A stretch of 51,333 nt of DNA. It comes from Nitrospirota bacterium. GTDB lineage: Bacteria; Nitrospirota; UBA9217. Made by a program: the position numbers and the translations under genes. Each line of letters starts with the position of its first letter. Positions within the stretch are counted from its first letter, which is position 1. The DNA lies in NCBI GenBank assembly GCA_029858565.1, contig JAOUEV010000020.1:1-51333 (forward strand), in the 5' to 3' direction. Below, piece by piece: positions 1 through 51,333 of the stretch. Below the pieces are notes generated by a model. That model was not told where the DNA came from, searched no databases, and saw nothing but the letters and a program-made list of their open reading frames with translations.

Positions 1-431
1 ACCTACACGCCAACCGTTCGCTGTGTAGTAGTCTATGTTTCAATCCTCGCCCCCCATTGCTGAGGGGCGCTACAGCCGGGCCTCTGCGTCTCTCAGCGTT
101 TCGTTGTTGTTTCAATCCTCGCCCCCCATTGCTGAGGGGCGCTACGGTCATTAACTTCCTCTGCGATCTTACCGACAGAGTTTCAATCCTCGCCCCCCAT
201 TGCTGAGGGGCGCTACATATCGGCGCTCATCGCCGCGCAAAGTTCCGTCCGGTTTCAATCCTCGCCCCCCATTGCTGAGGGGCGCTACGGTCATTGTCGG
301 CGCAGAGCGGCCTTGATTGCAATTGTTTCAATCCTCGCCCCCCATTGCTGAGGGGCGCTACGCGATTGGATCTCAAAGAAGGGAGATCCTCAAAGTTTCA
401 ATCCTCGCCCCCCATTGCTGAGGGGCGCTAC
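1..431 (-). CRISPR. Type I-C CRISPR array (truncated by left window edge): 6 full 37-bp repeats and 6 spacers of 33-36 bp
   Basis: Identical repeat gtttcaatcctcgccccccattgctgaggggcgctac at 37-73, 109-145, 180-216, 252-288, 325-361 and 395-431; bases 1-2 (ac) match a repeat end. The minus strand reads GTAGCGCCCCTCAGCAATGGGGGGCGAGGATTGAAAC, with an internal hairpin and the ATTGAAAC 3' end typical of I-C. Confidence 0.99.
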
Positions 432-597
432 TGCCACCTTCGATAGGTGACAGAATACAAACACTTACATCCCTTGTTCCACGAAAGGGATTTTCTTTTG
501 CCCGAGCAAAGCATCGCCGCTCCAAATACCTCCCAAACTGTTTGATTTTCCACGTCCGCGAAACTCCCGGCACTTTCTCCATCGCATCAGGTCCGCG
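432..597 (-). promoter_or_regulatory. CRISPR leader
   Basis: Non-coding, partly AT-rich segment between the cas2 stop and the first repeat; this sets the array orientation as minus. Confidence 0.8.
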
Positions 598-888
598 CTA
601 TACGATAAGCGGCTCGTCGAAAAAGACCGTCCGGCTCAAACCGTAGGTTTCACAATGCTGGTCCCTCGGCTCGGTAAGCCGGTAAAGCCTCAAATTATCT
701 TCCGAATCATCTATTTCTTTCAACAAACGGCGTCGAAGTTCTTCATACTTCATTTCATCGACCTGACACTCGAACACTGATTTCTGCACCCGTTGGCCGA
801 AATCCTTGCAAACCTGGGCTACTCTTCGCAGCCGCCGCCTGCCTGGCGCCTCTTCCGTTCGCACGTCGTAGGCAACGATGATCCACAT
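598..888 (-). CDS. cas2: CRISPR-associated endoribonuclease Cas2
   Basis: IIVAYDV...[24 protein letters not shown] motif; 96 aa; next to the array. Confidence 0.98.
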
Positions 889-902
889 ATACCACCTCGA
901 TT

Positions 903-1937
903 CTATGAATACAAGAACGGAGTATACGCTTCGAGATCGCCCCGCAGATGCCGCGCGAGCAGGCGCGCCTGCACGTGCGGAAGCAGCCCGAAGGGTGTTT
1001 GCTCGTCGAGAACAGGGTGATGGAATTCTTCCTGTTTCCTTTTTTGGTACGCAACGACGACGGTTTTCCGCCCTTCGCCGTTCAGGTACGTAGCGCCGCC
1101 GGGACGAACCTCGAAGTCTTTTCCCGTTATCTGCTTCCTGTTGATGAGCGTCAGGGCGAGGCGGTCCGCCAGGAGCGCCCGAAGCTCTTCCATAAGGTCG
1201 AGTCCCAATGACGGCCTGCCCGGCCGGAGCGCGTGCAAAAAACCCATCTGCGAATCGAGACCCACGCCTTCGGCTGCCGACACGCAGTCGTGCAGGAGCA
1301 GCGTGTAAAGAAACGAGAGGAGGCCGTTGATCCGGTCGAGCGGCGGCCGGCGGCTTCTGCCGTTCATCCTGAAGTCGCGCCGGTCGTCTTCCTTTACCAT
1401 GAGATCGAACACCCCGAAATAGGCGTTCGCAGATTCGCCTTCATGGCCCCGGATCGCGTCGATATCAGGAGCGTCCTTCAGCCGGGCCAGCGCGCCCGCG
1501 AGTGTCTCCCCCGCCCGCCGGAGCGAATCGGACTCGGCAGGACTGCCGGTCTCCCGCGCGGCCCGCATCAGCACTTCGCGGCTGTTCCTTATTTTCCCCG
1601 CAACGATGTTCCGCGCGATCTCCTTTGCCTTCCCCTCGTCCCGGACGAACTCGTACTGCGCCTGCCGGAGCAGCACGTTGCCGCTTGTTTTGCCGACCAT
1701 GCGGCACTGAAATCGCCCGTTCCGGTCAAGAATCGCGACCGACCTGCCGTCATCCGCGCACCGGCCCAGGAGAAAGGGGCTGATCATGACATTTCCCATC
1801 ATGACGATGGAACTGAGATGGTGCAGCGGCACCTGAAGCTGATTCTTTCCCTCCACCTCGACCTTCAGGGTATCATGGTCGAGCGTAAGATAGGCCCCTT
1901 GCGTCATGACGTAGAGCGTGTTCAGAAGTTGCTTCAT
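903..1937 (-). CDS. cas1: CRISPR-associated endonuclease Cas1, type I-C
   Basis: [10 protein letters not shown] start, [34 protein letters not shown] motifs. Confidence 0.98.
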
Positions 1938-1961
1938 GGTTCACCTCATGCCGAAAGCCTC

Positions 1962-1990
1962 TTGACAGCCCGAAGCATTTGCATTACCAT
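1962..1990 (+). promoter_or_regulatory. Putative sigma70 promoter of the AbrB-VapC operon
   Basis: TTGACA (1962-1967), 17 nt, TACCAT (1985-1990), followed by cttact/cttacc direct repeats and a GGAG RBS before ATG 2026. Confidence 0.6.
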
Positions 1991-2025
1991 AGTCTTACTT
2001 ATTTCTTACCTTTTGGAGACGCGCC

Positions 2026-2289
2026 ATGTTGACCACGAAACTCTCAAGCAAAGGCCAGGTCATCATTCCCAAGGAGATCCGCAGCCGCCACCACTGGGAG
2101 CCGGGACAGGAACTTCAGGCCATCGACACGGACGACGGGCTTCTGCTCAGACCGGCGTCCCCCTTCCCGGAAACCACCCTGAAGGAGGTGGCTTCCTGTC
2201 TTGCATACTCCGGCAAGCCGAAAACGGTCGAAGAGATGGAAGAGGCCATCAAAAGAGGCGCGCGGAGCATGAAACGTGAACGGCGTTGA
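2026..2289 (+). CDS. AbrB/MazE/SpoVT-family antitoxin
   Basis: TTKLSSKGQVIIPKEIR swapped-hairpin motif; 87 aa; overlaps the PIN gene. Confidence 0.93.
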   Translation: MLTTKLSSKGQVIIPKEIRSRHHWEPGQELQAIDTDDGLLLRPASPFPETTLKEVASCLAYSGKPKTVEEMEEAIKRGARSMKRERR

Positions 2290-2665
2290 CACCAATGTCA
2301 TTGTCCGCCTCCTGACCGGAGACGAGCCTGCGCAATCGGAAAAAGCCCGCGCGATCCTCAGGAAGCCCGACATGTTCCTTCCTGACACGGTCATGATGGA
2401 ATCCGAATGGGTCCTGCGCCATGCCTATGGCTTCGAGCCGGCGGCGATCCACGAAGCATTCATCAGACTGTGCGGCCTGCCGAATATCATCCTTCCGAAT
2501 CCCCACCGGATGCTCACGGCCCTGCAGTGGTACGCCGCCGGCATGGATTTCGCCGACGCGCTTCATCTTGCCGCAAGCCAGGCCTGCGGAACGTTCTATT
2601 CCTTCGACCGCAAGCTTGTTCGGAAAGCCGCGGGGCGCGGGCAGTGCGCGGTGAAGGAGCCGTAA
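2276..2665 (+). CDS. vapC: PIN-domain (VapC-family) toxin
   Basis: VDTNVIVR, E, DFADALH and SFDRKL acidic PIN motifs. Confidence 0.93.
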   Translation: MNGVDTNVIVRLLTGDEPAQSEKARAILRKPDMFLPDTVMMESEWVLRHAYGFEPAAIHEAFIRLCGLPNIILPNPHRMLTALQWYAAGMDFADALHLAASQACGTFYSFDRKLVRKAAGRGQCAVKEP

Positions 2666-2668
2666 AAA

Positions 2669-3283
2669 TCACTTATCCCGGCATTCAAACAACTCCGTTA
2701 CCGTCTTTCTGTTCCCCTCCCTATTCCCCGCCACATAAGGCATACACGCATCCCTGAGCGAACAATCCCGGCACCGTTCATCGTTCACCGGAGGAGGAAT
2801 GCAATTGCCGGAGATCATCCGATGCACCTTTTCGGCGATCTTTTCCACCTGCTCTTTCAGCGAAGCGGTCAAAGCGATTTCTTTCCGCTCCCGAGAACCG
2901 TGCCAGTAAAGAGCGCCTCTTTCCACCGACACACCGAACATTTCCTCAAGACAGACAGCCTGGGCGCAGAGCTGAAGCGCTTCCGAATGCCCTCGCCGCC
3001 GGCGACCGGACTTATACTCCACAGGATAAGGAACGTTCCCGTGAAATTCCACCACATCGGCTTTCCCCGTAAGATTCAGCCTCTTCGACCAGATCGGCAG
3101 CGCCCGTTCCACGCGCACACCCGCTTCAACACGCGACGTCGCCTCATCCACGCGCTCATGCGTATCGCGCCCGCGCATGGTGTAGACGTTCTCGTCCCAC
3201 ACGTGCTCAACATGGATCAACGCGCACTGGCGGGGGCAGTAGCTGTAGTGCTCCAGGGCGGAGACCATTATTGGTTCTTCCAT
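2669..3283 (-). CDS. cas4: CRISPR-associated exonuclease Cas4 (start 3283 or 3298)
   Basis: YCPRQ, GKADVVE, PVEYK, QLCAQAVCLEEM and C-terminal CxxCxxxxxC Fe-S ligands. Confidence 0.97.
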   Translation of the reverse strand: MEEPIMVSALEHYSYCPRQCALIHVEHVWDENVYTMRGRDTHERVDEATSRVEAGVRVERALPIWSKRLNLTGKADVVEFHGNVPYPVEYKSGRRRRGHSEALQLCAQAVCLEEMFGVSVERGALYWHGSRERKEIALTASLKEQVEKIAEKVHRMISGNCIPPPVNDERCRDCSLRDACMPYVAGNREGNRKTVTELFECRDK

Positions 3284-3288
3284 GGCTT

Positions 3289-3320
3289 TATAGGTCATAT
3301 AGGCCTTATACGACTTATAC
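3289..3320. repeat. Degenerate 9-nt tandem repeats (TATAGGNCY) at the four-helix-bundle/cas4 junction
   Basis: tataggtca-tataggcct-tatacgact-tatac; a second tract lies inside the gene at 3488-3517. Confidence 0.7.
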
Positions 3321-3884
3321 TTTCTTTTTCCTGCTTTCAGTCCTCGCCTTGTACAACCGCTCGGTAAAGCCTCCGTCTTTCAAGAAGGCTTTTTCCAAAG
3401 CGCGAAGCTGCTGGTCCAGCAGATAGTTTGTTTGGTGGACCAGGCAGACCATTGCATTCGCCGCAATCTCGGGCGGCGAAGCCTCGATATAGGCCTTATA
3501 AGTCTCATAGGACCTATCTTTGCTGTGCGCCAATTTGCGCACAGCAAGTGCTTGATCATGCTCTTTCCCCCACAACGATAACTTCTTCTGGCGCAGGAAG
3601 TCCTTGTAATCGATCAGAAGTTCCTCCAGACTCGCCCGAGCGACGCCGACGAGTTTCAATTCGGTTTTCTTGGATGTCCCTGAGGCCATGCTCCCTTCGG
3701 CGATGTTCTGCTTGCCGCTCCGCGCAGCCTGCACCATCTGGTCGTGCGTGCGGGAGCGCTTGTCGATGAACCGGTCGCAGAACACGATGGTCCCGTCGTA
3801 CACGATCTCGGCCATCCTGTACGACTGCAGCTCCGCGTATCCGCCGTGCGGAGGGATGAGGTTGGGGGTGTCGGGGGAGGTCAT
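3315..3884 (-). CDS. Four-helix-bundle protein (23S rRNA-IVP/bAvd-like, 'suffix domain' type)
   Basis: LIPPHGGY, RTHDQMVQAARSGKQNIAEGS, ARASLEELLIDYKDFL and GGFTERLY motifs; AAGGAG RBS before ATG 3884. Confidence 0.88.
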   Translation of the reverse strand: MTSPDTPNLIPPHGGYAELQSYRMAEIVYDGTIVFCDRFIDKRSRTHDQMVQAARSGKQNIAEGSMASGTSKKTELKLVGVARASLEELLIDYKDFLRQKKLSLWGKEHDQALAVRKLAHSKDRSYETYKAYIEASPPEIAANAMVCLVHQTNYLLDQQLRALEKAFLKDGGFTERLYKARTESRKKKV

Positions 3885-3904
3885 AGTTGCTCCTTGAATA
3901 GTGC

Positions 3905-4801
3905 CTACACGCCGTCTATTATCTCGGGTTTCGGCCAACTTCCAGTTGTATCATTAGGACCTTTTCCAGGTTCAAAGGAGAGCAGGCCGTTTAGATCATC
4001 GGTATCATTCACGGTTAGGCTCCTATGAACCTTGGCAGAAGAGGCCTGTCCGCTCGTAGAACTGTGCTGCCACCAAATCACCTTCAGCACTTCCATACTT
4101 CCTTCCGGGCGAGCTGATGATGCATCATTCTCAAATAATCTCGGAAGGACGGCCTTTATGGTTGCAGCATCGTCATCGTTAAAGCCGGTCTTGGCGGATA
4201 AATGGGGATTCATGCTGCCGTAAAAGACGTAAATACCGCGATCCACGCGATGCTTCATTCCCATCGTGTCTGATCCACGTTTGGTCCCGTCTCCTTCGCT
4301 GCTTACGCTCTTAGTGATCTGAATCGGCGTAACTTCCACCCTCGAAAGACTGAAGGCCGGCTGGATGCTGACAGGGCCACGAATACCGATTGATTGCCCC
4401 TTATCTTCTCCGGTTTCCTCGCTATCTTTATCTTTGGATTTGCTTTTCTTAGAGCTGGCTGCTTTAAAAGCAAAGAGCTGTCCAAATGCTCGAACGTCAA
4501 ACCACGTTGCACAAGCCTTTTTCGCTTTATCGTCAGGTAACTTATGACCGCTCAGAACTTCATCCGCCCGTGCCTTCAGGCTCGGGTGTTTATCAATCTT
4601 GTTGTCATCTGACTGAACAAATATAGGTTGCCCCGCTTCCATCAACCGGTTACGAACCTTTCGTTTGATGCAAACGTCTGAAACCTCGCCGTTTCCTTCG
4701 TAGACCGTGCGCGGACGATTACCATTGAGCGGATCGCCATTAGGATTTGCATTGACAACTTTAAAAACGACTGCAAAATCAATTTTCTTTGACAGGCTCA
4801 T
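3905..4801 (-). CDS. cas7: Type I-C Cas7 (Csd2)
   Basis: NANPNGDPLNGNRPR, SDVCIKRKVRN, FDVRAFG, TMGMKH and SSARPEG motifs. Confidence 0.97.
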   Translation of the reverse strand: MSLSKKIDFAVVFKVVNANPNGDPLNGNRPRTVYEGNGEVSDVCIKRKVRNRLMEAGQPIFVQSDDNKIDKHPSLKARADEVLSGHKLPDDKAKKACATWFDVRAFGQLFAFKAASSKKSKSKDKDSEETGEDKGQSIGIRGPVSIQPAFSLSRVEVTPIQITKSVSSEGDGTKRGSDTMGMKHRVDRGIYVFYGSMNPHLSAKTGFNDDDAATIKAVLPRLFENDASSARPEGSMEVLKVIWWQHSSTSGQASSAKVHRSLTVNDTDDLNGLLSFEPGKGPNDTTGSWPKPEIIDGV

Positions 4802-4827
4802 ATACGTTCTCCTTTTGAAGGTTTGAG

Positions 4828-5244
4828 TTAATGCCCTGAATCTTCGATTTTGCCATCGGGGTCAGTTGTGGCGTTATTTGACACATTAACAACAGGTGGC
4901 TTCAGTGCGGCCCGTTGGCAGTGGTAGCCGAGGAGAAACTCGCCGCTTAACTTATCATCTCTTAAAAATTCTTCCGGGGGATCGAACTTGCAGTGAACAC
5001 CGTCTATCAGCGCCAGCATCTTATTAGCTTTCCCGCCCAACCTGTTCTTATAAGGTACGAGTGCAAGCTCTATTGTCCGCCAAGTGCTGTAGGGATGTTC
5101 GGCAAAACGCTGCATCATCCTTTCGGCATTGGTAGGTCTTCTCTCGCTTGCTTCTTTCAAAGCCCATCGCTCCAGGTTCTCCGACAATGCCAACAACCTG
5201 CCGTACAAATAATCACGTGTATTGCGATCCTCGTCCAGCGCCAT
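4828..5244 (-). CDS. cas11: Cas11c small subunit, from an internal in-frame translation start within cas8c (138 aa)
   Basis: AAGGAGG-8nt-ATG on the minus strand, in frame at MALDEDRNTRDYLYGRLLA; internal Cas11 starts are established for I-C Cas8c. Confidence 0.8.
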   Translation of the reverse strand: MALDEDRNTRDYLYGRLLALSENLERWALKEASERRPTNAERMMQRFAEHPYSTWRTIELALVPYKNRLGGKANKMLALIDGVHCKFDPPEEFLRDDKLSGEFLLGYHCQRAALKPPVVNVSNNATTDPDGKIEDSGH

Positions 5245-6759
5245 ACTGAATCCCTCCTTTTCGTTCAGCTTTCTATAAAGCGCACAGGCTATTCCCAGTG
5301 CTTTTTCCCACTCCCAATACTCTATGCCGTTCCGACTGCTTGCACGTCGGATGCAGGACTCTACCAGATCACGCGGAATTGGCGCAGCATCCACAATGCA
5401 CGGAAGCAGACGTGTTATTGTTGCTTTTTTCAATTTCTCGTCAACCCTTCTGCCGTATGCGACTTCCGCTATGTCTCGAGGCGCCGGTGCGCCGTAGAAT
5501 ATCCTGTCTTTTCCGAAATACTGCTGCCAGCTACAGCCGGTATGCCATGATTCAATCCGCTTGAGAAATTCAGAACCGGTCAATTCACGATAATAGTTGA
5601 TCGACATCCGTCCTGGGGTCGCCGCATCAAGCGCCATTACAACGACGTTACTCGTATTCCCAAGCCTTGCAGAGTATCCCGCTATCAGTTTAGCAAGCTG
5701 ATTTCCAATATGTTCTGCTGTATAAACGATTTCCTCTTGTTCACTCTCTTCTGCCGTTCCAAGTACAAGCGATAAAGTATCAGCCAACGGATCAGGCACT
5801 TTTACACCGGTAACTGCCCAAGCGACAAATGACCGTTCTATACCACGCTTGCCTTGTCGGGCAATTAGCCACCTGAGAGCACTGTGCGCTTCTTGTGTCA
5901 CCTTAAAGCCAACCCCGCAAGCTTCGTCAGCTGTTGTGAAGCGTCCTAAGAACGTAAAACCGCAACCGTCATCTACTTTGTCTTTGCCATCCTTCCCGGC
6001 TGTCTTCCCTGACGAAATCAGCTTTGCCTTGTCACCATCATTCCGAATTTTAGACGGATGTTGAGTTGCGAGGTCGGTCTTAATCCCGGTGACATAGCAC
6101 ATCCCCTTACGAGATTCCAAACTGCAATAATACAACTCCCAAGACTTCCACAAGCTCCGATCGCTCCAAACATCTGATTGTGGATGCCCGGGACGTTCTA
6201 CGCGCCATCTGACAAATGCATCAGCTTGCCAGCTCTCACCTGCCAGTTGATTGAAGATTTCGGGCTTATCTCTTGTTTCAGGCCATTCAGCCAAAAGTTT
6301 TGAGGTTTCTTTATCAACATGGAGCACTGCGGCCTTTACAAGATCGGCAATAATCATCTTCTTAGCGACATATGCTGTAATTGCCTTTAGCTTCCATTGT
6401 TTACTATCAGACTCGAACCATTTGTTTAAAAGTTCATAATACTTTTCGAAGCAAGCCTCTTTTTCTCCGCCAAATGATTCATAGTCCCCAGCAACATATT
6501 GAAGCTTGTCGCACAAGGGATGCGGTGTTGTTCCTCTCGTTCGACCAGCAGATTTTTCAGTTGCTGGAATAATCGTTCGCGCCTCAGCTTTCTGAACAAC
6601 AGAAGCTCCAAGAAAATTGCCAGAGGTATCAATTGTAATTGTTACATGGGCATTCTGTGTCGTATGGCAAATCGGCAATAATGGCACCGCGTCTTTCGGA
6701 TCGCCGATTGCTGCAATATTGTTCTCATACGTCTGATACAGCTTCTCAATCCAACTCAT
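4828..6759 (-). CDS. cas8c: Type I-C Cas8c (Csd1) large subunit
   Basis: SWIEKLYQTY start, PHPLCDKLQYVAG, CYVTG, AKLISS, ATPGRMSI, YLYGRLLA and FLLGYHCQ motifs. Confidence 0.96.
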   Translation of the reverse strand: MSWIEKLYQTYENNIAAIGDPKDAVPLLPICHTTQNAHVTITIDTSGNFLGASVVQKAEARTIIPATEKSAGRTRGTTPHPLCDKLQYVAGDYESFGGEKEACFEKYYELLNKWFESDSKQWKLKAITAYVAKKMIIADLVKAAVLHVDKETSKLLAEWPETRDKPEIFNQLAGESWQADAFVRWRVERPGHPQSDVWSDRSLWKSWELYYCSLESRKGMCYVTGIKTDLATQHPSKIRNDGDKAKLISSGKTAGKDGKDKVDDGCGFTFLGRFTTADEACGVGFKVTQEAHSALRWLIARQGKRGIERSFVAWAVTGVKVPDPLADTLSLVLGTAEESEQEEIVYTAEHIGNQLAKLIAGYSARLGNTSNVVVMALDAATPGRMSINYYRELTGSEFLKRIESWHTGCSWQQYFGKDRIFYGAPAPRDIAEVAYGRRVDEKLKKATITRLLPCIVDAAPIPRDLVESCIRRASSRNGIEYWEWEKALGIACALYRKLNEKEGFSMALDEDRNTRDYLYGRLLALSENLERWALKEASERRPTNAERMMQRFAEHPYSTWRTIELALVPYKNRLGGKANKMLALIDGVHCKFDPPEEFLRDDKLSGEFLLGYHCQRAALKPPVVNVSNNATTDPDGKIEDSGH

Positions 6760-7447
6760 CGAGCAGCCCCTCCTCTTTCAGCCCTTGGGAACTGGGCGGA
6801 TTGGGTATCATCTCTCGTACAAATTTGCGCACCGGGCAGTCTTCCGGCTTTACGAATTCTACGATCCCGTTCTTCATAACCGGACGCCAGAACCTACTGT
6901 GCAGCTCTTTAGTACCCGTCTCGTCAGGATAATCGAAACCATGAAACATTAAACCATAGGCCAGTTCGCCCGGCTCGTCGTACTCGCCTTTTCCCTCGCC
7001 AAACGTGCAGGGCTCGGCATACCCCTGACACTCCCGGGTGCCGAGAAATATATCCTGCCGTCCTCCTTTTTCAACCATACGGCGGGCAACATGCCAGTGC
7101 TTATCGGTATCGCGATCACTTTCCAGATCTTTTCTATGCATATTCCACTCAAAATGCGCTTGTATCTGATACTCCACATCAGCGAGATATGTGTAGTTCG
7201 CCAATGAGTTGCCGCCGCTGAAAACCAACGGCTTCACACTCTTCGCCTGCGTGCGGATTCTTCGCATGATCCGCGCTTTGTCAATGACCCATATGAACGT
7301 CGGCTTCCAGTAGATGGATTTAGCGATTCCCTTGAGTGCTTCATACGTCGGAATATGATAGGAACATTTTTCACCGCCGATCTTGGTCAGTGGATCGGTA
7401 AAGAGCGCAAAACGGCCGGATACCTTAAAGTCGATCCGTGTCCTCAT
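6746..7447 (-). CDS. cas5: Type I-C Cas5 (Cas5d, pre-crRNA processing)
   Basis: ALFTDP, EKCSYHIPTYEALKGI, IYWKP and IFLGTREC motifs. Confidence 0.97.
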   Translation of the reverse strand: MRTRIDFKVSGRFALFTDPLTKIGGEKCSYHIPTYEALKGIAKSIYWKPTFIWVIDKARIMRRIRTQAKSVKPLVFSGGNSLANYTYLADVEYQIQAHFEWNMHRKDLESDRDTDKHWHVARRMVEKGGRQDIFLGTRECQGYAEPCTFGEGKGEYDEPGELAYGLMFHGFDYPDETGTKELHSRFWRPVMKNGIVEFVKPEDCPVRKFVREMIPNPPSSQGLKEEGLLDELD

Positions 7448-7457
7448 GTTCGCCTCC

Positions 7458-9893
7458 TCAGATTATCAGTGTTTTCATTTCAGATGTTTGATCTGTGCTT
7501 GCACCGAACTGTTCGCTATAGTGGCGTTCGTCGAGATAATAAACTTTGCTCCCCTCCCATACTTCGTAAAGCCTGTCTTTCAACTTCATCATTTCATGTG
7601 GAAACAAGTTAACAGAATACCTTTGAGCTTGTTTCATCAACAAAGCCCGCTTCTCATTTGAACCGCCCACCAATTCCGCAATGATTCGTTCGCCATCTCC
7701 ATACGGCACAATTACTCCTTGAGTCGGCGAGTCAATAACTTTGAAAGCCTTGGCTGCGCTCATAAAAGATTGACGCAGATGAAGCGGCGGGGCCTTTCGT
7801 TGTTCGTTAATGTAAATCTGGACGGATTCCTTGTTTGTGGAAAGCAACGTCAACAAATCATCATTTCTCGTCATATTCGCAATATCGTTGTCGGATACAG
7901 GGAATGCCATTTCATGGACGCGATTGAAGAAGTAATATAAGTAGTAACGTTCCATCACCTTCGGGCTTTGCAAGTCATGATCAAATACAGCTGGATTTTC
8001 ATGATATTCACGCAGGACCCTTTCCGCCGCCTTTTTTGCTTCCATAATGTCCGGTAATTTGCTCAAATCCTCATTCTGCTGATTGACAATAAAAACTCTA
8101 CCGGCTTTCCGTCGTCCGTTGCGGTTACATCGACCAGCCGCCTGGGCGACTGAGTCCAGACCAGCCAGATAACGTATCACGGAGCCGAAATCGATATCTA
8201 CTCCGGCTTCGATCAACTGGGTGCTTATGCAGATAACCGGCGAAGGATTCCTTGGGTCGAGACAGGTCTTTATTTTATCGAGCACGGTCGTACGATGCGC
8301 GGGGCACATACTGGTGCTCAGATGATATACATGTTTCGTTTTTCCATGCAGCAATTGATAAAGTTCCCGCGCCTGAGACTTCTTGTTGACAATTACCAGT
8401 ATGCTTCCACTTTCGACAAGTTCCTTTGCAGCGGTTTCCGCAATTTCAGTAACAGACCATCCGCTGGCCCTACAGCGGTCCTCAATTTTGGCACGGTGCA
8501 GATCTCGAAACAGTTCATCGACGTTAGGCATCATTTCCGGATTATCTGAAAGCGTTGCTGCTCCCTTTTTCGCATCAACTTTATGAAGAAGCGGCTGTGT
8601 TGCTGAACAGAACACAACCGTTGACCCGCACTGGCTGACCAGAAAATTAACGGCATTATTGAACAAATGCACCGTACGAATCGGGATAGTCTGTATCTCG
8701 TCGAAAATAACAACGGAATTGGCAAGTTGGTGCAGGCGGCGAACGCCACGGGTTCCAGAGGCGAAAAGCGTTTCCAGAAATTGTACAGCTGTGGTGAAGA
8801 TAATCGGGGCATCCCAGTTTTCCGCAAGGAGTTTGCTTTCAGGTGTGTCTTGTTCGGGTGTCAGGTTCGAGTGATGTTCCAACACTATCTGTTTACCGGT
8901 CAGCTCAAGAAAAGCAAACAATGCCCGAGCGACTCTGGCATTTTGGTCGATGATCGATGTGTAGGGCAGAACATAAATGATGCGATCCATATCATATTTT
9001 GCTGCATGGTGAAGCGCAAAGCGGAGGCTGGCCAGTGTTTTGCCGCCGCCGGTGGGAACGGTAATCTGGTAAAGCCCTTTTTCTCTGTCGGCGCATTGGA
9101 GACATGACGAGGATATTTTTTCCCTTATTTCGTCAATTTTATTTCGGCTAACAAAACCGTCAAGATTAGCCTCCAGGATGTCAACCAACAGGGTCCAGTC
9201 CGGTTTCACACTTGCGTCACGACCTGCAGAGTTCGTTCTGTCAGCATCGATCAAAGCGCTGAAAAGAAATCGGGCCATGAAGCCAAGCATAAACTGGCCT
9301 ACGCCAACCGACGAAATACCTTCGCGCAATTGTTCAATGCGATGCTGGAATTCACTCTCAGTCGCTGCCGAACCGAGCAGCCCTCGAACACGATTGGATA
9401 TATGACTTTCAACATTATTCAACGTCTCCGCATAATGCGTCTTTTCACGAGACTTCCTGATGCGCTTCGTGAAAACATCCGTGCCGTCCGGTGCGAGGCA
9501 GTCGATCAATCCTGAATGATGAGATGCTATGCAAAGTGCCATCATCTCAGCGGCAATCTTCATGAAGTCGGAATCCCATTCATTCGAAAGAAGATATTGC
9601 GCTCCTGCGGTTGAGTGATCTATCTTGCATCTCATTTCTCGCGTTTCTACATAATCCTCATCATCCGGCTCCATCGTTCCCTGCGCGGATTTGATATACG
9701 CCTGAAAAGCGTTTGAGTACTTGCCGAAATCATGGAGTAAGCCTGTCAGCTCACCGATCATTGGAAGTCCAATCTTTCTGGCGAAGTCAGACGCCAGCTT
9801 TGCTGTCCCCTCCAGATGTTCCATCACACTTTGAGGAGAGGCGTCGGCTTGCTTGTAGCGAGCCACAAACTGAATAGGGTTTACTTCGGTCAT
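7458..9893 (-). CDS. cas3: Cas3 HD nuclease-helicase
   Basis: LHDFGKY, HHSGL and DAD (HD domain); PTGGGKT, DEIQ, SAT and QAAGRCNR (SF2 helicase). Confidence 0.98.
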   Translation of the reverse strand: MTEVNPIQFVARYKQADASPQSVMEHLEGTAKLASDFARKIGLPMIGELTGLLHDFGKYSNAFQAYIKSAQGTMEPDDEDYVETREMRCKIDHSTAGAQYLLSNEWDSDFMKIAAEMMALCIASHHSGLIDCLAPDGTDVFTKRIRKSREKTHYAETLNNVESHISNRVRGLLGSAATESEFQHRIEQLREGISSVGVGQFMLGFMARFLFSALIDADRTNSAGRDASVKPDWTLLVDILEANLDGFVSRNKIDEIREKISSSCLQCADREKGLYQITVPTGGGKTLASLRFALHHAAKYDMDRIIYVLPYTSIIDQNARVARALFAFLELTGKQIVLEHHSNLTPEQDTPESKLLAENWDAPIIFTTAVQFLETLFASGTRGVRRLHQLANSVVIFDEIQTIPIRTVHLFNNAVNFLVSQCGSTVVFCSATQPLLHKVDAKKGAATLSDNPEMMPNVDELFRDLHRAKIEDRCRASGWSVTEIAETAAKELVESGSILVIVNKKSQARELYQLLHGKTKHVYHLSTSMCPAHRTTVLDKIKTCLDPRNPSPVICISTQLIEAGVDIDFGSVIRYLAGLDSVAQAAGRCNRNGRRKAGRVFIVNQQNEDLSKLPDIMEAKKAAERVLREYHENPAVFDHDLQSPKVMERYYLYYFFNRVHEMAFPVSDNDIANMTRNDDLLTLLSTNKESVQIYINEQRKAPPLHLRQSFMSAAKAFKVIDSPTQGVIVPYGDGERIIAELVGGSNEKRALLMKQAQRYSVNLFPHEMMKLKDRLYEVWEGSKVYYLDERHYSEQFGASTDQTSEMKTLII

Positions 9894-9908
9894 TGGAGGA
9901 ATCTCCTC

Positions 9909-10076
9909 TTAATACTTCCCCAGGTCATGCCACAACCCGGCGAGATATCCCCACCCCCCGCTCCCGAACTCGTCGGCGAATCGGGCGGCGCGGTCCGCTG
10001 TCCCGGTCAGGTGATCGCGAAGCAGGTGGCGTCTGCCGTCTTCGGCGATATGCGCTATCGGTTCATCGTGCTTCAT
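9909..10076 (-). pseudogene. 55-aa N-terminal remnant of a second Cas3 HD domain (not in the ORF track)
   Basis: Manual translation MKHDEPIAHIAEDGRRHLLRDHLTGTADRAARFADEFGSGGWGYLAGLWHDLGKY* aligns with the intact Cas3 N-terminus (EHLEGTAKLASDFA...LTGLLHDFGKY). Confidence 0.88.
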
Positions 10077-10335
10077 AATTGTGAGCTGGATGCTTCGGGA
10101 ACTGTCGGGCTGCGTTGCGACCGCGCCCTCTGTTGCGATATCCGTTGACTTTTCGGTACGAGAGAAGCAGGTATGGACAGAGGATAGTCCAGTTCGGGGG
10201 AAAATGCAAGGCGGTTTTCAGACGGGTTTAATCGAGGAAAATCGAACATCACTCCTTACTTTACCGGTTGTTCCATAAGGCACAACAGTATTAACCTGCC
10301 GCGCGATACCGGGCAAAATCACCCCTCGCAGGCAA

Positions 10336-10740
10336 TCATTTGCTCAATTCCCAGCCGCGCCCGGACATCCGTCTCCAGAGCCTCCGCACCCGCATCCCGA
10401 AGGTGATTTTTCCGTCTTGGATCCGGATATCCGCGTAGAACCGCGCCAGCGCCTTGAGCGTTGCTTTGAACAGTTCATCGCGGCCGTCGGTTTTTCCCCG
10501 GCAGATATGATCATGACAGCCGATGGCTGCGGCTTGCACCGGGACGAACAGTTGTATCCGGGAAAGGTCGTCAAGGTCCAGGGGCTTCTTTTCCGCCTCA
10601 AGCTGCATTGCTGCGGAGCGCACGCCGTGCCGGTCTTTCGCGTATTCCTCGTGCCGCAGGGAGAGCAGTTTCTCCCACACCCTGCAGTGCTCCTTTTCCA
10701 CTCCCAGGTCCCGCAGGTTGTCGACATATGCCTTTGGCAC
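10336..10740 (-). CDS. Hypothetical protein
   Basis: 134-aa ORF just downstream of apbE on the same strand; no recognised motif. Confidence 0.55.
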   Translation of the reverse strand: MPKAYVDNLRDLGVEKEHCRVWEKLLSLRHEEYAKDRHGVRSAAMQLEAEKKPLDLDDLSRIQLFVPVQAAAIGCHDHICRGKTDGRDELFKATLKALARFYADIRIQDGKITFGMRVRRLWRRMSGRGWELSK

Positions 10741-10750
10741 GAGAAGTCCC

Positions 10751-11767
10751 CTACTGCGCTTGCTGCTCCTGCATATCCTTGATGCCTTTGCTCATGAACA
10801 CCCTGCCGTCCTCGTCAACGATGATCGCCTCCGCCCCTATCCGGTTCACGATCTGCATTCCCTGATCCGGCCCCAGGATGAACGGGACCTTGGTGAGCGG
10901 ATCGATCAGCGCGCCTTTGGTCCCGATGAGGGTCGAGGAAATGACGCCTTTCGACGGCTTGCCCGTCCGGGGATCGATGATATGGTGATACCGTTTGCTC
11001 TCTCTAATGACGAACCGCTCATAATCCCCTGATGTCGAGACATAGCGGTCGCTCAGGTCGAGCACCGCCAGGACCGTGTCCTTGTCCCGGGGATGCTGGA
11101 CCCCGATCTTCCAGGGCGTGCCGTCCTCGCGACGGCCGAGCGCCCATATGTCGCCGGCAACCGCGATGAGCGCATTATTGATCCCGCGCTTCCGCATGAG
11201 ATCAGCGACACGGTCCGCCAGGTAGCCTTTCATGCCGCCGAGGTCCATGATCATGCCCTGCTTTTTCAGGAAGAGGGTCGAGGCCTTCCGGTCGATAACG
11301 ATGTTCCGGTAGTTCACCAGCGGCCGGACCCGGGCGATCTCCTTGTCCGTCGGGACCGCACCCTCCTTGAGCCGCATCTGCCAGAGCACCACGAGCGGCC
11401 CGACCGTGATGTCGAATGCGCCTTTCGAGAGCATCGACACCTCGTTCGCGGCGGTCACAATCTCGATCATCTCCCGGGAGACCTTGACCGCCCGCTTTCC
11501 CGCTGCCTTGTTCACCGCGGTGATCTCGCTGCTGTCCTTGTAGAGCGACATCATGGCGTCGAAACGCTTGAGCTCGGCCATGCCTGCCTCGATAGCGGCC
11601 TCGCCTTGGGCGGCCGTGGGCGCCACGACAGTGATGGTCACGTTCGTGCCCATGATCGGCTCGGTCTTCTGCATGGTGCGGGAGCGGGAGCAGGAAGCGG
11701 CGGAAAGGGCCGCACAGAGGAAAAGGACGATAAGCGCTATACGGTGATGCAAGGATGCTCCTGACAA
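10751..11767 (-). CDS. apbE: FAD:protein FMN transferase (ApbE lipoprotein)
   Basis: Lipobox AASC; MGT, FDITVGPL, DLGGMKGY, STSGDYER and YHHIIDPRTG motifs. Confidence 0.95.
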   Translation of the reverse strand: MSGASLHHRIALIVLFLCAALSAASCSRSRTMQKTEPIMGTNVTITVVAPTAAQGEAAIEAGMAELKRFDAMMSLYKDSSEITAVNKAAGKRAVKVSREMIEIVTAANEVSMLSKGAFDITVGPLVVLWQMRLKEGAVPTDKEIARVRPLVNYRNIVIDRKASTLFLKKQGMIMDLGGMKGYLADRVADLMRKRGINNALIAVAGDIWALGRREDGTPWKIGVQHPRDKDTVLAVLDLSDRYVSTSGDYERFVIRESKRYHHIIDPRTGKPSKGVISSTLIGTKGALIDPLTKVPFILGPDQGMQIVNRIGAEAIIVDEDGRVFMSKGIKDMQEQQAQ

Positions 11768-11809
11768 AAAAGGGGATTCCGAGCAGGGAGAGGGAATATG
11801 CGAGGCGGT

Positions 11810-12586
11810 CTATTCTTTCTTGCCGCCCGACTTTTTCCGCGCGAGCAAGGCCCGCGCCGCGGTACGCACGGCATTGGACACGCTCTTGCTCTTTTCGAGC
11901 ATGGCCAGGTCCTTGTCGCCCATTCGAGGAACGAAGCCCACGGCGATACCGACGGGACAGCGGGGATTGTGCACCAGGGCATGAGCGATCGAGGCCTTCT
12001 TGGTCCACTCACTGTTCATGCCGATCTTGCGCAGCACATCCTCGGACAGGTTCGTGGACTTGGCGAAAAATTCGATCTCATTGTCTTTGATCTGCGGATT
12101 GGCAAGGACCGCCTGGGATATCTGCTTGTTCGACTCCCGGATGAGCAAACCCCTGGCCTCTTTGCCGCCGGAGATGGCGAGCTTGATCTTCTGCGGCGTG
12201 GTCATGCGGTTGACCATTTGCGTTACGTTCAGCTTCTTCTTCTTGCCGGCATCAGCTGCGGCCTGGCCGGGCGCTTCATCGGTCACCACGTCCATGACCC
12301 GCGTTCCGGCAATGAAGTTTTTGATCTCGTCCGAAGCTGTCAGCGCGATGAACGCGAGGGTCGTCTCGGAGAGGTTGGGGCAGCGGACCAGATCGCGCAG
12401 GATGTACTCATCATCGCAATAGACCTGGGCTATACGGTCAAGGACATGGGTACTCGTATGGGCATCGAGAACGATGCTCCGCAAAGCGATCGGAGAACAG
12501 TGTTCGATGTCCAGGGGGAGAAGCTTGCGCTTTCTGCTTCTTGTAAGGATGGCGGTCCAGCGGGAGTATGGGTCCATGGTCCTCAT
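11810..12586 (-). CDS. Conserved hypothetical alpha-helical repeat protein
   Basis: Repeated L-x-x-N-P helical motifs (VLANP, LVHNP); natural-looking composition. Confidence 0.7.
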   Translation of the reverse strand: MRTMDPYSRWTAILTRSRKRKLLPLDIEHCSPIALRSIVLDAHTSTHVLDRIAQVYCDDEYILRDLVRCPNLSETTLAFIALTASDEIKNFIAGTRVMDVVTDEAPGQAAADAGKKKKLNVTQMVNRMTTPQKIKLAISGGKEARGLLIRESNKQISQAVLANPQIKDNEIEFFAKSTNLSEDVLRKIGMNSEWTKKASIAHALVHNPRCPVGIAVGFVPRMGDKDLAMLEKSKSVSNAVRTAARALLARKKSGGKKE

Positions 12587-12694
12587 TGCCGCGACAGGCG
12601 GCGGTCTTTGCTGGGATACGGTACGATGAAAATTATACTGAGGCCCACTCGCCTTGTCAAGCAGGCCGGGCGCCCCTTCGGGACAACGACAGGT

Positions 12695-12910
12695 CTATTT
12701 TACGACCTTGTATCCCGCATCAACAACCGCGGTGGAAAGCGCGTCTATATTCACCTTCGCCTCGTCAAAGGTCACCGCGGCCTCCGCTTTGCCCAGGTCC
12801 ACCAGCGCATCCTGCACTCCCGCGACACCCTTGAGCGCCTTCTGAACCCGCATGGAGCAATGGTTGCAGGTCATTCCCTGTATCTTCAAGGTGGCTTTCG
12901 TCATGTTCAA
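12695..12910 (-). CDS. copZ: Heavy-metal (copper) chaperone, HMA domain
   Basis: GMTCNHC metal-binding motif and C-terminal AGY; about 70 aa. Confidence 0.92.
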   Translation of the reverse strand: MNMTKATLKIQGMTCNHCSMRVQKALKGVAGVQDALVDLGKAEAAVTFDEAKVNIDALSTAVVDAGYKVVK

Positions 12911-13087
12911 CCTCCCAATGAGTTTAGATTTGCTGCAACGGTCTATCTTACCCCCTTTCCGTCAGACTCGAAAGCATTATTCCCGGGAGCGCGGCAGAAG
13001 ATCTCCATGAGCAGGACGGCCTTAGGCGGCCGCAGAACCTGCTGCCGCCGCACAGGATCGCTCCGGAAATTCCCTGTTATCATGGTT

Positions 13088-14440
13088 CTACTTGAGACCG
13101 TATTTCTCCATTCGATAGATAAGCGTCGGACGGCTTATGCGAAGAAACTCAGCCGCCCGCGTCTGGTTCCCCTTGTGCTTATCCAGCGCCTTGATGATGA
13201 GGTTCTTTTCCAGTTCCTCAAGCGACACCCCGTCATCAGGAAGGTTCAGGATAATGTCGTCGACAGAACCTCCGGAACGCAGCATTTTGTCCGGCAGGTC
13301 CTGCAGGCCGATCCGGTCCGTCCGGCGCAGGACCGAAGCCCGTTCGATCACGTTCTCCAGTTCTCGCACATTGCCCGGCCAGCCGTAATTTATGAGGGCG
13401 GCTCGCGCATCACCGTCGACGACGACCGCGGCGCCGGGATTGTATTTCTTTATGAAGTGATCTATCAGCAAGGGGATGTCATCTCTCCGGTCACGAAGAG
13501 GAGGCATCAAGAGCGTGATAACGCTGAGCCGGTAGAAGAGGTCTTCTCGAAAACGCCCTTCCTTGACCTCCCGCTCAAGGTCCCGGTTCGTGGCGGCAAT
13601 GACGCGCACATTGACCGGTTCCGGACCTGCCCCGCCGACACGGTCAACGGTCCGTTCCTGCAGCACCCGCAGGATCTTCGCCTGCAGGTCGACCCGCAGT
13701 TCCCCGATCTCGTCCAGGAAGATCGTGCCGCCGTCGGCAAGCTCGAACTTTCCTTCTTTGTTCTTCACCGCGCCGGTGAACGCTCCCTTGACATGTCCGA
13801 AGAGCTCGCTCTCGATGAGCGTTTCGGGGATCGCTGCGCAGTTCACCGCGACGAACGGACCGGCAGATCTTGTCCCGCTGTAGTGGATCCCCCTCGCGAT
13901 CACTTCCTTGCCTGTGCCGCTTTCACCGGTGATCAGGACCGTGGTATCGCTTCCCGCGACCCGCCCCGCCACGTCGAGCACAGCCTGGAATTTTTCGCTC
14001 GACCCGATGACCCCGTCGAAACGGTATTTATCCATCACTTCGGCGCGAAGCCGGACATTCTCCCGCTCCAGCCCCCGGAAGCGGAAGGCCCGCTCGAGCG
14101 TCAGCCTGAGTTCGTCGCGATTGAATGGTTTGGTGATGTAGTCGAAAGCCCCCTGTTTCATGGCATCGACAGCGCTCTCAATGGTCCCGTACGCGGTCAT
14201 GACGACGACCGGCAGGCCGGGATCCGCCGCATGCACGCGCCGGAGGACCTCCAGCCCGTCCATTCCGGGCATGGTGATATCCGTGATAACGGCGTCTGCA
14301 GGCTCTTTCTCAAGCAGGGCAATCCCCTCCTCGCCGCTGGCTGCCGGCAGCACGCGGTATCCCGCCTCGGTCAGACTGAACTCGATCACGCGACGCAGGC
14401 TCGAGTCATCATCGATCAGAAGGATCGACTCCTTTTTCAT
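13088..14440 (-). CDS. Sigma54-dependent response regulator (NtrC/AtoC/ZraR family)
   Basis: Receiver domain (DDD, D-ITMP, KP), [22 protein letters not shown] and Fis-type HTH. Confidence 0.96.
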
Positions 14441-15621
14441 GCCGTCTCTCCCTTTATTCCCTGGCGGGCGGGCAGGCTGATCGTGAAGATCGATCCGCGC
14501 CCGGCTTCGCTCGACACATCGATTGTACCGCCGTGGTTCTGGATAATACGGTAGGTTATGGCGAGTCCGAGCCCGGTCCCGTCCTTCTTCGTGGTAAAGA
14601 AGGGACTGAACAGCTTCGCCCGGTTCTCCGGGGATATTCCGATGCCGCTGTCAGCTATGAGCACCTGGAGCTTCCCTTCCCGGATCGTGGTCTGAACGGT
14701 CAGCATACCCCCCCGGGGCATCGCCTGGACAGCGTTCAGTATGATGTTCAGGAATGCCTGTTTCAACAGCCCCGCATCAAGATGTCTGCGTGCTATCAAC
14801 CGGTCGAGCTTGCGTTCGACCGTGATGTTACCCTTGCGAACAGCCTGGGCTGTCAGTGAGAGAACACCTTCCAGCACGTCGTTGATATCAGTTTCCAGGA
14901 ATTCCGGCTGGCGGGGACGGGCGAAATCGAGGAAATCCTGGACAATGCCGTTCAGCCGGTCGGTCTCCTTCAGAAGGATCTGAACGAACTCCTGCTTCGG
15001 ATCGCCCGGTCCATAATCACCCTGCAGGATCTCCGCAGCGCCCTTGATTGCGCCCAGGGGGTTCCTGATCTCATGGGCAACCCCTGCTGACAGGGTTCCC
15101 AGGGCGGACAACCGGTCTGCCCTGCGGAGCTGCTCCTCGGTCTGAAAAAGGATGTCGGTCTGTTCCCTCAGTTTGCGATGGGAATCATCAAGACGCTTGA
15201 TGGCTTCCTCATAACGGAGCCGCTGGTTCCGCTCCATCTGGCTCAGAACGCCGGTTATCCCGCCGATGAGCAGGAACAGGAAAATTTCCACATAATTGTA
15301 GATATCGAGGAAAGGATCGTGCCAGTGCTGGAACAGATGAGGGGAGAACAGCAATGCGGAAATGATCGATACGGATACGCCGCCCTTGATACCGAACCAA
15401 TAGGCAGCCAGAAGGATGGGCACCAGGTAGAGATGTCCAAGAATGCCGTGCAGCATGCCGGTACCGCCGTGCCCGGTCCCCGGCCCTCCGACCATATAAT
15501 GGAGAAGCGAGATCAAGGCAAGAAGCCCGACCAGAATATACAATGACCTATAGTTCAATCGTCCTACCACGTTTTGGGAACTCCGGCACCGGCCCGATCC
15601 TGGCTGTCTGAACATAAACAA
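14437..15621 (-). CDS. Membrane-bound sensor histidine kinase (true start may be downstream)
   Basis: Several TM helices with His residues, AHEIRNPL H-box, N box, DSGIG and GTGLGL G boxes; ATGA-coupled to the regulator. Confidence 0.94.
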   Translation of the reverse strand: MFMFRQPGSGRCRSSQNVVGRLNYRSLYILVGLLALISLLHYMVGGPGTGHGGTGMLHGILGHLYLVPILLAAYWFGIKGGVSVSIISALLFSPHLFQHWHDPFLDIYNYVEIFLFLLIGGITGVLSQMERNQRLRYEEAIKRLDDSHRKLREQTDILFQTEEQLRRADRLSALGTLSAGVAHEIRNPLGAIKGAAEILQGDYGPGDPKQEFVQILLKETDRLNGIVQDFLDFARPRQPEFLETDINDVLEGVLSLTAQAVRKGNITVERKLDRLIARRHLDAGLLKQAFLNIILNAVQAMPRGGMLTVQTTIREGKLQVLIADSGIGISPENRAKLFSPFFTTKKDGTGLGLAITYRIIQNHGGTIDVSSEAGRGSIFTISLPARQGIKGETA

Positions 15622-15814
15622 GATATCGTCTTTTTCAATGATCGAGCAGTTTTTCTCACGTTGTCATGTATGGTTATTGTACCGTACCCAGACCTGTTTG
15701 CAAAGACGAAATCGGCGTCCCGGGGGTGAGCGCGTCCAGTGACAGGGCGCTAACTGCTGGTAATCTATCCTAAAATTACAGCTTTAATCTCGACCTGCCG
15801 CGCAGAATAGGTCC

Positions 15815-15843
15815 TTGACAAGCTCCCGGCAATTTGCTAAAGT
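15815..15843 (+). promoter_or_regulatory. Putative sigma70 promoter
   Basis: TTGACA, 17 nt, TAAAGT upstream of a GGAGGT RBS and ATG 15880. Confidence 0.55.
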
Positions 15844-15879
15844 GCATACATTCTAAAAAGGAAGGGAGGTGACACCTAC

Positions 15880-16101
15880 ATGAAGAAGATTATTGCTCTG
15901 TTCACGGCAATGGCGTTCGCCCTGACCCTCGGCGTTGCATTCGCAGAGGAGAAGGCGGCGGCCCCGGCGGCTCCGGCTGCTGAGAAGAAGGCTGAAGCTC
16001 CTGCAAAGAAGGAGAAGAAGGCCAAGAAGAAGAAGGCCAAGAAGGCTGAGAAGAAGGCTGAGGCTGCTCCGGCCCCGGCAGCTGCTCCGGCAGCGAAGTA
16101 A
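15880..16101 (+). CDS. Small secreted Ala/Lys/Pro-rich low-complexity protein
   Basis: Signal peptide ending AFA, strong RBS, own promoter and terminator. Confidence 0.85.
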   Translation: MKKIIALFTAMAFALTLGVAFAEEKAAAPAAPAAEKKAEAPAKKEKKAKKKKAKKAEKKAEAAPAPAAAPAAK

Positions 16102-16156
16102 TGTTATACCGCTTATTTATTATCCCGAGCGGGAACATGAATTCTTAAATGTAGTT

Positions 16157-16187
16157 GGCAGGCGATGTTACATCGCCTGCCTTTTTT
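16157..16187 (+). terminator. Rho-independent terminator
   Basis: ggcaggcgatg-tta-catcgcctgcc 11-bp stem followed by tttttt. Confidence 0.88.
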
Positions 16188-16193
16188 CATGCC

Positions 16194-16853
16194 CTATTCC
16201 CACCATAAGTATAATCGTTTCGTTGCTTTCAGGTCCTTTACGAGTTCAACCACCGTGCCCAGGTCCTCATCGACCGCATCGGGACAGAAGTCATACACAT
16301 CGTCGGCAAATGATTTCACATCCATAGGCAGTGTACGGAACTGCAGTTCCACCCAGTCATGCTCGGCACCTATTATATCAAAGGGGAACCGCTTTTCCCA
16401 TGCCTTCAGTTTTTCAATGACTTCATCGTGACTGACGTCATCCTCCTCCCCGTTCGTATACATGATCCGGAGTATGTCGTATTGGTCAGTGCCCTTGATG
16501 ATGCCGATCCGGTCCGTCTTGATCGCTTCATTGATGTCCACGATAAAGGCCATCCCGTGAAGCGGGGAAAGACGGGTACGAAGCGATGCCAGTACCTGCT
16601 CGGTCCTGGATTCAGGCACAGAGACCACGATGCCCCGTGCCATGATCTGAAAGCCCTTTTCATCGTAGCCGCTCAATCGGTGAAGAGCGCTCTTCGATTC
16701 TTCTTTTACGATCTGGACGATCTCACGTTCGAGGCACACCTGGACCGCGAGCTGCGCCTCCGCAGGCGTGAGAACCGCGGGCTCGGCCGAGGTGAATCGC
16801 GAGAACAGAAACAACAGGCCAAACAAAACCATGAACGCACGAAGTCCTGTCAT
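16194..16853 (-). CDS. Secreted DUF4253-like protein
   Basis: Signal peptide; C-terminal FCPDAV...LYLWW pattern. Confidence 0.75.
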   Translation of the reverse strand: MTGLRAFMVLFGLLFLFSRFTSAEPAVLTPAEAQLAVQVCLEREIVQIVKEESKSALHRLSGYDEKGFQIMARGIVVSVPESRTEQVLASLRTRLSPLHGMAFIVDINEAIKTDRIGIIKGTDQYDILRIMYTNGEEDDVSHDEVIEKLKAWEKRFPFDIIGAEHDWVELQFRTLPMDVKSFADDVYDFCPDAVDEDLGTVVELVKDLKATKRLYLWWE

Positions 16854-17030
16854 CGAAACGACCTCTCCCTGTGGCGCTGATAGTTATGAACCTGCAACCG
16901 CATGAACGTGCGGCATAGTAGCATACCGTATGCGGAAAAACAATGCGGAAACCGCCACCAGCAGGTTGAACCAAGCGCCTGTTCCGGCGAAATCCGGCAG
17001 CGTCCCGGAACGCGGCGCACCAGCGGGCTC

Positions 17031-17059
17031 TTGTCTTTACAACCTGCCTGCGGTATAAT
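17031..17059 (+). promoter_or_regulatory. Putative sigma70 promoter of greB
   Basis: TTGTCT, 17 nt, TATAAT. Confidence 0.6.
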
Positions 17060-17110
17060 CCGCTTCGGCTGCGGACCGGCCGAATCCATTCGCAACGGGA
17101 TACATGAGCT

Positions 17111-17623
17111 ATGAGCAGACACCAACCAGCGCACCGGCTTCTATCAAAACACATAACACCTGAGGGCAAGCAGCGCTTGGTGGACGAGTTCAACCAGCTC
17201 TGGAAGGTTAAACGACCGGAAGTGACCGCAGCCCTTGCCGCCGCTGCCGCGGAAGGCGACCGCTCGGAGAACGCGGAATATATCTATCGAAAGAAACAGC
17301 TTCGCGAGATCGACAGCCGCATCCATTTCCTGAAATCGCGCCTTGAAGATCTGGTGGTCGTTGACACCGCTCCGACGGATACCAGCCGGGTCTTCTTCGG
17401 TGCGTGGGTGCGGCTCGAGGACGGAGACGGGAACCGGGTGGAGTATCGCATCGTTGGTCCTGATGAGTTCGATCCTGACCGGGGCTATATCAGTATGGAT
17501 TCACCCATGGCCCGCGCGCTTATGAAAAAGAACGAGGGCGACGAGGTCGTGGTGAAGCGGCCGAAGGGCGACGCGGTCTTCACGGTCCTGACCGTCTCGT
17601 ACCGGCCTTTTGATCGATCCTGA
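17111..17623 (+). CDS. greB: Transcription elongation factor GreB
   Basis: ITPEG...[36 protein letters not shown] and [11 protein letters not shown] motifs. Confidence 0.95.
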
Positions 17624-17657
17624 CGTTGTAACGCACTCCCGAGCAGCGAGGCTACCC

Positions 17658-17906
17658 ATGATCGAAACGATCTCTTTTCTCCTTGGTATTGGTTTCAGCT
17701 GGCTGGTGTACGAGCGGACCATAAGGTCCGGTCCTTTCTCGACCGGCAGGAAGGTCCTTTACGCCGTGATTTCCACGATCGGCATCACCGGCACCATCTG
17801 GCTCAGCGGCGTCCTCATCGCACACTTTCTCAGAAAACTGCAGGTCCTGGGATGCATGATGCTCAGGGAATATTCCCTTGACCGTATTTTTATCATCCCG
17901 GTATGA
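17658..17906 (+). CDS. Small hypothetical membrane protein (3' end uncertain)
   Basis: GAGG RBS and two hydrophobic segments; the tail overlaps the next promoter. Confidence 0.4.
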   Translation: MIETISFLLGIGFSWLVYERTIRSGPFSTGRKVLYAVISTIGITGTIWLSGVLIAHFLRKLQVLGCMMLREYSLDRIFIIPV

Positions 17907-17917
17907 TGTGCTATAAT
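17878..17917 (+). promoter_or_regulatory. Putative sigma70 promoter(s)
   Basis: TTGACC-18-TATGAT and an extended -10 TGcTATAAT (17909-17917). Confidence 0.55.
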
Positions 17918-17950
17918 TGATAGTCATTACTTTTTTTGCAGGAGGAGTCT

Positions 17951-18958
17951 ATGAAACGATTGGTACTGTTCCTTTGTTTCCTTGCAGCTATAACCGTGCT
18001 TGTCATGGCAAGCTGCTCGGACAAGAATTCTCAGGAAGCATGCAACTATGACACAACCATGGCCTTGGACAATGGCAACTACGACGCTGTTCTCGCATCG
18101 CCCTGCGCAGACGCCCTGCAACTGGGCGCTGCAAACTTCGGCAAAGCGGGCTTCAGCGCCACCGAGGTGATCAACCGGTTTGTCGATGCAAAGAACAACC
18201 CCTCGAGCGACAGCGACATCCGGCTGTACATGTCGCAGATGATCGGCATTGTATCGGATGCCACCCTCGGCTACCTTGACAATTCCCATAACGAATATGT
18301 TACCGTACCCGCTGGCGACAGCAGATATCAGAATGCCCAGTTTTCCCTGAGCCTCGTGGACGCGATCCGAGGGTTGTCACTCCTCAAGTTCATCAGCGAA
18401 AGCAGCATTGGGACCATGAACGATAGCTGTGACGCTAACAACAACACGAAGCCGGACGACCTGGACGCCACCTCCTGCTCGCTCTATGTAAGCTCCGGGC
18501 TCACATGCACTGCGCCGACCCTCACCGTCGGCGGCACCGTGACCGTGGCCAGCGACACCCCAAACCTCACGTTTTCGAGCGTGACCGGAACGTATCGGGG
18601 GCTGGTCATTGCCGTGGCCGGCACAGGAACGAACATATCCGGTTGTCCTGCGCCCAATGAGTACAAGAAACTGCTGGTCCAGAGCGGCGCGACCGATTAT
18701 GTCGCGGTCGCCACTTCCATGACGCTCTGCCGTGCTTCGGACGGCAACGACTGGCCTTGCCCGCTGATGCAGAACGGACAGCCGATGGACCTGGTCGCGG
18801 CAATAGATGCGAACCTTACCAGTTCCGTAAGCGCTCTCCAATCCTCCACCACAGGCTCTTCCGATGTATCCGACTCCATCACCCAGATCAAGACCGACGC
18901 ATGTCCGGCCGGCACATGCACCTCTGCGGATATAGCAGACTACCTGCAGAAATATTAA
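17951..18958 (+). CDS. Cys-rich lipoprotein, function unknown
   Basis: AGGAGGAG RBS, lipobox MASC and 10 further Cys. Confidence 0.85.
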   Translation: MKRLVLFLCFLAAITVLVMASCSDKNSQEACNYDTTMALDNGNYDAVLASPCADALQLGAANFGKAGFSATEVINRFVDAKNNPSSDSDIRLYMSQMIGIVSDATLGYLDNSHNEYVTVPAGDSRYQNAQFSLSLVDAIRGLSLLKFISESSIGTMNDSCDANNNTKPDDLDATSCSLYVSSGLTCTAPTLTVGGTVTVASDTPNLTFSSVTGTYRGLVIAVAGTGTNISGCPAPNEYKKLLVQSGATDYVAVATSMTLCRASDGNDWPCPLMQNGQPMDLVAAIDANLTSSVSALQSSTTGSSDVSDSITQIKTDACPAGTCTSADIADYLQKY

Positions 18959-18971
18959 CGAGGAGGATATC

Positions 18972-20156
18972 GTGAAAACGATCAAAATTTATCTAATCAA
19001 TGCCATTCTGGCAATTACGGTCTTCGCATTCTTGGCTTCCACCGCATTCGCGCAGGGCCCCACGTCAAACGAGTATCCATACCTGTACAAATCCAGCCGC
19101 GCAATGGGAATGGGCGGCGCCTATACCGCCATCGGGGGAAGGGTGGATGCGCTCTTTTATAATCCCGCGACGCTGATAAATATCCCGCGGGACAAGGGAT
19201 GGGACGTCAATCTGCTGAACATAAGCGTACATGCCGGAAAAAATACTGAGGACTTCGTCGAGGACATGGGCGACGCGTTCGACGTAACCGACCAGAACGG
19301 CAACGGCAATACCGGAGATGAAGAGCTCAAAGCGATGAATAACGTCCTCGCCCGCTATCAGGGAAAGAACCTGCATCTCTCCGTCACGGACCTTACAGCA
19401 ATCGGGAAAAGCTTCGATTCCTCCGCCTTTGCGGTCGGCGGGGTCGGCGTAGGCCGGCTGGATGCCATGGCGCATCAGGGATTCGGCTCTGACGGCCTCT
19501 TGGAGATAAACGCTGATATGACCTACGGTGCGGTCACCGGATACAGCATGGAAGCTACAAATGGCCTCTATCTCGGACTGGGCATCAAGGCGTTAAAACG
19601 GGAATCCTTGATACATAGTTTCACAGCTCAGGAACTGGTCGACAAGCAGGACACGCTGGATGACTATATTACCGACCAGCTCCGCAAAAAAGGCAGCGCT
19701 ATCGGATTCGATGCGGGTCTGCTCTGGAAGATCAATCCCGACTCCTGGTGGAAGCCGTCAGCGGGTTTCTCGGTGATGAACATCGGCGACCTGGATTTCA
19801 AGGAAGCAGGGAAACTCCCCATGACCGTGAACGCAGGCTTCTCCGTGAACCCTCAGATTTCCTGGTCCCGGTCCCTGCTCATCGGCTTCGACTATGTGGA
19901 CATCCTGAACAACTACGAACAGGACAAGGACATGCTGAAGCGTACCCGGCTCGGCGCGGAGCTGCAGCTCTTTGATATCATGCCGGTTGAAATGGCAGTC
20001 CGGGCCGGTCTGTATGAAGGATATCCTACCTTCGGGGCTGACCTGCGGCTGTTGACATTCCTTTTCTCCTATACCATGTACTCCGAGGAAATCGGCGCGT
20101 ATTCCGGCCAGGACAAGGACACCCGGCACATCCTTACCTTCAACCTCGGGTGGTAG
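18972..20156 (+). CDS. Outer-membrane beta-barrel protein (TraF_2/FadL-like)
   Basis: Signal peptide, SRAMGMGGAYTA and LFYNPA motifs, C-terminal aromatic residue (FNLGW). Confidence 0.82.
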   Translation: MKTIKIYLINAILAITVFAFLASTAFAQGPTSNEYPYLYKSSRAMGMGGAYTAIGGRVDALFYNPATLINIPRDKGWDVNLLNISVHAGKNTEDFVEDMGDAFDVTDQNGNGNTGDEELKAMNNVLARYQGKNLHLSVTDLTAIGKSFDSSAFAVGGVGVGRLDAMAHQGFGSDGLLEINADMTYGAVTGYSMEATNGLYLGLGIKALKRESLIHSFTAQELVDKQDTLDDYITDQLRKKGSAIGFDAGLLWKINPDSWWKPSAGFSVMNIGDLDFKEAGKLPMTVNAGFSVNPQISWSRSLLIGFDYVDILNNYEQDKDMLKRTRLGAELQLFDIMPVEMAVRAGLYEGYPTFGADLRLLTFLFSYTMYSEEIGAYSGQDKDTRHILTFNLGW

Positions 20157-20173
20157 GTCCTATTCCCAACGAC

Positions 20174-20205
20174 AAAAGGCACGCTCTCATGAGCGTGCCT
20201 TTTTT
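20174..20205. terminator. Bidirectional rho-independent terminator
   Basis: aaaaggcacgctc-tcat-gagcgtgcctttttt between convergent genes. Confidence 0.9.
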
Positions 20206-20268
20206 GCTTTGTCGGTCAGTGTTCTGGTTTCTACCGGCGTACTTTCAAACCCTGGTCCCTGTTCCGCT

Positions 20269-20655
20269 TCACTGATCCAGCTCCTGCAGCGCTTCTTTTG
20301 CAAGAAGTCTGACCGCCGCGTGTGCATCCCCTTCAAGACGGCGCAGCGCCTCCCGTGCCGAAGGATCTCCAATGATGCCCAGCAGGTTCACCGCATCCCC
20401 GCGGATCGTGGGATTCTCGTGCTCCAGCAGGGAAACAAGCCCCGGAACGGCTGTACGCAGCTGCAGCCGGAACCCTCCAGCCAGTTCCTCGACCAGGGCC
20501 GTGGCCCCCAATCGCACCACGACCTGCTCGTCCGCGATTAAGGCGGGGATGAAGCGCATGAGACCAGGTTCCTGTTTGAACAGGGCAACAATGTTTTCCA
20601 GGAAGCCCTTGCCCATGTACTCGATGAGCATGGCCTGCATCTCGGCGTCATTCAT
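20269..20655 (-). CDS. HEAT-repeat protein
   Basis: VRLGATALVEEL, IRGDAVNLLGIIGD and VRLLAKEAL repeats; follows the radical SAM gene. Confidence 0.85.
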   Translation of the reverse strand: MNDAEMQAMLIEYMGKGFLENIVALFKQEPGLMRFIPALIADEQVVVRLGATALVEELAGGFRLQLRTAVPGLVSLLEHENPTIRGDAVNLLGIIGDPSAREALRRLEGDAHAAVRLLAKEALQELDQ

Positions 20656-20665
20656 ACAATCAGTT

Positions 20666-22126
20666 CTATGCTTCCGCAGACTCGATGATCTTCCGGACCT
20701 CGGGAGGCATCTCGCCCATGGTGGCGCCGATCTTCTTCTTGATGAAGGAATTGCTCATCATGAGCTTCATGGCAGTCACCATGTATTTCTTCTTGAACTC
20801 ATCGCGCTCCTGGAGCGTCATTTCGGCGTAGCGGTTCATGTAAAATGCCCGGTAGCAGTCAACGATCGCCTTGTCCACTTCCTCGAGCGTCATGTTCTTG
20901 GGCTTGAGGATGGGATCGATAAGGTTGTATTTCCGGTAGTCCTTGACAACGATATAGGGCTCCAGGTCCTTGTAGATGTCCGAGTAAGGCCAGGGCGCGA
21001 TCGCGAGAAAATGGGCCATATCAGGATTGAAGTCCATGACCAGTTCGAGCGTGCGCGCGATCGAGTCCTCGGTCTCGTCGGGGAATCCCAGGATCATGGA
21101 CGTTTCCGTGATGATACCGTGCTTGCGGCAGAGGGCCAGCGCTTTCTTGGATTCGCCGGTGCTCAGGTCCTTTTTGATGTAATCCAGGCTCTTCTGGTCA
21201 GTTGCCTCAGTGCCCACGTAGATATGGATGATGCCTGCCTGGCGGTACTTGTGCAGGATGTCCTCGTCGCGGATGATGTCGGCCGCGCGGGTCTCCATAA
21301 GGATATACTGCCCCGCCTGCTTCTCGATCAGCAGGTCCAGGAGCTTCTCCCACCGCGCCCGGTCCGGCGTCGGATAATCGTCGGTAAAGAGCACGACATC
21401 CACGCCATACTTGTCCCGGAGCTCAAGCATCTCGCGAACGATATCCTCGGGGCTCCGCGCCCGCCATTTCTGTTTCCAGTACTTCTGCTGGGAGCAGAAG
21501 GTGCATTCCTTGTCGCATCCCCGGGAGGTGTCCACGGCGCCCAGCCGGGACCCCGGAATGACGAAGTAGTGGTAATCGTTCCAGTCGAGCAGGTCCCACG
21601 CCATGGGCTGGTTGTCAAGGTTCTCCATGAGCGGCCGCTCCGGGGTCACCGCGAGCCCGCCCTTGTCCCGGTACACGATCCCCTTCACCCGGGAAAGGTC
21701 GCCCTGCTTCGTGACCGCATCGAGCAATTCAACGATCGTTTGCTCCCCTTCCCCGCGCACAATGAAGTCAAGTGCGTCGGTGTTGGAGAACATTTCCTCG
21801 TACATGAAGGATGCGTGTACGCCGCCGAGGATCGTTTTGATGGACGGATCGACCTTCTTCGCTGTTTCGACGACCAGCGTGGCGTCGGGCGCCGTGCAGG
21901 TGAACACCGAGGCCGCGATGAAGTCGGGCTTGTAGGAGCGGATCTTCTGCTCGATCTCGGCATACCCCACATCCTTGGTCATGGCATCGAAGATGGCCAC
22001 ATGGTATCCGGCCTTGCGGGCCGCGCCGGCAAGATAGACAAGGTAGAGCGGCACCCACTTGCCTGCGACCTCGACGACTCCCGCGTGATAGGGAGGCGTT
22101 ATGAACAATATCTTCTTTTTTGACAT
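20666..22126 (-). CDS. Cobalamin-binding radical SAM enzyme (class B methylase/BchE-like) 1
   Basis: N-terminal B12-binding domain (GGVHAS, GEGE) and TSRGCDKECTFC CxxxCxxC motif. Confidence 0.95.
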   Translation of the reverse strand: MSKKKILFITPPYHAGVVEVAGKWVPLYLVYLAGAARKAGYHVAIFDAMTKDVGYAEIEQKIRSYKPDFIAASVFTCTAPDATLVVETAKKVDPSIKTILGGVHASFMYEEMFSNTDALDFIVRGEGEQTIVELLDAVTKQGDLSRVKGIVYRDKGGLAVTPERPLMENLDNQPMAWDLLDWNDYHYFVIPGSRLGAVDTSRGCDKECTFCSQQKYWKQKWRARSPEDIVREMLELRDKYGVDVVLFTDDYPTPDRARWEKLLDLLIEKQAGQYILMETRAADIIRDEDILHKYRQAGIIHIYVGTEATDQKSLDYIKKDLSTGESKKALALCRKHGIITETSMILGFPDETEDSIARTLELVMDFNPDMAHFLAIAPWPYSDIYKDLEPYIVVKDYRKYNLIDPILKPKNMTLEEVDKAIVDCYRAFYMNRYAEMTLQERDEFKKKYMVTAMKLMMSNSFIKKKIGATMGEMPPEVRKIIESAEA

Positions 22127-22320
22127 ATGTCTATCGTCCTAAACCGGACTTGCCGGATTTGCTCCTTTGAACCGCCAAAGCGCAGCCGGAAGCAGGCGCT
22201 TCCAGGCGAGGTCGCCAGCGGCAAGATCCATCCTGATTTGTTTTGACGTCCTCACGTCCTTCACTTCTTCGCGTTAATATTTTCTGCCATTGTCAGCAAG
22301 AACTTGTTTGTTCGATCAGC

Positions 22321-22824
22321 TTACCTCAACGCCTGCTGCACATCCTTGCGCAGCTCATCTTCGGAATATACGCCCTTTACCTTCTTCAGGATCTTTCCAT
22401 CCTTCCCGATCAGGAAGGAAACCGGCGGATGGGCGATATCGCCATACTCCCGCTTCACCCGGTCGTTGGCGACCAGCACCGGGAACAATATCCCCAGCGC
22501 CTTCACGTCCGCAAGCGTCACCTCGTTGATCGCTACGGCGATCACGGTGAATCCCTTGTCCTCGTAGGAGAGGTAGACCTTCTGGAACCCCGGCATCTCA
22601 TCCTTGCATGGCGGGCACCAGCTGGCCCAGAAATTGAGCAGAACGACCTTTCCCCGGGAATCGGCGAGCCGCAGCATCCTGCCGGAGAGGTCCGCCAATG
22701 AGATGTTGGGAGCAGGGTCCCCGACAGCGGGCTTCTGTTCATTAAATGAGGCCCGGTCGCAGGCCGAGATGAGGAAAAGCACGAGCAACAGCGTTACGGC
22801 GCGTATGCAATATCTGCCTGTCAT
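22321..22824 (-). CDS. TlpA/ResA-family disulfide reductase lipoprotein
   Basis: Lipobox ISAC; VVLLNFWASWCPPCKDEMP motif. Confidence 0.93.
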   Translation of the reverse strand: MTGRYCIRAVTLLLVLFLISACDRASFNEQKPAVGDPAPNISLADLSGRMLRLADSRGKVVLLNFWASWCPPCKDEMPGFQKVYLSYEDKGFTVIAVAINEVTLADVKALGILFPVLVANDRVKREYGDIAHPPVSFLIGKDGKILKKVKGVYSEDELRKDVQQALR

Positions 22825-22884
22825 GATCACTCCCATGCGATGGTCTGTCATATTACCAGATAGCGCGGCATTCAAGAAGAGAAA

Positions 22885-23682
22885 TCATTCTTCTTCGCCC
22901 AGCACGGACTCGATCCGGGTGCGGATCCGCTCCATAACCTGCCCGTACTCTTGTGACAACCGGTTCCGCGGCCGGGCAAGCAGGTTGTCGAAGGACTCTG
23001 CCACTCGGCCGGGGCCCGCGGACAGGACAACGACCCGGTCGGCCAGATAGACCGCCTCATCAATGGAATGGGTGACGAACAGGACCGACAGCTTCCGTTC
23101 ACGGACCAGGTCAATGAGCAGGTGCTGCAGCTGGTGCCTCGTCCGTTCGTCCAGGGCGGTGAACGGTTCGTCCATCAGCCAGTACCAGGATTCCGAGGCG
23201 AGCAGTCTGCCCAGGGCGGCCCGCTGCTGCATTCCGCCGGAAAGTTCGTGAGGATAGAGATCTCCGGAGCCGGCAAGTCCCAGCCGGGCGCAGATCCCTG
23301 CGACCTGGCTCCGGGCGTCTTCCGGAGGGACGCCCTTGACCTCCAGCGGCAGGGCGATGTTCTCGCATACCCGCATCCAGGGAAAGAGCGTGTGACGCTG
23401 CGTCAGGTAACCGATCTTCCGCACCAGCGTGGCGGGGTCCTTGCCGTTGATCGTCGCGGTCCCTCTGTCGGCCCTCTCCAGGCCCGATACGATGCGCAGG
23501 ACCGTGGTCTTTCCCGATCCGGTGGGCCCCACGATGCACGTGATCATTCCTTCAGGCCCCTCAAAAGTAACGCCGTCCAGCGCCTTTACCGCGGTCCCGC
23601 CCCTGCTCAGGAAGGCTTTTTCAACGTCCTTGAGGGAATATGCGGTATCGGTCAGCTGGGGGATGAGGTCTTCTAGCGGCAT
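22885..23682 (-). CDS. ABC transporter ATP-binding protein (SsuB/NrtD-like)
   Basis: GPTGSGKT, LSGGMQQR, MDEPF and VTHSIDEA motifs. Confidence 0.95.
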   Translation of the reverse strand: MPLEDLIPQLTDTAYSLKDVEKAFLSRGGTAVKALDGVTFEGPEGMITCIVGPTGSGKTTVLRIVSGLERADRGTATINGKDPATLVRKIGYLTQRHTLFPWMRVCENIALPLEVKGVPPEDARSQVAGICARLGLAGSGDLYPHELSGGMQQRAALGRLLASESWYWLMDEPFTALDERTRHQLQHLLIDLVRERKLSVLFVTHSIDEAVYLADRVVVLSAGPGRVAESFDNLLARPRNRLSQEYGQVMERIRTRIESVLGEEE

Positions 23683-23716
23683 CGGGCCGGTCCCCTGTTG
23701 GAGGTTAGCTCGGTCA

Positions 23717-24589
23717 TCATCGTTCCAAAGCCTGCCAGTGCCCTGCATTCCGCTCGAACCGCGCGAACGCAACATCGATCAGCAACCCGGTGATGCCGAT
23801 AACGATCATGGCGGCGAAGGTGTACTGATAGTCCGAGGTCTTGCAGGCCGTGCAAAGCATATATCCGATCCCGCTCCGGGTGCCGGGAAATATCTCCGCG
23901 GCGATCAGGACCAGCCAGCACATGCCCATGGCGATCCGCATTCCGTGGGCGATCTCGGGCAGCGAATGCGGAAGCACCACCCTTCGCAGGATCTGAACAT
24001 CCGTGGCGCCCAAAAGCCGCATGGTCTCCAGATAGGAGGTCCGTACAGAACGGACGCCGTGGACCGTGCTCAGGAACACGGGGAAAAAAGCGCCCCACCA
24101 CAGGATGAAGACCATCGCGAGCTGTACCTGGTCGGCGACATCGTATTTCCATGCGTCCACCGGACCGAAGGCTACCGAGGCAAGGGAGGACAGTCCGAAG
24201 AGCACTGTCACCAGCGGCAGGAGCACCACCGGATTGATCGGACGCGCGATCTGGACAAGAGGATAGAACAGGCGGTCGACGACCCTGCTCTTCCCGGCAA
24301 GGAACCCGAGCGGCACCGCGGTCGCGACGCCGAGCCCGAAACCGAGCGCCAGCCTGATCAGGGTCATCATAAGCGAGAAGGCCAGGGACCGGGAGTAGAG
24401 ATCGGGAGGTATTTCCAGGGGATGGGCGAGGACCCCAATGACCGCGCTGAACGACGGGATGACCGCCGTACCGCTCCGTATTCCGAGCCACCAGGCAACG
24501 ACCAGCAGCGCGGGAAAGGCCGATCCCAGCAGGATCTTTCCAACGGGTCGGTCGGCCCAGGTCCCTCGCTGGTCATTCCGGTCGGTCAT
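23717..24589 (-). CDS. ABC transporter permease (SsuC/TauC-like)
   Basis: Multiple TM helices, EAA-like loop, LIAAE...SGIGY. Confidence 0.93.
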   Translation of the reverse strand: MTDRNDQRGTWADRPVGKILLGSAFPALLVVAWWLGIRSGTAVIPSFSAVIGVLAHPLEIPPDLYSRSLAFSLMMTLIRLALGFGLGVATAVPLGFLAGKSRVVDRLFYPLVQIARPINPVVLLPLVTVLFGLSSLASVAFGPVDAWKYDVADQVQLAMVFILWWGAFFPVFLSTVHGVRSVRTSYLETMRLLGATDVQILRRVVLPHSLPEIAHGMRIAMGMCWLVLIAAEIFPGTRSGIGYMLCTACKTSDYQYTFAAMIVIGITGLLIDVAFARFERNAGHWQALER

Positions 24590-24596
24590 AAAGCGG

Positions 24597-25748
24597 TCAT
24601 TTCCCCGCGCCGGGAAGCTCGGCAAGGGCTTCCTCGAGCGGTGTCAGATCAAAGGCGATTGAGCGGATATCCAGGGGACTCTTTCCCTGCAGTCTCTTCT
24701 GGAACGCTTTGGAGGACTGCATGAGCTCGAGCCAGATATCCACGGCGCTGATCCATGCCCGGTCCGGACGGGCTACATAGGTCACATGCGTGATGCTCTT
24801 CTCACCGATCTCCGGAGCTGTCCGGGTCCAGCGGGTCTCGGCGCTCAGCGCCCTGGCCTTGTCATGCAGAACGATGTCCGAACCAGCGGCAATGGCCTTG
24901 AGAAGCGCTTTGACCGCAGCGCGTTTTTCCTTGATCGCTTTTTCTCCCGCGGCGACAACACAGCAGGGATGGTCCTTCCACTTGCCCTCGGGCGGAAGCC
25001 CGGAAAGATCGACAACGCGGAAGCCCGCCTTCTTCGCCACGAGGATCGACGGCATGGGTTCATTCGCAACAACGCCGTCGATGATCCCGCTCTCCATGGA
25101 AGGCAGCGTGTTCTCGTCGCCCTGCAGGTTCATGAGCACCACCTGCACGGACTTGCCGTCAGCGCCGACGGGCTCCTGGCCCGCGCGGATCCCCTCTTCC
25201 GCCAGCGCCCGTGAAAAGATCAGGTAAGCGTTCGCCATGGGGTCCTTGAACCCGATCTTGAGCGGCCGGGAGGACGACTTGACCAGCTTCACGAAATCAG
25301 CCCACGATCCTGCGGTGAACTCGTTCCTGAGCAGCAGCGCGTCGCCGTCATTGTTCAGCGGCGCCAGCACCTTGAGGGGCGAGCCCTTGTCGATGAACTT
25401 GGCGACCGGCCCGAGCCCGCCCAGCCCTACTTCGATATGCCCCTGCTCCAGGGCCGCCGGCATCTTTGCTCCGCCGCCCACGCGCACAAGGTTCAAACGG
25501 GCTACAAGCCTTCCCTTGTCATAAAGATCATAGACCTCCTGGGGCTTCAGTTCCTTCAGGTAGACCCCGTAGGCCTTCTCCAGCGACTGGCCTGCGTCCG
25601 CGGCAGCGTACAATGCGATCTGATGATCATGGCCCACATGGCCCACTACCAGCGTGGGAACCTCAGACCCGCTCTCGGCGCCGAATACGATCCCGCTGCA
25701 AGCGACAAGCAGGGCGGCAAGAAGCACCGGAAAACGCAGCAAGGACAT
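24597..25748 (-). CDS. ABC transporter substrate-binding protein (SsuA/NMT1-like)
   Basis: AGGAGG RBS, signal peptide, GHVGHDHQ, EP and HPCC motifs. Confidence 0.9.
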   Translation of the reverse strand: MSLLRFPVLLAALLVACSGIVFGAESGSEVPTLVVGHVGHDHQIALYAAADAGQSLEKAYGVYLKELKPQEVYDLYDKGRLVARLNLVRVGGGAKMPAALEQGHIEVGLGGLGPVAKFIDKGSPLKVLAPLNNDGDALLLRNEFTAGSWADFVKLVKSSSRPLKIGFKDPMANAYLIFSRALAEEGIRAGQEPVGADGKSVQVVLMNLQGDENTLPSMESGIIDGVVANEPMPSILVAKKAGFRVVDLSGLPPEGKWKDHPCCVVAAGEKAIKEKRAAVKALLKAIAAGSDIVLHDKARALSAETRWTRTAPEIGEKSITHVTYVARPDRAWISAVDIWLELMQSSKAFQKRLQGKSPLDIRSIAFDLTPLEEALAELPGAGK

Positions 25749-25885
25749 GAGGGACCTCCTCGGGAGCAGGTTAACAGCGGTCGGTATTTTACGGCGCATT
25801 GCGCTGATTTGTCAACGTTTTCCTGCGCCGTCATCGGGAAAGGAGTTGACTTTTGACCGGAGGGAACGGTAATTTATATCTACCC

Positions 25886-26281
25886 ATGGGACCGGCGACG
25901 AACATTCTGCTCATGACCATCAACTACTCCCACGACATCGCCACAGCGCTGCTTGCCGTGAGCGGCATTGCCATGTTGATGCTCTGGAAATCCTATCCCG
26001 CGACCGCCGACGCGGCAACGGAACGCTATTTCATCAGCGCCTACCGCGGGATCACGCGGGTCGCCAAGGACTCGCTCTACTGGATACTGCTCGCCGGTGT
26101 GCCGCGCATCGTCTTCTATATGGACTACGAATGGTCCGACCTGGCTGGAGACCATCAGATCATCGCGGTCATCATCAAGCATATCCTCATGTTCCTGCTG
26201 GTCGGGACCGGGGTCTACTCCTGGATGAAACTGAGCAGGCGCGTAAAAGCATTGCACGAAAAGCAGCAGACTCCGGCATAG
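25886..26281 (+). CDS. Small membrane protein (NYxHDxATA family), paralogue of 33575-33958
   Basis: Three hydrophobic helices; NYSHDIATALL...PRI..Y..EW...KH. Confidence 0.8.
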   Translation: MGPATNILLMTINYSHDIATALLAVSGIAMLMLWKSYPATADAATERYFISAYRGITRVAKDSLYWILLAGVPRIVFYMDYEWSDLAGDHQIIAVIIKHILMFLLVGTGVYSWMKLSRRVKALHEKQQTPA

Positions 26282-26333
26282 CCGGAAATTATGGTTCTCG
26301 GTCCCGCCCCGCGGCGGGATGAAGGGGGTTTCC

Positions 26334-26519
26334 ATGGCACGAACGTTGATAATGGGCGCCGTGATCGGCCTGGTCGGAGGGATGGTGTTCAATGTCCTCT
26401 ACTTCGGCGCAGGCCAGATAAGCACGCCCATGGCCTATGTACATGCCGTCTCCGGCACCATCCTGGGCGCCATGATCGCCTGGATCGTCTACCTCCAGCG
26501 AAAGGCTTCGGCAAAGTAA
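26334..26519 (+). CDS. Small two-TM membrane protein
   Basis: G-rich RBS, two Gly-rich helices; TAATG-coupled to the next gene. Confidence 0.7.
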   Translation: MARTLIMGAVIGLVGGMVFNVLYFGAGQISTPMAYVHAVSGTILGAMIAWIVYLQRKASAK

Positions 26520-27055
26520 TGGTCCCTATGGGCTTCAAAGGGCTCATAGCCGCAGCAGTCCTCCTGCTGACGGCGTGCTCAAGCGGGCCGTCGGAATTTC
26601 CGGCAGCGGATTTTACCCTCAAGAGCCCGCTCACGGGCAAGCAGACCTCCCTGTCCGAGTTCAAAGGAAGGCCGATCATCATCTACTGGTTCACCAGCTG
26701 GTGAATACGCTGCGCCGAAGAGATCCCGCTGGTCCTGCGGGCAGAGCAGAAATACGAGAAAGAACGATTGGCCGTTCTGTGGGTCGGGCACCAGGATACG
26801 GTCAAGAAACTGACCGGTTTCGCTGAAAAGAACAGGATCCCCGACTATCTGTTCGATCCCGACGACGGCATGTCGCGGAAATACCGGATGACCTACGGCG
26901 GCGGGGTGGTCTTCATCAACCGCGCAGGGACCGTGAAGCTCCGGGTGCCCAAGGGATTCTCGCCAGCGGGCCTGGAGGAAGCGATCCAGAAGATCCTGGT
27001 CAACGAGCCTGTTCAGCCCCAGGGGCAGGGGGCCGGTTCGCAGAAGCAGAAGTGA
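26519..27055 (+). CDS. TlpA/peroxiredoxin-like lipoprotein selenoprotein (UxxC), 178 aa with Sec at UGA 26702-26704
   Basis: Lipobox LTAC; IIYWFTSW-UGA-IRCAEEIP continues in frame into ORF 26768-27055 and aligns with WASWCPPC of the TlpA paralogue; hairpin downstream of the UGA. Confidence 0.88.
26705..26749 (+). promoter_or_regulatory. Putative bacterial SECIS element
   Basis: CCCGC(26725-29)-TGGTCCT loop-GCGGG(26737-41), with the loop about 25 nt after the UGA and GG near its start; possible lower pair CTGC/GCAG. Confidence 0.7.
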
Positions 27056-27084
27056 GTGGGCGTTTTACGAGCGCCTTGCACTTC

Positions 27085-27115
27085 ACTCCGCACTCCGCAC
27101 TTCGCACTCCGCACT
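27085..27115. repeat. 7-nt tandem repeat (ACTCCGC) x4+
   Basis: actccgc-actccgc-acttcgc-actccgc-act, intergenic. Confidence 0.9.
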
Positions 27116-27125
27116 GAAATTCATT

Positions 27126-28505
27126 ATGTCCGATTCTTTTTATATAGCTCTTCGGGAATCGCTTCAGGCATCGTTCCTTGTTGCGCTGGTCCTTTTCGCG
27201 CCTCCTGCACGCGATGACGCCCGTTCCCGGCGCAATGCGCTGCTCGGTCTGGTCATCGGGTTCCTTGCCGGCACGGCCGCCGGCGCCATCCCGGCCATTA
27301 CCAGGACCCTGGGCACCCACGAGACCTGGACCTTCTGGCGCCATGGCGCTGAAACAGTCCTGTTCTACGGCAGCGTCGCGCTGCTGGCAGGCACGGGCAG
27401 CAGATCACGCGCGCTGCCTCCGGCATTGTTCCTGCCCTTAGGATTCTCGCTCGTCTTCTTTGAGGCGCGGACGCTCGGCTTCATTGCCCATGATCTCGGC
27501 GCCATGACCGGCCGCATCGGGACCTCCTTTGCCTGGGGGGCAGCGGGACTTGCAGCAGGCGCCCTGCCGCTCCTGCTGATCAGGAGCCGGGTCCGCAGGC
27601 TTCCCTTTGAACGGACCTTCTCCCCCGCGAGCCTGCTCATGTCCCTGGGCGCGCTCCAGCTCTGGATGGGGGGGCTCGGCGAACTCGGCGGTGAAAGCGT
27701 CATGGTCCCGCTCCAGCGAGGGCTGCAGCTCTTCTTCAACGAGTTCATGAAAAGCGTGCAGTCGGCGCTCCTCATAACCGAGCATCCCTTTCTCGAGGTC
27801 ACCCTGTCGGGTCTGGCCGAGTACCTGGGAAGCGACCGCTCCGCTCTGACCGTGACCGTGCTCTTTCTGATGATCCCTCCGGTCTACATCCTCGTCACGA
27901 TCTTTGCGCGTCCCGATCCGCAGGTGACGGGCATCGCCGGAAGCGCCCATCGACGCCAGGCGGTAGCAGGTTTCCGGAGGGATTTGACCCTGGAAAGCGC
28001 GCCGGTCCTGACCGCGTTCATCGTCCTGGTGGTCATGCTCCACGCCGTGAACGTATCCATGAACCCGCTGTATGATCCCGAGCCCGTCCCGGTGCGCGAG
28101 GCCGACGAGGGCGGCGTCATCAAGATCCCGCTGTCGGGCAAGAGCGGCGACCTGACAGACAAGAAACTCCGCAAGTTCGTGTACTACGAGGGAACCAAGC
28201 AGGTGCTGTTCATCGCCATCATGAAGGCTGACAACACGGTCGGCGTGGCGCTTGACCAGTGCGAGATCTGCCGCCCCGCGGACTGGAACAAGGACGCCAA
28301 GGGATACGCACAGAAGGGCGAGAACCTGATCTGCAAATACTGCGTGACCCCCATCGCCACGAACACGGTGAACACGCCGGGAGGCTGCAATCCCATCCCG
28401 GTTCCCTTCAAGATCACCGACGGGTCGATTGTGCTCAACAAGAACCTTCTGGTCTCGACCTTTGACAAGGCCGAGGCCCTGGAAAAAGGGGGAACCCACC
28501 TGTGA
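27126..28505 (+). CDS. FTR1-like iron permease fused to a DUF2318-like Cys-rich (Fe-S) domain
   Basis: N-terminal LRESLQA (RExxE-like), many TM helices, C-terminal CEIC...CKYC...GGCNPIP. Confidence 0.82.
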   Translation: MSDSFYIALRESLQASFLVALVLFAPPARDDARSRRNALLGLVIGFLAGTAAGAIPAITRTLGTHETWTFWRHGAETVLFYGSVALLAGTGSRSRALPPALFLPLGFSLVFFEARTLGFIAHDLGAMTGRIGTSFAWGAAGLAAGALPLLLIRSRVRRLPFERTFSPASLLMSLGALQLWMGGLGELGGESVMVPLQRGLQLFFNEFMKSVQSALLITEHPFLEVTLSGLAEYLGSDRSALTVTVLFLMIPPVYILVTIFARPDPQVTGIAGSAHRRQAVAGFRRDLTLESAPVLTAFIVLVVMLHAVNVSMNPLYDPEPVPVREADEGGVIKIPLSGKSGDLTDKKLRKFVYYEGTKQVLFIAIMKADNTVGVALDQCEICRPADWNKDAKGYAQKGENLICKYCVTPIATNTVNTPGGCNPIPVPFKITDGSIVLNKNLLVSTFDKAEALEKGGTHL

Positions 28506-29758
28506 GCATCCGCCCCCTCCTCCGCCTGATCGGGTCCTGGTGGCTGACCGCCGCGCTGTTGTCGCTCCTGACATCGGCATATCTCGTCTTCTCCCTTGAC
28601 GGCAATCCCTACCCCGCGTGGCTGGAGTTCCTCTTTCACTCCGGCCCGGGTATCGCGCTCTACTCGGCGCTGACGATCAATATCGCGGCTGCGACCATCC
28701 GCATCGTCGTGGACCGCATGGCAAGGCCCGCAGTTACGCCGGAGACCATCCGGGCCATGGATGAATACACCGAGTTCCCGATCAACGACGACCGGTCCCT
28801 GCACATGGCGGCAGGACTGCTCAAGGAACGCCTGTCTGCACAGGACATCCGGGGCCAGGGCATGCGCCATGTGACCGGCCGCCTGTCCTTTCTTCCCGGA
28901 GCCGTTTTCCGCTTCGGCCTGGTCATGACGCTCCTCGCGCTCCAGGTGAGCGTCCACACCCGCCGGAGCAGTGACGCTGTTTTCCATGAAAACGAGGAGC
29001 GGAGCATCCTGGGGAGCCCGATCACGGTGACAAAGATCTCGGCAAACCTTCCTGGCGATTTTCTGCAAGTAGGTGATGACACGACCTTCCGGCTTGACCG
29101 GGTGTCCGTTACCGCCGCGTCTGCAGGAGCAAGTCACCGCATCACGCCGGGATTCCCGACGCGCATCAGCGGCGCCTATTATCGGGTCCGCCATGTAGGT
29201 TTCGCCCAGCCGGCGGTCATCGCGGTCGCGGGAAGGACCCAGGAGCTGACGGTCGATCTCGACGTCCTGCCTCCGGGAAGAACAAGCATCCTTTCCCTTG
29301 CATCAGGCGACTCGTTCTTCACCTTCTCCCTCGAACCGGACAGGACCATCACCAAGGGCCTGGTCACGGGCAGGCAGTACGATCTGACAGCGCCCCGCTA
29401 CCGGGTCACGGCGCAGCGCGGGAACGTGCGGGGAAAACAGCCTTCGGCCGTTCTCCGGCCCGGCAGTCGTGCCGCGGTCGGTCCGGCATCGATCGCGCTG
29501 GGCAGACCGGGGCTGTCGGTGCGCATCCAGGCCACGTCCGACCCGGCGCTTCCCTTCCTGTATGCAGGCATGCTTATTTTGCTGGCAGGGCTGGGTGCGA
29601 TGCTGAGCAGGTTCTTCTGGTATGAACGGGAATTCGCGCTGTCCATGGACGGGACCACGCTGATCATGGGATGCAGGGACGAGTTCTTCAAGAAGTGGGG
29701 GATCCTGCGATTCCAGCGCTGGACGGAAGGTCTGCAGGTGGCGGAAAAAGCTGGTTAA
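28502..29758 (+). CDS. ResB/CcsB-like membrane protein with large periplasmic domain
   Basis: Three N-terminal TM helices, beta-rich middle region, DPALPFLYAG C-terminal TM motif. Confidence 0.7.
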   Translation: MSIRPLLRLIGSWWLTAALLSLLTSAYLVFSLDGNPYPAWLEFLFHSGPGIALYSALTINIAAATIRIVVDRMARPAVTPETIRAMDEYTEFPINDDRSLHMAAGLLKERLSAQDIRGQGMRHVTGRLSFLPGAVFRFGLVMTLLALQVSVHTRRSSDAVFHENEERSILGSPITVTKISANLPGDFLQVGDDTTFRLDRVSVTAASAGASHRITPGFPTRISGAYYRVRHVGFAQPAVIAVAGRTQELTVDLDVLPPGRTSILSLASGDSFFTFSLEPDRTITKGLVTGRQYDLTAPRYRVTAQRGNVRGKQPSAVLRPGSRAAVGPASIALGRPGLSVRIQATSDPALPFLYAGMLILLAGLGAMLSRFFWYEREFALSMDGTTLIMGCRDEFFKKWGILRFQRWTEGLQVAEKAG

Positions 29759-29765
29759 AACAACT

Positions 29766-30809
29766 ATGACACCTTCTTCACCAAGACCGAAAGATGGCAA
29801 CACGCGCCTGCACGTCCTTGCCGGTGTCGCCTGCCTCTGCGTCCTTGCCGGCGCGGGCATCGGCATCCTTGCCGGACGCCAGGACATCACGCCGAGCGAT
29901 TGCCTCGAAACACGGTTGAGCGGCTACCGGTTCATCAACCCCCTGCTTGACTGCGAGATCGCCGGAAATCCCGTCGCGTTCAGGGAATTGAGGTTTTTTC
30001 AGCACAAGATCGAACAGCTCATCAGGGATCGTACCGGAAAATACCAGCTCACCTTGGTGTCCGTTTACTTCCGGGACCTTATGAACGGCCCCTGGTTCGG
30101 CATTAATGAAAAAACGCTTTTCACTCCGGCAAGCCTGCTCAAGGTCCCGATCATGATCGCCTGCCTCAAGCAGGCGGAAAAGGATCCGTCGTTCCTCGGC
30201 AAGCTCGTCCCCAACACTCTGCGGGAAGACCTGAATCAGAAGCAGTTCGTCAAGCCCGACGAGGTGCTCAGGCCGAACCGCCGCTACACAGTGGAACAGT
30301 TGATCCGGAGGATGATCGAATATTCGGACAACAACGCGGCACACCTGCTCGGCAAAACCGTGGACCCGAAAATGCTCGTCAGGACCTTTCAGGACCTCGG
30401 CGTGAAGCGCCCCCTCTTGAACATCCAGTACGATTTCATGTCTGTCAAGATGTACGCGTCGTTCTTTCGGATCCTCTTTAACGCATCCTATCTTGATCGG
30501 AACTATTCACAGCTGGCCCTGGAGTATCTCAGCTATTCCACGTTCAAGGATGGTATTGCCGCCGGCATCCCTCCTTACATCCTCGCGGCCCACAAATTCG
30601 GAGAATTCCATGTTCCGGGACCGGAGAACATCAGACAGCGCCATGACTGCGGCATCATATACTATCCCGGCAGACCCTACCTGCTCTGCGTCATGAGTCG
30701 CGGTCAGGACTACGATTCTCTCGACAACATCATTCGCGAGGTGAGCAGGACGGTTTATGAGGAGATCGACGCGGACGTGAAGTCCCGGTCGCGGAGGTCC
30801 GCCCCATGA
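29766..30809 (+). CDS. Class A beta-lactamase-like serine hydrolase 1
   Basis: ASLLK (SxxK), SDN, HKFG (KTG-like), HDCGIIY; N-terminal TM helix. Confidence 0.88.
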   Translation: MTPSSPRPKDGNTRLHVLAGVACLCVLAGAGIGILAGRQDITPSDCLETRLSGYRFINPLLDCEIAGNPVAFRELRFFQHKIEQLIRDRTGKYQLTLVSVYFRDLMNGPWFGINEKTLFTPASLLKVPIMIACLKQAEKDPSFLGKLVPNTLREDLNQKQFVKPDEVLRPNRRYTVEQLIRRMIEYSDNNAAHLLGKTVDPKMLVRTFQDLGVKRPLLNIQYDFMSVKMYASFFRILFNASYLDRNYSQLALEYLSYSTFKDGIAAGIPPYILAAHKFGEFHVPGPENIRQRHDCGIIYYPGRPYLLCVMSRGQDYDSLDNIIREVSRTVYEEIDADVKSRSRRSAP

Positions 30810-31840
30810 GCCTCCGCGCTTCATATACGGTTCCGGCGACGTTGGTCCTGGCCGGCGTCATGCTCATCAGCCTCGGGTTCCTCATCGGCTTCGCCGCAAC
30901 GGGTCGTGGTGATTCCGCTATTCATGCCGAGCGAACCGCGCAGCTGCGTCTCACTGATTTCGACCTCACGAACCCGCTGCTGGAGTGTGAAGGCGCGGAT
31001 GCGACCATCGGGGACCGCACGTTCAGGCCGTTCAAAAATGAGTTGAACTCTCTCGTGAGCAGTATCCTGAACCGGGGACAGGTCCGGCAGCTCGCGGTGT
31101 ATTTTCGCGATCTGAACAACGGCCCCTGGTATGGGATCAACGAAAATCTTGAATTCTACCCTGCAAGCCTGATGAAGATCCCGGTCGCCATGGTCTTTAC
31201 GAAGGAGGCCGAGGCTGATCCACGTGTCCTGCAGCGGGTAATCAAGAACACACTCTCTAAGGATTATAACACCTCACGCGTATATCCGTCTTCCCGTGCG
31301 GTGCTTCCCGGCAGGAGCTACCGGGTCCGGGATCTGATCGAGATCATGCTGTCCGAATCAGACAACAATGCCGTTGTCTTGCTGGGCCGCCACATGAATC
31401 GCGCCATCGCGGAACAGCTTTTTGCCGATCTGGGCCTGCCTGCGCCGACAAACGAACCACGGGACTACCTGTCCATCCGTTCCTTTTCCATGCTCTTTCG
31501 CACCCTGTTCAATGCGTCCTATGTATCGAAGGACGCCTCGGAGGAACTCCTCTCGCTCCTGAGCAGATCGTCCTTTCGTCAGGGGATCGCGGCGGGTGTT
31601 CCCGAGGGGGTCATGATCGCGAACAAGTATGGCGAGCAGCAATTGGGACCGGCAGGGAGCGTCAAGGAATTGCATGACTGCGGCATCATCTATTATCCCG
31701 ACAGCCCCTATCTCCTCTGCGTCATGAGCAAGGGGGACAGCTACGAAGCCGATGAAGCGGCCATCAGGGAGATATCACGATTTGTCTTTTCGGTCGTCGA
31801 TTCCGAGCAGCGCGAACATTCGGATGCGAAACACCGATAG
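30806..31840 (+). CDS. Class A beta-lactamase-like serine hydrolase 2
   Basis: ASLMK, SDN, NKYG, HDCGIIY; clear paralogue of the preceding gene with ATGA overlap. Confidence 0.88.
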   Translation: MSLRASYTVPATLVLAGVMLISLGFLIGFAATGRGDSAIHAERTAQLRLTDFDLTNPLLECEGADATIGDRTFRPFKNELNSLVSSILNRGQVRQLAVYFRDLNNGPWYGINENLEFYPASLMKIPVAMVFTKEAEADPRVLQRVIKNTLSKDYNTSRVYPSSRAVLPGRSYRVRDLIEIMLSESDNNAVVLLGRHMNRAIAEQLFADLGLPAPTNEPRDYLSIRSFSMLFRTLFNASYVSKDASEELLSLLSRSSFRQGIAAGVPEGVMIANKYGEQQLGPAGSVKELHDCGIIYYPDSPYLLCVMSKGDSYEADEAAIREISRFVFSVVDSEQREHSDAKHR

Positions 31841-31847
31841 GCAGTGG

Positions 31848-32567
31848 TCAACCGTTCATCCGCGCCAGGACGAACCCCGCGCCGCCAAGGCAGAGCAGTA
31901 CCCCGCCGAGAAGCGCCCAGGGCGCGCCGGGATCGCGGCTTACGCGGATAAGCGCCGAGGATCCCTTGTTGTCAACGTTCACGGATTTTGAGAAGATCCC
32001 GTAGCTTCCCATATGCAGGGGATGCGCCGGCCTGAGGGACCGGACCTCTCCGGTCTTCCCGCCGTTGCTCCAGCGCAGCACCGCCTCCCAATCCACGGCA
32101 TACCCGTTCGCATCGAGCTCCTCGCGCACGCTTACCAGCGTGATCGCGGCGCCTTCTGCCACCAGTTTCGTTTCCCCCTGTCTGATGTCCAGGTCCAGCT
32201 TCATGCCCATTGACGCGGTCAGCAGATGTCCCAGCATGACAAAGAGCACGCCGACATGCATGATCTGCGGGGACAAGCGCGCTATCGTGTTGATCCTGCC
32301 GACCCTGAACAGAAGCGCTTCACCGGTGCAGACCAGCGTGTTCAAGGCAAACAGTCCGAGCCCGGCGATGAGACCGTAGATCCACCACGTCGTGCCGATA
32401 TTTCCCGCTTCGGAAAGCCAGCGGAACAGCGGCGTGTCGTCGATGCCCGAGAAGAACGCGAGATTGCCCGGCAGCGCGATCGACCCCCAGAGCATGATCA
32501 CCGCGAAGAAGACGAAGAACCAGTACGCGGTCCTGATGGAAAGGAAGAAATTGAGGATTGCTTTCAT
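31848..32567 (-). CDS. Short ResB/CcsB-like cytochrome c biogenesis protein
   Basis: LNTLVCT, QIMHVG (TM His) and RDPGAPWALLGG motifs; directly after ccsA. Confidence 0.8.
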   Translation of the reverse strand: MKAILNFFLSIRTAYWFFVFFAVIMLWGSIALPGNLAFFSGIDDTPLFRWLSEAGNIGTTWWIYGLIAGLGLFALNTLVCTGEALLFRVGRINTIARLSPQIMHVGVLFVMLGHLLTASMGMKLDLDIRQGETKLVAEGAAITLVSVREELDANGYAVDWEAVLRWSNGGKTGEVRSLRPAHPLHMGSYGIFSKSVNVDNKGSSALIRVSRDPGAPWALLGGVLLCLGGAGFVLARMNG

Positions 32568-32649
32568 AGACAGGTCCTTTTATAGGATAGGGAGCCCAAT
32601 CCGCAACAAGATCGAAAAGCAAAGATGTCTCGCGCAAAGCCGCACTGTT

Positions 32650-33414
32650 TCAGAATTGCACCGGCGGCGCGGGAATGATCGTTCCCACCCCAAAGTAAGC
32701 AAAAAGGGCGATGAGATACCCGAGCAGGCCGATGATCGCCGCGGGCCTGCCCGCCAGGCCCTTAAGGTAGCGCTGGTGCAGGTAGAGACCGAAGAAGAAC
32801 CAGCAGAGCGTGGTAAAAAGCTCCCTTGAGGTCCAGAGCCAGTACATGCCGTAAGCGATGAAGAACCAGACACTGCCTGCCACGAGCGCGATCGTGTAGA
32901 CCGCCCACCCGTATGCGGCGAGCTGGTACTGCAGACGCTCCCGGTCCGCGTTCCCCTCGGCAAGATAGGCGATACCCGCGCATGCCGAAACCCCGAAGAA
33001 TCCGTAGGACAGGTACAGGAGGAACATATGCAGCGTGAACCAGGGGGTGCGCATGAACGGAGAGATCGTGTTGATCGTCGGGAAGAGCAGCGACGCTATC
33101 GCCAGCAGGGAAACGGCCGTGATCGACGTAACCTGATACCAGGGAGAGGTGTCGGCGGCGGACAAACGCCAGTACACGACCGCCGTCGTAAAGGCCATGA
33201 ACGAGACGTTATCGTGCTTTTCCGTGAGCGGGATCCCGCCGAGGACATAACCGCGGTATATGATGCTGAGGCCGTGCAGCACCAGCCCCAGAAGAAAGAG
33301 GGTGCGGCTGTGCTTTCCTTCCATCATGCCCATGCCGTAGAACAGCGCGGGAACGAGGATCGAGAAGATCGTGATGAGGGTCCGCGCTTCTTCCGCGCTC
33401 AGATCAGAAAACAT
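32650..33414 (-). CDS. ccsA: Cytochrome c biogenesis protein CcsA/ResC (system II)
   Basis: WFTLH, GSVW...YGMYWLWTSRE (WWD-like domain), YLH heme-ligand His. Confidence 0.9.
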   Translation of the reverse strand: MFSDLSAEEARTLITIFSILVPALFYGMGMMEGKHSRTLFLLGLVLHGLSIIYRGYVLGGIPLTEKHDNVSFMAFTTAVVYWRLSAADTSPWYQVTSITAVSLLAIASLLFPTINTISPFMRTPWFTLHMFLLYLSYGFFGVSACAGIAYLAEGNADRERLQYQLAAYGWAVYTIALVAGSVWFFIAYGMYWLWTSRELFTTLCWFFFGLYLHQRYLKGLAGRPAAIIGLLGYLIALFAYFGVGTIIPAPPVQF

Positions 33415-33445
33415 GGAATGCTCCGCTGAAATGAAAATATATTCT

Positions 33446-33543
33446 ACCGCGAAGGCGCGCGGGGCGCGATGGACGTCAAAATCTTTTTTATCTTTAATTC
33501 AGGATCTCAAGAGATTTCTTCGCGACCGTTGCGTCTTCGCGGT
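33446..33543. repeat. Imperfect 26-bp inverted repeat (REP/MITE-like)
   Basis: accgcgaaggcgcgcggggcgcgatg (33446-33471) versus the reverse complement of 33518-33543 (accgcgaagacgcaacggtcgcgaag), around an AT-rich core. Confidence 0.6.
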
Positions 33544-33574
33544 TCATGGGATCTTCTGCATGGAATGGTCCGGC

Positions 33575-33958
33575 TCAGGAGGAAAGCTTTTCCCGTGTCG
33601 CGGACGCGACACGCAGCCAGAAAATAATGCCCACGACGATCATGACCGCGGCGAGACCGTACTTCATGAAGAGGCCTGCCTGATACCCTTTCTGCGCAGC
33701 GTTCACCCATTCGAACGTGTCGAACGTCGCGATGCGGATCAGGCCGCTAACCATGATCCAGACAAGGGAGATCCAGACGAGCCGCACCATGCCGCGGTAG
33801 AGGCTCCGTGCATACGCGCGCAGCACCGGACTCTCGGCGCCGTTGTTCAGGTATTTCCGGAACAGCCAGAGCACAAGCGCGCAGGCCGGCAGCATGGCCG
33901 TTGCCACGTCGTGGAAATAATTGTTCATCAGTAAAAACGTCGCGAATCCCGGGTTCAT
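33575..33958 (-). CDS. Small membrane protein (NYxHDxATA family), paralogue of 25886-26281
   Basis: NNYFHDVATAML...IRI..F..FEW...KY; TGATG-coupled to radical SAM 2. Confidence 0.82.
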   Translation of the reverse strand: MNPGFATFLLMNNYFHDVATAMLPACALVLWLFRKYLNNGAESPVLRAYARSLYRGMVRLVWISLVWIMVSGLIRIATFDTFEWVNAAQKGYQAGLFMKYGLAAVMIVVGIIFWLRVASATREKLSS

Positions 33959-35310
33959 CACTTCCGCACTCCGCATTCCGCATTCCGCATTCGAATCATC
34001 TCTTCCCGCTCACGCGCGAACTGCTTGAACGCCCTGCCCTGGGGGAACTGGACCATCCAGGAGGTGATATGGCTCATGGGGAATCCCTTCCATGACACCT
34101 GGGACATGCGCTCCAGGATCTGGGGGACCGAGAACAGGTCAGCCCGGAGCCGCACGATCGCATCTTCGCGCTCCAGCACGGACATGGTGGGATGCTCGTA
34201 GGTCGCGTGGTTGCCGTCGTAGCTGTCCCAGTCAAGACCGGGGATCAGATAGGGCTTGTAGATATCATAGAGATCGGTGCCGGGAAAGGGCGTGGTCATG
34301 ACCGGATGGGCCGACACCTTCAGGTCATCACAGAGCTTGCGGATGCCGTCAAAGTCCTCACGCACATCCTGCCTGCCGCCGACCATGATGAAGAGCATGA
34401 CCTCGATGCCGTGGTCGCGCACCTTTTTGATGGCGTCCCTGCGCTCGCTGCCCTGCTTGGTCACGGCCTTGTATTCCTGCAGGCTCTGCTGGTTGTTCGA
34501 TTCCCAGCCCACGAGCACCGCCGTGAGGCCCGCCTTGCGCGCGTTGTTCAGCAGTTCGTGGGAGCGCGGATGCTGGATCGACGTGAGGTCGCCGGAGCCG
34601 AACCACCATTTGCGCCGCACGGTCTTTGCCATCTCCGCGTAGAGCTCGATGGAGCGGTTGACGTTCACTCCCCAGATATTGTCGTCGATGCCCCAGAAGA
34701 GATGCCGTTTGCTCGCCGCGACCTCCTCCACCACGTCCTTGATGGGACGCATGCGCACTTTTCCGCCGAAGAACTTATGGACCGAGCAGAAGGCGCAGGA
34801 GAAGGGGCAGCCGCGGGAGGTCTGGAAATAACCGTACACGTACTTGGTCTTCCAGAGGTTCGTGACCGGACGGGGCAGGTTCACCAGGTCCGAGAATGTG
34901 CCCTGGTAGGTCTGCTTGAGCGTCCCCTGCTCCGCGTCCTTCAGCAGCCCTGCCCAGATGTTCTCCGACTCTCCGAGCACCAGCGCGTCGCAGTGCTGCT
35001 TCGCCTCCTCGGGGAGCGCTGTCACATGAATGCCCCCGAGAATGACCTTCTTGCCCATGGCGCGGAGCTTGTCCGCGGTCCGGTAGACCCAGGGAGCCTG
35101 GGGCGTCAGCACGGTGAATCCGATCAGGTCCGCGTCCGCCGCCTGCGGATCAAAGGATTCCTTGTTCGCGTCAACGACCTGGACCTCGATGTCCGGCCTG
35201 AGCTGGCGCGTAAGCCCGGTCATGTATTCGAGCACCGGAGGGGCGATAGGCAGTCCCTTGGACTTCTGGCCCTTCTCGCCGAAGGGAGGGGAAACAAGCA
35301 GGAGTTTCAT
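33958..35310 (-). CDS. Cobalamin-binding radical SAM enzyme 2
   Basis: B12-binding domain (GGIHVT, GESE), TSRGCPFSCAFC, DDN and TPFPGT motifs. Confidence 0.95.
   Translation of the reverse strand: MKLLLVSPPFGEKGQKSKGLPIAPPVLEYMTGLTRQLRPDIEVQVVDANKESFDPQAADADLIGFTVLTPQAPWVYRTADKLRAMGKKVILGGIHVTALPEEAKQHCDALVLGESENIWAGLLKDAEQGTLKQTYQGTFSDLVNLPRPVTNLWKTKYVYGYFQTSRGCPFSCAFCSVHKFFGGKVRMRPIKDVVEEVAASKRHLFWGIDDNIWGVNVNRSIELYAEMAKTVRRKWWFGSGDLTSIQHPRSHELLNNARKAGLTAVLVGWESNNQQSLQEYKAVTKQGSERRDAIKKVRDHGIEVMLFIMVGGRQDVREDFDGIRKLCDDLKVSAHPVMTTPFPGTDLYDIYKPYLIPGLDWDSYDGNHATYEHPTMSVLEREDAIVRLRADLFSVPQILERMSQVSWKGFPMSHITSWMVQFPQGRAFKQFAREREEMIRMRNAECGVRK
33961..33992. repeat. 7-nt tandem repeat (A[C/T]TCCGC) x4 encoding the last residues of radical SAM 2
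   Basis: cttccgc-actccgc-attccgc-attccgc-attc. Confidence 0.85.
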
Positions 35311-35423
35311 GGTGCACAATGTACCACAGTGCCCGCGGGAAGTTCAATTGCTTTTGGGCAGGTTAAAATGCGAACGGCCGCTGGCGCGGCCGTCACGGGA
35401 AATCCGGCGTCAGCAGCGAGGAC

Positions 35424-35861
35424 CTAGTCCTCGCACATCATCTTGATCTTGTCGAGCACAGCCTCCGCCTCCTTCTGGTTCAGCTTCTCCACCAGCGAGC
35501 TCTTTGAAACAACGCTCATGATCTTGCTCGGCGTTTCGTAGATCACCTCGACAGTCAGGTCCGTTCCGCCTCCGTTCTGCCGGAACCCGTAATTCTCGGT
35601 GATCGGGAACCCGCCCTCCATCTTCATGCCGAACTTGGCGTTCTTCACGTTCTCGATGATCGTGCCTTTGCCGCCGAAATCCAGGCCGAGCATCCGGTAC
35701 TTCCAGACAAAGGTCGTCCCCTTGTCAACCGCAGGGGAGGAAAGGTCGCGGACCTCCACAAGGCTGGTCACGTATTTCGTCCAGTTGTCGGGGCTTACGA
35801 CAAAATCAAAAACCTTCTCGATCGGCGCATTGATCGTGATCGTTCTGCTGATGGTCGGCAT
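35424..35861 (-). CDS. SRPBCC/START-like (polyketide cyclase-like) protein
   Basis: ITINAPIEKVFDFV..P.NW motif; GAGGAGG RBS. Confidence 0.88.
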   Translation of the reverse strand: MPTISRTITINAPIEKVFDFVVSPDNWTKYVTSLVEVRDLSSPAVDKGTTFVWKYRMLGLDFGGKGTIIENVKNAKFGMKMEGGFPITENYGFRQNGGGTDLTVEVIYETPSKIMSVVSKSSLVEKLNQKEAEAVLDKIKMMCED

Positions 35862-35963
35862 GTACAGGTCCTCCTCTGCGGGAATGCATCTATTATAGCA
35901 TATCACGGCGCGATCGCAAAATCTCCTTGCAAACGGCCATCGTTTCCTTTATGATTGGTCACG

Positions 35964-36425
35964 ATGGAAGCGGTAAAGCACGTTATCGAGCCGCAGTATC
36001 TCGCCCAGGCCCTTGCTCAGGGTGTGACGGTCCGCATTGGCCAGATGAACAAAACGGAGCATGAAGGCATCATCCGCGAGATCGGCCGGTACGAGATCAA
36101 TGTGGAAGAACAAGGCGGCACCGTGACCATCCTGAAACAGGACATCTCGTACATCCATTCCCCCCGCACCCTCATCCAGGCAGCGCCCCCCATGGAACAG
36201 GATACGGCTGCGAACCCGGAACACTCCGCTTCGATGCGGCCGAACGTCCAGCAGGAGTTCCTCGACAAGGCGATCCGCGAACGTCACGTTCTCACCCTCT
36301 TTCTCCTCACGGGCCAGCGCGTGAAAACGGTCATTGAGAACTACGATAATTTTACGCTCCTGACGCGCGAGGGTGAGCAGCAGCACCTCTATTACAAGCA
36401 CGGCGTCAGCACGATCAACCGCTAG
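35964..36425 (+). CDS. hfq: Hfq-like protein with two tandem Sm domains
   Basis: C-domain NVQQEFL...LFLLTG...YDNFTLL...YYKHGVSTI; N-domain is a degenerate Sm (GIIREIGRYEINV...ILKQDISYI). Confidence 0.85.
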   Translation: MEAVKHVIEPQYLAQALAQGVTVRIGQMNKTEHEGIIREIGRYEINVEEQGGTVTILKQDISYIHSPRTLIQAAPPMEQDTAANPEHSASMRPNVQQEFLDKAIRERHVLTLFLLTGQRVKTVIENYDNFTLLTREGEQQHLYYKHGVSTINR

Positions 36426-36434
36426 GGGCCTACC

Positions 36435-36842
36435 ATGGAAGCAAATCTCCTCGACAAGATGTTGGCCGATTACCAGGACCGCAAGACCGCTGTCACCATC
36501 GTGCTGCAGAACCGCGCGCGGGTCTCCGGCACGATCAGGTCCTTTGACAGCTATGTCATCATCCTCGAGAACAGCAGGAGCGAGATCGTCTACCGCCACG
36601 CGGTGTCGTCCGTCTCCCCGGCAGTCAGCGCCCCGCAGCGCCCCGCGACCCGGCCGCAGGAGCAGCCCCGGCAGACGGCGAAGGAGGACAAGCGACCGGC
36701 TGCTCGTCCTGCGGCGCGGCCTGCAAAACAGAAGCACCCGAAACCCCAGCCCCGGCCGGCAACCCCGTCCGCGGAACCATCCCTGAACACCGGCATGCAG
36801 GAAGGCCTCCAGCGGTGGCTCAAGGGACAGAAGGCAAAATAA
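36435..36842 (+). CDS. hfq: Second Hfq-like protein with Pro/Arg/Lys-rich tail
   Basis: VTIVLQN...GTIRSFDSYVIIL...VYRHAVSSV Sm1/Sm2 motifs. Confidence 0.85.
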   Translation: MEANLLDKMLADYQDRKTAVTIVLQNRARVSGTIRSFDSYVIILENSRSEIVYRHAVSSVSPAVSAPQRPATRPQEQPRQTAKEDKRPAARPAARPAKQKHPKPQPRPATPSAEPSLNTGMQEGLQRWLKGQKAK

Positions 36843-36843
36843 C

Positions 36844-38385
36844 ATGGACCGTCGGTCCCTGGTGCTCGCCGGCATCGCCGGCCTGCTGATCGCGCTCTCC
36901 TTTCCGTCGGCAGATATCCCGCTCCTCGCCTGGTTCGGCCTCGTTCCCCTGCTCCTCGCACTTCGTGACCGCACTCCAAAAGAGGGGTTCTGGCTCGGCG
37001 CGCTCTTCGGCATCGTCTATTTCGGCGGCACCGTCTACTGGGTGATCAACTCGGTCCACTTCTACGGCCACATCCCGCTCGTTCCCGCAGCGCTCATCAC
37101 CCTGCTGCTCTGCTCCTACAATGCCCTGTACCCCGCCCTTTTCGGGGCCATCATCAGCCGCCTGCGTGCGAAGCGCCCTGCGCTCATCATCATTGCAGCG
37201 CCGGCGGTCTGGACCGGCCTCGAGCTCGCCCGCACCTACGTGTTCAGCGGTTTCCCCTGGTCGCTCCTCGGGTACAGCCAGTACCGCATGCTTCCGCTGA
37301 TCCAGTTCAGCGACATCACCGGCGTCTACGGAGTCTCGTTCCTGATCGTGCTGGTGAACGCGCTGGCCGCGGGACTGATCGAGGACCGGAAGCGATATCT
37401 GCCCGCGATCGCCGGACTTGCGGTCCTTGTTGCTGCGGTCCTGTACGGATACGTCCGCCTGCAGCAGAGTTCCCCTGCCGAGGGAATAAGGATCTCGGTG
37501 ATCCAAGGCAATATCGAGCAGGACAAGAAGTGGGACCCGGCGTACCAGTCCGAGGTCCTTGCCGCTTACGAACGGCTGACCAAGGGCGTGCTTGAGAAGA
37601 AGCCTGACCTCGTGATCTGGCCCGAGACCGCGACGCCCTTCTACTTTAACGGGAACTATCAGAACGATCCGGCGATGACCAGGGACCTGAAGACCTTCGT
37701 GCGGGGAATGGACGTTCCCCTGCTGTTCGGCAGCCCCTTCTACGAGCGGACCGGAGAACGTTCCTACATCCTCCGCAATACAGCCTATCTGCTCGACAGG
37801 TCAGGTGAGACCGCGGCGATCTACCACAAGATCCACCTCGTGCCGTTTGGTGAATATGTCCCCCTGAAGGACAGTCTTCTGTTCTTTGTGAATAAAATGG
37901 TTCAGGCGATCGGGGATTTTCAGGGCGGGACCGAGTACACGGTAATGAAGGTCCGGAATGGGGAAAGCAGCGGCAAGGTCGCGGTCGGGACCGTGATCTG
38001 CTATGAGATCATCTTCCCGGACCTGGTGCGGAGATTCGTGGACCAGGGCGCAACGGTGATGACGACGATAACCAACGACGCCTGGTTCGGCAGGACCGCG
38101 GCGCCGTATCAGCATTTTTCCATGGCCGTGTTCCGAGCTGTGGAGAACCGCGTTCCCGTTGCCCGCGCGGCCAATACGGGTATCTCGGGATTCATCGACG
38201 CCCAGGGCAGGATCCTCGAGACCTCGCAGATCTTCACCGAGGCCGCGCTGACCCGAACGGTCACGCCCTCGGACGGCAGCAAGACCTTCTATACCCGCTA
38301 TGGCGACGTCTTCGCCTATCTCTGCGGCCTGGCAAGCCTCGTCCTGCTGGTCAACCTTCCGAAGAAGACCGCGAACACAAACTAA
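36844..38385 (+). CDS. lnt: Apolipoprotein N-acyltransferase
   Basis: GFPWSLLGYSQ, QGNI, WPETA, KIHLVPFGEY, ICYE and ANTGIS motifs. Confidence 0.97.
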   Translation: MDRRSLVLAGIAGLLIALSFPSADIPLLAWFGLVPLLLALRDRTPKEGFWLGALFGIVYFGGTVYWVINSVHFYGHIPLVPAALITLLLCSYNALYPALFGAIISRLRAKRPALIIIAAPAVWTGLELARTYVFSGFPWSLLGYSQYRMLPLIQFSDITGVYGVSFLIVLVNALAAGLIEDRKRYLPAIAGLAVLVAAVLYGYVRLQQSSPAEGIRISVIQGNIEQDKKWDPAYQSEVLAAYERLTKGVLEKKPDLVIWPETATPFYFNGNYQNDPAMTRDLKTFVRGMDVPLLFGSPFYERTGERSYILRNTAYLLDRSGETAAIYHKIHLVPFGEYVPLKDSLLFFVNKMVQAIGDFQGGTEYTVMKVRNGESSGKVAVGTVICYEIIFPDLVRRFVDQGATVMTTITNDAWFGRTAAPYQHFSMAVFRAVENRVPVARAANTGISGFIDAQGRILETSQIFTEAALTRTVTPSDGSKTFYTRYGDVFAYLCGLASLVLLVNLPKKTANTN

Positions 38386-38694
38386 CCGCTCCCTTCACAA
38401 GGACCCTCGCCCGGCTTTACTCCATCTTCCCCGCAAGGAACGCGCCCGTTTCTTTATCAACGGTCATGATGTGATCGCCGAAACAGTCATTGAGCTTTCG
38501 CACGATGTCGAGGCACAGGAACGGGGTCATCTCCCCCTTGGCGGGCATTGCCCGGGAGCGCTCGGATAGGAATGGGAAAATAGACCGCAAAGGCAACCGG
38601 CGCAGCGAAGAACCGGATATGGCACGGGAGCATGAAGCCAGGCTTAAAGATCGGGATCTTCTATTTCACCCTGCGGGGAGAAAGACCGTCGGTG

Positions 38695-39879
38695 CTATTT
38701 CTTCTGTAGCGAACCGCTCGTCCATTTGATCTCCAGCTTTCCCTGGCTGACGGCCGCATCGTAGATATCAGCGGGAGTGATGGTGCTGCGGCGGAACAGG
38801 ACGTTCAGGAAAGCATGTGGCTTCGGCTCCAGACCGAGATAGCTGTGAACGCTCTTGAAACAGTAATAGACGAACTCGGAACAGCTGAACCGGTTGGCGG
38901 TCTTGATATCGTTGAACTGGAAATCATAGCACGAGCCTATCTTCCCCAGGGCCGAGCTCCGGACGATCTTGATGACGTGGGCTCTGCTGACGCTCTCACC
39001 CTTTATCAAACTGGCATGTATTGCTTCCGCATCGTCCGGAAGGGCCTTGATCAGGGACCTGTCCCTCTCTCGGTCCTGCGGTCCGAGCTTGAACTGATCA
39101 TGGAGCCGCAGCACAACGAGGTAGTCGCAGCGCAGGAAGGTCAGGATGTCCTCCACGAACACGCCCCGGGTCATGGCATGGACGACCATTTGCCGTCCCT
39201 CCTGATAGTAATTTGTGTCCTTGCGGATCCTATCCTTTTCAGCATCCGAGGCAGGGAGCCAGGCTCCCGAATCATCCATGGTCTGCAGTCTTCGCGCGAC
39301 GATCTGCCGGTCTTCCGGTCCTTTCAATTCGCCCAGGTACAGCGCCGCGTGGGAAAAGTATTTTCCCAGCCCCTGCCCGCCGCCGGACAGGCGGATCATG
39401 ATACCGTCCAAATAGCCGTCGTACCCGCGCAGCAGGATGTCCCCGGGCTGCAGCTCGCGGTCGATCAGGTCGCGGATCTCCCTGCCTTTGATCTTATAGG
39501 AGCCCGGGTCTTCCACCAGGCTGACCGGCGAGGTGAAGTATTTCATCCTGCCGATCCAGGCGATAAAGGAATCGATACAGGCGTCGAGCTTGCCTGCGAG
39601 TCCGACGTATTTGCGATAGGGATTGTCCTTCTTCGGCCCGGGCCGGGTGATGGTATACACCACGCTGAGCGTCACCATGAGCAAGAGAGGCGACCACCAG
39701 CATTCGCGCCAGGCAGGAGAAAGGTAGAGCAGATAGGAGATCCAGCCGAACAGCAGGGTAAGAACGACCAGGTTGGTGAAAACGCTGTAACCAAAGAACA
39801 AGAGCCTGGCGATCCATGCGACTATGGCGAAGAGAAGTGTTTCGAGCTTCTTTTTCAACGGTCCCCCCGGACGGTCCAA
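38695..39879 (-). CDS. Membrane-anchored permuted papain-like NlpC/P60 (YiiX/YebB-like) enzyme
   Basis: QPGDILLR, FSHAALY and YDFQF...FSCSEFVY (His before Cys). Confidence 0.8.
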   Translation of the reverse strand: MDRPGGPLKKKLETLLFAIVAWIARLLFFGYSVFTNLVVLTLLFGWISYLLYLSPAWRECWWSPLLLMVTLSVVYTITRPGPKKDNPYRKYVGLAGKLDACIDSFIAWIGRMKYFTSPVSLVEDPGSYKIKGREIRDLIDRELQPGDILLRGYDGYLDGIMIRLSGGGQGLGKYFSHAALYLGELKGPEDRQIVARRLQTMDDSGAWLPASDAEKDRIRKDTNYYQEGRQMVVHAMTRGVFVEDILTFLRCDYLVVLRLHDQFKLGPQDRERDRSLIKALPDDAEAIHASLIKGESVSRAHVIKIVRSSALGKIGSCYDFQFNDIKTANRFSCSEFVYYCFKSVHSYLGLEPKPHAFLNVLFRRSTITPADIYDAAVSQGKLEIKWTSGSLQKK

Positions 39880-40154
39880 GTAGTAAGAATGAATTCAGTT
39901 ATTCCTGCCAGAGCTGATTAAAGCAGTAAGACGGGATGCCAAGACACAACGCGGCGACGGCTGAAGGATATTGATCAAAAAAGTACCGCTTCAGGATCTG
40001 CTTCAGCAAGCGACGGTCATGAGTATAGCAGAAACAGGAAAAAGGATAAAGCGAAATATCAGGCGGCAGACGGTGGAAAGAAAGCATGCGGACTTGAGCT
40101 GTTTCCCGAGGATATGGATGATGAGAAGAACAGCAGATCCTATTCTTGGTTGAT

Positions 40155-40829
40155 TCAATATCCCGTCAACGAAAAATGCATGAAGTCCTTCTGTTTTCCC
40201 GCGATCTCTCCGCCCCAGCGAAAACCCGCTTCCTTGAACGCCAGCACGACATCGCCGTTCCGCTCGAGCGTTCCCGGCACCCCGATCCTCCACTCCCCGC
40301 CGCGCAGGAGCCTGCACTCGGGCCCGAAGGTAACACAATTGTCGTAGAGGCCGTTCAGGTCAGGATTGATGTCGATAGCCGTGCCGAAGGAGTGGTTGCT
40401 GAATTCCGTGCGGTTCCCGTCCCGGTCCACCGGGCCCCGCGACTTGATCACGCGGTATCCCACGACCGACGTAATCGGCGCTCCGCGTCGCAGAAGGTCC
40501 TCCAGGACACCCCGCACCCGCGGCGCAACCTTATAACAGACGGAAAAAGAAGGAAGCGGCGGCAATTCGATCCGCACCTGGTCCTCGCTGCAGACCGTAC
40601 AGCCCGTTGCGGGATCGGTCTCTTGCGGAGTGAGATCTTCCCGGGACCGCTGAACGTTCTTCTTCAGCACGCTGCTTTTCTGGTTCACGTTCCAGACCAG
40701 CATCTCATAGGTGCACTCCCGGTTTTGCTGCTCCGTGCGTCCTTCTTTCGCACTGATCATGAAGCAACATGCCAATACGCCGCAAAGAACCAGGGTCTTG
40801 GACCTCGGCCGGCCGTCTATCTTCAGCAT
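40155..40829 (-). CDS. M15-family (D-Ala-D-Ala/L,D-type) metallopeptidase
   Basis: SNHSFGTAIDIN, WGG and DFMHFS motifs. Confidence 0.88.
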   Translation of the reverse strand: MLKIDGRPRSKTLVLCGVLACCFMISAKEGRTEQQNRECTYEMLVWNVNQKSSVLKKNVQRSREDLTPQETDPATGCTVCSEDQVRIELPPLPSFSVCYKVAPRVRGVLEDLLRRGAPITSVVGYRVIKSRGPVDRDGNRTEFSNHSFGTAIDINPDLNGLYDNCVTFGPECRLLRGGEWRIGVPGTLERNGDVVLAFKEAGFRWGGEIAGKQKDFMHFSLTGY

Positions 40830-40867
40830 CGTGAGTTCACCGCCCTTTCCCCCTCAGGGACACCAGA

Positions 40868-43213
40868 TTATTCCACTGCTTTGATTACGACCTCCCGCAC
40901 CGAGGACCTTCCGAGATCGTCAACTGCCCGCAGGGACACTTTCCCGGTTCGCGGCGTCCAGAACAGCATTTTCCCGCTCATCGATTCCCCAAGATAGGTC
41001 TCGTTCGCGAACCAATGGATCTTCCGCGTATCAGCATCGGTTACCGCGCTCAGGGGCAGACGCTCCTCTGCAATCTTTTCAAGGCGAAGACTGTACACGA
41101 GCCCCTCTCGCGGTGAAGTTATCCTCGGCCCCGCGCCTCGCGCTGCCGTGTCCTCTATCTTGCAGCCCGGTTCGTAGGGCGGAGGTATTTTGCGCGGAAT
41201 CCCCGCCTGTCGGAATATGGCGTGAAGGTCCGACGGCCAGAACTCATAAACAGCAGGTTTCGTTCCCGGCGCGTTATCCGCGCAAGACCGGAGGCCGGTC
41301 CTGCTGTTTACGAAAATCCTGCGGTGGACATCACACTTGGAAATCGGCGATTTTCCCGGAATGAACCAGGTGCCGACCCGGTGATCGCAGTCCGTTCCCG
41401 GGAGCCCGCCGGACAGGGCGCAAACCTCGACTTTTGTCAGGTTCAGTTCTGCAAGATTGCTGCTTCGCGATTTGCGCATCTCCGGGTCCTGCGATTTGAG
41501 CGAATCAATGATCTCGAAAAAGAGCGGCGCAGCAGCGTCGCGGCCCACAAATACCGGATTGCCCTCTCCGTCGAAATTCCCGATCCAGACCGCGATCACA
41601 TAAGGGCCGGCGATCCCGATCGACCAGGCATCGCGAAATCCGAAGGACGTGCCTGTTTTCCAGGAAACAGGAAAGGCATTGCGCACCCAGTCCGATCGAT
41701 ACCCATGGTCGGGCGCGGGATTGGCTGCGAGCATGTCGAGCACCAGAAAAGCCGCTTCCTTGCTGAGCAGAGACATTGTCTCGCCATCATTCTGTCCTGT
41801 ATGGAACTTGAGCGGTTTCAGCGTGCCGTCGTTCACCAGCATGGCATAGAGCTGCACCAGCTCCTCCATGGTCACTTCCGCGCTGCCCAGTGCCAGGGAC
41901 ATGCCGTAGAAAGCCTCGTCCTTCATGCGCGTGATCCCGGCTTTCAGAAGAAACCCGTGCAGCCCCGGAGAAGCAAGTTTCGATGCGATCTCCACCGCGG
42001 GCACGTTCCTGCTTTTGACCAACGCGTCCCGGGCTTTTACGGGTCCCAGGAACTCATTGTCGAAGTTCTCGGGATTATACGCTCCGAAGCTCATGGGAGC
42101 GTCCTTAAGCATGGTGAGCGGATGGATGATCCCCTGGTCAAGGCCCATTCCGTAAATGAACGGCTTGAGCGCCGAACCGGGCGAGCGCTTGGCCCGGGCC
42201 CCGTTCACCTGCCCGTCGATCGACTGATCAAAGAAATTCGCTGACCCGACCAGAGCCCTGACCTCAAGGGTCCTCGCATCAACGAGCATGGCGACCGCGT
42301 TCCTGATCCCCCGCTGTTTGTTCGCCTCAACATAGCTCCGCACATGCCGCTCGAACAGCGTCTGGAGCTTGAGATCGACCGTGGTATTGATCACCGGATC
42401 AAAAGGATCGAGTTCGCGCACCTCGTTCACGAAGTGCGGAGCCCGGAAAGGCAGATCACCGGGCCGTTTGAGCGAGACAGGCTGGTTTACCAATGCCTTC
42501 TGATCCTCGTCCTTTGGGTATTTTGCAGCCCACTTGGCAAAGAGCACTTTCCGCGCCTGATCAAGATCCGGACGCGGGCTGATGCCATTATCTCCCAGAC
42601 GAACCATCCTGCGCGCCGGGCTCTGCGGAATGACACTCAGGGTGATCGCGTCTGCGAGCGTCAGCTTGTCCGCGTTCTTGTGGAAGTATACGAGACTTGC
42701 TGCACCCGCGCCCTCGATATTGAGGCCATAAGGGGCAAAATTGAGATAGGCTTCCAGTATTTCGTTCTTCGAGTAGAGCAGTTCGAGCCAGAGAGCGGCA
42801 AGTATCTGCGTGGTCTTTCCCGAGATGGTGCGGGAGTTGATATCGTACTTGATCCGCGCCAGTTGCATGGTGATCGTGGATCCGCCGATCTTCCGGTCAC
42901 GCTTTACATAGGTGTGCCAGATGGCGCGAACGAGCGATGATGGGCTCACGCCTGGATGGAACCGGAACCATTTGTCCTCATGGAGCAGCGTGGTCCTGGC
43001 CAGGACCGGCGAAATGGATGTGAGCGGGAGCCAGAGCCGATACTTGTCATCGCGCGACAGGGTCAGTCGAAGAAGCTTGCCGTTCCGATCATAGATCGCC
43101 TGGGAGAAGCTTACGTCGGATTTGAGGGAGGGGGAAAGCAGGCGGAAAAGCACGAGGGTGATTAAGGTTATGGCAGCGAAGCGAACAATATGTTTTCTAT
43201 TCTTCAATAACAT
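40868..43213 (-). CDS. pbpC: Penicillin-binding protein 1C
   Basis: EDKWF, GGSTITMQLAR transglycosylase; SALK, SRN and KTGTS transpeptidase; BiPBP C-terminal domain. Confidence 0.96.
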   Translation of the reverse strand: MLLKNRKHIVRFAAITLITLVLFRLLSPSLKSDVSFSQAIYDRNGKLLRLTLSRDDKYRLWLPLTSISPVLARTTLLHEDKWFRFHPGVSPSSLVRAIWHTYVKRDRKIGGSTITMQLARIKYDINSRTISGKTTQILAALWLELLYSKNEILEAYLNFAPYGLNIEGAGAASLVYFHKNADKLTLADAITLSVIPQSPARRMVRLGDNGISPRPDLDQARKVLFAKWAAKYPKDEDQKALVNQPVSLKRPGDLPFRAPHFVNEVRELDPFDPVINTTVDLKLQTLFERHVRSYVEANKQRGIRNAVAMLVDARTLEVRALVGSANFFDQSIDGQVNGARAKRSPGSALKPFIYGMGLDQGIIHPLTMLKDAPMSFGAYNPENFDNEFLGPVKARDALVKSRNVPAVEIASKLASPGLHGFLLKAGITRMKDEAFYGMSLALGSAEVTMEELVQLYAMLVNDGTLKPLKFHTGQNDGETMSLLSKEAAFLVLDMLAANPAPDHGYRSDWVRNAFPVSWKTGTSFGFRDAWSIGIAGPYVIAVWIGNFDGEGNPVFVGRDAAAPLFFEIIDSLKSQDPEMRKSRSSNLAELNLTKVEVCALSGGLPGTDCDHRVGTWFIPGKSPISKCDVHRRIFVNSRTGLRSCADNAPGTKPAVYEFWPSDLHAIFRQAGIPRKIPPPYEPGCKIEDTAARGAGPRITSPREGLVYSLRLEKIAEERLPLSAVTDADTRKIHWFANETYLGESMSGKMLFWTPRTGKVSLRAVDDLGRSSVREVVIKAVE

Positions 43214-43326
43214 GCTCAGTATCGAGAACTTCTCGAAGTGCCTATCAATACGAAATCAGCGTTACACCTACTAACCTGCAGTTTCCGTCTGGTGAAACAA
43301 TAAACAATTACGGAACGAAACTGACA

Positions 43327-43384
43327 TATGAACGACGCGGGTCCCGCGCCGCCTTCTGGCGCGTCGCGGTGTGCCTCGTTAGAA
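43327..43384 (-). repeat. attC-like site A (58 bp)
   Basis: Minus strand TTCTAAC...GTTCATA; begins immediately after the stop codon at 43385. Confidence 0.82.
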
Positions 43385-44032
43385 TCAGTTATGTTCTGGG
43401 TCAAGCAGAACTGAAAGAAAATTCACTTCATCTCTGGAACTGACGTCAAACTGTTGAATTCTTTTCTCGTGATAACCTCTTGCAGAAACGGCAATATCAA
43501 CGTTCTTGATCTGTCTTTCTGGATCTGGAAATGTAAAATCTGCTGTTCCAACCCAGGTAGTCTTTTGTTTCTTATCTCGCACAGTCACCAGTGCACCTTT
43601 TATCGGCTTCTTGCGATCTGTATTGTCATGCACTATTACATTGATCCGGCATTCAGAATCCTTTAATTTCCCACCTAATAAAACGCCGAGAAACTCCACG
43701 CCACCAACGCGTTTATCTTTGAGTATGTCCAGTACCAGATCGCCATATTGCGGATCGTCAAGAATAATGTTTGTTTCAAATTGCCACGAAGAACCAGGTT
43801 GGTTTGCGCGATATGGATCAACAAAGTGCAGCATGGGAATCTCACCGGAAACTTGAGTGCAGTTCTTCAGCGATTCATGAAGCCATTGTTCCTTTGGTAA
43901 TTGATCTTTAGCTAAAGCAACTAGCCAGGTCGGATCATACGGTTGCCATGATTTCTTTTTTATCTGGTTTTGCAACCACACGATTGGATACGTTAAGTAA
44001 AGTTTGATTTTTACCAAGAGAGGTATCTTCAT
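43385..44032 (-). CDS. Cassette hypothetical protein (C-terminal prealbumin/carboxypeptidase-regulatory-like fold)
   Basis: 215-aa ORF between attC-like sites; PIKGALVTV...VSARGY pattern. Confidence 0.75.
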   Translation of the reverse strand: MKIPLLVKIKLYLTYPIVWLQNQIKKKSWQPYDPTWLVALAKDQLPKEQWLHESLKNCTQVSGEIPMLHFVDPYRANQPGSSWQFETNIILDDPQYGDLVLDILKDKRVGGVEFLGVLLGGKLKDSECRINVIVHDNTDRKKPIKGALVTVRDKKQKTTWVGTADFTFPDPERQIKNVDIAVSARGYHEKRIQQFDVSSRDEVNFLSVLLDPEHN

Positions 44033-44047
44033 AGGAATCTTTATCCG

Positions 44048-44107
44048 GACTAACGACGCCGGTCACGCGCCGCCTTTAGCGCGTCGCTCTGTACCGGCTG
44101 GTTTTTT
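44048..44107 (-). repeat. attC-like site B (60 bp)
   Basis: gactaacgacgccggtcacgcgccgcctttagcgcgtcgctctgtaccggctggtttttt; same family as sites A, C and F. Confidence 0.85.
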
Positions 44108-44119
44108 TTGACTGTTTTG

Positions 44120-44608
44120 CTATTTGCTCCAAGTAATTTCGACGGGATCTTTCAGCTTTAATATCGCATCCAATTTTCTGATCAATTCTGCAGGTGGTTT
44201 TTCTTCCTTTTTGAACAGTTCAAACGTCATGCTGTTAAAATAGAAGTCGTTGTCGTCCATTCCGTTTTGAAGGAACTTCTTTCGCAGATAATTTATCTCA
44301 TCGTTTGTTAGTGTGCCTAATTCAGCATTGTTTTCTTTGTCCTTGACTCTATAATCGCCGGCCGGTAGATCGATGAATTTATCTAGCTTCTTCTTTGCGC
44401 CTTTTCTCTCACTGACTCCAGAGAAGAACTGATATGCGAGTTCCGCTAGCAAAGATAAGAGAAACAGGGGAACAGCAACCCAATCCAAAAGTCCGCTGAG
44501 TGCAGTGCTGAAAATTCCGCCTAAAAAAATCGCAATCAAGGAGCCAAAGGATACTCGCGATACAATCCTGAGTGTTTTGAGTGTTTTTGGTGTCATAAGG
44601 CTAAGCAC
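44120..44608 (-). CDS. Cassette hypothetical two-TM protein
   Basis: 162-aa ORF with two hydrophobic helices, between sites B and C. Confidence 0.75.
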   Translation of the reverse strand: MLSLMTPKTLKTLRIVSRVSFGSLIAIFLGGIFSTALSGLLDWVAVPLFLLSLLAELAYQFFSGVSERKGAKKKLDKFIDLPAGDYRVKDKENNAELGTLTNDEINYLRKKFLQNGMDDNDFYFNSMTFELFKKEEKPPAELIRKLDAILKLKDPVEITWSK

Positions 44609-44630
44609 CGTGAATATGTATCAACTTTAA

Positions 44631-44687
44631 AAATAACGCCCGTGTCACGCACTGCCTTGGGACGCGTCGCTGTGGACGCGGTTATTA
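44631..44687 (-). repeat. attC-like site C (57 bp)
   Basis: aaataacgcccgtgtcacgc...gcgtcgctgtggacgcggttatta. Confidence 0.82.
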
Positions 44688-44812
44688 GGTGGCAGTTTCT
44701 TTTTAACAGGGCACATAACGACCACTTGTGTGCCCTGGGTCCTTTGACGAATTTCAATTATCATTGCAAGTCTGGTGGGTTTCGCGCCGATCTACCCGAC
44801 CTGCAACTATTC

Positions 44813-45448
44813 TCATTCGCTGGACGGTACAAAGGCGTTTGTTCTATCAAGCGTGATGGAGTGATATGCTTTCCCTTTATTAAAAATTTCTGTTCCAACT
44901 AGCCAGCCTGTTTTTCTTTCATAATACATTCTCTCAAACAATTCTTTTCCATGTGTAATATCAACTATCCAAACATCCCAGGTCTTCCACCTTCCTTTCT
45001 TTATTACTCTTCCTTTAAATTCGTCATGAAAGATATAAGTATATACATGCTCTATATGCTTCCCTTTAGTCCAGAATATTTCAGGCAACCATAATTCGGT
45101 CAATACCTTTTCTGAGCTATCAAAGTGCTTATGCGGGCCCGGAAACGACATCACGCCTAACTCAAGAACTGATGTAACGTATCCGTTTGTATCAACCAAT
45201 AAAGTATAATCATTAATTTCAGTGCTTTTCTCAGATGCATGCCCGAAATTAATAATATTTTTTATCAAAATCCAACCGCTTTTTTTGTCTTCATGTATCT
45301 CAAATGAATAAACACCTGATCGATCATCAGGAGAATATTTAAAAAACAGATCATCCTTAAAGGGCAAAGTACTCTCTTGACTGGAAAAGGAATTAATCCT
45401 CATCAAGAAAACACAGCAGACACAAAAGATAATTATTTATTTCTTCAT
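44813..45448 (-). pseudogene. Cassette secreted-protein gene with a nonsense codon at position 4
   Basis: ATG 45448 reads MKK*IIIFCVCCVFLMRINSFSSQE, in frame with ORF 44813-45406; the stop breaks a signal peptide. Confidence 0.65.
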
Positions 45449-45450
45449 AT

Positions 45451-45525
45451 TCTTAACGATTTTAGCAAGAATGGTGCCTGTAAGTCTTCTAGCTATACCT
45501 ATTTCGCTTGAATTAGTCGTTGTAA
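45451..45525 (-). repeat. Weak attC-like site (75 bp)
   Basis: tcttaacgatt...caag / cttg...agtcgttgtaa arms; on the minus strand GTTAAGA lies 2 nt before ATG 45448. Confidence 0.5.
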
Positions 45526-45711
45526 TCTGCAATCCGTACTGCCTTCATTGAATCTCTACTTCAGGAAGTATTAACCGATTGCGACGGATACGAGTATATC
45601 AGAAGTGTGCAGTCCGATAAAGTTAAAATATATCTAAAAAACGATAATGCTTTGACACCTACAAGTGTGCAATGAGCGACGAGTCTATTAAATAACAAAT
45701 TACGGCTGAAA

Positions 45712-45770
45712 TATGAAGCGGGGGGTCACACGACGACATAAGGCGCGATGCTGTGGACCACGGATTATTT
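45712..45770 (-). repeat. Degenerate attC-like site D
   Basis: Resembles A and C (ggtcacacgacgac...ggcgcgatgctgtggacc) but the cores are changed to AAG/ATT; overlaps the TAA at 45765. An alternative left core lies at 45690. Confidence 0.6.
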
Positions 45771-46649
45771 AAAGAGTTTCTTTTGGAGGGGTTCTTCGTG
45801 GCGATGAACTTTAAGAATGGCGTATTCAGTTTTAAGGGAATTATTCTCGATACGCTGAATGCGTTCAAGATCCACGATAAGGACGTCACCCTTACCAAAA
45901 CGCCTACCCGCATTGACATCGGCAATGAAATTATCATCAAGCAGGGAAACATTGAAGGAATGATTGCCGTCACTGACACGCCATTTGTTTCCGTCTTTAA
46001 ATACAACAGATTCAATAAGGAGCATTGCATTCGGGATAATGGATGGTGTGGACACCTCACGAACCACCGCGCTTACGATAACAGACGAATCTACCTTCAC
46101 AAGAGGAATAGGAATATCGCCAAGCTCCGTCTGGAAAGTAACATTGCTGTCAGGCAAAAGCGCACGCGCAGCTTTAACTTGATTCAGCGCGACAGACACT
46201 TCATCAACTGAGGGAGGCTCGTAACCGATCATCTTTGTCGGAGTGGATTCATACAAAGGCTTCAGTTCGTTAATGACGGATTCAATGCCGTCTCTGTCTG
46301 AATCGTACTTTTCAAGCAACTTGTGTTTTCCCTTTACGAGGAGTGCGCCGAGCCACTTCTTCCAGTCGGGATTCTTTATTAGTTCGTCAGGGACGTTGCG
46401 AAGTCCACGGGCGAGAAGGAGTTTCAAAGAAGAATGTTGAACGTCGTTCAGAATGGAGACCGGCTCAAGCGTGGTATCAATGCTGGACAAAAGCGAATGG
46501 TCAACGTAATCGAAAGAATGAACCATTTGCAATGCGCCTTGAAGAATTTTAGCGGCTTCACTTTTGCCTGGTTGATATTGAATGATGAGTGCGATTTCGC
46601 CTTCGATTGATTCAACAGGTAAATCGCGTATAGGTTCATTGATTTTCAT
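45765..46649 (-). CDS. Cassette hypothetical protein
   Basis: Long AT-rich ORF; likely start MKINEP at 46649. Confidence 0.8.
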   Translation of the reverse strand: MKINEPIRDLPVESIEGEIALIIQYQPGKSEAAKILQGALQMVHSFDYVDHSLLSSIDTTLEPVSILNDVQHSSLKLLLARGLRNVPDELIKNPDWKKWLGALLVKGKHKLLEKYDSDRDGIESVINELKPLYESTPTKMIGYEPPSVDEVSVALNQVKAARALLPDSNVTFQTELGDIPIPLVKVDSSVIVSAVVREVSTPSIIPNAMLLIESVVFKDGNKWRVSDGNHSFNVSLLDDNFIADVNAGRRFGKGDVLIVDLERIQRIENNSLKTEYAILKVHRHEEPLQKKLFK

Positions 46650-46855
46650 GGACGCATTGTAGCACAGTTCAAAACATACAGTAAAGCAAATACGGAGACG
46701 GCCATGAACGGTTCGAGCGGCATTGGTTTTGCTGGACACATTACAGTCGTTTTTATCATTCTGAAACTCACGTACTATAGTGGTAGGCTAGGTCTCCGCT
46801 ATGGATCAACGCTATCATCGCTGTAATTGTACTCGGAATTGTATTGCGGGTCAAA

Positions 46856-46936
46856 ATCTAACGTCGAAAATAACGGGAGTCCAAATAGCCGGCGAAGCCG
46901 GCTGTTTGGACGACCCTGCTGATCGCAGTGCTATAC
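46856..46936 (-). repeat. attC-like site E (81 bp)
   Basis: atctaac core, central 15-bp hairpin gtccaaatagccggc-gaa-gccggctgtttggac, right core gctatac; 4 nt from the stop at 46941. Confidence 0.75.
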
Positions 46937-46940
46937 ATTT

Positions 46941-47678
46941 TCAAAACAAATGAATAAATCTGTTCACTATGAATATGGCTACAGTTACCAAGCCAATAAC
47001 AAATATTGCCGATAATGAGAACGCTAGAGCTTTTAAGAGCGCATTTTGCCCTTCACGGTTCTTGGCCAGCGCATTGAGCTTGCGATGGACCTTGTCTTGT
47101 AGTGTTGGGTCAACCTTCTTCCAAACCGAATAGACAAAATAGATCAAATTTCCAATGACTGGCAGGGAATAGCAAAACTGCCGAATCAATCTATCGTCTT
47201 CCTCGGGATTTCTCACGCCGGCCAACAAACCTTCTAGTCTTGCTCTGATTGTGGCAACTTCTGCCGCACTAGCACTTTGGCCCAATTCTTTTAGAGAATC
47301 ATCGATTGAATCAATTTCGCGAATTTTTGACCTCACCTCAGCGAAGTATACCTCTCTCATTCTTTTGAGAAGGAGTATGTTTCCCTCTCGTTCAATTATT
47401 TTCTTTAAATTCTGCAGCTCTTTTTCATAGAGATCTTTTGCATCTTCAACAGTTTTAGCTTCTTCTTCCTTCTCCTTGATTAGAGCGGCGCTCAGAATGC
47501 GTTCGATTTGAAGTTCATTTTTTACTGAAGACGCTTTGCTTGCAAAAAAGCCTGCACCAACCCCAAGTATCCCGGTGGCCAGTGAAAACTGATTTGGGCT
47601 GGTGCCAAGATAGATATAAGCAACGTACATCCCGACTAGACAAATGAGGCTGAGGAAGGCAAATATGCTAGCTTTCAA
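46941..47678 (-). CDS. Cassette hypothetical membrane/coiled-coil protein
   Basis: Two N-terminal TM helices, a coiled coil and C-terminal TM helices. Confidence 0.8.
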   Translation of the reverse strand: MKASIFAFLSLICLVGMYVAYIYLGTSPNQFSLATGILGVGAGFFASKASSVKNELQIERILSAALIKEKEEEAKTVEDAKDLYEKELQNLKKIIEREGNILLLKRMREVYFAEVRSKIREIDSIDDSLKELGQSASAAEVATIRARLEGLLAGVRNPEEDDRLIRQFCYSLPVIGNLIYFVYSVWKKVDPTLQDKVHRKLNALAKNREGQNALLKALAFSLSAIFVIGLVTVAIFIVNRFIHLF

Positions 47679-47696
47679 CGAGCACCACCTTTCAAT

Positions 47697-47753
47697 AAAT
47701 AACTCGGCGCTGACGCGCCGCCTTTGGCGCGTCGCCGCTGCGCCAGGTCAGAT
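47697..47753 (-). repeat. attC-like site F (57 bp)
   Basis: aaataactcggcgctgacgcgccgcctttggcgcgtcgccgctgcgccaggtcagat; core nearly identical to site B. Confidence 0.8.
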
Positions 47754-47784
47754 CAGTAGTAAATGCGTAGCATCAACTAAACAA

Positions 47785-48765
47785 TTATAGTAATAAATCA
47801 GAAGTCATTCTGTTTGATTGGCCCTCGTCAAGTTTAAAAGCCCACGTGTTACCGCGATATTTATAAGCTAGGATTTGATCATTCTTAACTTCTTCAGTGT
47901 AAGAGAAAAACCGGTTGAAATTTGACTTATCAGTGTCCCAATGCAACGCTGCAAGCAGTGACGCAATAGTTCTATCTTTGTCGCGATAGGGCGCACCATC
48001 TTGTCCTATTCGAGTAAAACGACCGTCAGTTGAATACCATCCGTATGTTGAGATAAACTTATTACCATGCTTCTCTGAACCATACACATCGCCAATTTCG
48101 CATTCATTATAAATTAACATTTTATTTAATACTGGGAATGCATCTCCATCGGTCGGATTTAATCGAGATTTGTAGAAATTAGAGATACGCTCTCTGATGC
48201 GAGATGGATTTGTCGTTAGTTTTCCACCTTGTTTAGACTGAATCTTCCAGGCCATTACATACATGCCGGGACGAGCGCAAAGCTCCTGGTGATGCTCTCG
48301 GTAAAATATCTGTGATTGACGCCATTTAGAACCGAAATCGAAAAAAGATTCTAGCGTGGCATCTACTTCAGTTATTGATAGCGATCCTTTTACTTCTATC
48401 ATAGCTTTTACTGATTCAGGTCTTACAACAACAAAATCATCGTCACGAAATATCGCTGGGACATTTGAGGAATCGAAAACAAGAATATCGCACTGCTTGG
48501 ATACATTGAATGCGCTTTGGTTATGCGGATCAAAGTGCGTTCGACTCTTTGGATTAATATTCTCGGCAGGGAATAGGACAAAGCCGGTACCGACTTCGTA
48601 TTTCTTGGGCAAGAAATCACGTAGAGTGTTCGCAAGGAGACGCTCTTTGTAGCCGCCTAATGACGGATAGTGCGCACTGCCAATTGCTTTCTCCAGCAAA
48701 TCTACTTTTGAAGAGAAACTTTCTCCAATTAATGCAGAATACCCTGTTAGATCAATTTCAGTCAT
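47785..48765 (-). CDS. Cassette protein with DUF6602/PD-(D/E)xK nuclease-like N-terminal domain
   Basis: G..KE.LL...L..FLP..Y.VGTGFV, SKQCDILVFD and PESVKAMIEVK motifs. Confidence 0.78.
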   Translation of the reverse strand: MTEIDLTGYSALIGESFSSKVDLLEKAIGSAHYPSLGGYKERLLANTLRDFLPKKYEVGTGFVLFPAENINPKSRTHFDPHNQSAFNVSKQCDILVFDSSNVPAIFRDDDFVVVRPESVKAMIEVKGSLSITEVDATLESFFDFGSKWRQSQIFYREHHQELCARPGMYVMAWKIQSKQGGKLTTNPSRIRERISNFYKSRLNPTDGDAFPVLNKMLIYNECEIGDVYGSEKHGNKFISTYGWYSTDGRFTRIGQDGAPYRDKDRTIASLLAALHWDTDKSNFNRFFSYTEEVKNDQILAYKYRGNTWAFKLDEGQSNRMTSDLLL

Positions 48766-48793
48766 TTTGATTATTTACCTCGGCGATGTGCAG

Positions 48794-48850
48794 CACTAAC
48801 ACCGCTGTTTGCGGCGTGCTTGCGCGACCCTCACGGCGGCGTTGTTAGAT
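48794..48850 (-). repeat. attC-like site G (57 bp)
   Basis: cactaacaccgctgt...acggcggcgttgttagat paired arms; 12 nt from the stop at 48863. Confidence 0.68.
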
Positions 48851-48862
48851 AAGTTAAAGTAA

Positions 48863-49579
48863 TCAACTCTTCTTGAAATGCGCTTGAAGCTGTTTCGCAA
48901 GATTTCGAACGGCAGAGTTTGCTGTCCACTCTTGAGCAAACAAAGTCATGCTGCCATCGTCCTGAAGATTTGGCGGTACAGGGCACGCCTGCCTGTGGCT
49001 CGAAACGGCACAAGCCCAAAATACGCCACCGAAAAGCATCATATAAACATGATGGCCTCCAATTGTGGAGCCGCCAGGAAGGAGCATCAAGTCGTCCTTG
49101 AATCGGCCATCTGTGTTTTTCAAAGCAAGCCCAGTGATGGGGTAGATATCAGGTGCCCCGGGGTCGTCCTCCAGGATTCGACGCCTCAGTTTTTCTGAAT
49201 GACTACCTAACGAAACATCTGCGAATACTTCTAGTCCGGAAACATCCGCACGCCACAATATTGATAGATGGAATAGTTTGAATTTGTTGTAGTCGAGACC
49301 ACTGATACGTACGATCGGGCCATCGAGATACTGTGGCCTCAAGGGCCTAGAAAACCATATATCGGCAAAATAATCTTCTAACCGTTGAAATCTAGCTTCA
49401 CATGCATCGCAGAACAGATGATTCCAAAATCCCTTTCTTCGATAACCATGTCTGGGTTTTTTAGCTTCAAACATGACGGCCGAGTGGTCGGCGTCATATA
49501 CCGGTTTAAAAACGAACTCCGGTACGATATGCGACTTGCGCAGTGTTGCCTCTTGTCGACATAATTTACATTGATCCAT
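48863..49579 (-). CDS. Cassette HNH-like zinc-binding protein
   Basis: CKLC...LRKSHIVP...LFCDACE motif. Confidence 0.75.
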   Translation of the reverse strand: MDQCKLCRQEATLRKSHIVPEFVFKPVYDADHSAVMFEAKKPRHGYRRKGFWNHLFCDACEARFQRLEDYFADIWFSRPLRPQYLDGPIVRISGLDYNKFKLFHLSILWRADVSGLEVFADVSLGSHSEKLRRRILEDDPGAPDIYPITGLALKNTDGRFKDDLMLLPGGSTIGGHHVYMMLFGGVFWACAVSSHRQACPVPPNLQDDGSMTLFAQEWTANSAVRNLAKQLQAHFKKS

Positions 49580-49923
49580 CTGATTATCAAATCCAACCAG
49601 TGTATTTCTATCCGTAAACCGTTTCGATATGAACGGATTTCCGTTATTATCGATCTTAGCAATAAAAATGCCAGATACTTACAAACCAGATGAGCAGACA
49701 GCTCTTTGGATGTTTAAAAGAAGTGCTACCAAAATTACGGAATATAATCTATATCAGCCAATCACGTTCTCCCGGTGTAAATTTCAGGAAGAAACCTTCT
49801 TCCACGTGCATGCAATTATCAATAACTAACAATGACTCCTTAAGTCCAATCCCATCTCTCCCGCACCCGCATCAACCGGCCCATGCACTATTGGAGTGCT
49901 GTCTATCGATATGGCAATCATCG

Positions 49924-50346
49924 TTACGCCGGATATACCGTCAACCCCAGGCCGCGAAAGTCCTTGTCGAAACTCAGACAGGGAATGCCGCCGAGGATGC
50001 CGGTTACGGCGACATACGACAGTGCATCGCAATAGGACAAACGTCTCTCCCTTCCGAACTTTTTAAAAACCTTCTCGGTTGTTTGACGCACGGAATCGTC
50101 GTAGCGAACGACCATGAGCGAGGGTTTGACGGTGTCGAGAAACTGCACTGCCAGCCGATAGTCCGCCCGGTACCTGAGCAGCGTTATAGTTTCACTTATC
50201 ACGTCCCAGGTGGTGCAGAGCGTCAGCGCGTTCTCTTTGCAGAACTCAAGGATATCGCCTGCCCGGTCGTAATTCGCGTCCTCCGGAACAAGCGCGGCAA
50301 AGAAGAACGACGTATCGCAGAATGCCTTCCGGTCCGGAAAGTTCAT
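49924..50346 (-). CDS. vapC: PIN-domain (VapC) toxin
   Basis: FCDTSFFFA, ET, LSYCDALS and SFDKDF motifs. Confidence 0.93.
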   Translation of the reverse strand: MNFPDRKAFCDTSFFFAALVPEDANYDRAGDILEFCKENALTLCTTWDVISETITLLRYRADYRLAVQFLDTVKPSLMVVRYDDSVRQTTEKVFKKFGRERRLSYCDALSYVAVTGILGGIPCLSFDKDFRGLGLTVYPA

Positions 50347-50610
50347 GGCTTCTTCTCAGCAACGTAGAGATGATCTTTCACGTTCTCGGAGATCGGATAC
50401 TTTTTGGACGCCCGCTTCTCGCCTGTCTTTTTCCGCAGCTTCAAAAGGCCCTCGGCCGCCGCGCCCGGCTTGACAAGTGGTGAGGTCCTGATCTCGGCAA
50501 CGACCTCGTCATGCACGGTCACCTGATACACGGTATCAGGCGCGGTCCGTAGCGATTTGATGATGCCGGGCAGTCTCTTCCGGGCCTCGGATATGGAAAT
50601 TACGGTCTTC
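50343..50610 (-). CDS. Phd/YefM-family antitoxin (ORF track: 50343-50612)
   Basis: MKTVISISEARKRLPGII N-terminus; ATGA overlap with the toxin. Confidence 0.88.
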
Positions 50611-50630
50611 ATTGCCTATCCTCTCTGGTT

Positions 50631-50667
50631 CCTGATAATGTACAAATTGTACAATTACTATATCAGG
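50631..50667 (-). promoter_or_regulatory. Putative antitoxin operator
   Basis: Two TGTACA palindromes (50639-44, 50648-53) inside the inverted repeat cctgata...tatcagg. Confidence 0.65.
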
Positions 50668-50824
50668 ACTAAAGCTGCATGTCACGCGTTTTTTTCATTG
50701 ATCCCAAGCGTGGTCACCATGCCTCAACCGGTCCAATGTTCACATCTTCAGCTGGAAATATGCACTTCAGGCGATGTTACCTGACAGGAAGAAATCAACA
50801 CGCGTCACCCTATATATAATCCGT

Positions 50825-51333
50825 CTACTCCACCCCGAATGTCGCAGATTTGAGTACAACCCCTGCCTCGTCCAGCACATCAACCTTCCATTCGCCTTTT
50901 TTCCCGGTAATCATCTTATAGCTCCAGGTACGCCAGCGCGCGGCCTTTTTGATCTGACCCGCCTGTTCATCCTTTTTCCCGCCATAGGTCCAGACATAGG
51001 TAATCTTCTGGTCCTTTGCTACGTCCGCGAGTTCGAGATAACAGTAGACCTTGTCCTTCGATGCAGGGAACGTTGTGCTGACGTGAACCGGCTGCCGGTC
51101 CTGGATCGATCCGGCAAAAAGCATGCGCGAAACAGTGAGAGACGCCGCCGAAGACGGCGCAGCTTTGGCAGTCGCAACAGGTGCGGACGGAGCAGGAGCC
51201 TTGGCAGGCGCTGCTGGCGCGGCAGGAGGAGTCGGCGTTTGAGCGGACATTGAGGGTGGGACTGACGCCTGGGTCGGCGTAAGCGCTGAAGCAGGGACCG
51301 ATGCCGGCGCAGTATCTGTCCCCGGCGCAGGAG
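50825..51333 (-). CDS. C-terminal part of a protein with a Pro/Ala-rich linker and DUF2914-like domain (5' end outside the window)
   Basis: VYCYLEL...ITYVW...RWRTWSYK...GEWKVDV; the frame stays open to the window edge. Confidence 0.8.
   Translation of the reverse strand, partial: PAPGTDTAPASVPASALTPTQASVPPSMSAQTPTPPAAPAAPAKAPAPSAPVATAKAAPSSAASLTVSRMLFAGSIQDRQPVHVSTTFPASKDKVYCYLELADVAKDQKITYVWTYGGKKDEQAGQIKKAARWRTWSYKMITGKKGEWKVDVLDEAGVVLKSATFGVE

Follow-up and report, generated by a model that had tools for sequence, protein, structure and literature searches.

A conserved gene set in a sediment bacterium hints at an undescribed heme-related pathway

The porphyrin enzyme BchE attacks a propionate side chain, and further members of the B12-radical SAM class methylate the side chains of peptides or proteins. 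Quinones and lipids are ligands of SRPBCC proteins, Coq10 and START domains among them. HemJ, a small heme-b membrane protein, works with coproporphyrinogen oxidase. In the published literature searched, no description was found of a link between radical SAM enzymes of the kind considered here and System II (CcsA/ResB), the machinery for heme export and for its attachment to cytochromes. A further point of comparison is FetABCDEF of Campylobacter jejuni, which has the same kinds of parts as one portion of the locus and is needed in iron limitation (PMC10783030).

The window (the whole stretch of DNA analysed, 51,333 nucleotides from a Nitrospirota bacterium) contains a region that is a single conserved accessory gene set with three modules and a patchy distribution in the phylum. 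Its features, in window coordinates, are the following.

20174..20203, strand not given, terminator-like hairpin (13 pairs, T-run)
20269..20655, minus, HEAT-repeat protein, 128 aa (Pfam HEAT_2 42.4 bits)
20666..22126, minus, rSAM1, BchE-like B12-radical SAM protein (PF02310 89 bits, PF04055 93 bits)
22321..22875, minus, TlpA/ResA-like lipoprotein thioredoxin, WCPPC (AhpC-TSA 79 bits, Redoxin 73 bits)
22885..23775, minus, ABC transporter ATPase (ABC_tran 92 bits)
23717..24625, minus, ABC importer permease (BPD_transp_1 94 bits)
24597..25748, minus, NMT1_2/SsuA-like substrate-binding lipoprotein (NMT1_2 88.6 bits; SsuA_fam 35.7 bits, under cut-off)
25786..25815, minus, promoter-like site of the left operon (TTGACA-18-TAAAAT, 11/12)
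25886..26281, plus, sTM1, small N-Y-x-H-D membrane protein (by alignment; CopD 20.5 bits, weak, under cut-off)
26519..27055, plus, Sec-TlpA, selenocysteine TlpA-like lipoprotein thioredoxin, W-U-I-R-C (UGA at 26702-26704)
27126..28505, plus, FetA-like membrane protein (PF10080 81 bits)
28502..29758, plus, ResB418, ResB-derived 418-aa protein (Pfam ResB 19.2 bits, under the 24.6 cut-off)
29766..30809, plus, membrane-anchored Beta-lactamase2-family protein, paralogue 1 (124 bits)
30806..31840, plus, membrane-anchored Beta-lactamase2-family protein, paralogue 2 (123 bits)
31848..32567, minus, mini-ResB, 239 aa (Pfam ResB 27.2 bits)
32650..33414, minus, variant CcsA (PF01578 90.6 bits; TIGR03144 102 bits vs cut-off 187.6)
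33575..33958, minus, sTM2, small N-Y-x-H-D membrane protein (start overlaps the rSAM2 stop codon)
33958..35310, minus, rSAM2, B12-radical SAM protein (PF02310 and PF04055)
35424..35861, minus, SRPBCC (Polyketide_cyc2) ligand-binding protein (47.9 bits)
35892..35919, minus, promoter-like site upstream of SRPBCC (TTGCGA-16-TATAAT with TG)

The paired parts named in a sequence-only reading of this DNA are real: two B12-radical SAM enzymes, two TlpA-like, two ResB-like and two NYxHDxATA proteins, with one CcsA. Pfam domain searches also placed the DUF2318 protein, the ABC importer and the HEAT protein where that reading had them. The translational coupling it described between rSAM2 and a membrane protein is seen as a stop/start overlap (TGATG at 33960-33956), and CxxCH is indeed absent from every window ORF of at least 100 aa. 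Its operon contents omitted the two Beta-lactamase2-family genes, and its third operon most likely starts further upstream, at the SRPBCC gene. This gene, whose ORF extends to 35906, is most likely the first of the right operon, behind the promoter-like site at 35919-35892. The ORF of the binding protein runs to 25799; translation from 25748 would be consistent with the promoter-like site there. The left end of the cluster is closed by the hairpin that heads the list.

The conservation of the region was followed in 65 loci around rSAM2 orthologues (mean length 14.8 kb), labelled in their records as Nitrospirota, Myxococcota/Geobacter or Actinomycetota. The genes are functionally linked: from locus to locus, the same families return in a different order. 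An sTM is present in 49 of the 65 loci, any System II gene in 29, SRPBCC in 22, rSAM1 orthologues (at least 45% identity) in 19, FetA-like genes in 19, mini-ResB in 17, an FtsX permease in 15, ResB418 in 14 and Sec-TlpA in 13. The System II genes, whose conserved co-occurrence had been proposed as a check, lie beside rSAM2 in 20/43 Nitrospirota and other loci, 6/11 Myxococcota/Geobacter loci and 3/11 Actinomycetota/Coriobacteriia loci, about 20-fold above a rough expectation of 2% that derives from the five CcsA-type loci of the 3.9-Mb genome. Gene order varies while the set persists: two loci (L024 and L066) carry sTM-CcsA-miniResB-SecTlpA-rSAM1-FetA-SRPBCC, and two Actinomycetota/Coriobacteriia-labelled loci (L056 and L065) carry ResB-CcsA-rSAM2-sTM. 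The domain content, the conserved linkage and the co-inheritance of both enzymes are direct observations, the last from 17 genomes, of which 12 contain both an rSAM1-like and an rSAM2-like gene and 5 contain neither. The gene set is conserved and horizontally spread and is no chance neighbourhood; the pairs as the basis of one symmetrical pathway are not supported.

These counts bear on the alternative of a mosaic, in which several distinct systems share a neighbourhood: a Fet-like accessory module for iron acquisition (FetA-like protein, thioredoxins, ABC transporter), a spare cytochrome c synthase in an organism rich in cytochromes, and a radical SAM pair with an unrelated product. We consider this rather unlikely, since the families recur together in differing orders, often in one operon, and rSAM2 has an excess of System II genes next to it in loci of three phylum labels. 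On the other hand, the rSAM2-sTM pair stands alone in many loci, lying amid housekeeping genes in L030, L033, L036, L039 and most Actinomycetota-labelled loci, and the genome, with its five CcsA-type genes and 40 multiheme ORFs, could accommodate a spare synthase. The occurrence of mini-ResB without radical SAM genes and the existence of the C. jejuni system with the same parts also favour a mosaic, as does the FetA-like gene found with two FtsX permeases and an ATPase in relatives and on contig C41 of the same genome. Against it, an FTR1 permease that would serve Fet-type uptake is missing from the genome.

The FetA-like protein had been called an FTR1-DUF2318 fusion. The DUF2318 half stands (PF10080, 81 bits), but FTR1 is undetectable in the window protein, whose N-terminal part has no Pfam match at E<=1. 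FTR1 is matched in 5/23 members of the family (best E 8.4e-6); the protein combines a multi-helix, remotely FTR1-like N-terminal part with a periplasmic DUF2318/FtrD-like domain. This domain has invariant CEIC and CKYC motifs and one further invariant Cys, and the cysteines of FetA are described in the same way (two CxxC and one Cys; PMC10783030). The window protein resembles Campylobacter FetA as a whole, and the FTR1/DUF2318 protein, the thioredoxins and the relatives' FtsX-type ABC transporter resemble FetABCDEF (PMC10783030). The likeness of this module to an iron-uptake system counts against a heme reading. The in-frame TGA of Sec-TlpA occupies the same codon in 13/13 orthologues and a tRNA-Sec is present in the genome; a hairpin 8 nt after the UGA is indistinct from shuffles (z -0.88).

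Other genes of the region are less conserved. Metal import, as first proposed, is without support as regards its cargo, the importer being of the NMT1/SsuA type by its binding protein. The importer is absent from all 65 loci, though a link to the module exists in another genome (G027), where a 57%-identical copy of the binding protein follows sTM-SecTlpA-FetA-ResB418. Beta-lactamase2 homologues occur in 4/65 loci, the two window paralogues being 40% identical. The HEAT gene, counted earlier as part of the cluster, is conserved in 1/65 loci only (L010, by tblastn).

Both ResB-like families are related to full-length ResB in profile comparisons (hhalign), mini-ResB with a probability of 97.6% (E 4.7e-12) and ResB418 with 99.8% (E 2e-30). 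Mini-ResB keeps the conserved histidines H104 and H114 in the alignment. In ResB418, whose gene always adjoins the FetA-like gene, the conserved membrane His is missing and the His column reads F-R-F. The variant CcsA has W-L-W-T-S-R-E in place of W-x-W-D-P-x-E, with the Trp-rich motif and both flanking periplasmic histidines kept. Mini-ResB is found in 15/17 genomes of the phylum, three of them without the radical SAM genes, and a second variant CcsA/mini-ResB copy stands alone on contig C49. The pair is thus widespread in the phylum even where the enzymes are missing. Because it is not peculiar to the set, its altered WWD motif gives no grounds for assuming adaptation to a modified heme.

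Both radical SAM enzymes score under the curated cut-off in every NCBIfam family that they match. Judged by sequence score, the closest known family of rSAM1 is BchE (TIGR02026, 407.4 bits over positions 1-460 of 497, cut-off 481.35), followed by HpnR at 171.8 bits. Its identification as BchE itself was rejected because the score falls short of the cut-off and neither BchM nor BchH is present in the genome; the likeness is a lead to a tetrapyrrole that does not prove the substrate. Fusions of rSAM1 to SRPBCC occur in five loci (L017, L020, L023, L025, L037) and the two genes adjoin in L021. In four of five further carriers, rSAM1 homologues of 43-54% identity are present, one (G003) about 4.4 kb from a CcsA gene. 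In loci carrying the labels of three phyla, the rSAM2 orthologues share 59-86% identity (mean column identity 73%, 32 sequences). They occur in 5/150 other genomes of the phylum sample and 0/27 of the bacterium's own family, which has a divergent version of the triad with LuxE-type carboxylate-activating enzymes. Lipids or quinones would suit SRPBCC and LuxE no less than porphyrins would, and this too counts against a heme reading.

The pair might instead modify a membrane lipid or quinone (menaquinone- or hopanoid-like methylation) with SRPBCC as carrier and sTM as membrane partner, the cytochrome-synthase genes being neighbours only as both serve anaerobic respiration. The SRPBCC fold fused to rSAM1, weaker matches to HpnR, HpnJ and the ladderane family (which act on hopanoids or lipids), acyl-activating LuxE-type enzymes and PMT_2/TPR membrane proteins recurring nearby agree with this. 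It is nevertheless unlikely, as BchE is by far the top-scoring family for rSAM1, a dedicated CcsA/mini-ResB paralogue and a thioredoxin module would have no role, and the System II linkage spans three phylum labels.

ApyD, rSAM_ocin_1 and MCR glutamine methyltransferase, which are RiPP/protein C-methylases, are also among the weaker matches. The enzymes could accordingly act in the cytoplasm on an apocytochrome or other exported protein ahead of its Sec export, with the System II paralogue then maturing it. Giant multiheme cytochromes directly flank the triad in L025 (1579 aa, 25 CxxCH; 1551 aa, 28), the divergent locus L094 has a 22-heme gene, and one sTM occurs as a fusion with a SurA-like chaperone/PPIase. 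However, no conserved candidate precursor or substrate gene is seen beside the enzymes in the gene maps, and the co-distribution of cytochromes, proposed earlier as a check, amounts to a weak enrichment (multiheme genes in 13/65 loci vs a 13% own-genome baseline). This enrichment and the absence of CxxCH from the window also speak against the heme reading. The fusion with SRPBCC suggests that the ligand is small and hydrophobic, and rSAM2 keeps an identity of roughly 60% or higher between phylum labels though neighbouring proteins differ, making protein modification improbable.

The membrane partner sTM appears from its model to be a new four-helix membrane protein family with invariant N-Y-x-H-D (AlphaFold model of sTM2, pLDDT 95.8). 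The window's two motifs are INYSHDIATA and NNYFHDVATA in proteins 28-29% identical to each other, and the alignment has a single invariant histidine. An sTM is found in 5/5 carriers of an rSAM2 orthologue (E 1e-49 to 1e-56), and its weak Pfam matches are to the copper-related families CtaG and CopD. These matches and the lone invariant histidine weigh against the heme reading. The rSAM2-sTM coupling resembles the HemJ-oxidase pairing, rSAM1 is BchE-like and the anaerobic carriers have a HemE-ferrochelatase-AhbD route, which would suit an O2-independent replacement for a standard heme b step (porphyrinogen oxidation or coproheme decarboxylation). However, heme b synthesis looks complete in carriers: the genome already has AhbD above cut-off, HemE and ferrochelatase, and ten other carriers have a strong AhbD-like gene (9/10) and a HemY-type oxidase above cut-off (7/10). 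Moreover, sTM has no Pfam match to HemJ, and a set this patchy does not fit an essential heme b step. Such a replacement is very improbable.

We tentatively favour, at somewhat less than even confidence, a set that alters heme, or a hydrophobic carboxylate akin to it, and then exports the product by means of a dedicated System II paralogue. A small-molecule substrate is preferred on account of the SRPBCC fusion, the conservation of rSAM2 and the lack of a precursor gene in the maps; the BchE match, the histidine-keeping CcsA/mini-ResB and LuxE in the divergent version point to a tetrapyrrole. The cytoplasmic module would consist of rSAM2 and the BchE-like rSAM1, the latter often with a fused SRPBCC, and the two enzymes would act in turn on a small, hydrophobic molecule with a carboxyl group that is bound by SRPBCC. 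This molecule would most likely be heme or one of its late precursors, with the attack falling on a side chain by analogy with BchE. The sTM protein may receive or orient the product at the membrane, and CcsA/mini-ResB would export it and ligate it to a c-type apocytochrome encoded elsewhere. The CcsA/mini-ResB pair faces the periplasm together with a redox module made up of the FetA-like FTR1/DUF2318 protein, Sec-TlpA and the His-less ResB-like protein, of which the first two may hold thiols of the apoprotein or machine in the right redox state. Of the dedicated pathway first proposed, the functional linkage of the genes stands and the heme or tetrapyrrole substrate is still inferred. The gene set of this sediment bacterium thus hints at an undescribed heme-related pathway.

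Cytochrome c maturation is thought to require only heme export, thiol reduction, and ligation. The cluster described here is best read as a System II cytochrome c maturation locus (CcsA/ResB/ResA type) that carries accessory enzymes so far undescribed in the literature searched. Its genes form three transcription units, as read from the ORF listing and from Pfam/NCBIfam scans, between a terminator-like hairpin (20174-20203) and a promoter-like site (35919-35892).

Features of the three transcription units (coordinates, strand, description).
25815-25786, minus, promoter-like site of the left unit
24597-25748, minus, left unit, NMT1_2/SsuA-like binding protein
23717-24625, minus, left unit, permease
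22885-23775, minus, left unit, ATPase
22321-22875, minus, left unit, TlpA-like thioredoxin with WCPPC
20666-22126, minus, left unit, rSAM1 (B12-radical SAM protein)
20269-20655, minus, left unit, HEAT-repeat protein
25886-26281, plus, middle unit, sTM1 (small N-Y-x-H-D membrane protein)
26519-27055, plus, middle unit, TlpA-like protein with an in-frame TGA giving W-U-I-R-C (Sec-TlpA)
27126-28505, plus, middle unit, membrane protein with a C-terminal DUF2318/FtrD-like domain (FetA-like)
28502-29758, plus, middle unit, ResB-like protein of 418 aa (ResB418)
29766-30809 and 30806-31840, plus, middle unit, two membrane-anchored paralogues of the Beta-lactamase2 family
35424-35861, minus, right unit, SRPBCC protein
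33958-35310, minus, right unit, rSAM2 (B12-radical SAM protein)
33575-33958, minus, right unit, sTM2 (small N-Y-x-H-D membrane protein)
32650-33414, minus, right unit, CcsA
31848-32567, minus, right unit, ResB-like protein of 239 aa (mini-ResB)

The ORF, Pfam, and NCBIfam scans bear out the parts list of the sequence-only reading, which had passed over the two beta-lactamase-fold genes and the SRPBCC gene. That reading had also described translational coupling of rSAM2 to a membrane protein and the absence of a CxxCH apocytochrome; rSAM2 ends and sTM2 begins within a shared TGATG, and CxxCH is absent from every ORF of at least 100 aa in the whole window. Five components (both sTM copies, the FetA-like protein, and both ResB-like proteins) have no NCBIfam match at E<=0.01. 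The cluster is flanked by ordinary envelope genes encoding ApbE (10751-11767), the apolipoprotein N-acyltransferase Lnt (36844-38385), and a bifunctional PBP with a PBP-C domain (40868-43213). A 354-aa ORF at 35949-37013 has no Pfam match, overlaps Lnt, and may not be a gene. Elsewhere in the window, a complete-looking type I-C CRISPR-Cas effector operon (2669-9893, minus strand; Cas3, Cas5d, Csd1/Cas8c, Cas7, and Cas4) lies in a stretch of lower G+C (47-50%), and G+C falls to 40-45% in 44000-51333 compared with 57% for the genome.

A scan for rSAM2 using one genome per species returned 73 loci, 65 of which hold orthologues (59-86% identity). Counts over these 65 loci exclude L074-L081, whose rSAM2 homologues are 22-33% identical and not orthologues, and rest on tblastn with the window proteins rather than on greedy ORF maps, which mis-call genes in G+C-rich loci (e.g., L041, L044, L047, L070, and L071). 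The 65 loci are labelled Nitrospirota/Thermodesulfovibrionia, Anaeromyxobacter, Geobacter, Coriobacteriia, and other Actinomycetota.

Genes found by tblastn at the 65 rSAM2 loci.
sTM, 49/65
any System II gene, 29/65
SRPBCC, 22/65
rSAM1 orthologue, 19/65
FetA-like, 19/65
mini-ResB, 17/65
FtsX permease, 15/65
ResB418, 14/65
Sec-TlpA, 13/65
beta-lactamase-fold, 4/65
HEAT, 1/65
NMT1 binding protein, 0/65

The co-occurrence of radical SAM genes with ccsA/resB, on which the sequence-only reading had staked its proposal, holds in 29 of the 65 loci and in all three label groups (20/43, 6/11, and 3/11). Chance alone would give approximately 2% per 15-kb locus, by our own rough arithmetic from five CcsA loci in 3.9 Mb. 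At three loci (L056, L065, and L038), the neighbor is a full-length ResB with a canonical CcsA. Gene order is shuffled while the set persists, and two loci (L024 and L066) carry the string sTM-CcsA-miniResB-SecTlpA-rSAM1-FetA-SRPBCC. Many rSAM2-sTM pairs stand among housekeeping genes. It is somewhat unlikely that the cluster is a mosaic of separate systems. Multiheme cytochrome genes are weakly enriched (13 of the 65 loci against a 13% baseline in the genome of this bacterium), with striking cases such as L025; the enrichment is too weak for cytochromes to be counted as conserved neighbors.

In a sample of 151 genomes of the phylum, orthologues of rSAM2 with at least 73% identity are found in five besides the present one. 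All five belong to other families, and the 27 genomes of its own family have rSAM2 paralogues of 37-43% identity or nothing. Being rare in the phylum and otherwise absent from the family, the set is patchy, which fits an accessory function that can be transferred. All five genomes that carry an rSAM2 orthologue also have a strong sTM match. Of 17 chosen genomes, 12 have both rSAM1-like and rSAM2-like genes and the other 5 have neither, a pattern that is not a statistical test since the genomes are related. Homologues of rSAM1 (43-54% identity) occur in four of five further carriers, including the genomes of L061 (labelled as a metagenome chromosome) and L072 (labelled Actinomycetota) and an Anaeromyxobacter record. 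The record that holds L049 is titled Anaeromyxobacter oryzisoli SG63, a named strain, which may bring the question within reach of bench work; rSAM2-sTM lies at this locus and an rSAM1 homologue is encoded elsewhere in the genome. The rSAM1 group is abundant, with more than 120 clusters at >=66% identity among the matches listed.

A divergent triad of rSAM1-like (~48% identity), rSAM2-like (38-43%), and sTM-type proteins is present at four loci in this bacterium's own family (L094-L097; genomes G010, G104, and G116). Its membrane protein has 117 aa and the motif F-L-H-D-F-A-A-G, and the loci also contain one or two LuxE-type carboxylate/acyl-activating genes, PMT_2/TPR membrane proteins, and a beta-lactamase-fold gene. 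At L094, this divergent version includes a 1152-aa ORF with 22 CxxCH motifs (a 22-heme cytochrome).

The CcsA of the cluster matches Pfam PF01578 (90.6 bits; cut-off 29.9) and scores 102.2 bits against the TIGR03144 equivalog, below its cut-off of 187.6. Its motif is W-L-W-T-S-R-E, that of its subfamily is W-L-W-T/S-x-K/R-E, and canonical copies in the same alignment have W-x-W-D-P-x-E; Thr or Ser stands where the WWD motif has Asp, and both flanking periplasmic histidines (H129 and H213) are retained. Profile comparison identifies both ResB-like proteins as true homologues of ResB. Mini-ResB belongs to ResB/CcsB (PF05140; 27.2 bits vs 24.6; hhalign 97.6%) and keeps the conserved histidines, with H104 invariant, although the large periplasmic domain is mostly missing. 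ResB418 is homologous to ResB by hhalign (99.8%, E 2e-30) but falls outside the family as defined by Pfam (19.2 bits, below 24.6) and has F-R-F in the histidine column.

System II includes substrate-dedicated paralogues, e.g., NrfI and CcsA1 of Wolinella. Like the known system (CcsA/ResC, CcsB/ResB, and ResA/CcdA), the cluster has a CcsA with a Trp-rich motif between two histidines, an adjoining histidine-bearing ResB homologue, and TlpA/ResA-like thioredoxins nearby; the genome, which is cytochrome-rich, likewise has several paralogous sets. The cluster differs in its W-L-W-T motif, its miniature ResB of 239 aa, a second ResB-like protein lacking the histidine, and a thioredoxin that is a selenoprotein. 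CcdA/DsbD is not seen in the cluster, which has the FetA-like protein instead, and no System II locus in the literature searched is described as linked to two B12-radical SAM enzymes and sTM. Mini-ResB is present in 15 of the 17 genomes, and three of these 15 lack the radical SAM genes. On contig C49 of the same genome (19965-21430), a second variant CcsA (W-L-W-T-P-K-E) and a mini-ResB stand alone beside housekeeping-looking genes. The altered WWD motif is thus a trait of a System II variant that spans the phylum and of which the cluster has one paralogue. Because genomes that lack the radical SAM genes commonly have the variant pair too, the altered motif was dropped as evidence of adaptation to a modified heme. 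Another contig (C73:34521-41112) has a tRNA-Sec gene (36057-36155) between an 11-heme cytochrome ORF and a canonical ResB/CcsA pair.

Both radical SAM proteins match PF02310 and PF04055 above the cut-offs and contain CxxxCxxC motifs in translation (CDKECTFC and CPFSCAFC). Judged by their domain order, with B12 binding at the N-terminus and the radical SAM core after it, they are class B (cobalamin-dependent) radical SAM enzymes. The sequence-only reading would have been weakened by their placement in characterized families; neither reaches the cut-off of any curated NCBIfam family that it matches. rSAM2 has weak, roughly equal matches to several families. rSAM1 scores 407.4 bits against the model of BchE, the anaerobic Mg-protoporphyrin IX monomethyl ester cyclase (TIGR02026; 460/497 positions; cut-off 481.35), compared with 172 bits for its next-best family. 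A sequence search of solved structures with both proteins returned only distant B12-radical SAM relatives. A 45-kb region of contig C41 (129700-174200) of the same genome contains at least seven B12-radical SAM-like genes, including a 62.6%-identical rSAM2 paralogue without sTM, and a ResB/CcsA pair (144982-147299) with three ORFs of ~660-685 aa beside it.

rSAM1 shares with BchE the order of the B12-binding and radical SAM domains, but it scores under the curated cut-off, is often fused to SRPBCC (in five loci, with the two genes adjacent in a sixth), and has cytochrome-synthase and redox genes rather than bch genes as neighbors. The best BchM match in the genome is 61.7 bits (cut-off 158.9), and BchH has no match at E<=1e-5 in this genome, whose completeness is given as 100%. 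The substrate of BchE is thus not made, and rSAM1 cannot be a chlorophyll cyclase, although JGI annotation labels its orthologues as BchE. The literature on BchE homologues outside phototrophs yielded nothing usable.

Four observations favor a small hydrophobic substrate: the genes stay linked across loci, rSAM1 is fused to a ligand-binding domain, rSAM2 is strongly conserved, and no precursor gene is conserved beside them; modification of the apoprotein instead is very unlikely. Heme or a close relative appears to be the best candidate because of the likeness of rSAM1 to BchE and the repeated adjacency, across phyla, to genes for heme-exporting synthases. SRPBCC and LuxE would suit a lipid or quinone as well as they suit a porphyrin, and modification of a lipid or quinone is a distinctly unlikely alternative. 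That the enzymes fill a gap in heme b synthesis is highly improbable and is mostly rejected: carriers have AhbD-like and HemY-type genes, and this complete-looking route argues that the set replaces no standard step. Against a simple heme story stand the occurrence of mini-ResB without the radical SAM genes, the lone pair on C49, the housekeeping settings, the weak cytochrome enrichment, the complete-looking heme b route of carriers, and the ambiguity of SRPBCC and LuxE.

sTM constitutes a new family. An alignment of 35 sequences has invariant N13, Y14, H16, D17, A19, W67, R75, E83, K99, and W114, and AlphaFold predicts a confident four-helix model (pLDDT 95.8) for which Foldseek returned only generic helical bundles from the PDB, none at E<=0.001. 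All Pfam matches (CtaG, CopD, and DUF7314) are sub-threshold. As a small helical membrane protein, sTM resembles the CopD and caa3-CtaG types (PF05425 and PF09678), which give weak sub-threshold matches in 7 and 8 of the 35 sequences, and the ESM Atlas offers CopD-like clusters at 0.81-0.84. It differs in having an invariant N-Y-x-H-D and invariant W, R, E, K, and W positions of its own; with a best CopD score of 20.5 bits (cut-off 32.1) and CtaG also below its gathering score, it is assigned to neither family and falls among unnamed clusters of the ESM Atlas. The family is small, with 295 representatives in 1.84 billion proteins by exhaustive profile search. A word-index search for longer proteins containing sTM found no fused forms. 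The exhaustive search found a few long proteins that begin with sTM (P0010, P0024, and P0080) and continue with PKD/NHL repeats, a SurA-like chaperone/PPIase, or a PsbP/DcrB-like domain. These may be real fusions or run-through gene calls and are too rare to build on. Complex prediction for rSAM2 with sTM2 (score 0.00, mark 0.32) speaks neither for nor against binding.

Both thioredoxins match AhpC-TSA/Redoxin above the cut-offs and, with their WCPPC and WUIRC motifs and signal-like N-termini ending in Cys (as read from the sequence), are of the TlpA/ResA type. The TGA of Sec-TlpA is at the identical codon in 13 of 13 orthologues, and a tRNA-Sec is found in the genome. The selenocysteine assignment rests on these two findings and not on a SECIS hairpin, as the hairpin after the UGA is statistically not distinct from shuffled sequence. 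The FetA-like protein matches PF10080 (81 bits), with two CxxC motifs and a fifth cysteine invariant (C379, C382, C403, C406, and C421). It had been taken for an FTR1-DUF2318 fusion. The DUF2318 half is confirmed, whereas the N-terminal part of the window's copy has no Pfam match and FTR1 is matched in only 5 of 23 family members (best E 8.4e-6); the genome has no FTR1 permease.

Campylobacter jejuni requires the products of fetABCDEF when iron is limiting, and how they act biochemically is not known, according to PMC10783030. There, FetA of the FetMP-FetABCDEF system has a multi-helix membrane part and a periplasmic DUF2318 domain with two CxxC motifs and one further Cys, like the protein of the cluster, and is accompanied by one or two membrane-associated thioredoxins, as here, and by two FtsX-type permeases with an ABC ATPase, as in loci of relatives and on C41. 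The likeness to FetA rests on the DUF2318 cysteines, the thioredoxins, and these permeases and ATPase. Compared with that system, the genome lacks FTR1, YHS is absent by Pfam, and the window has an NMT1-type importer in place of an FtsX ABC system; the constant partner here is a ResB-derived protein, and one thioredoxin uses selenocysteine. A second string on C41 (110711-126852) comprises an FtsX permease, an ABC ATPase, a FetA-like protein (28% identical), and a 371-aa ORF, and directly after it come cytochrome genes with 4, 23, and 12 CxxCH motifs. The importer, absent from the rSAM2-centered loci, follows sTM-SecTlpA-FetA-ResB418 in one string in another genome (G027) and is thus an occasional member. 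The HEAT protein has weak sub-threshold matches to NblB/CpcF/DVU0298; as these are sub-threshold and the gene is not conserved, it was set aside as a tetrapyrrole lyase-like partner.

We tentatively read the set as a heme-related accessory pathway of three stages, a possibility to be held with some reserve; the anatomy and the linkage are what the analysis shows, and its substrate, product, and target protein and the role of sTM are inferred. The two B12-radical SAM enzymes would carry out side-chain chemistry in the cytoplasm, sTM would hand the product over at the membrane, and a dedicated System II paralogue would export and ligate it, with the FetA-like/selenothioredoxin redox module in support. 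In a more specific and unlikely form, the enzyme pair would convert heme or a late precursor to a new derivative (e.g., with a propionate oxidized, desaturated, or cyclized in BchE-like fashion), which the dedicated synthase would export and attach to particular c-type cytochromes.

The main texts of the literature searched describe no connection of B12-radical SAM enzymes with ResB/CcsA or with the maturation of cytochrome c; the one paper that matches all of the terms (PMC7641849) concerns another subject. That System II is linked, in a conserved way, to a pair of B12-radical SAM enzymes, a membrane protein of a new family, and a thioredoxin with selenocysteine suggests an additional chemical step that has so far not been looked for. 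The set also places the FetA/DUF2318 family, which is poorly understood, in a second context. If the product is a lipid or quinone, the set still defines a function for an abundant protein group mislabelled by JGI as bacteriochlorophyll cyclase. If it is a modified heme, the few heme types known in nature would gain a new member, which could explain unusual redox properties of the cytochromes of metal-reducing anaerobes. Should the new heme derivative prove real, some anaerobic metal- and sulfur-cycling bacteria under several phylum labels would possess a new heme cofactor, covalently attached and matured by a machinery of its own.
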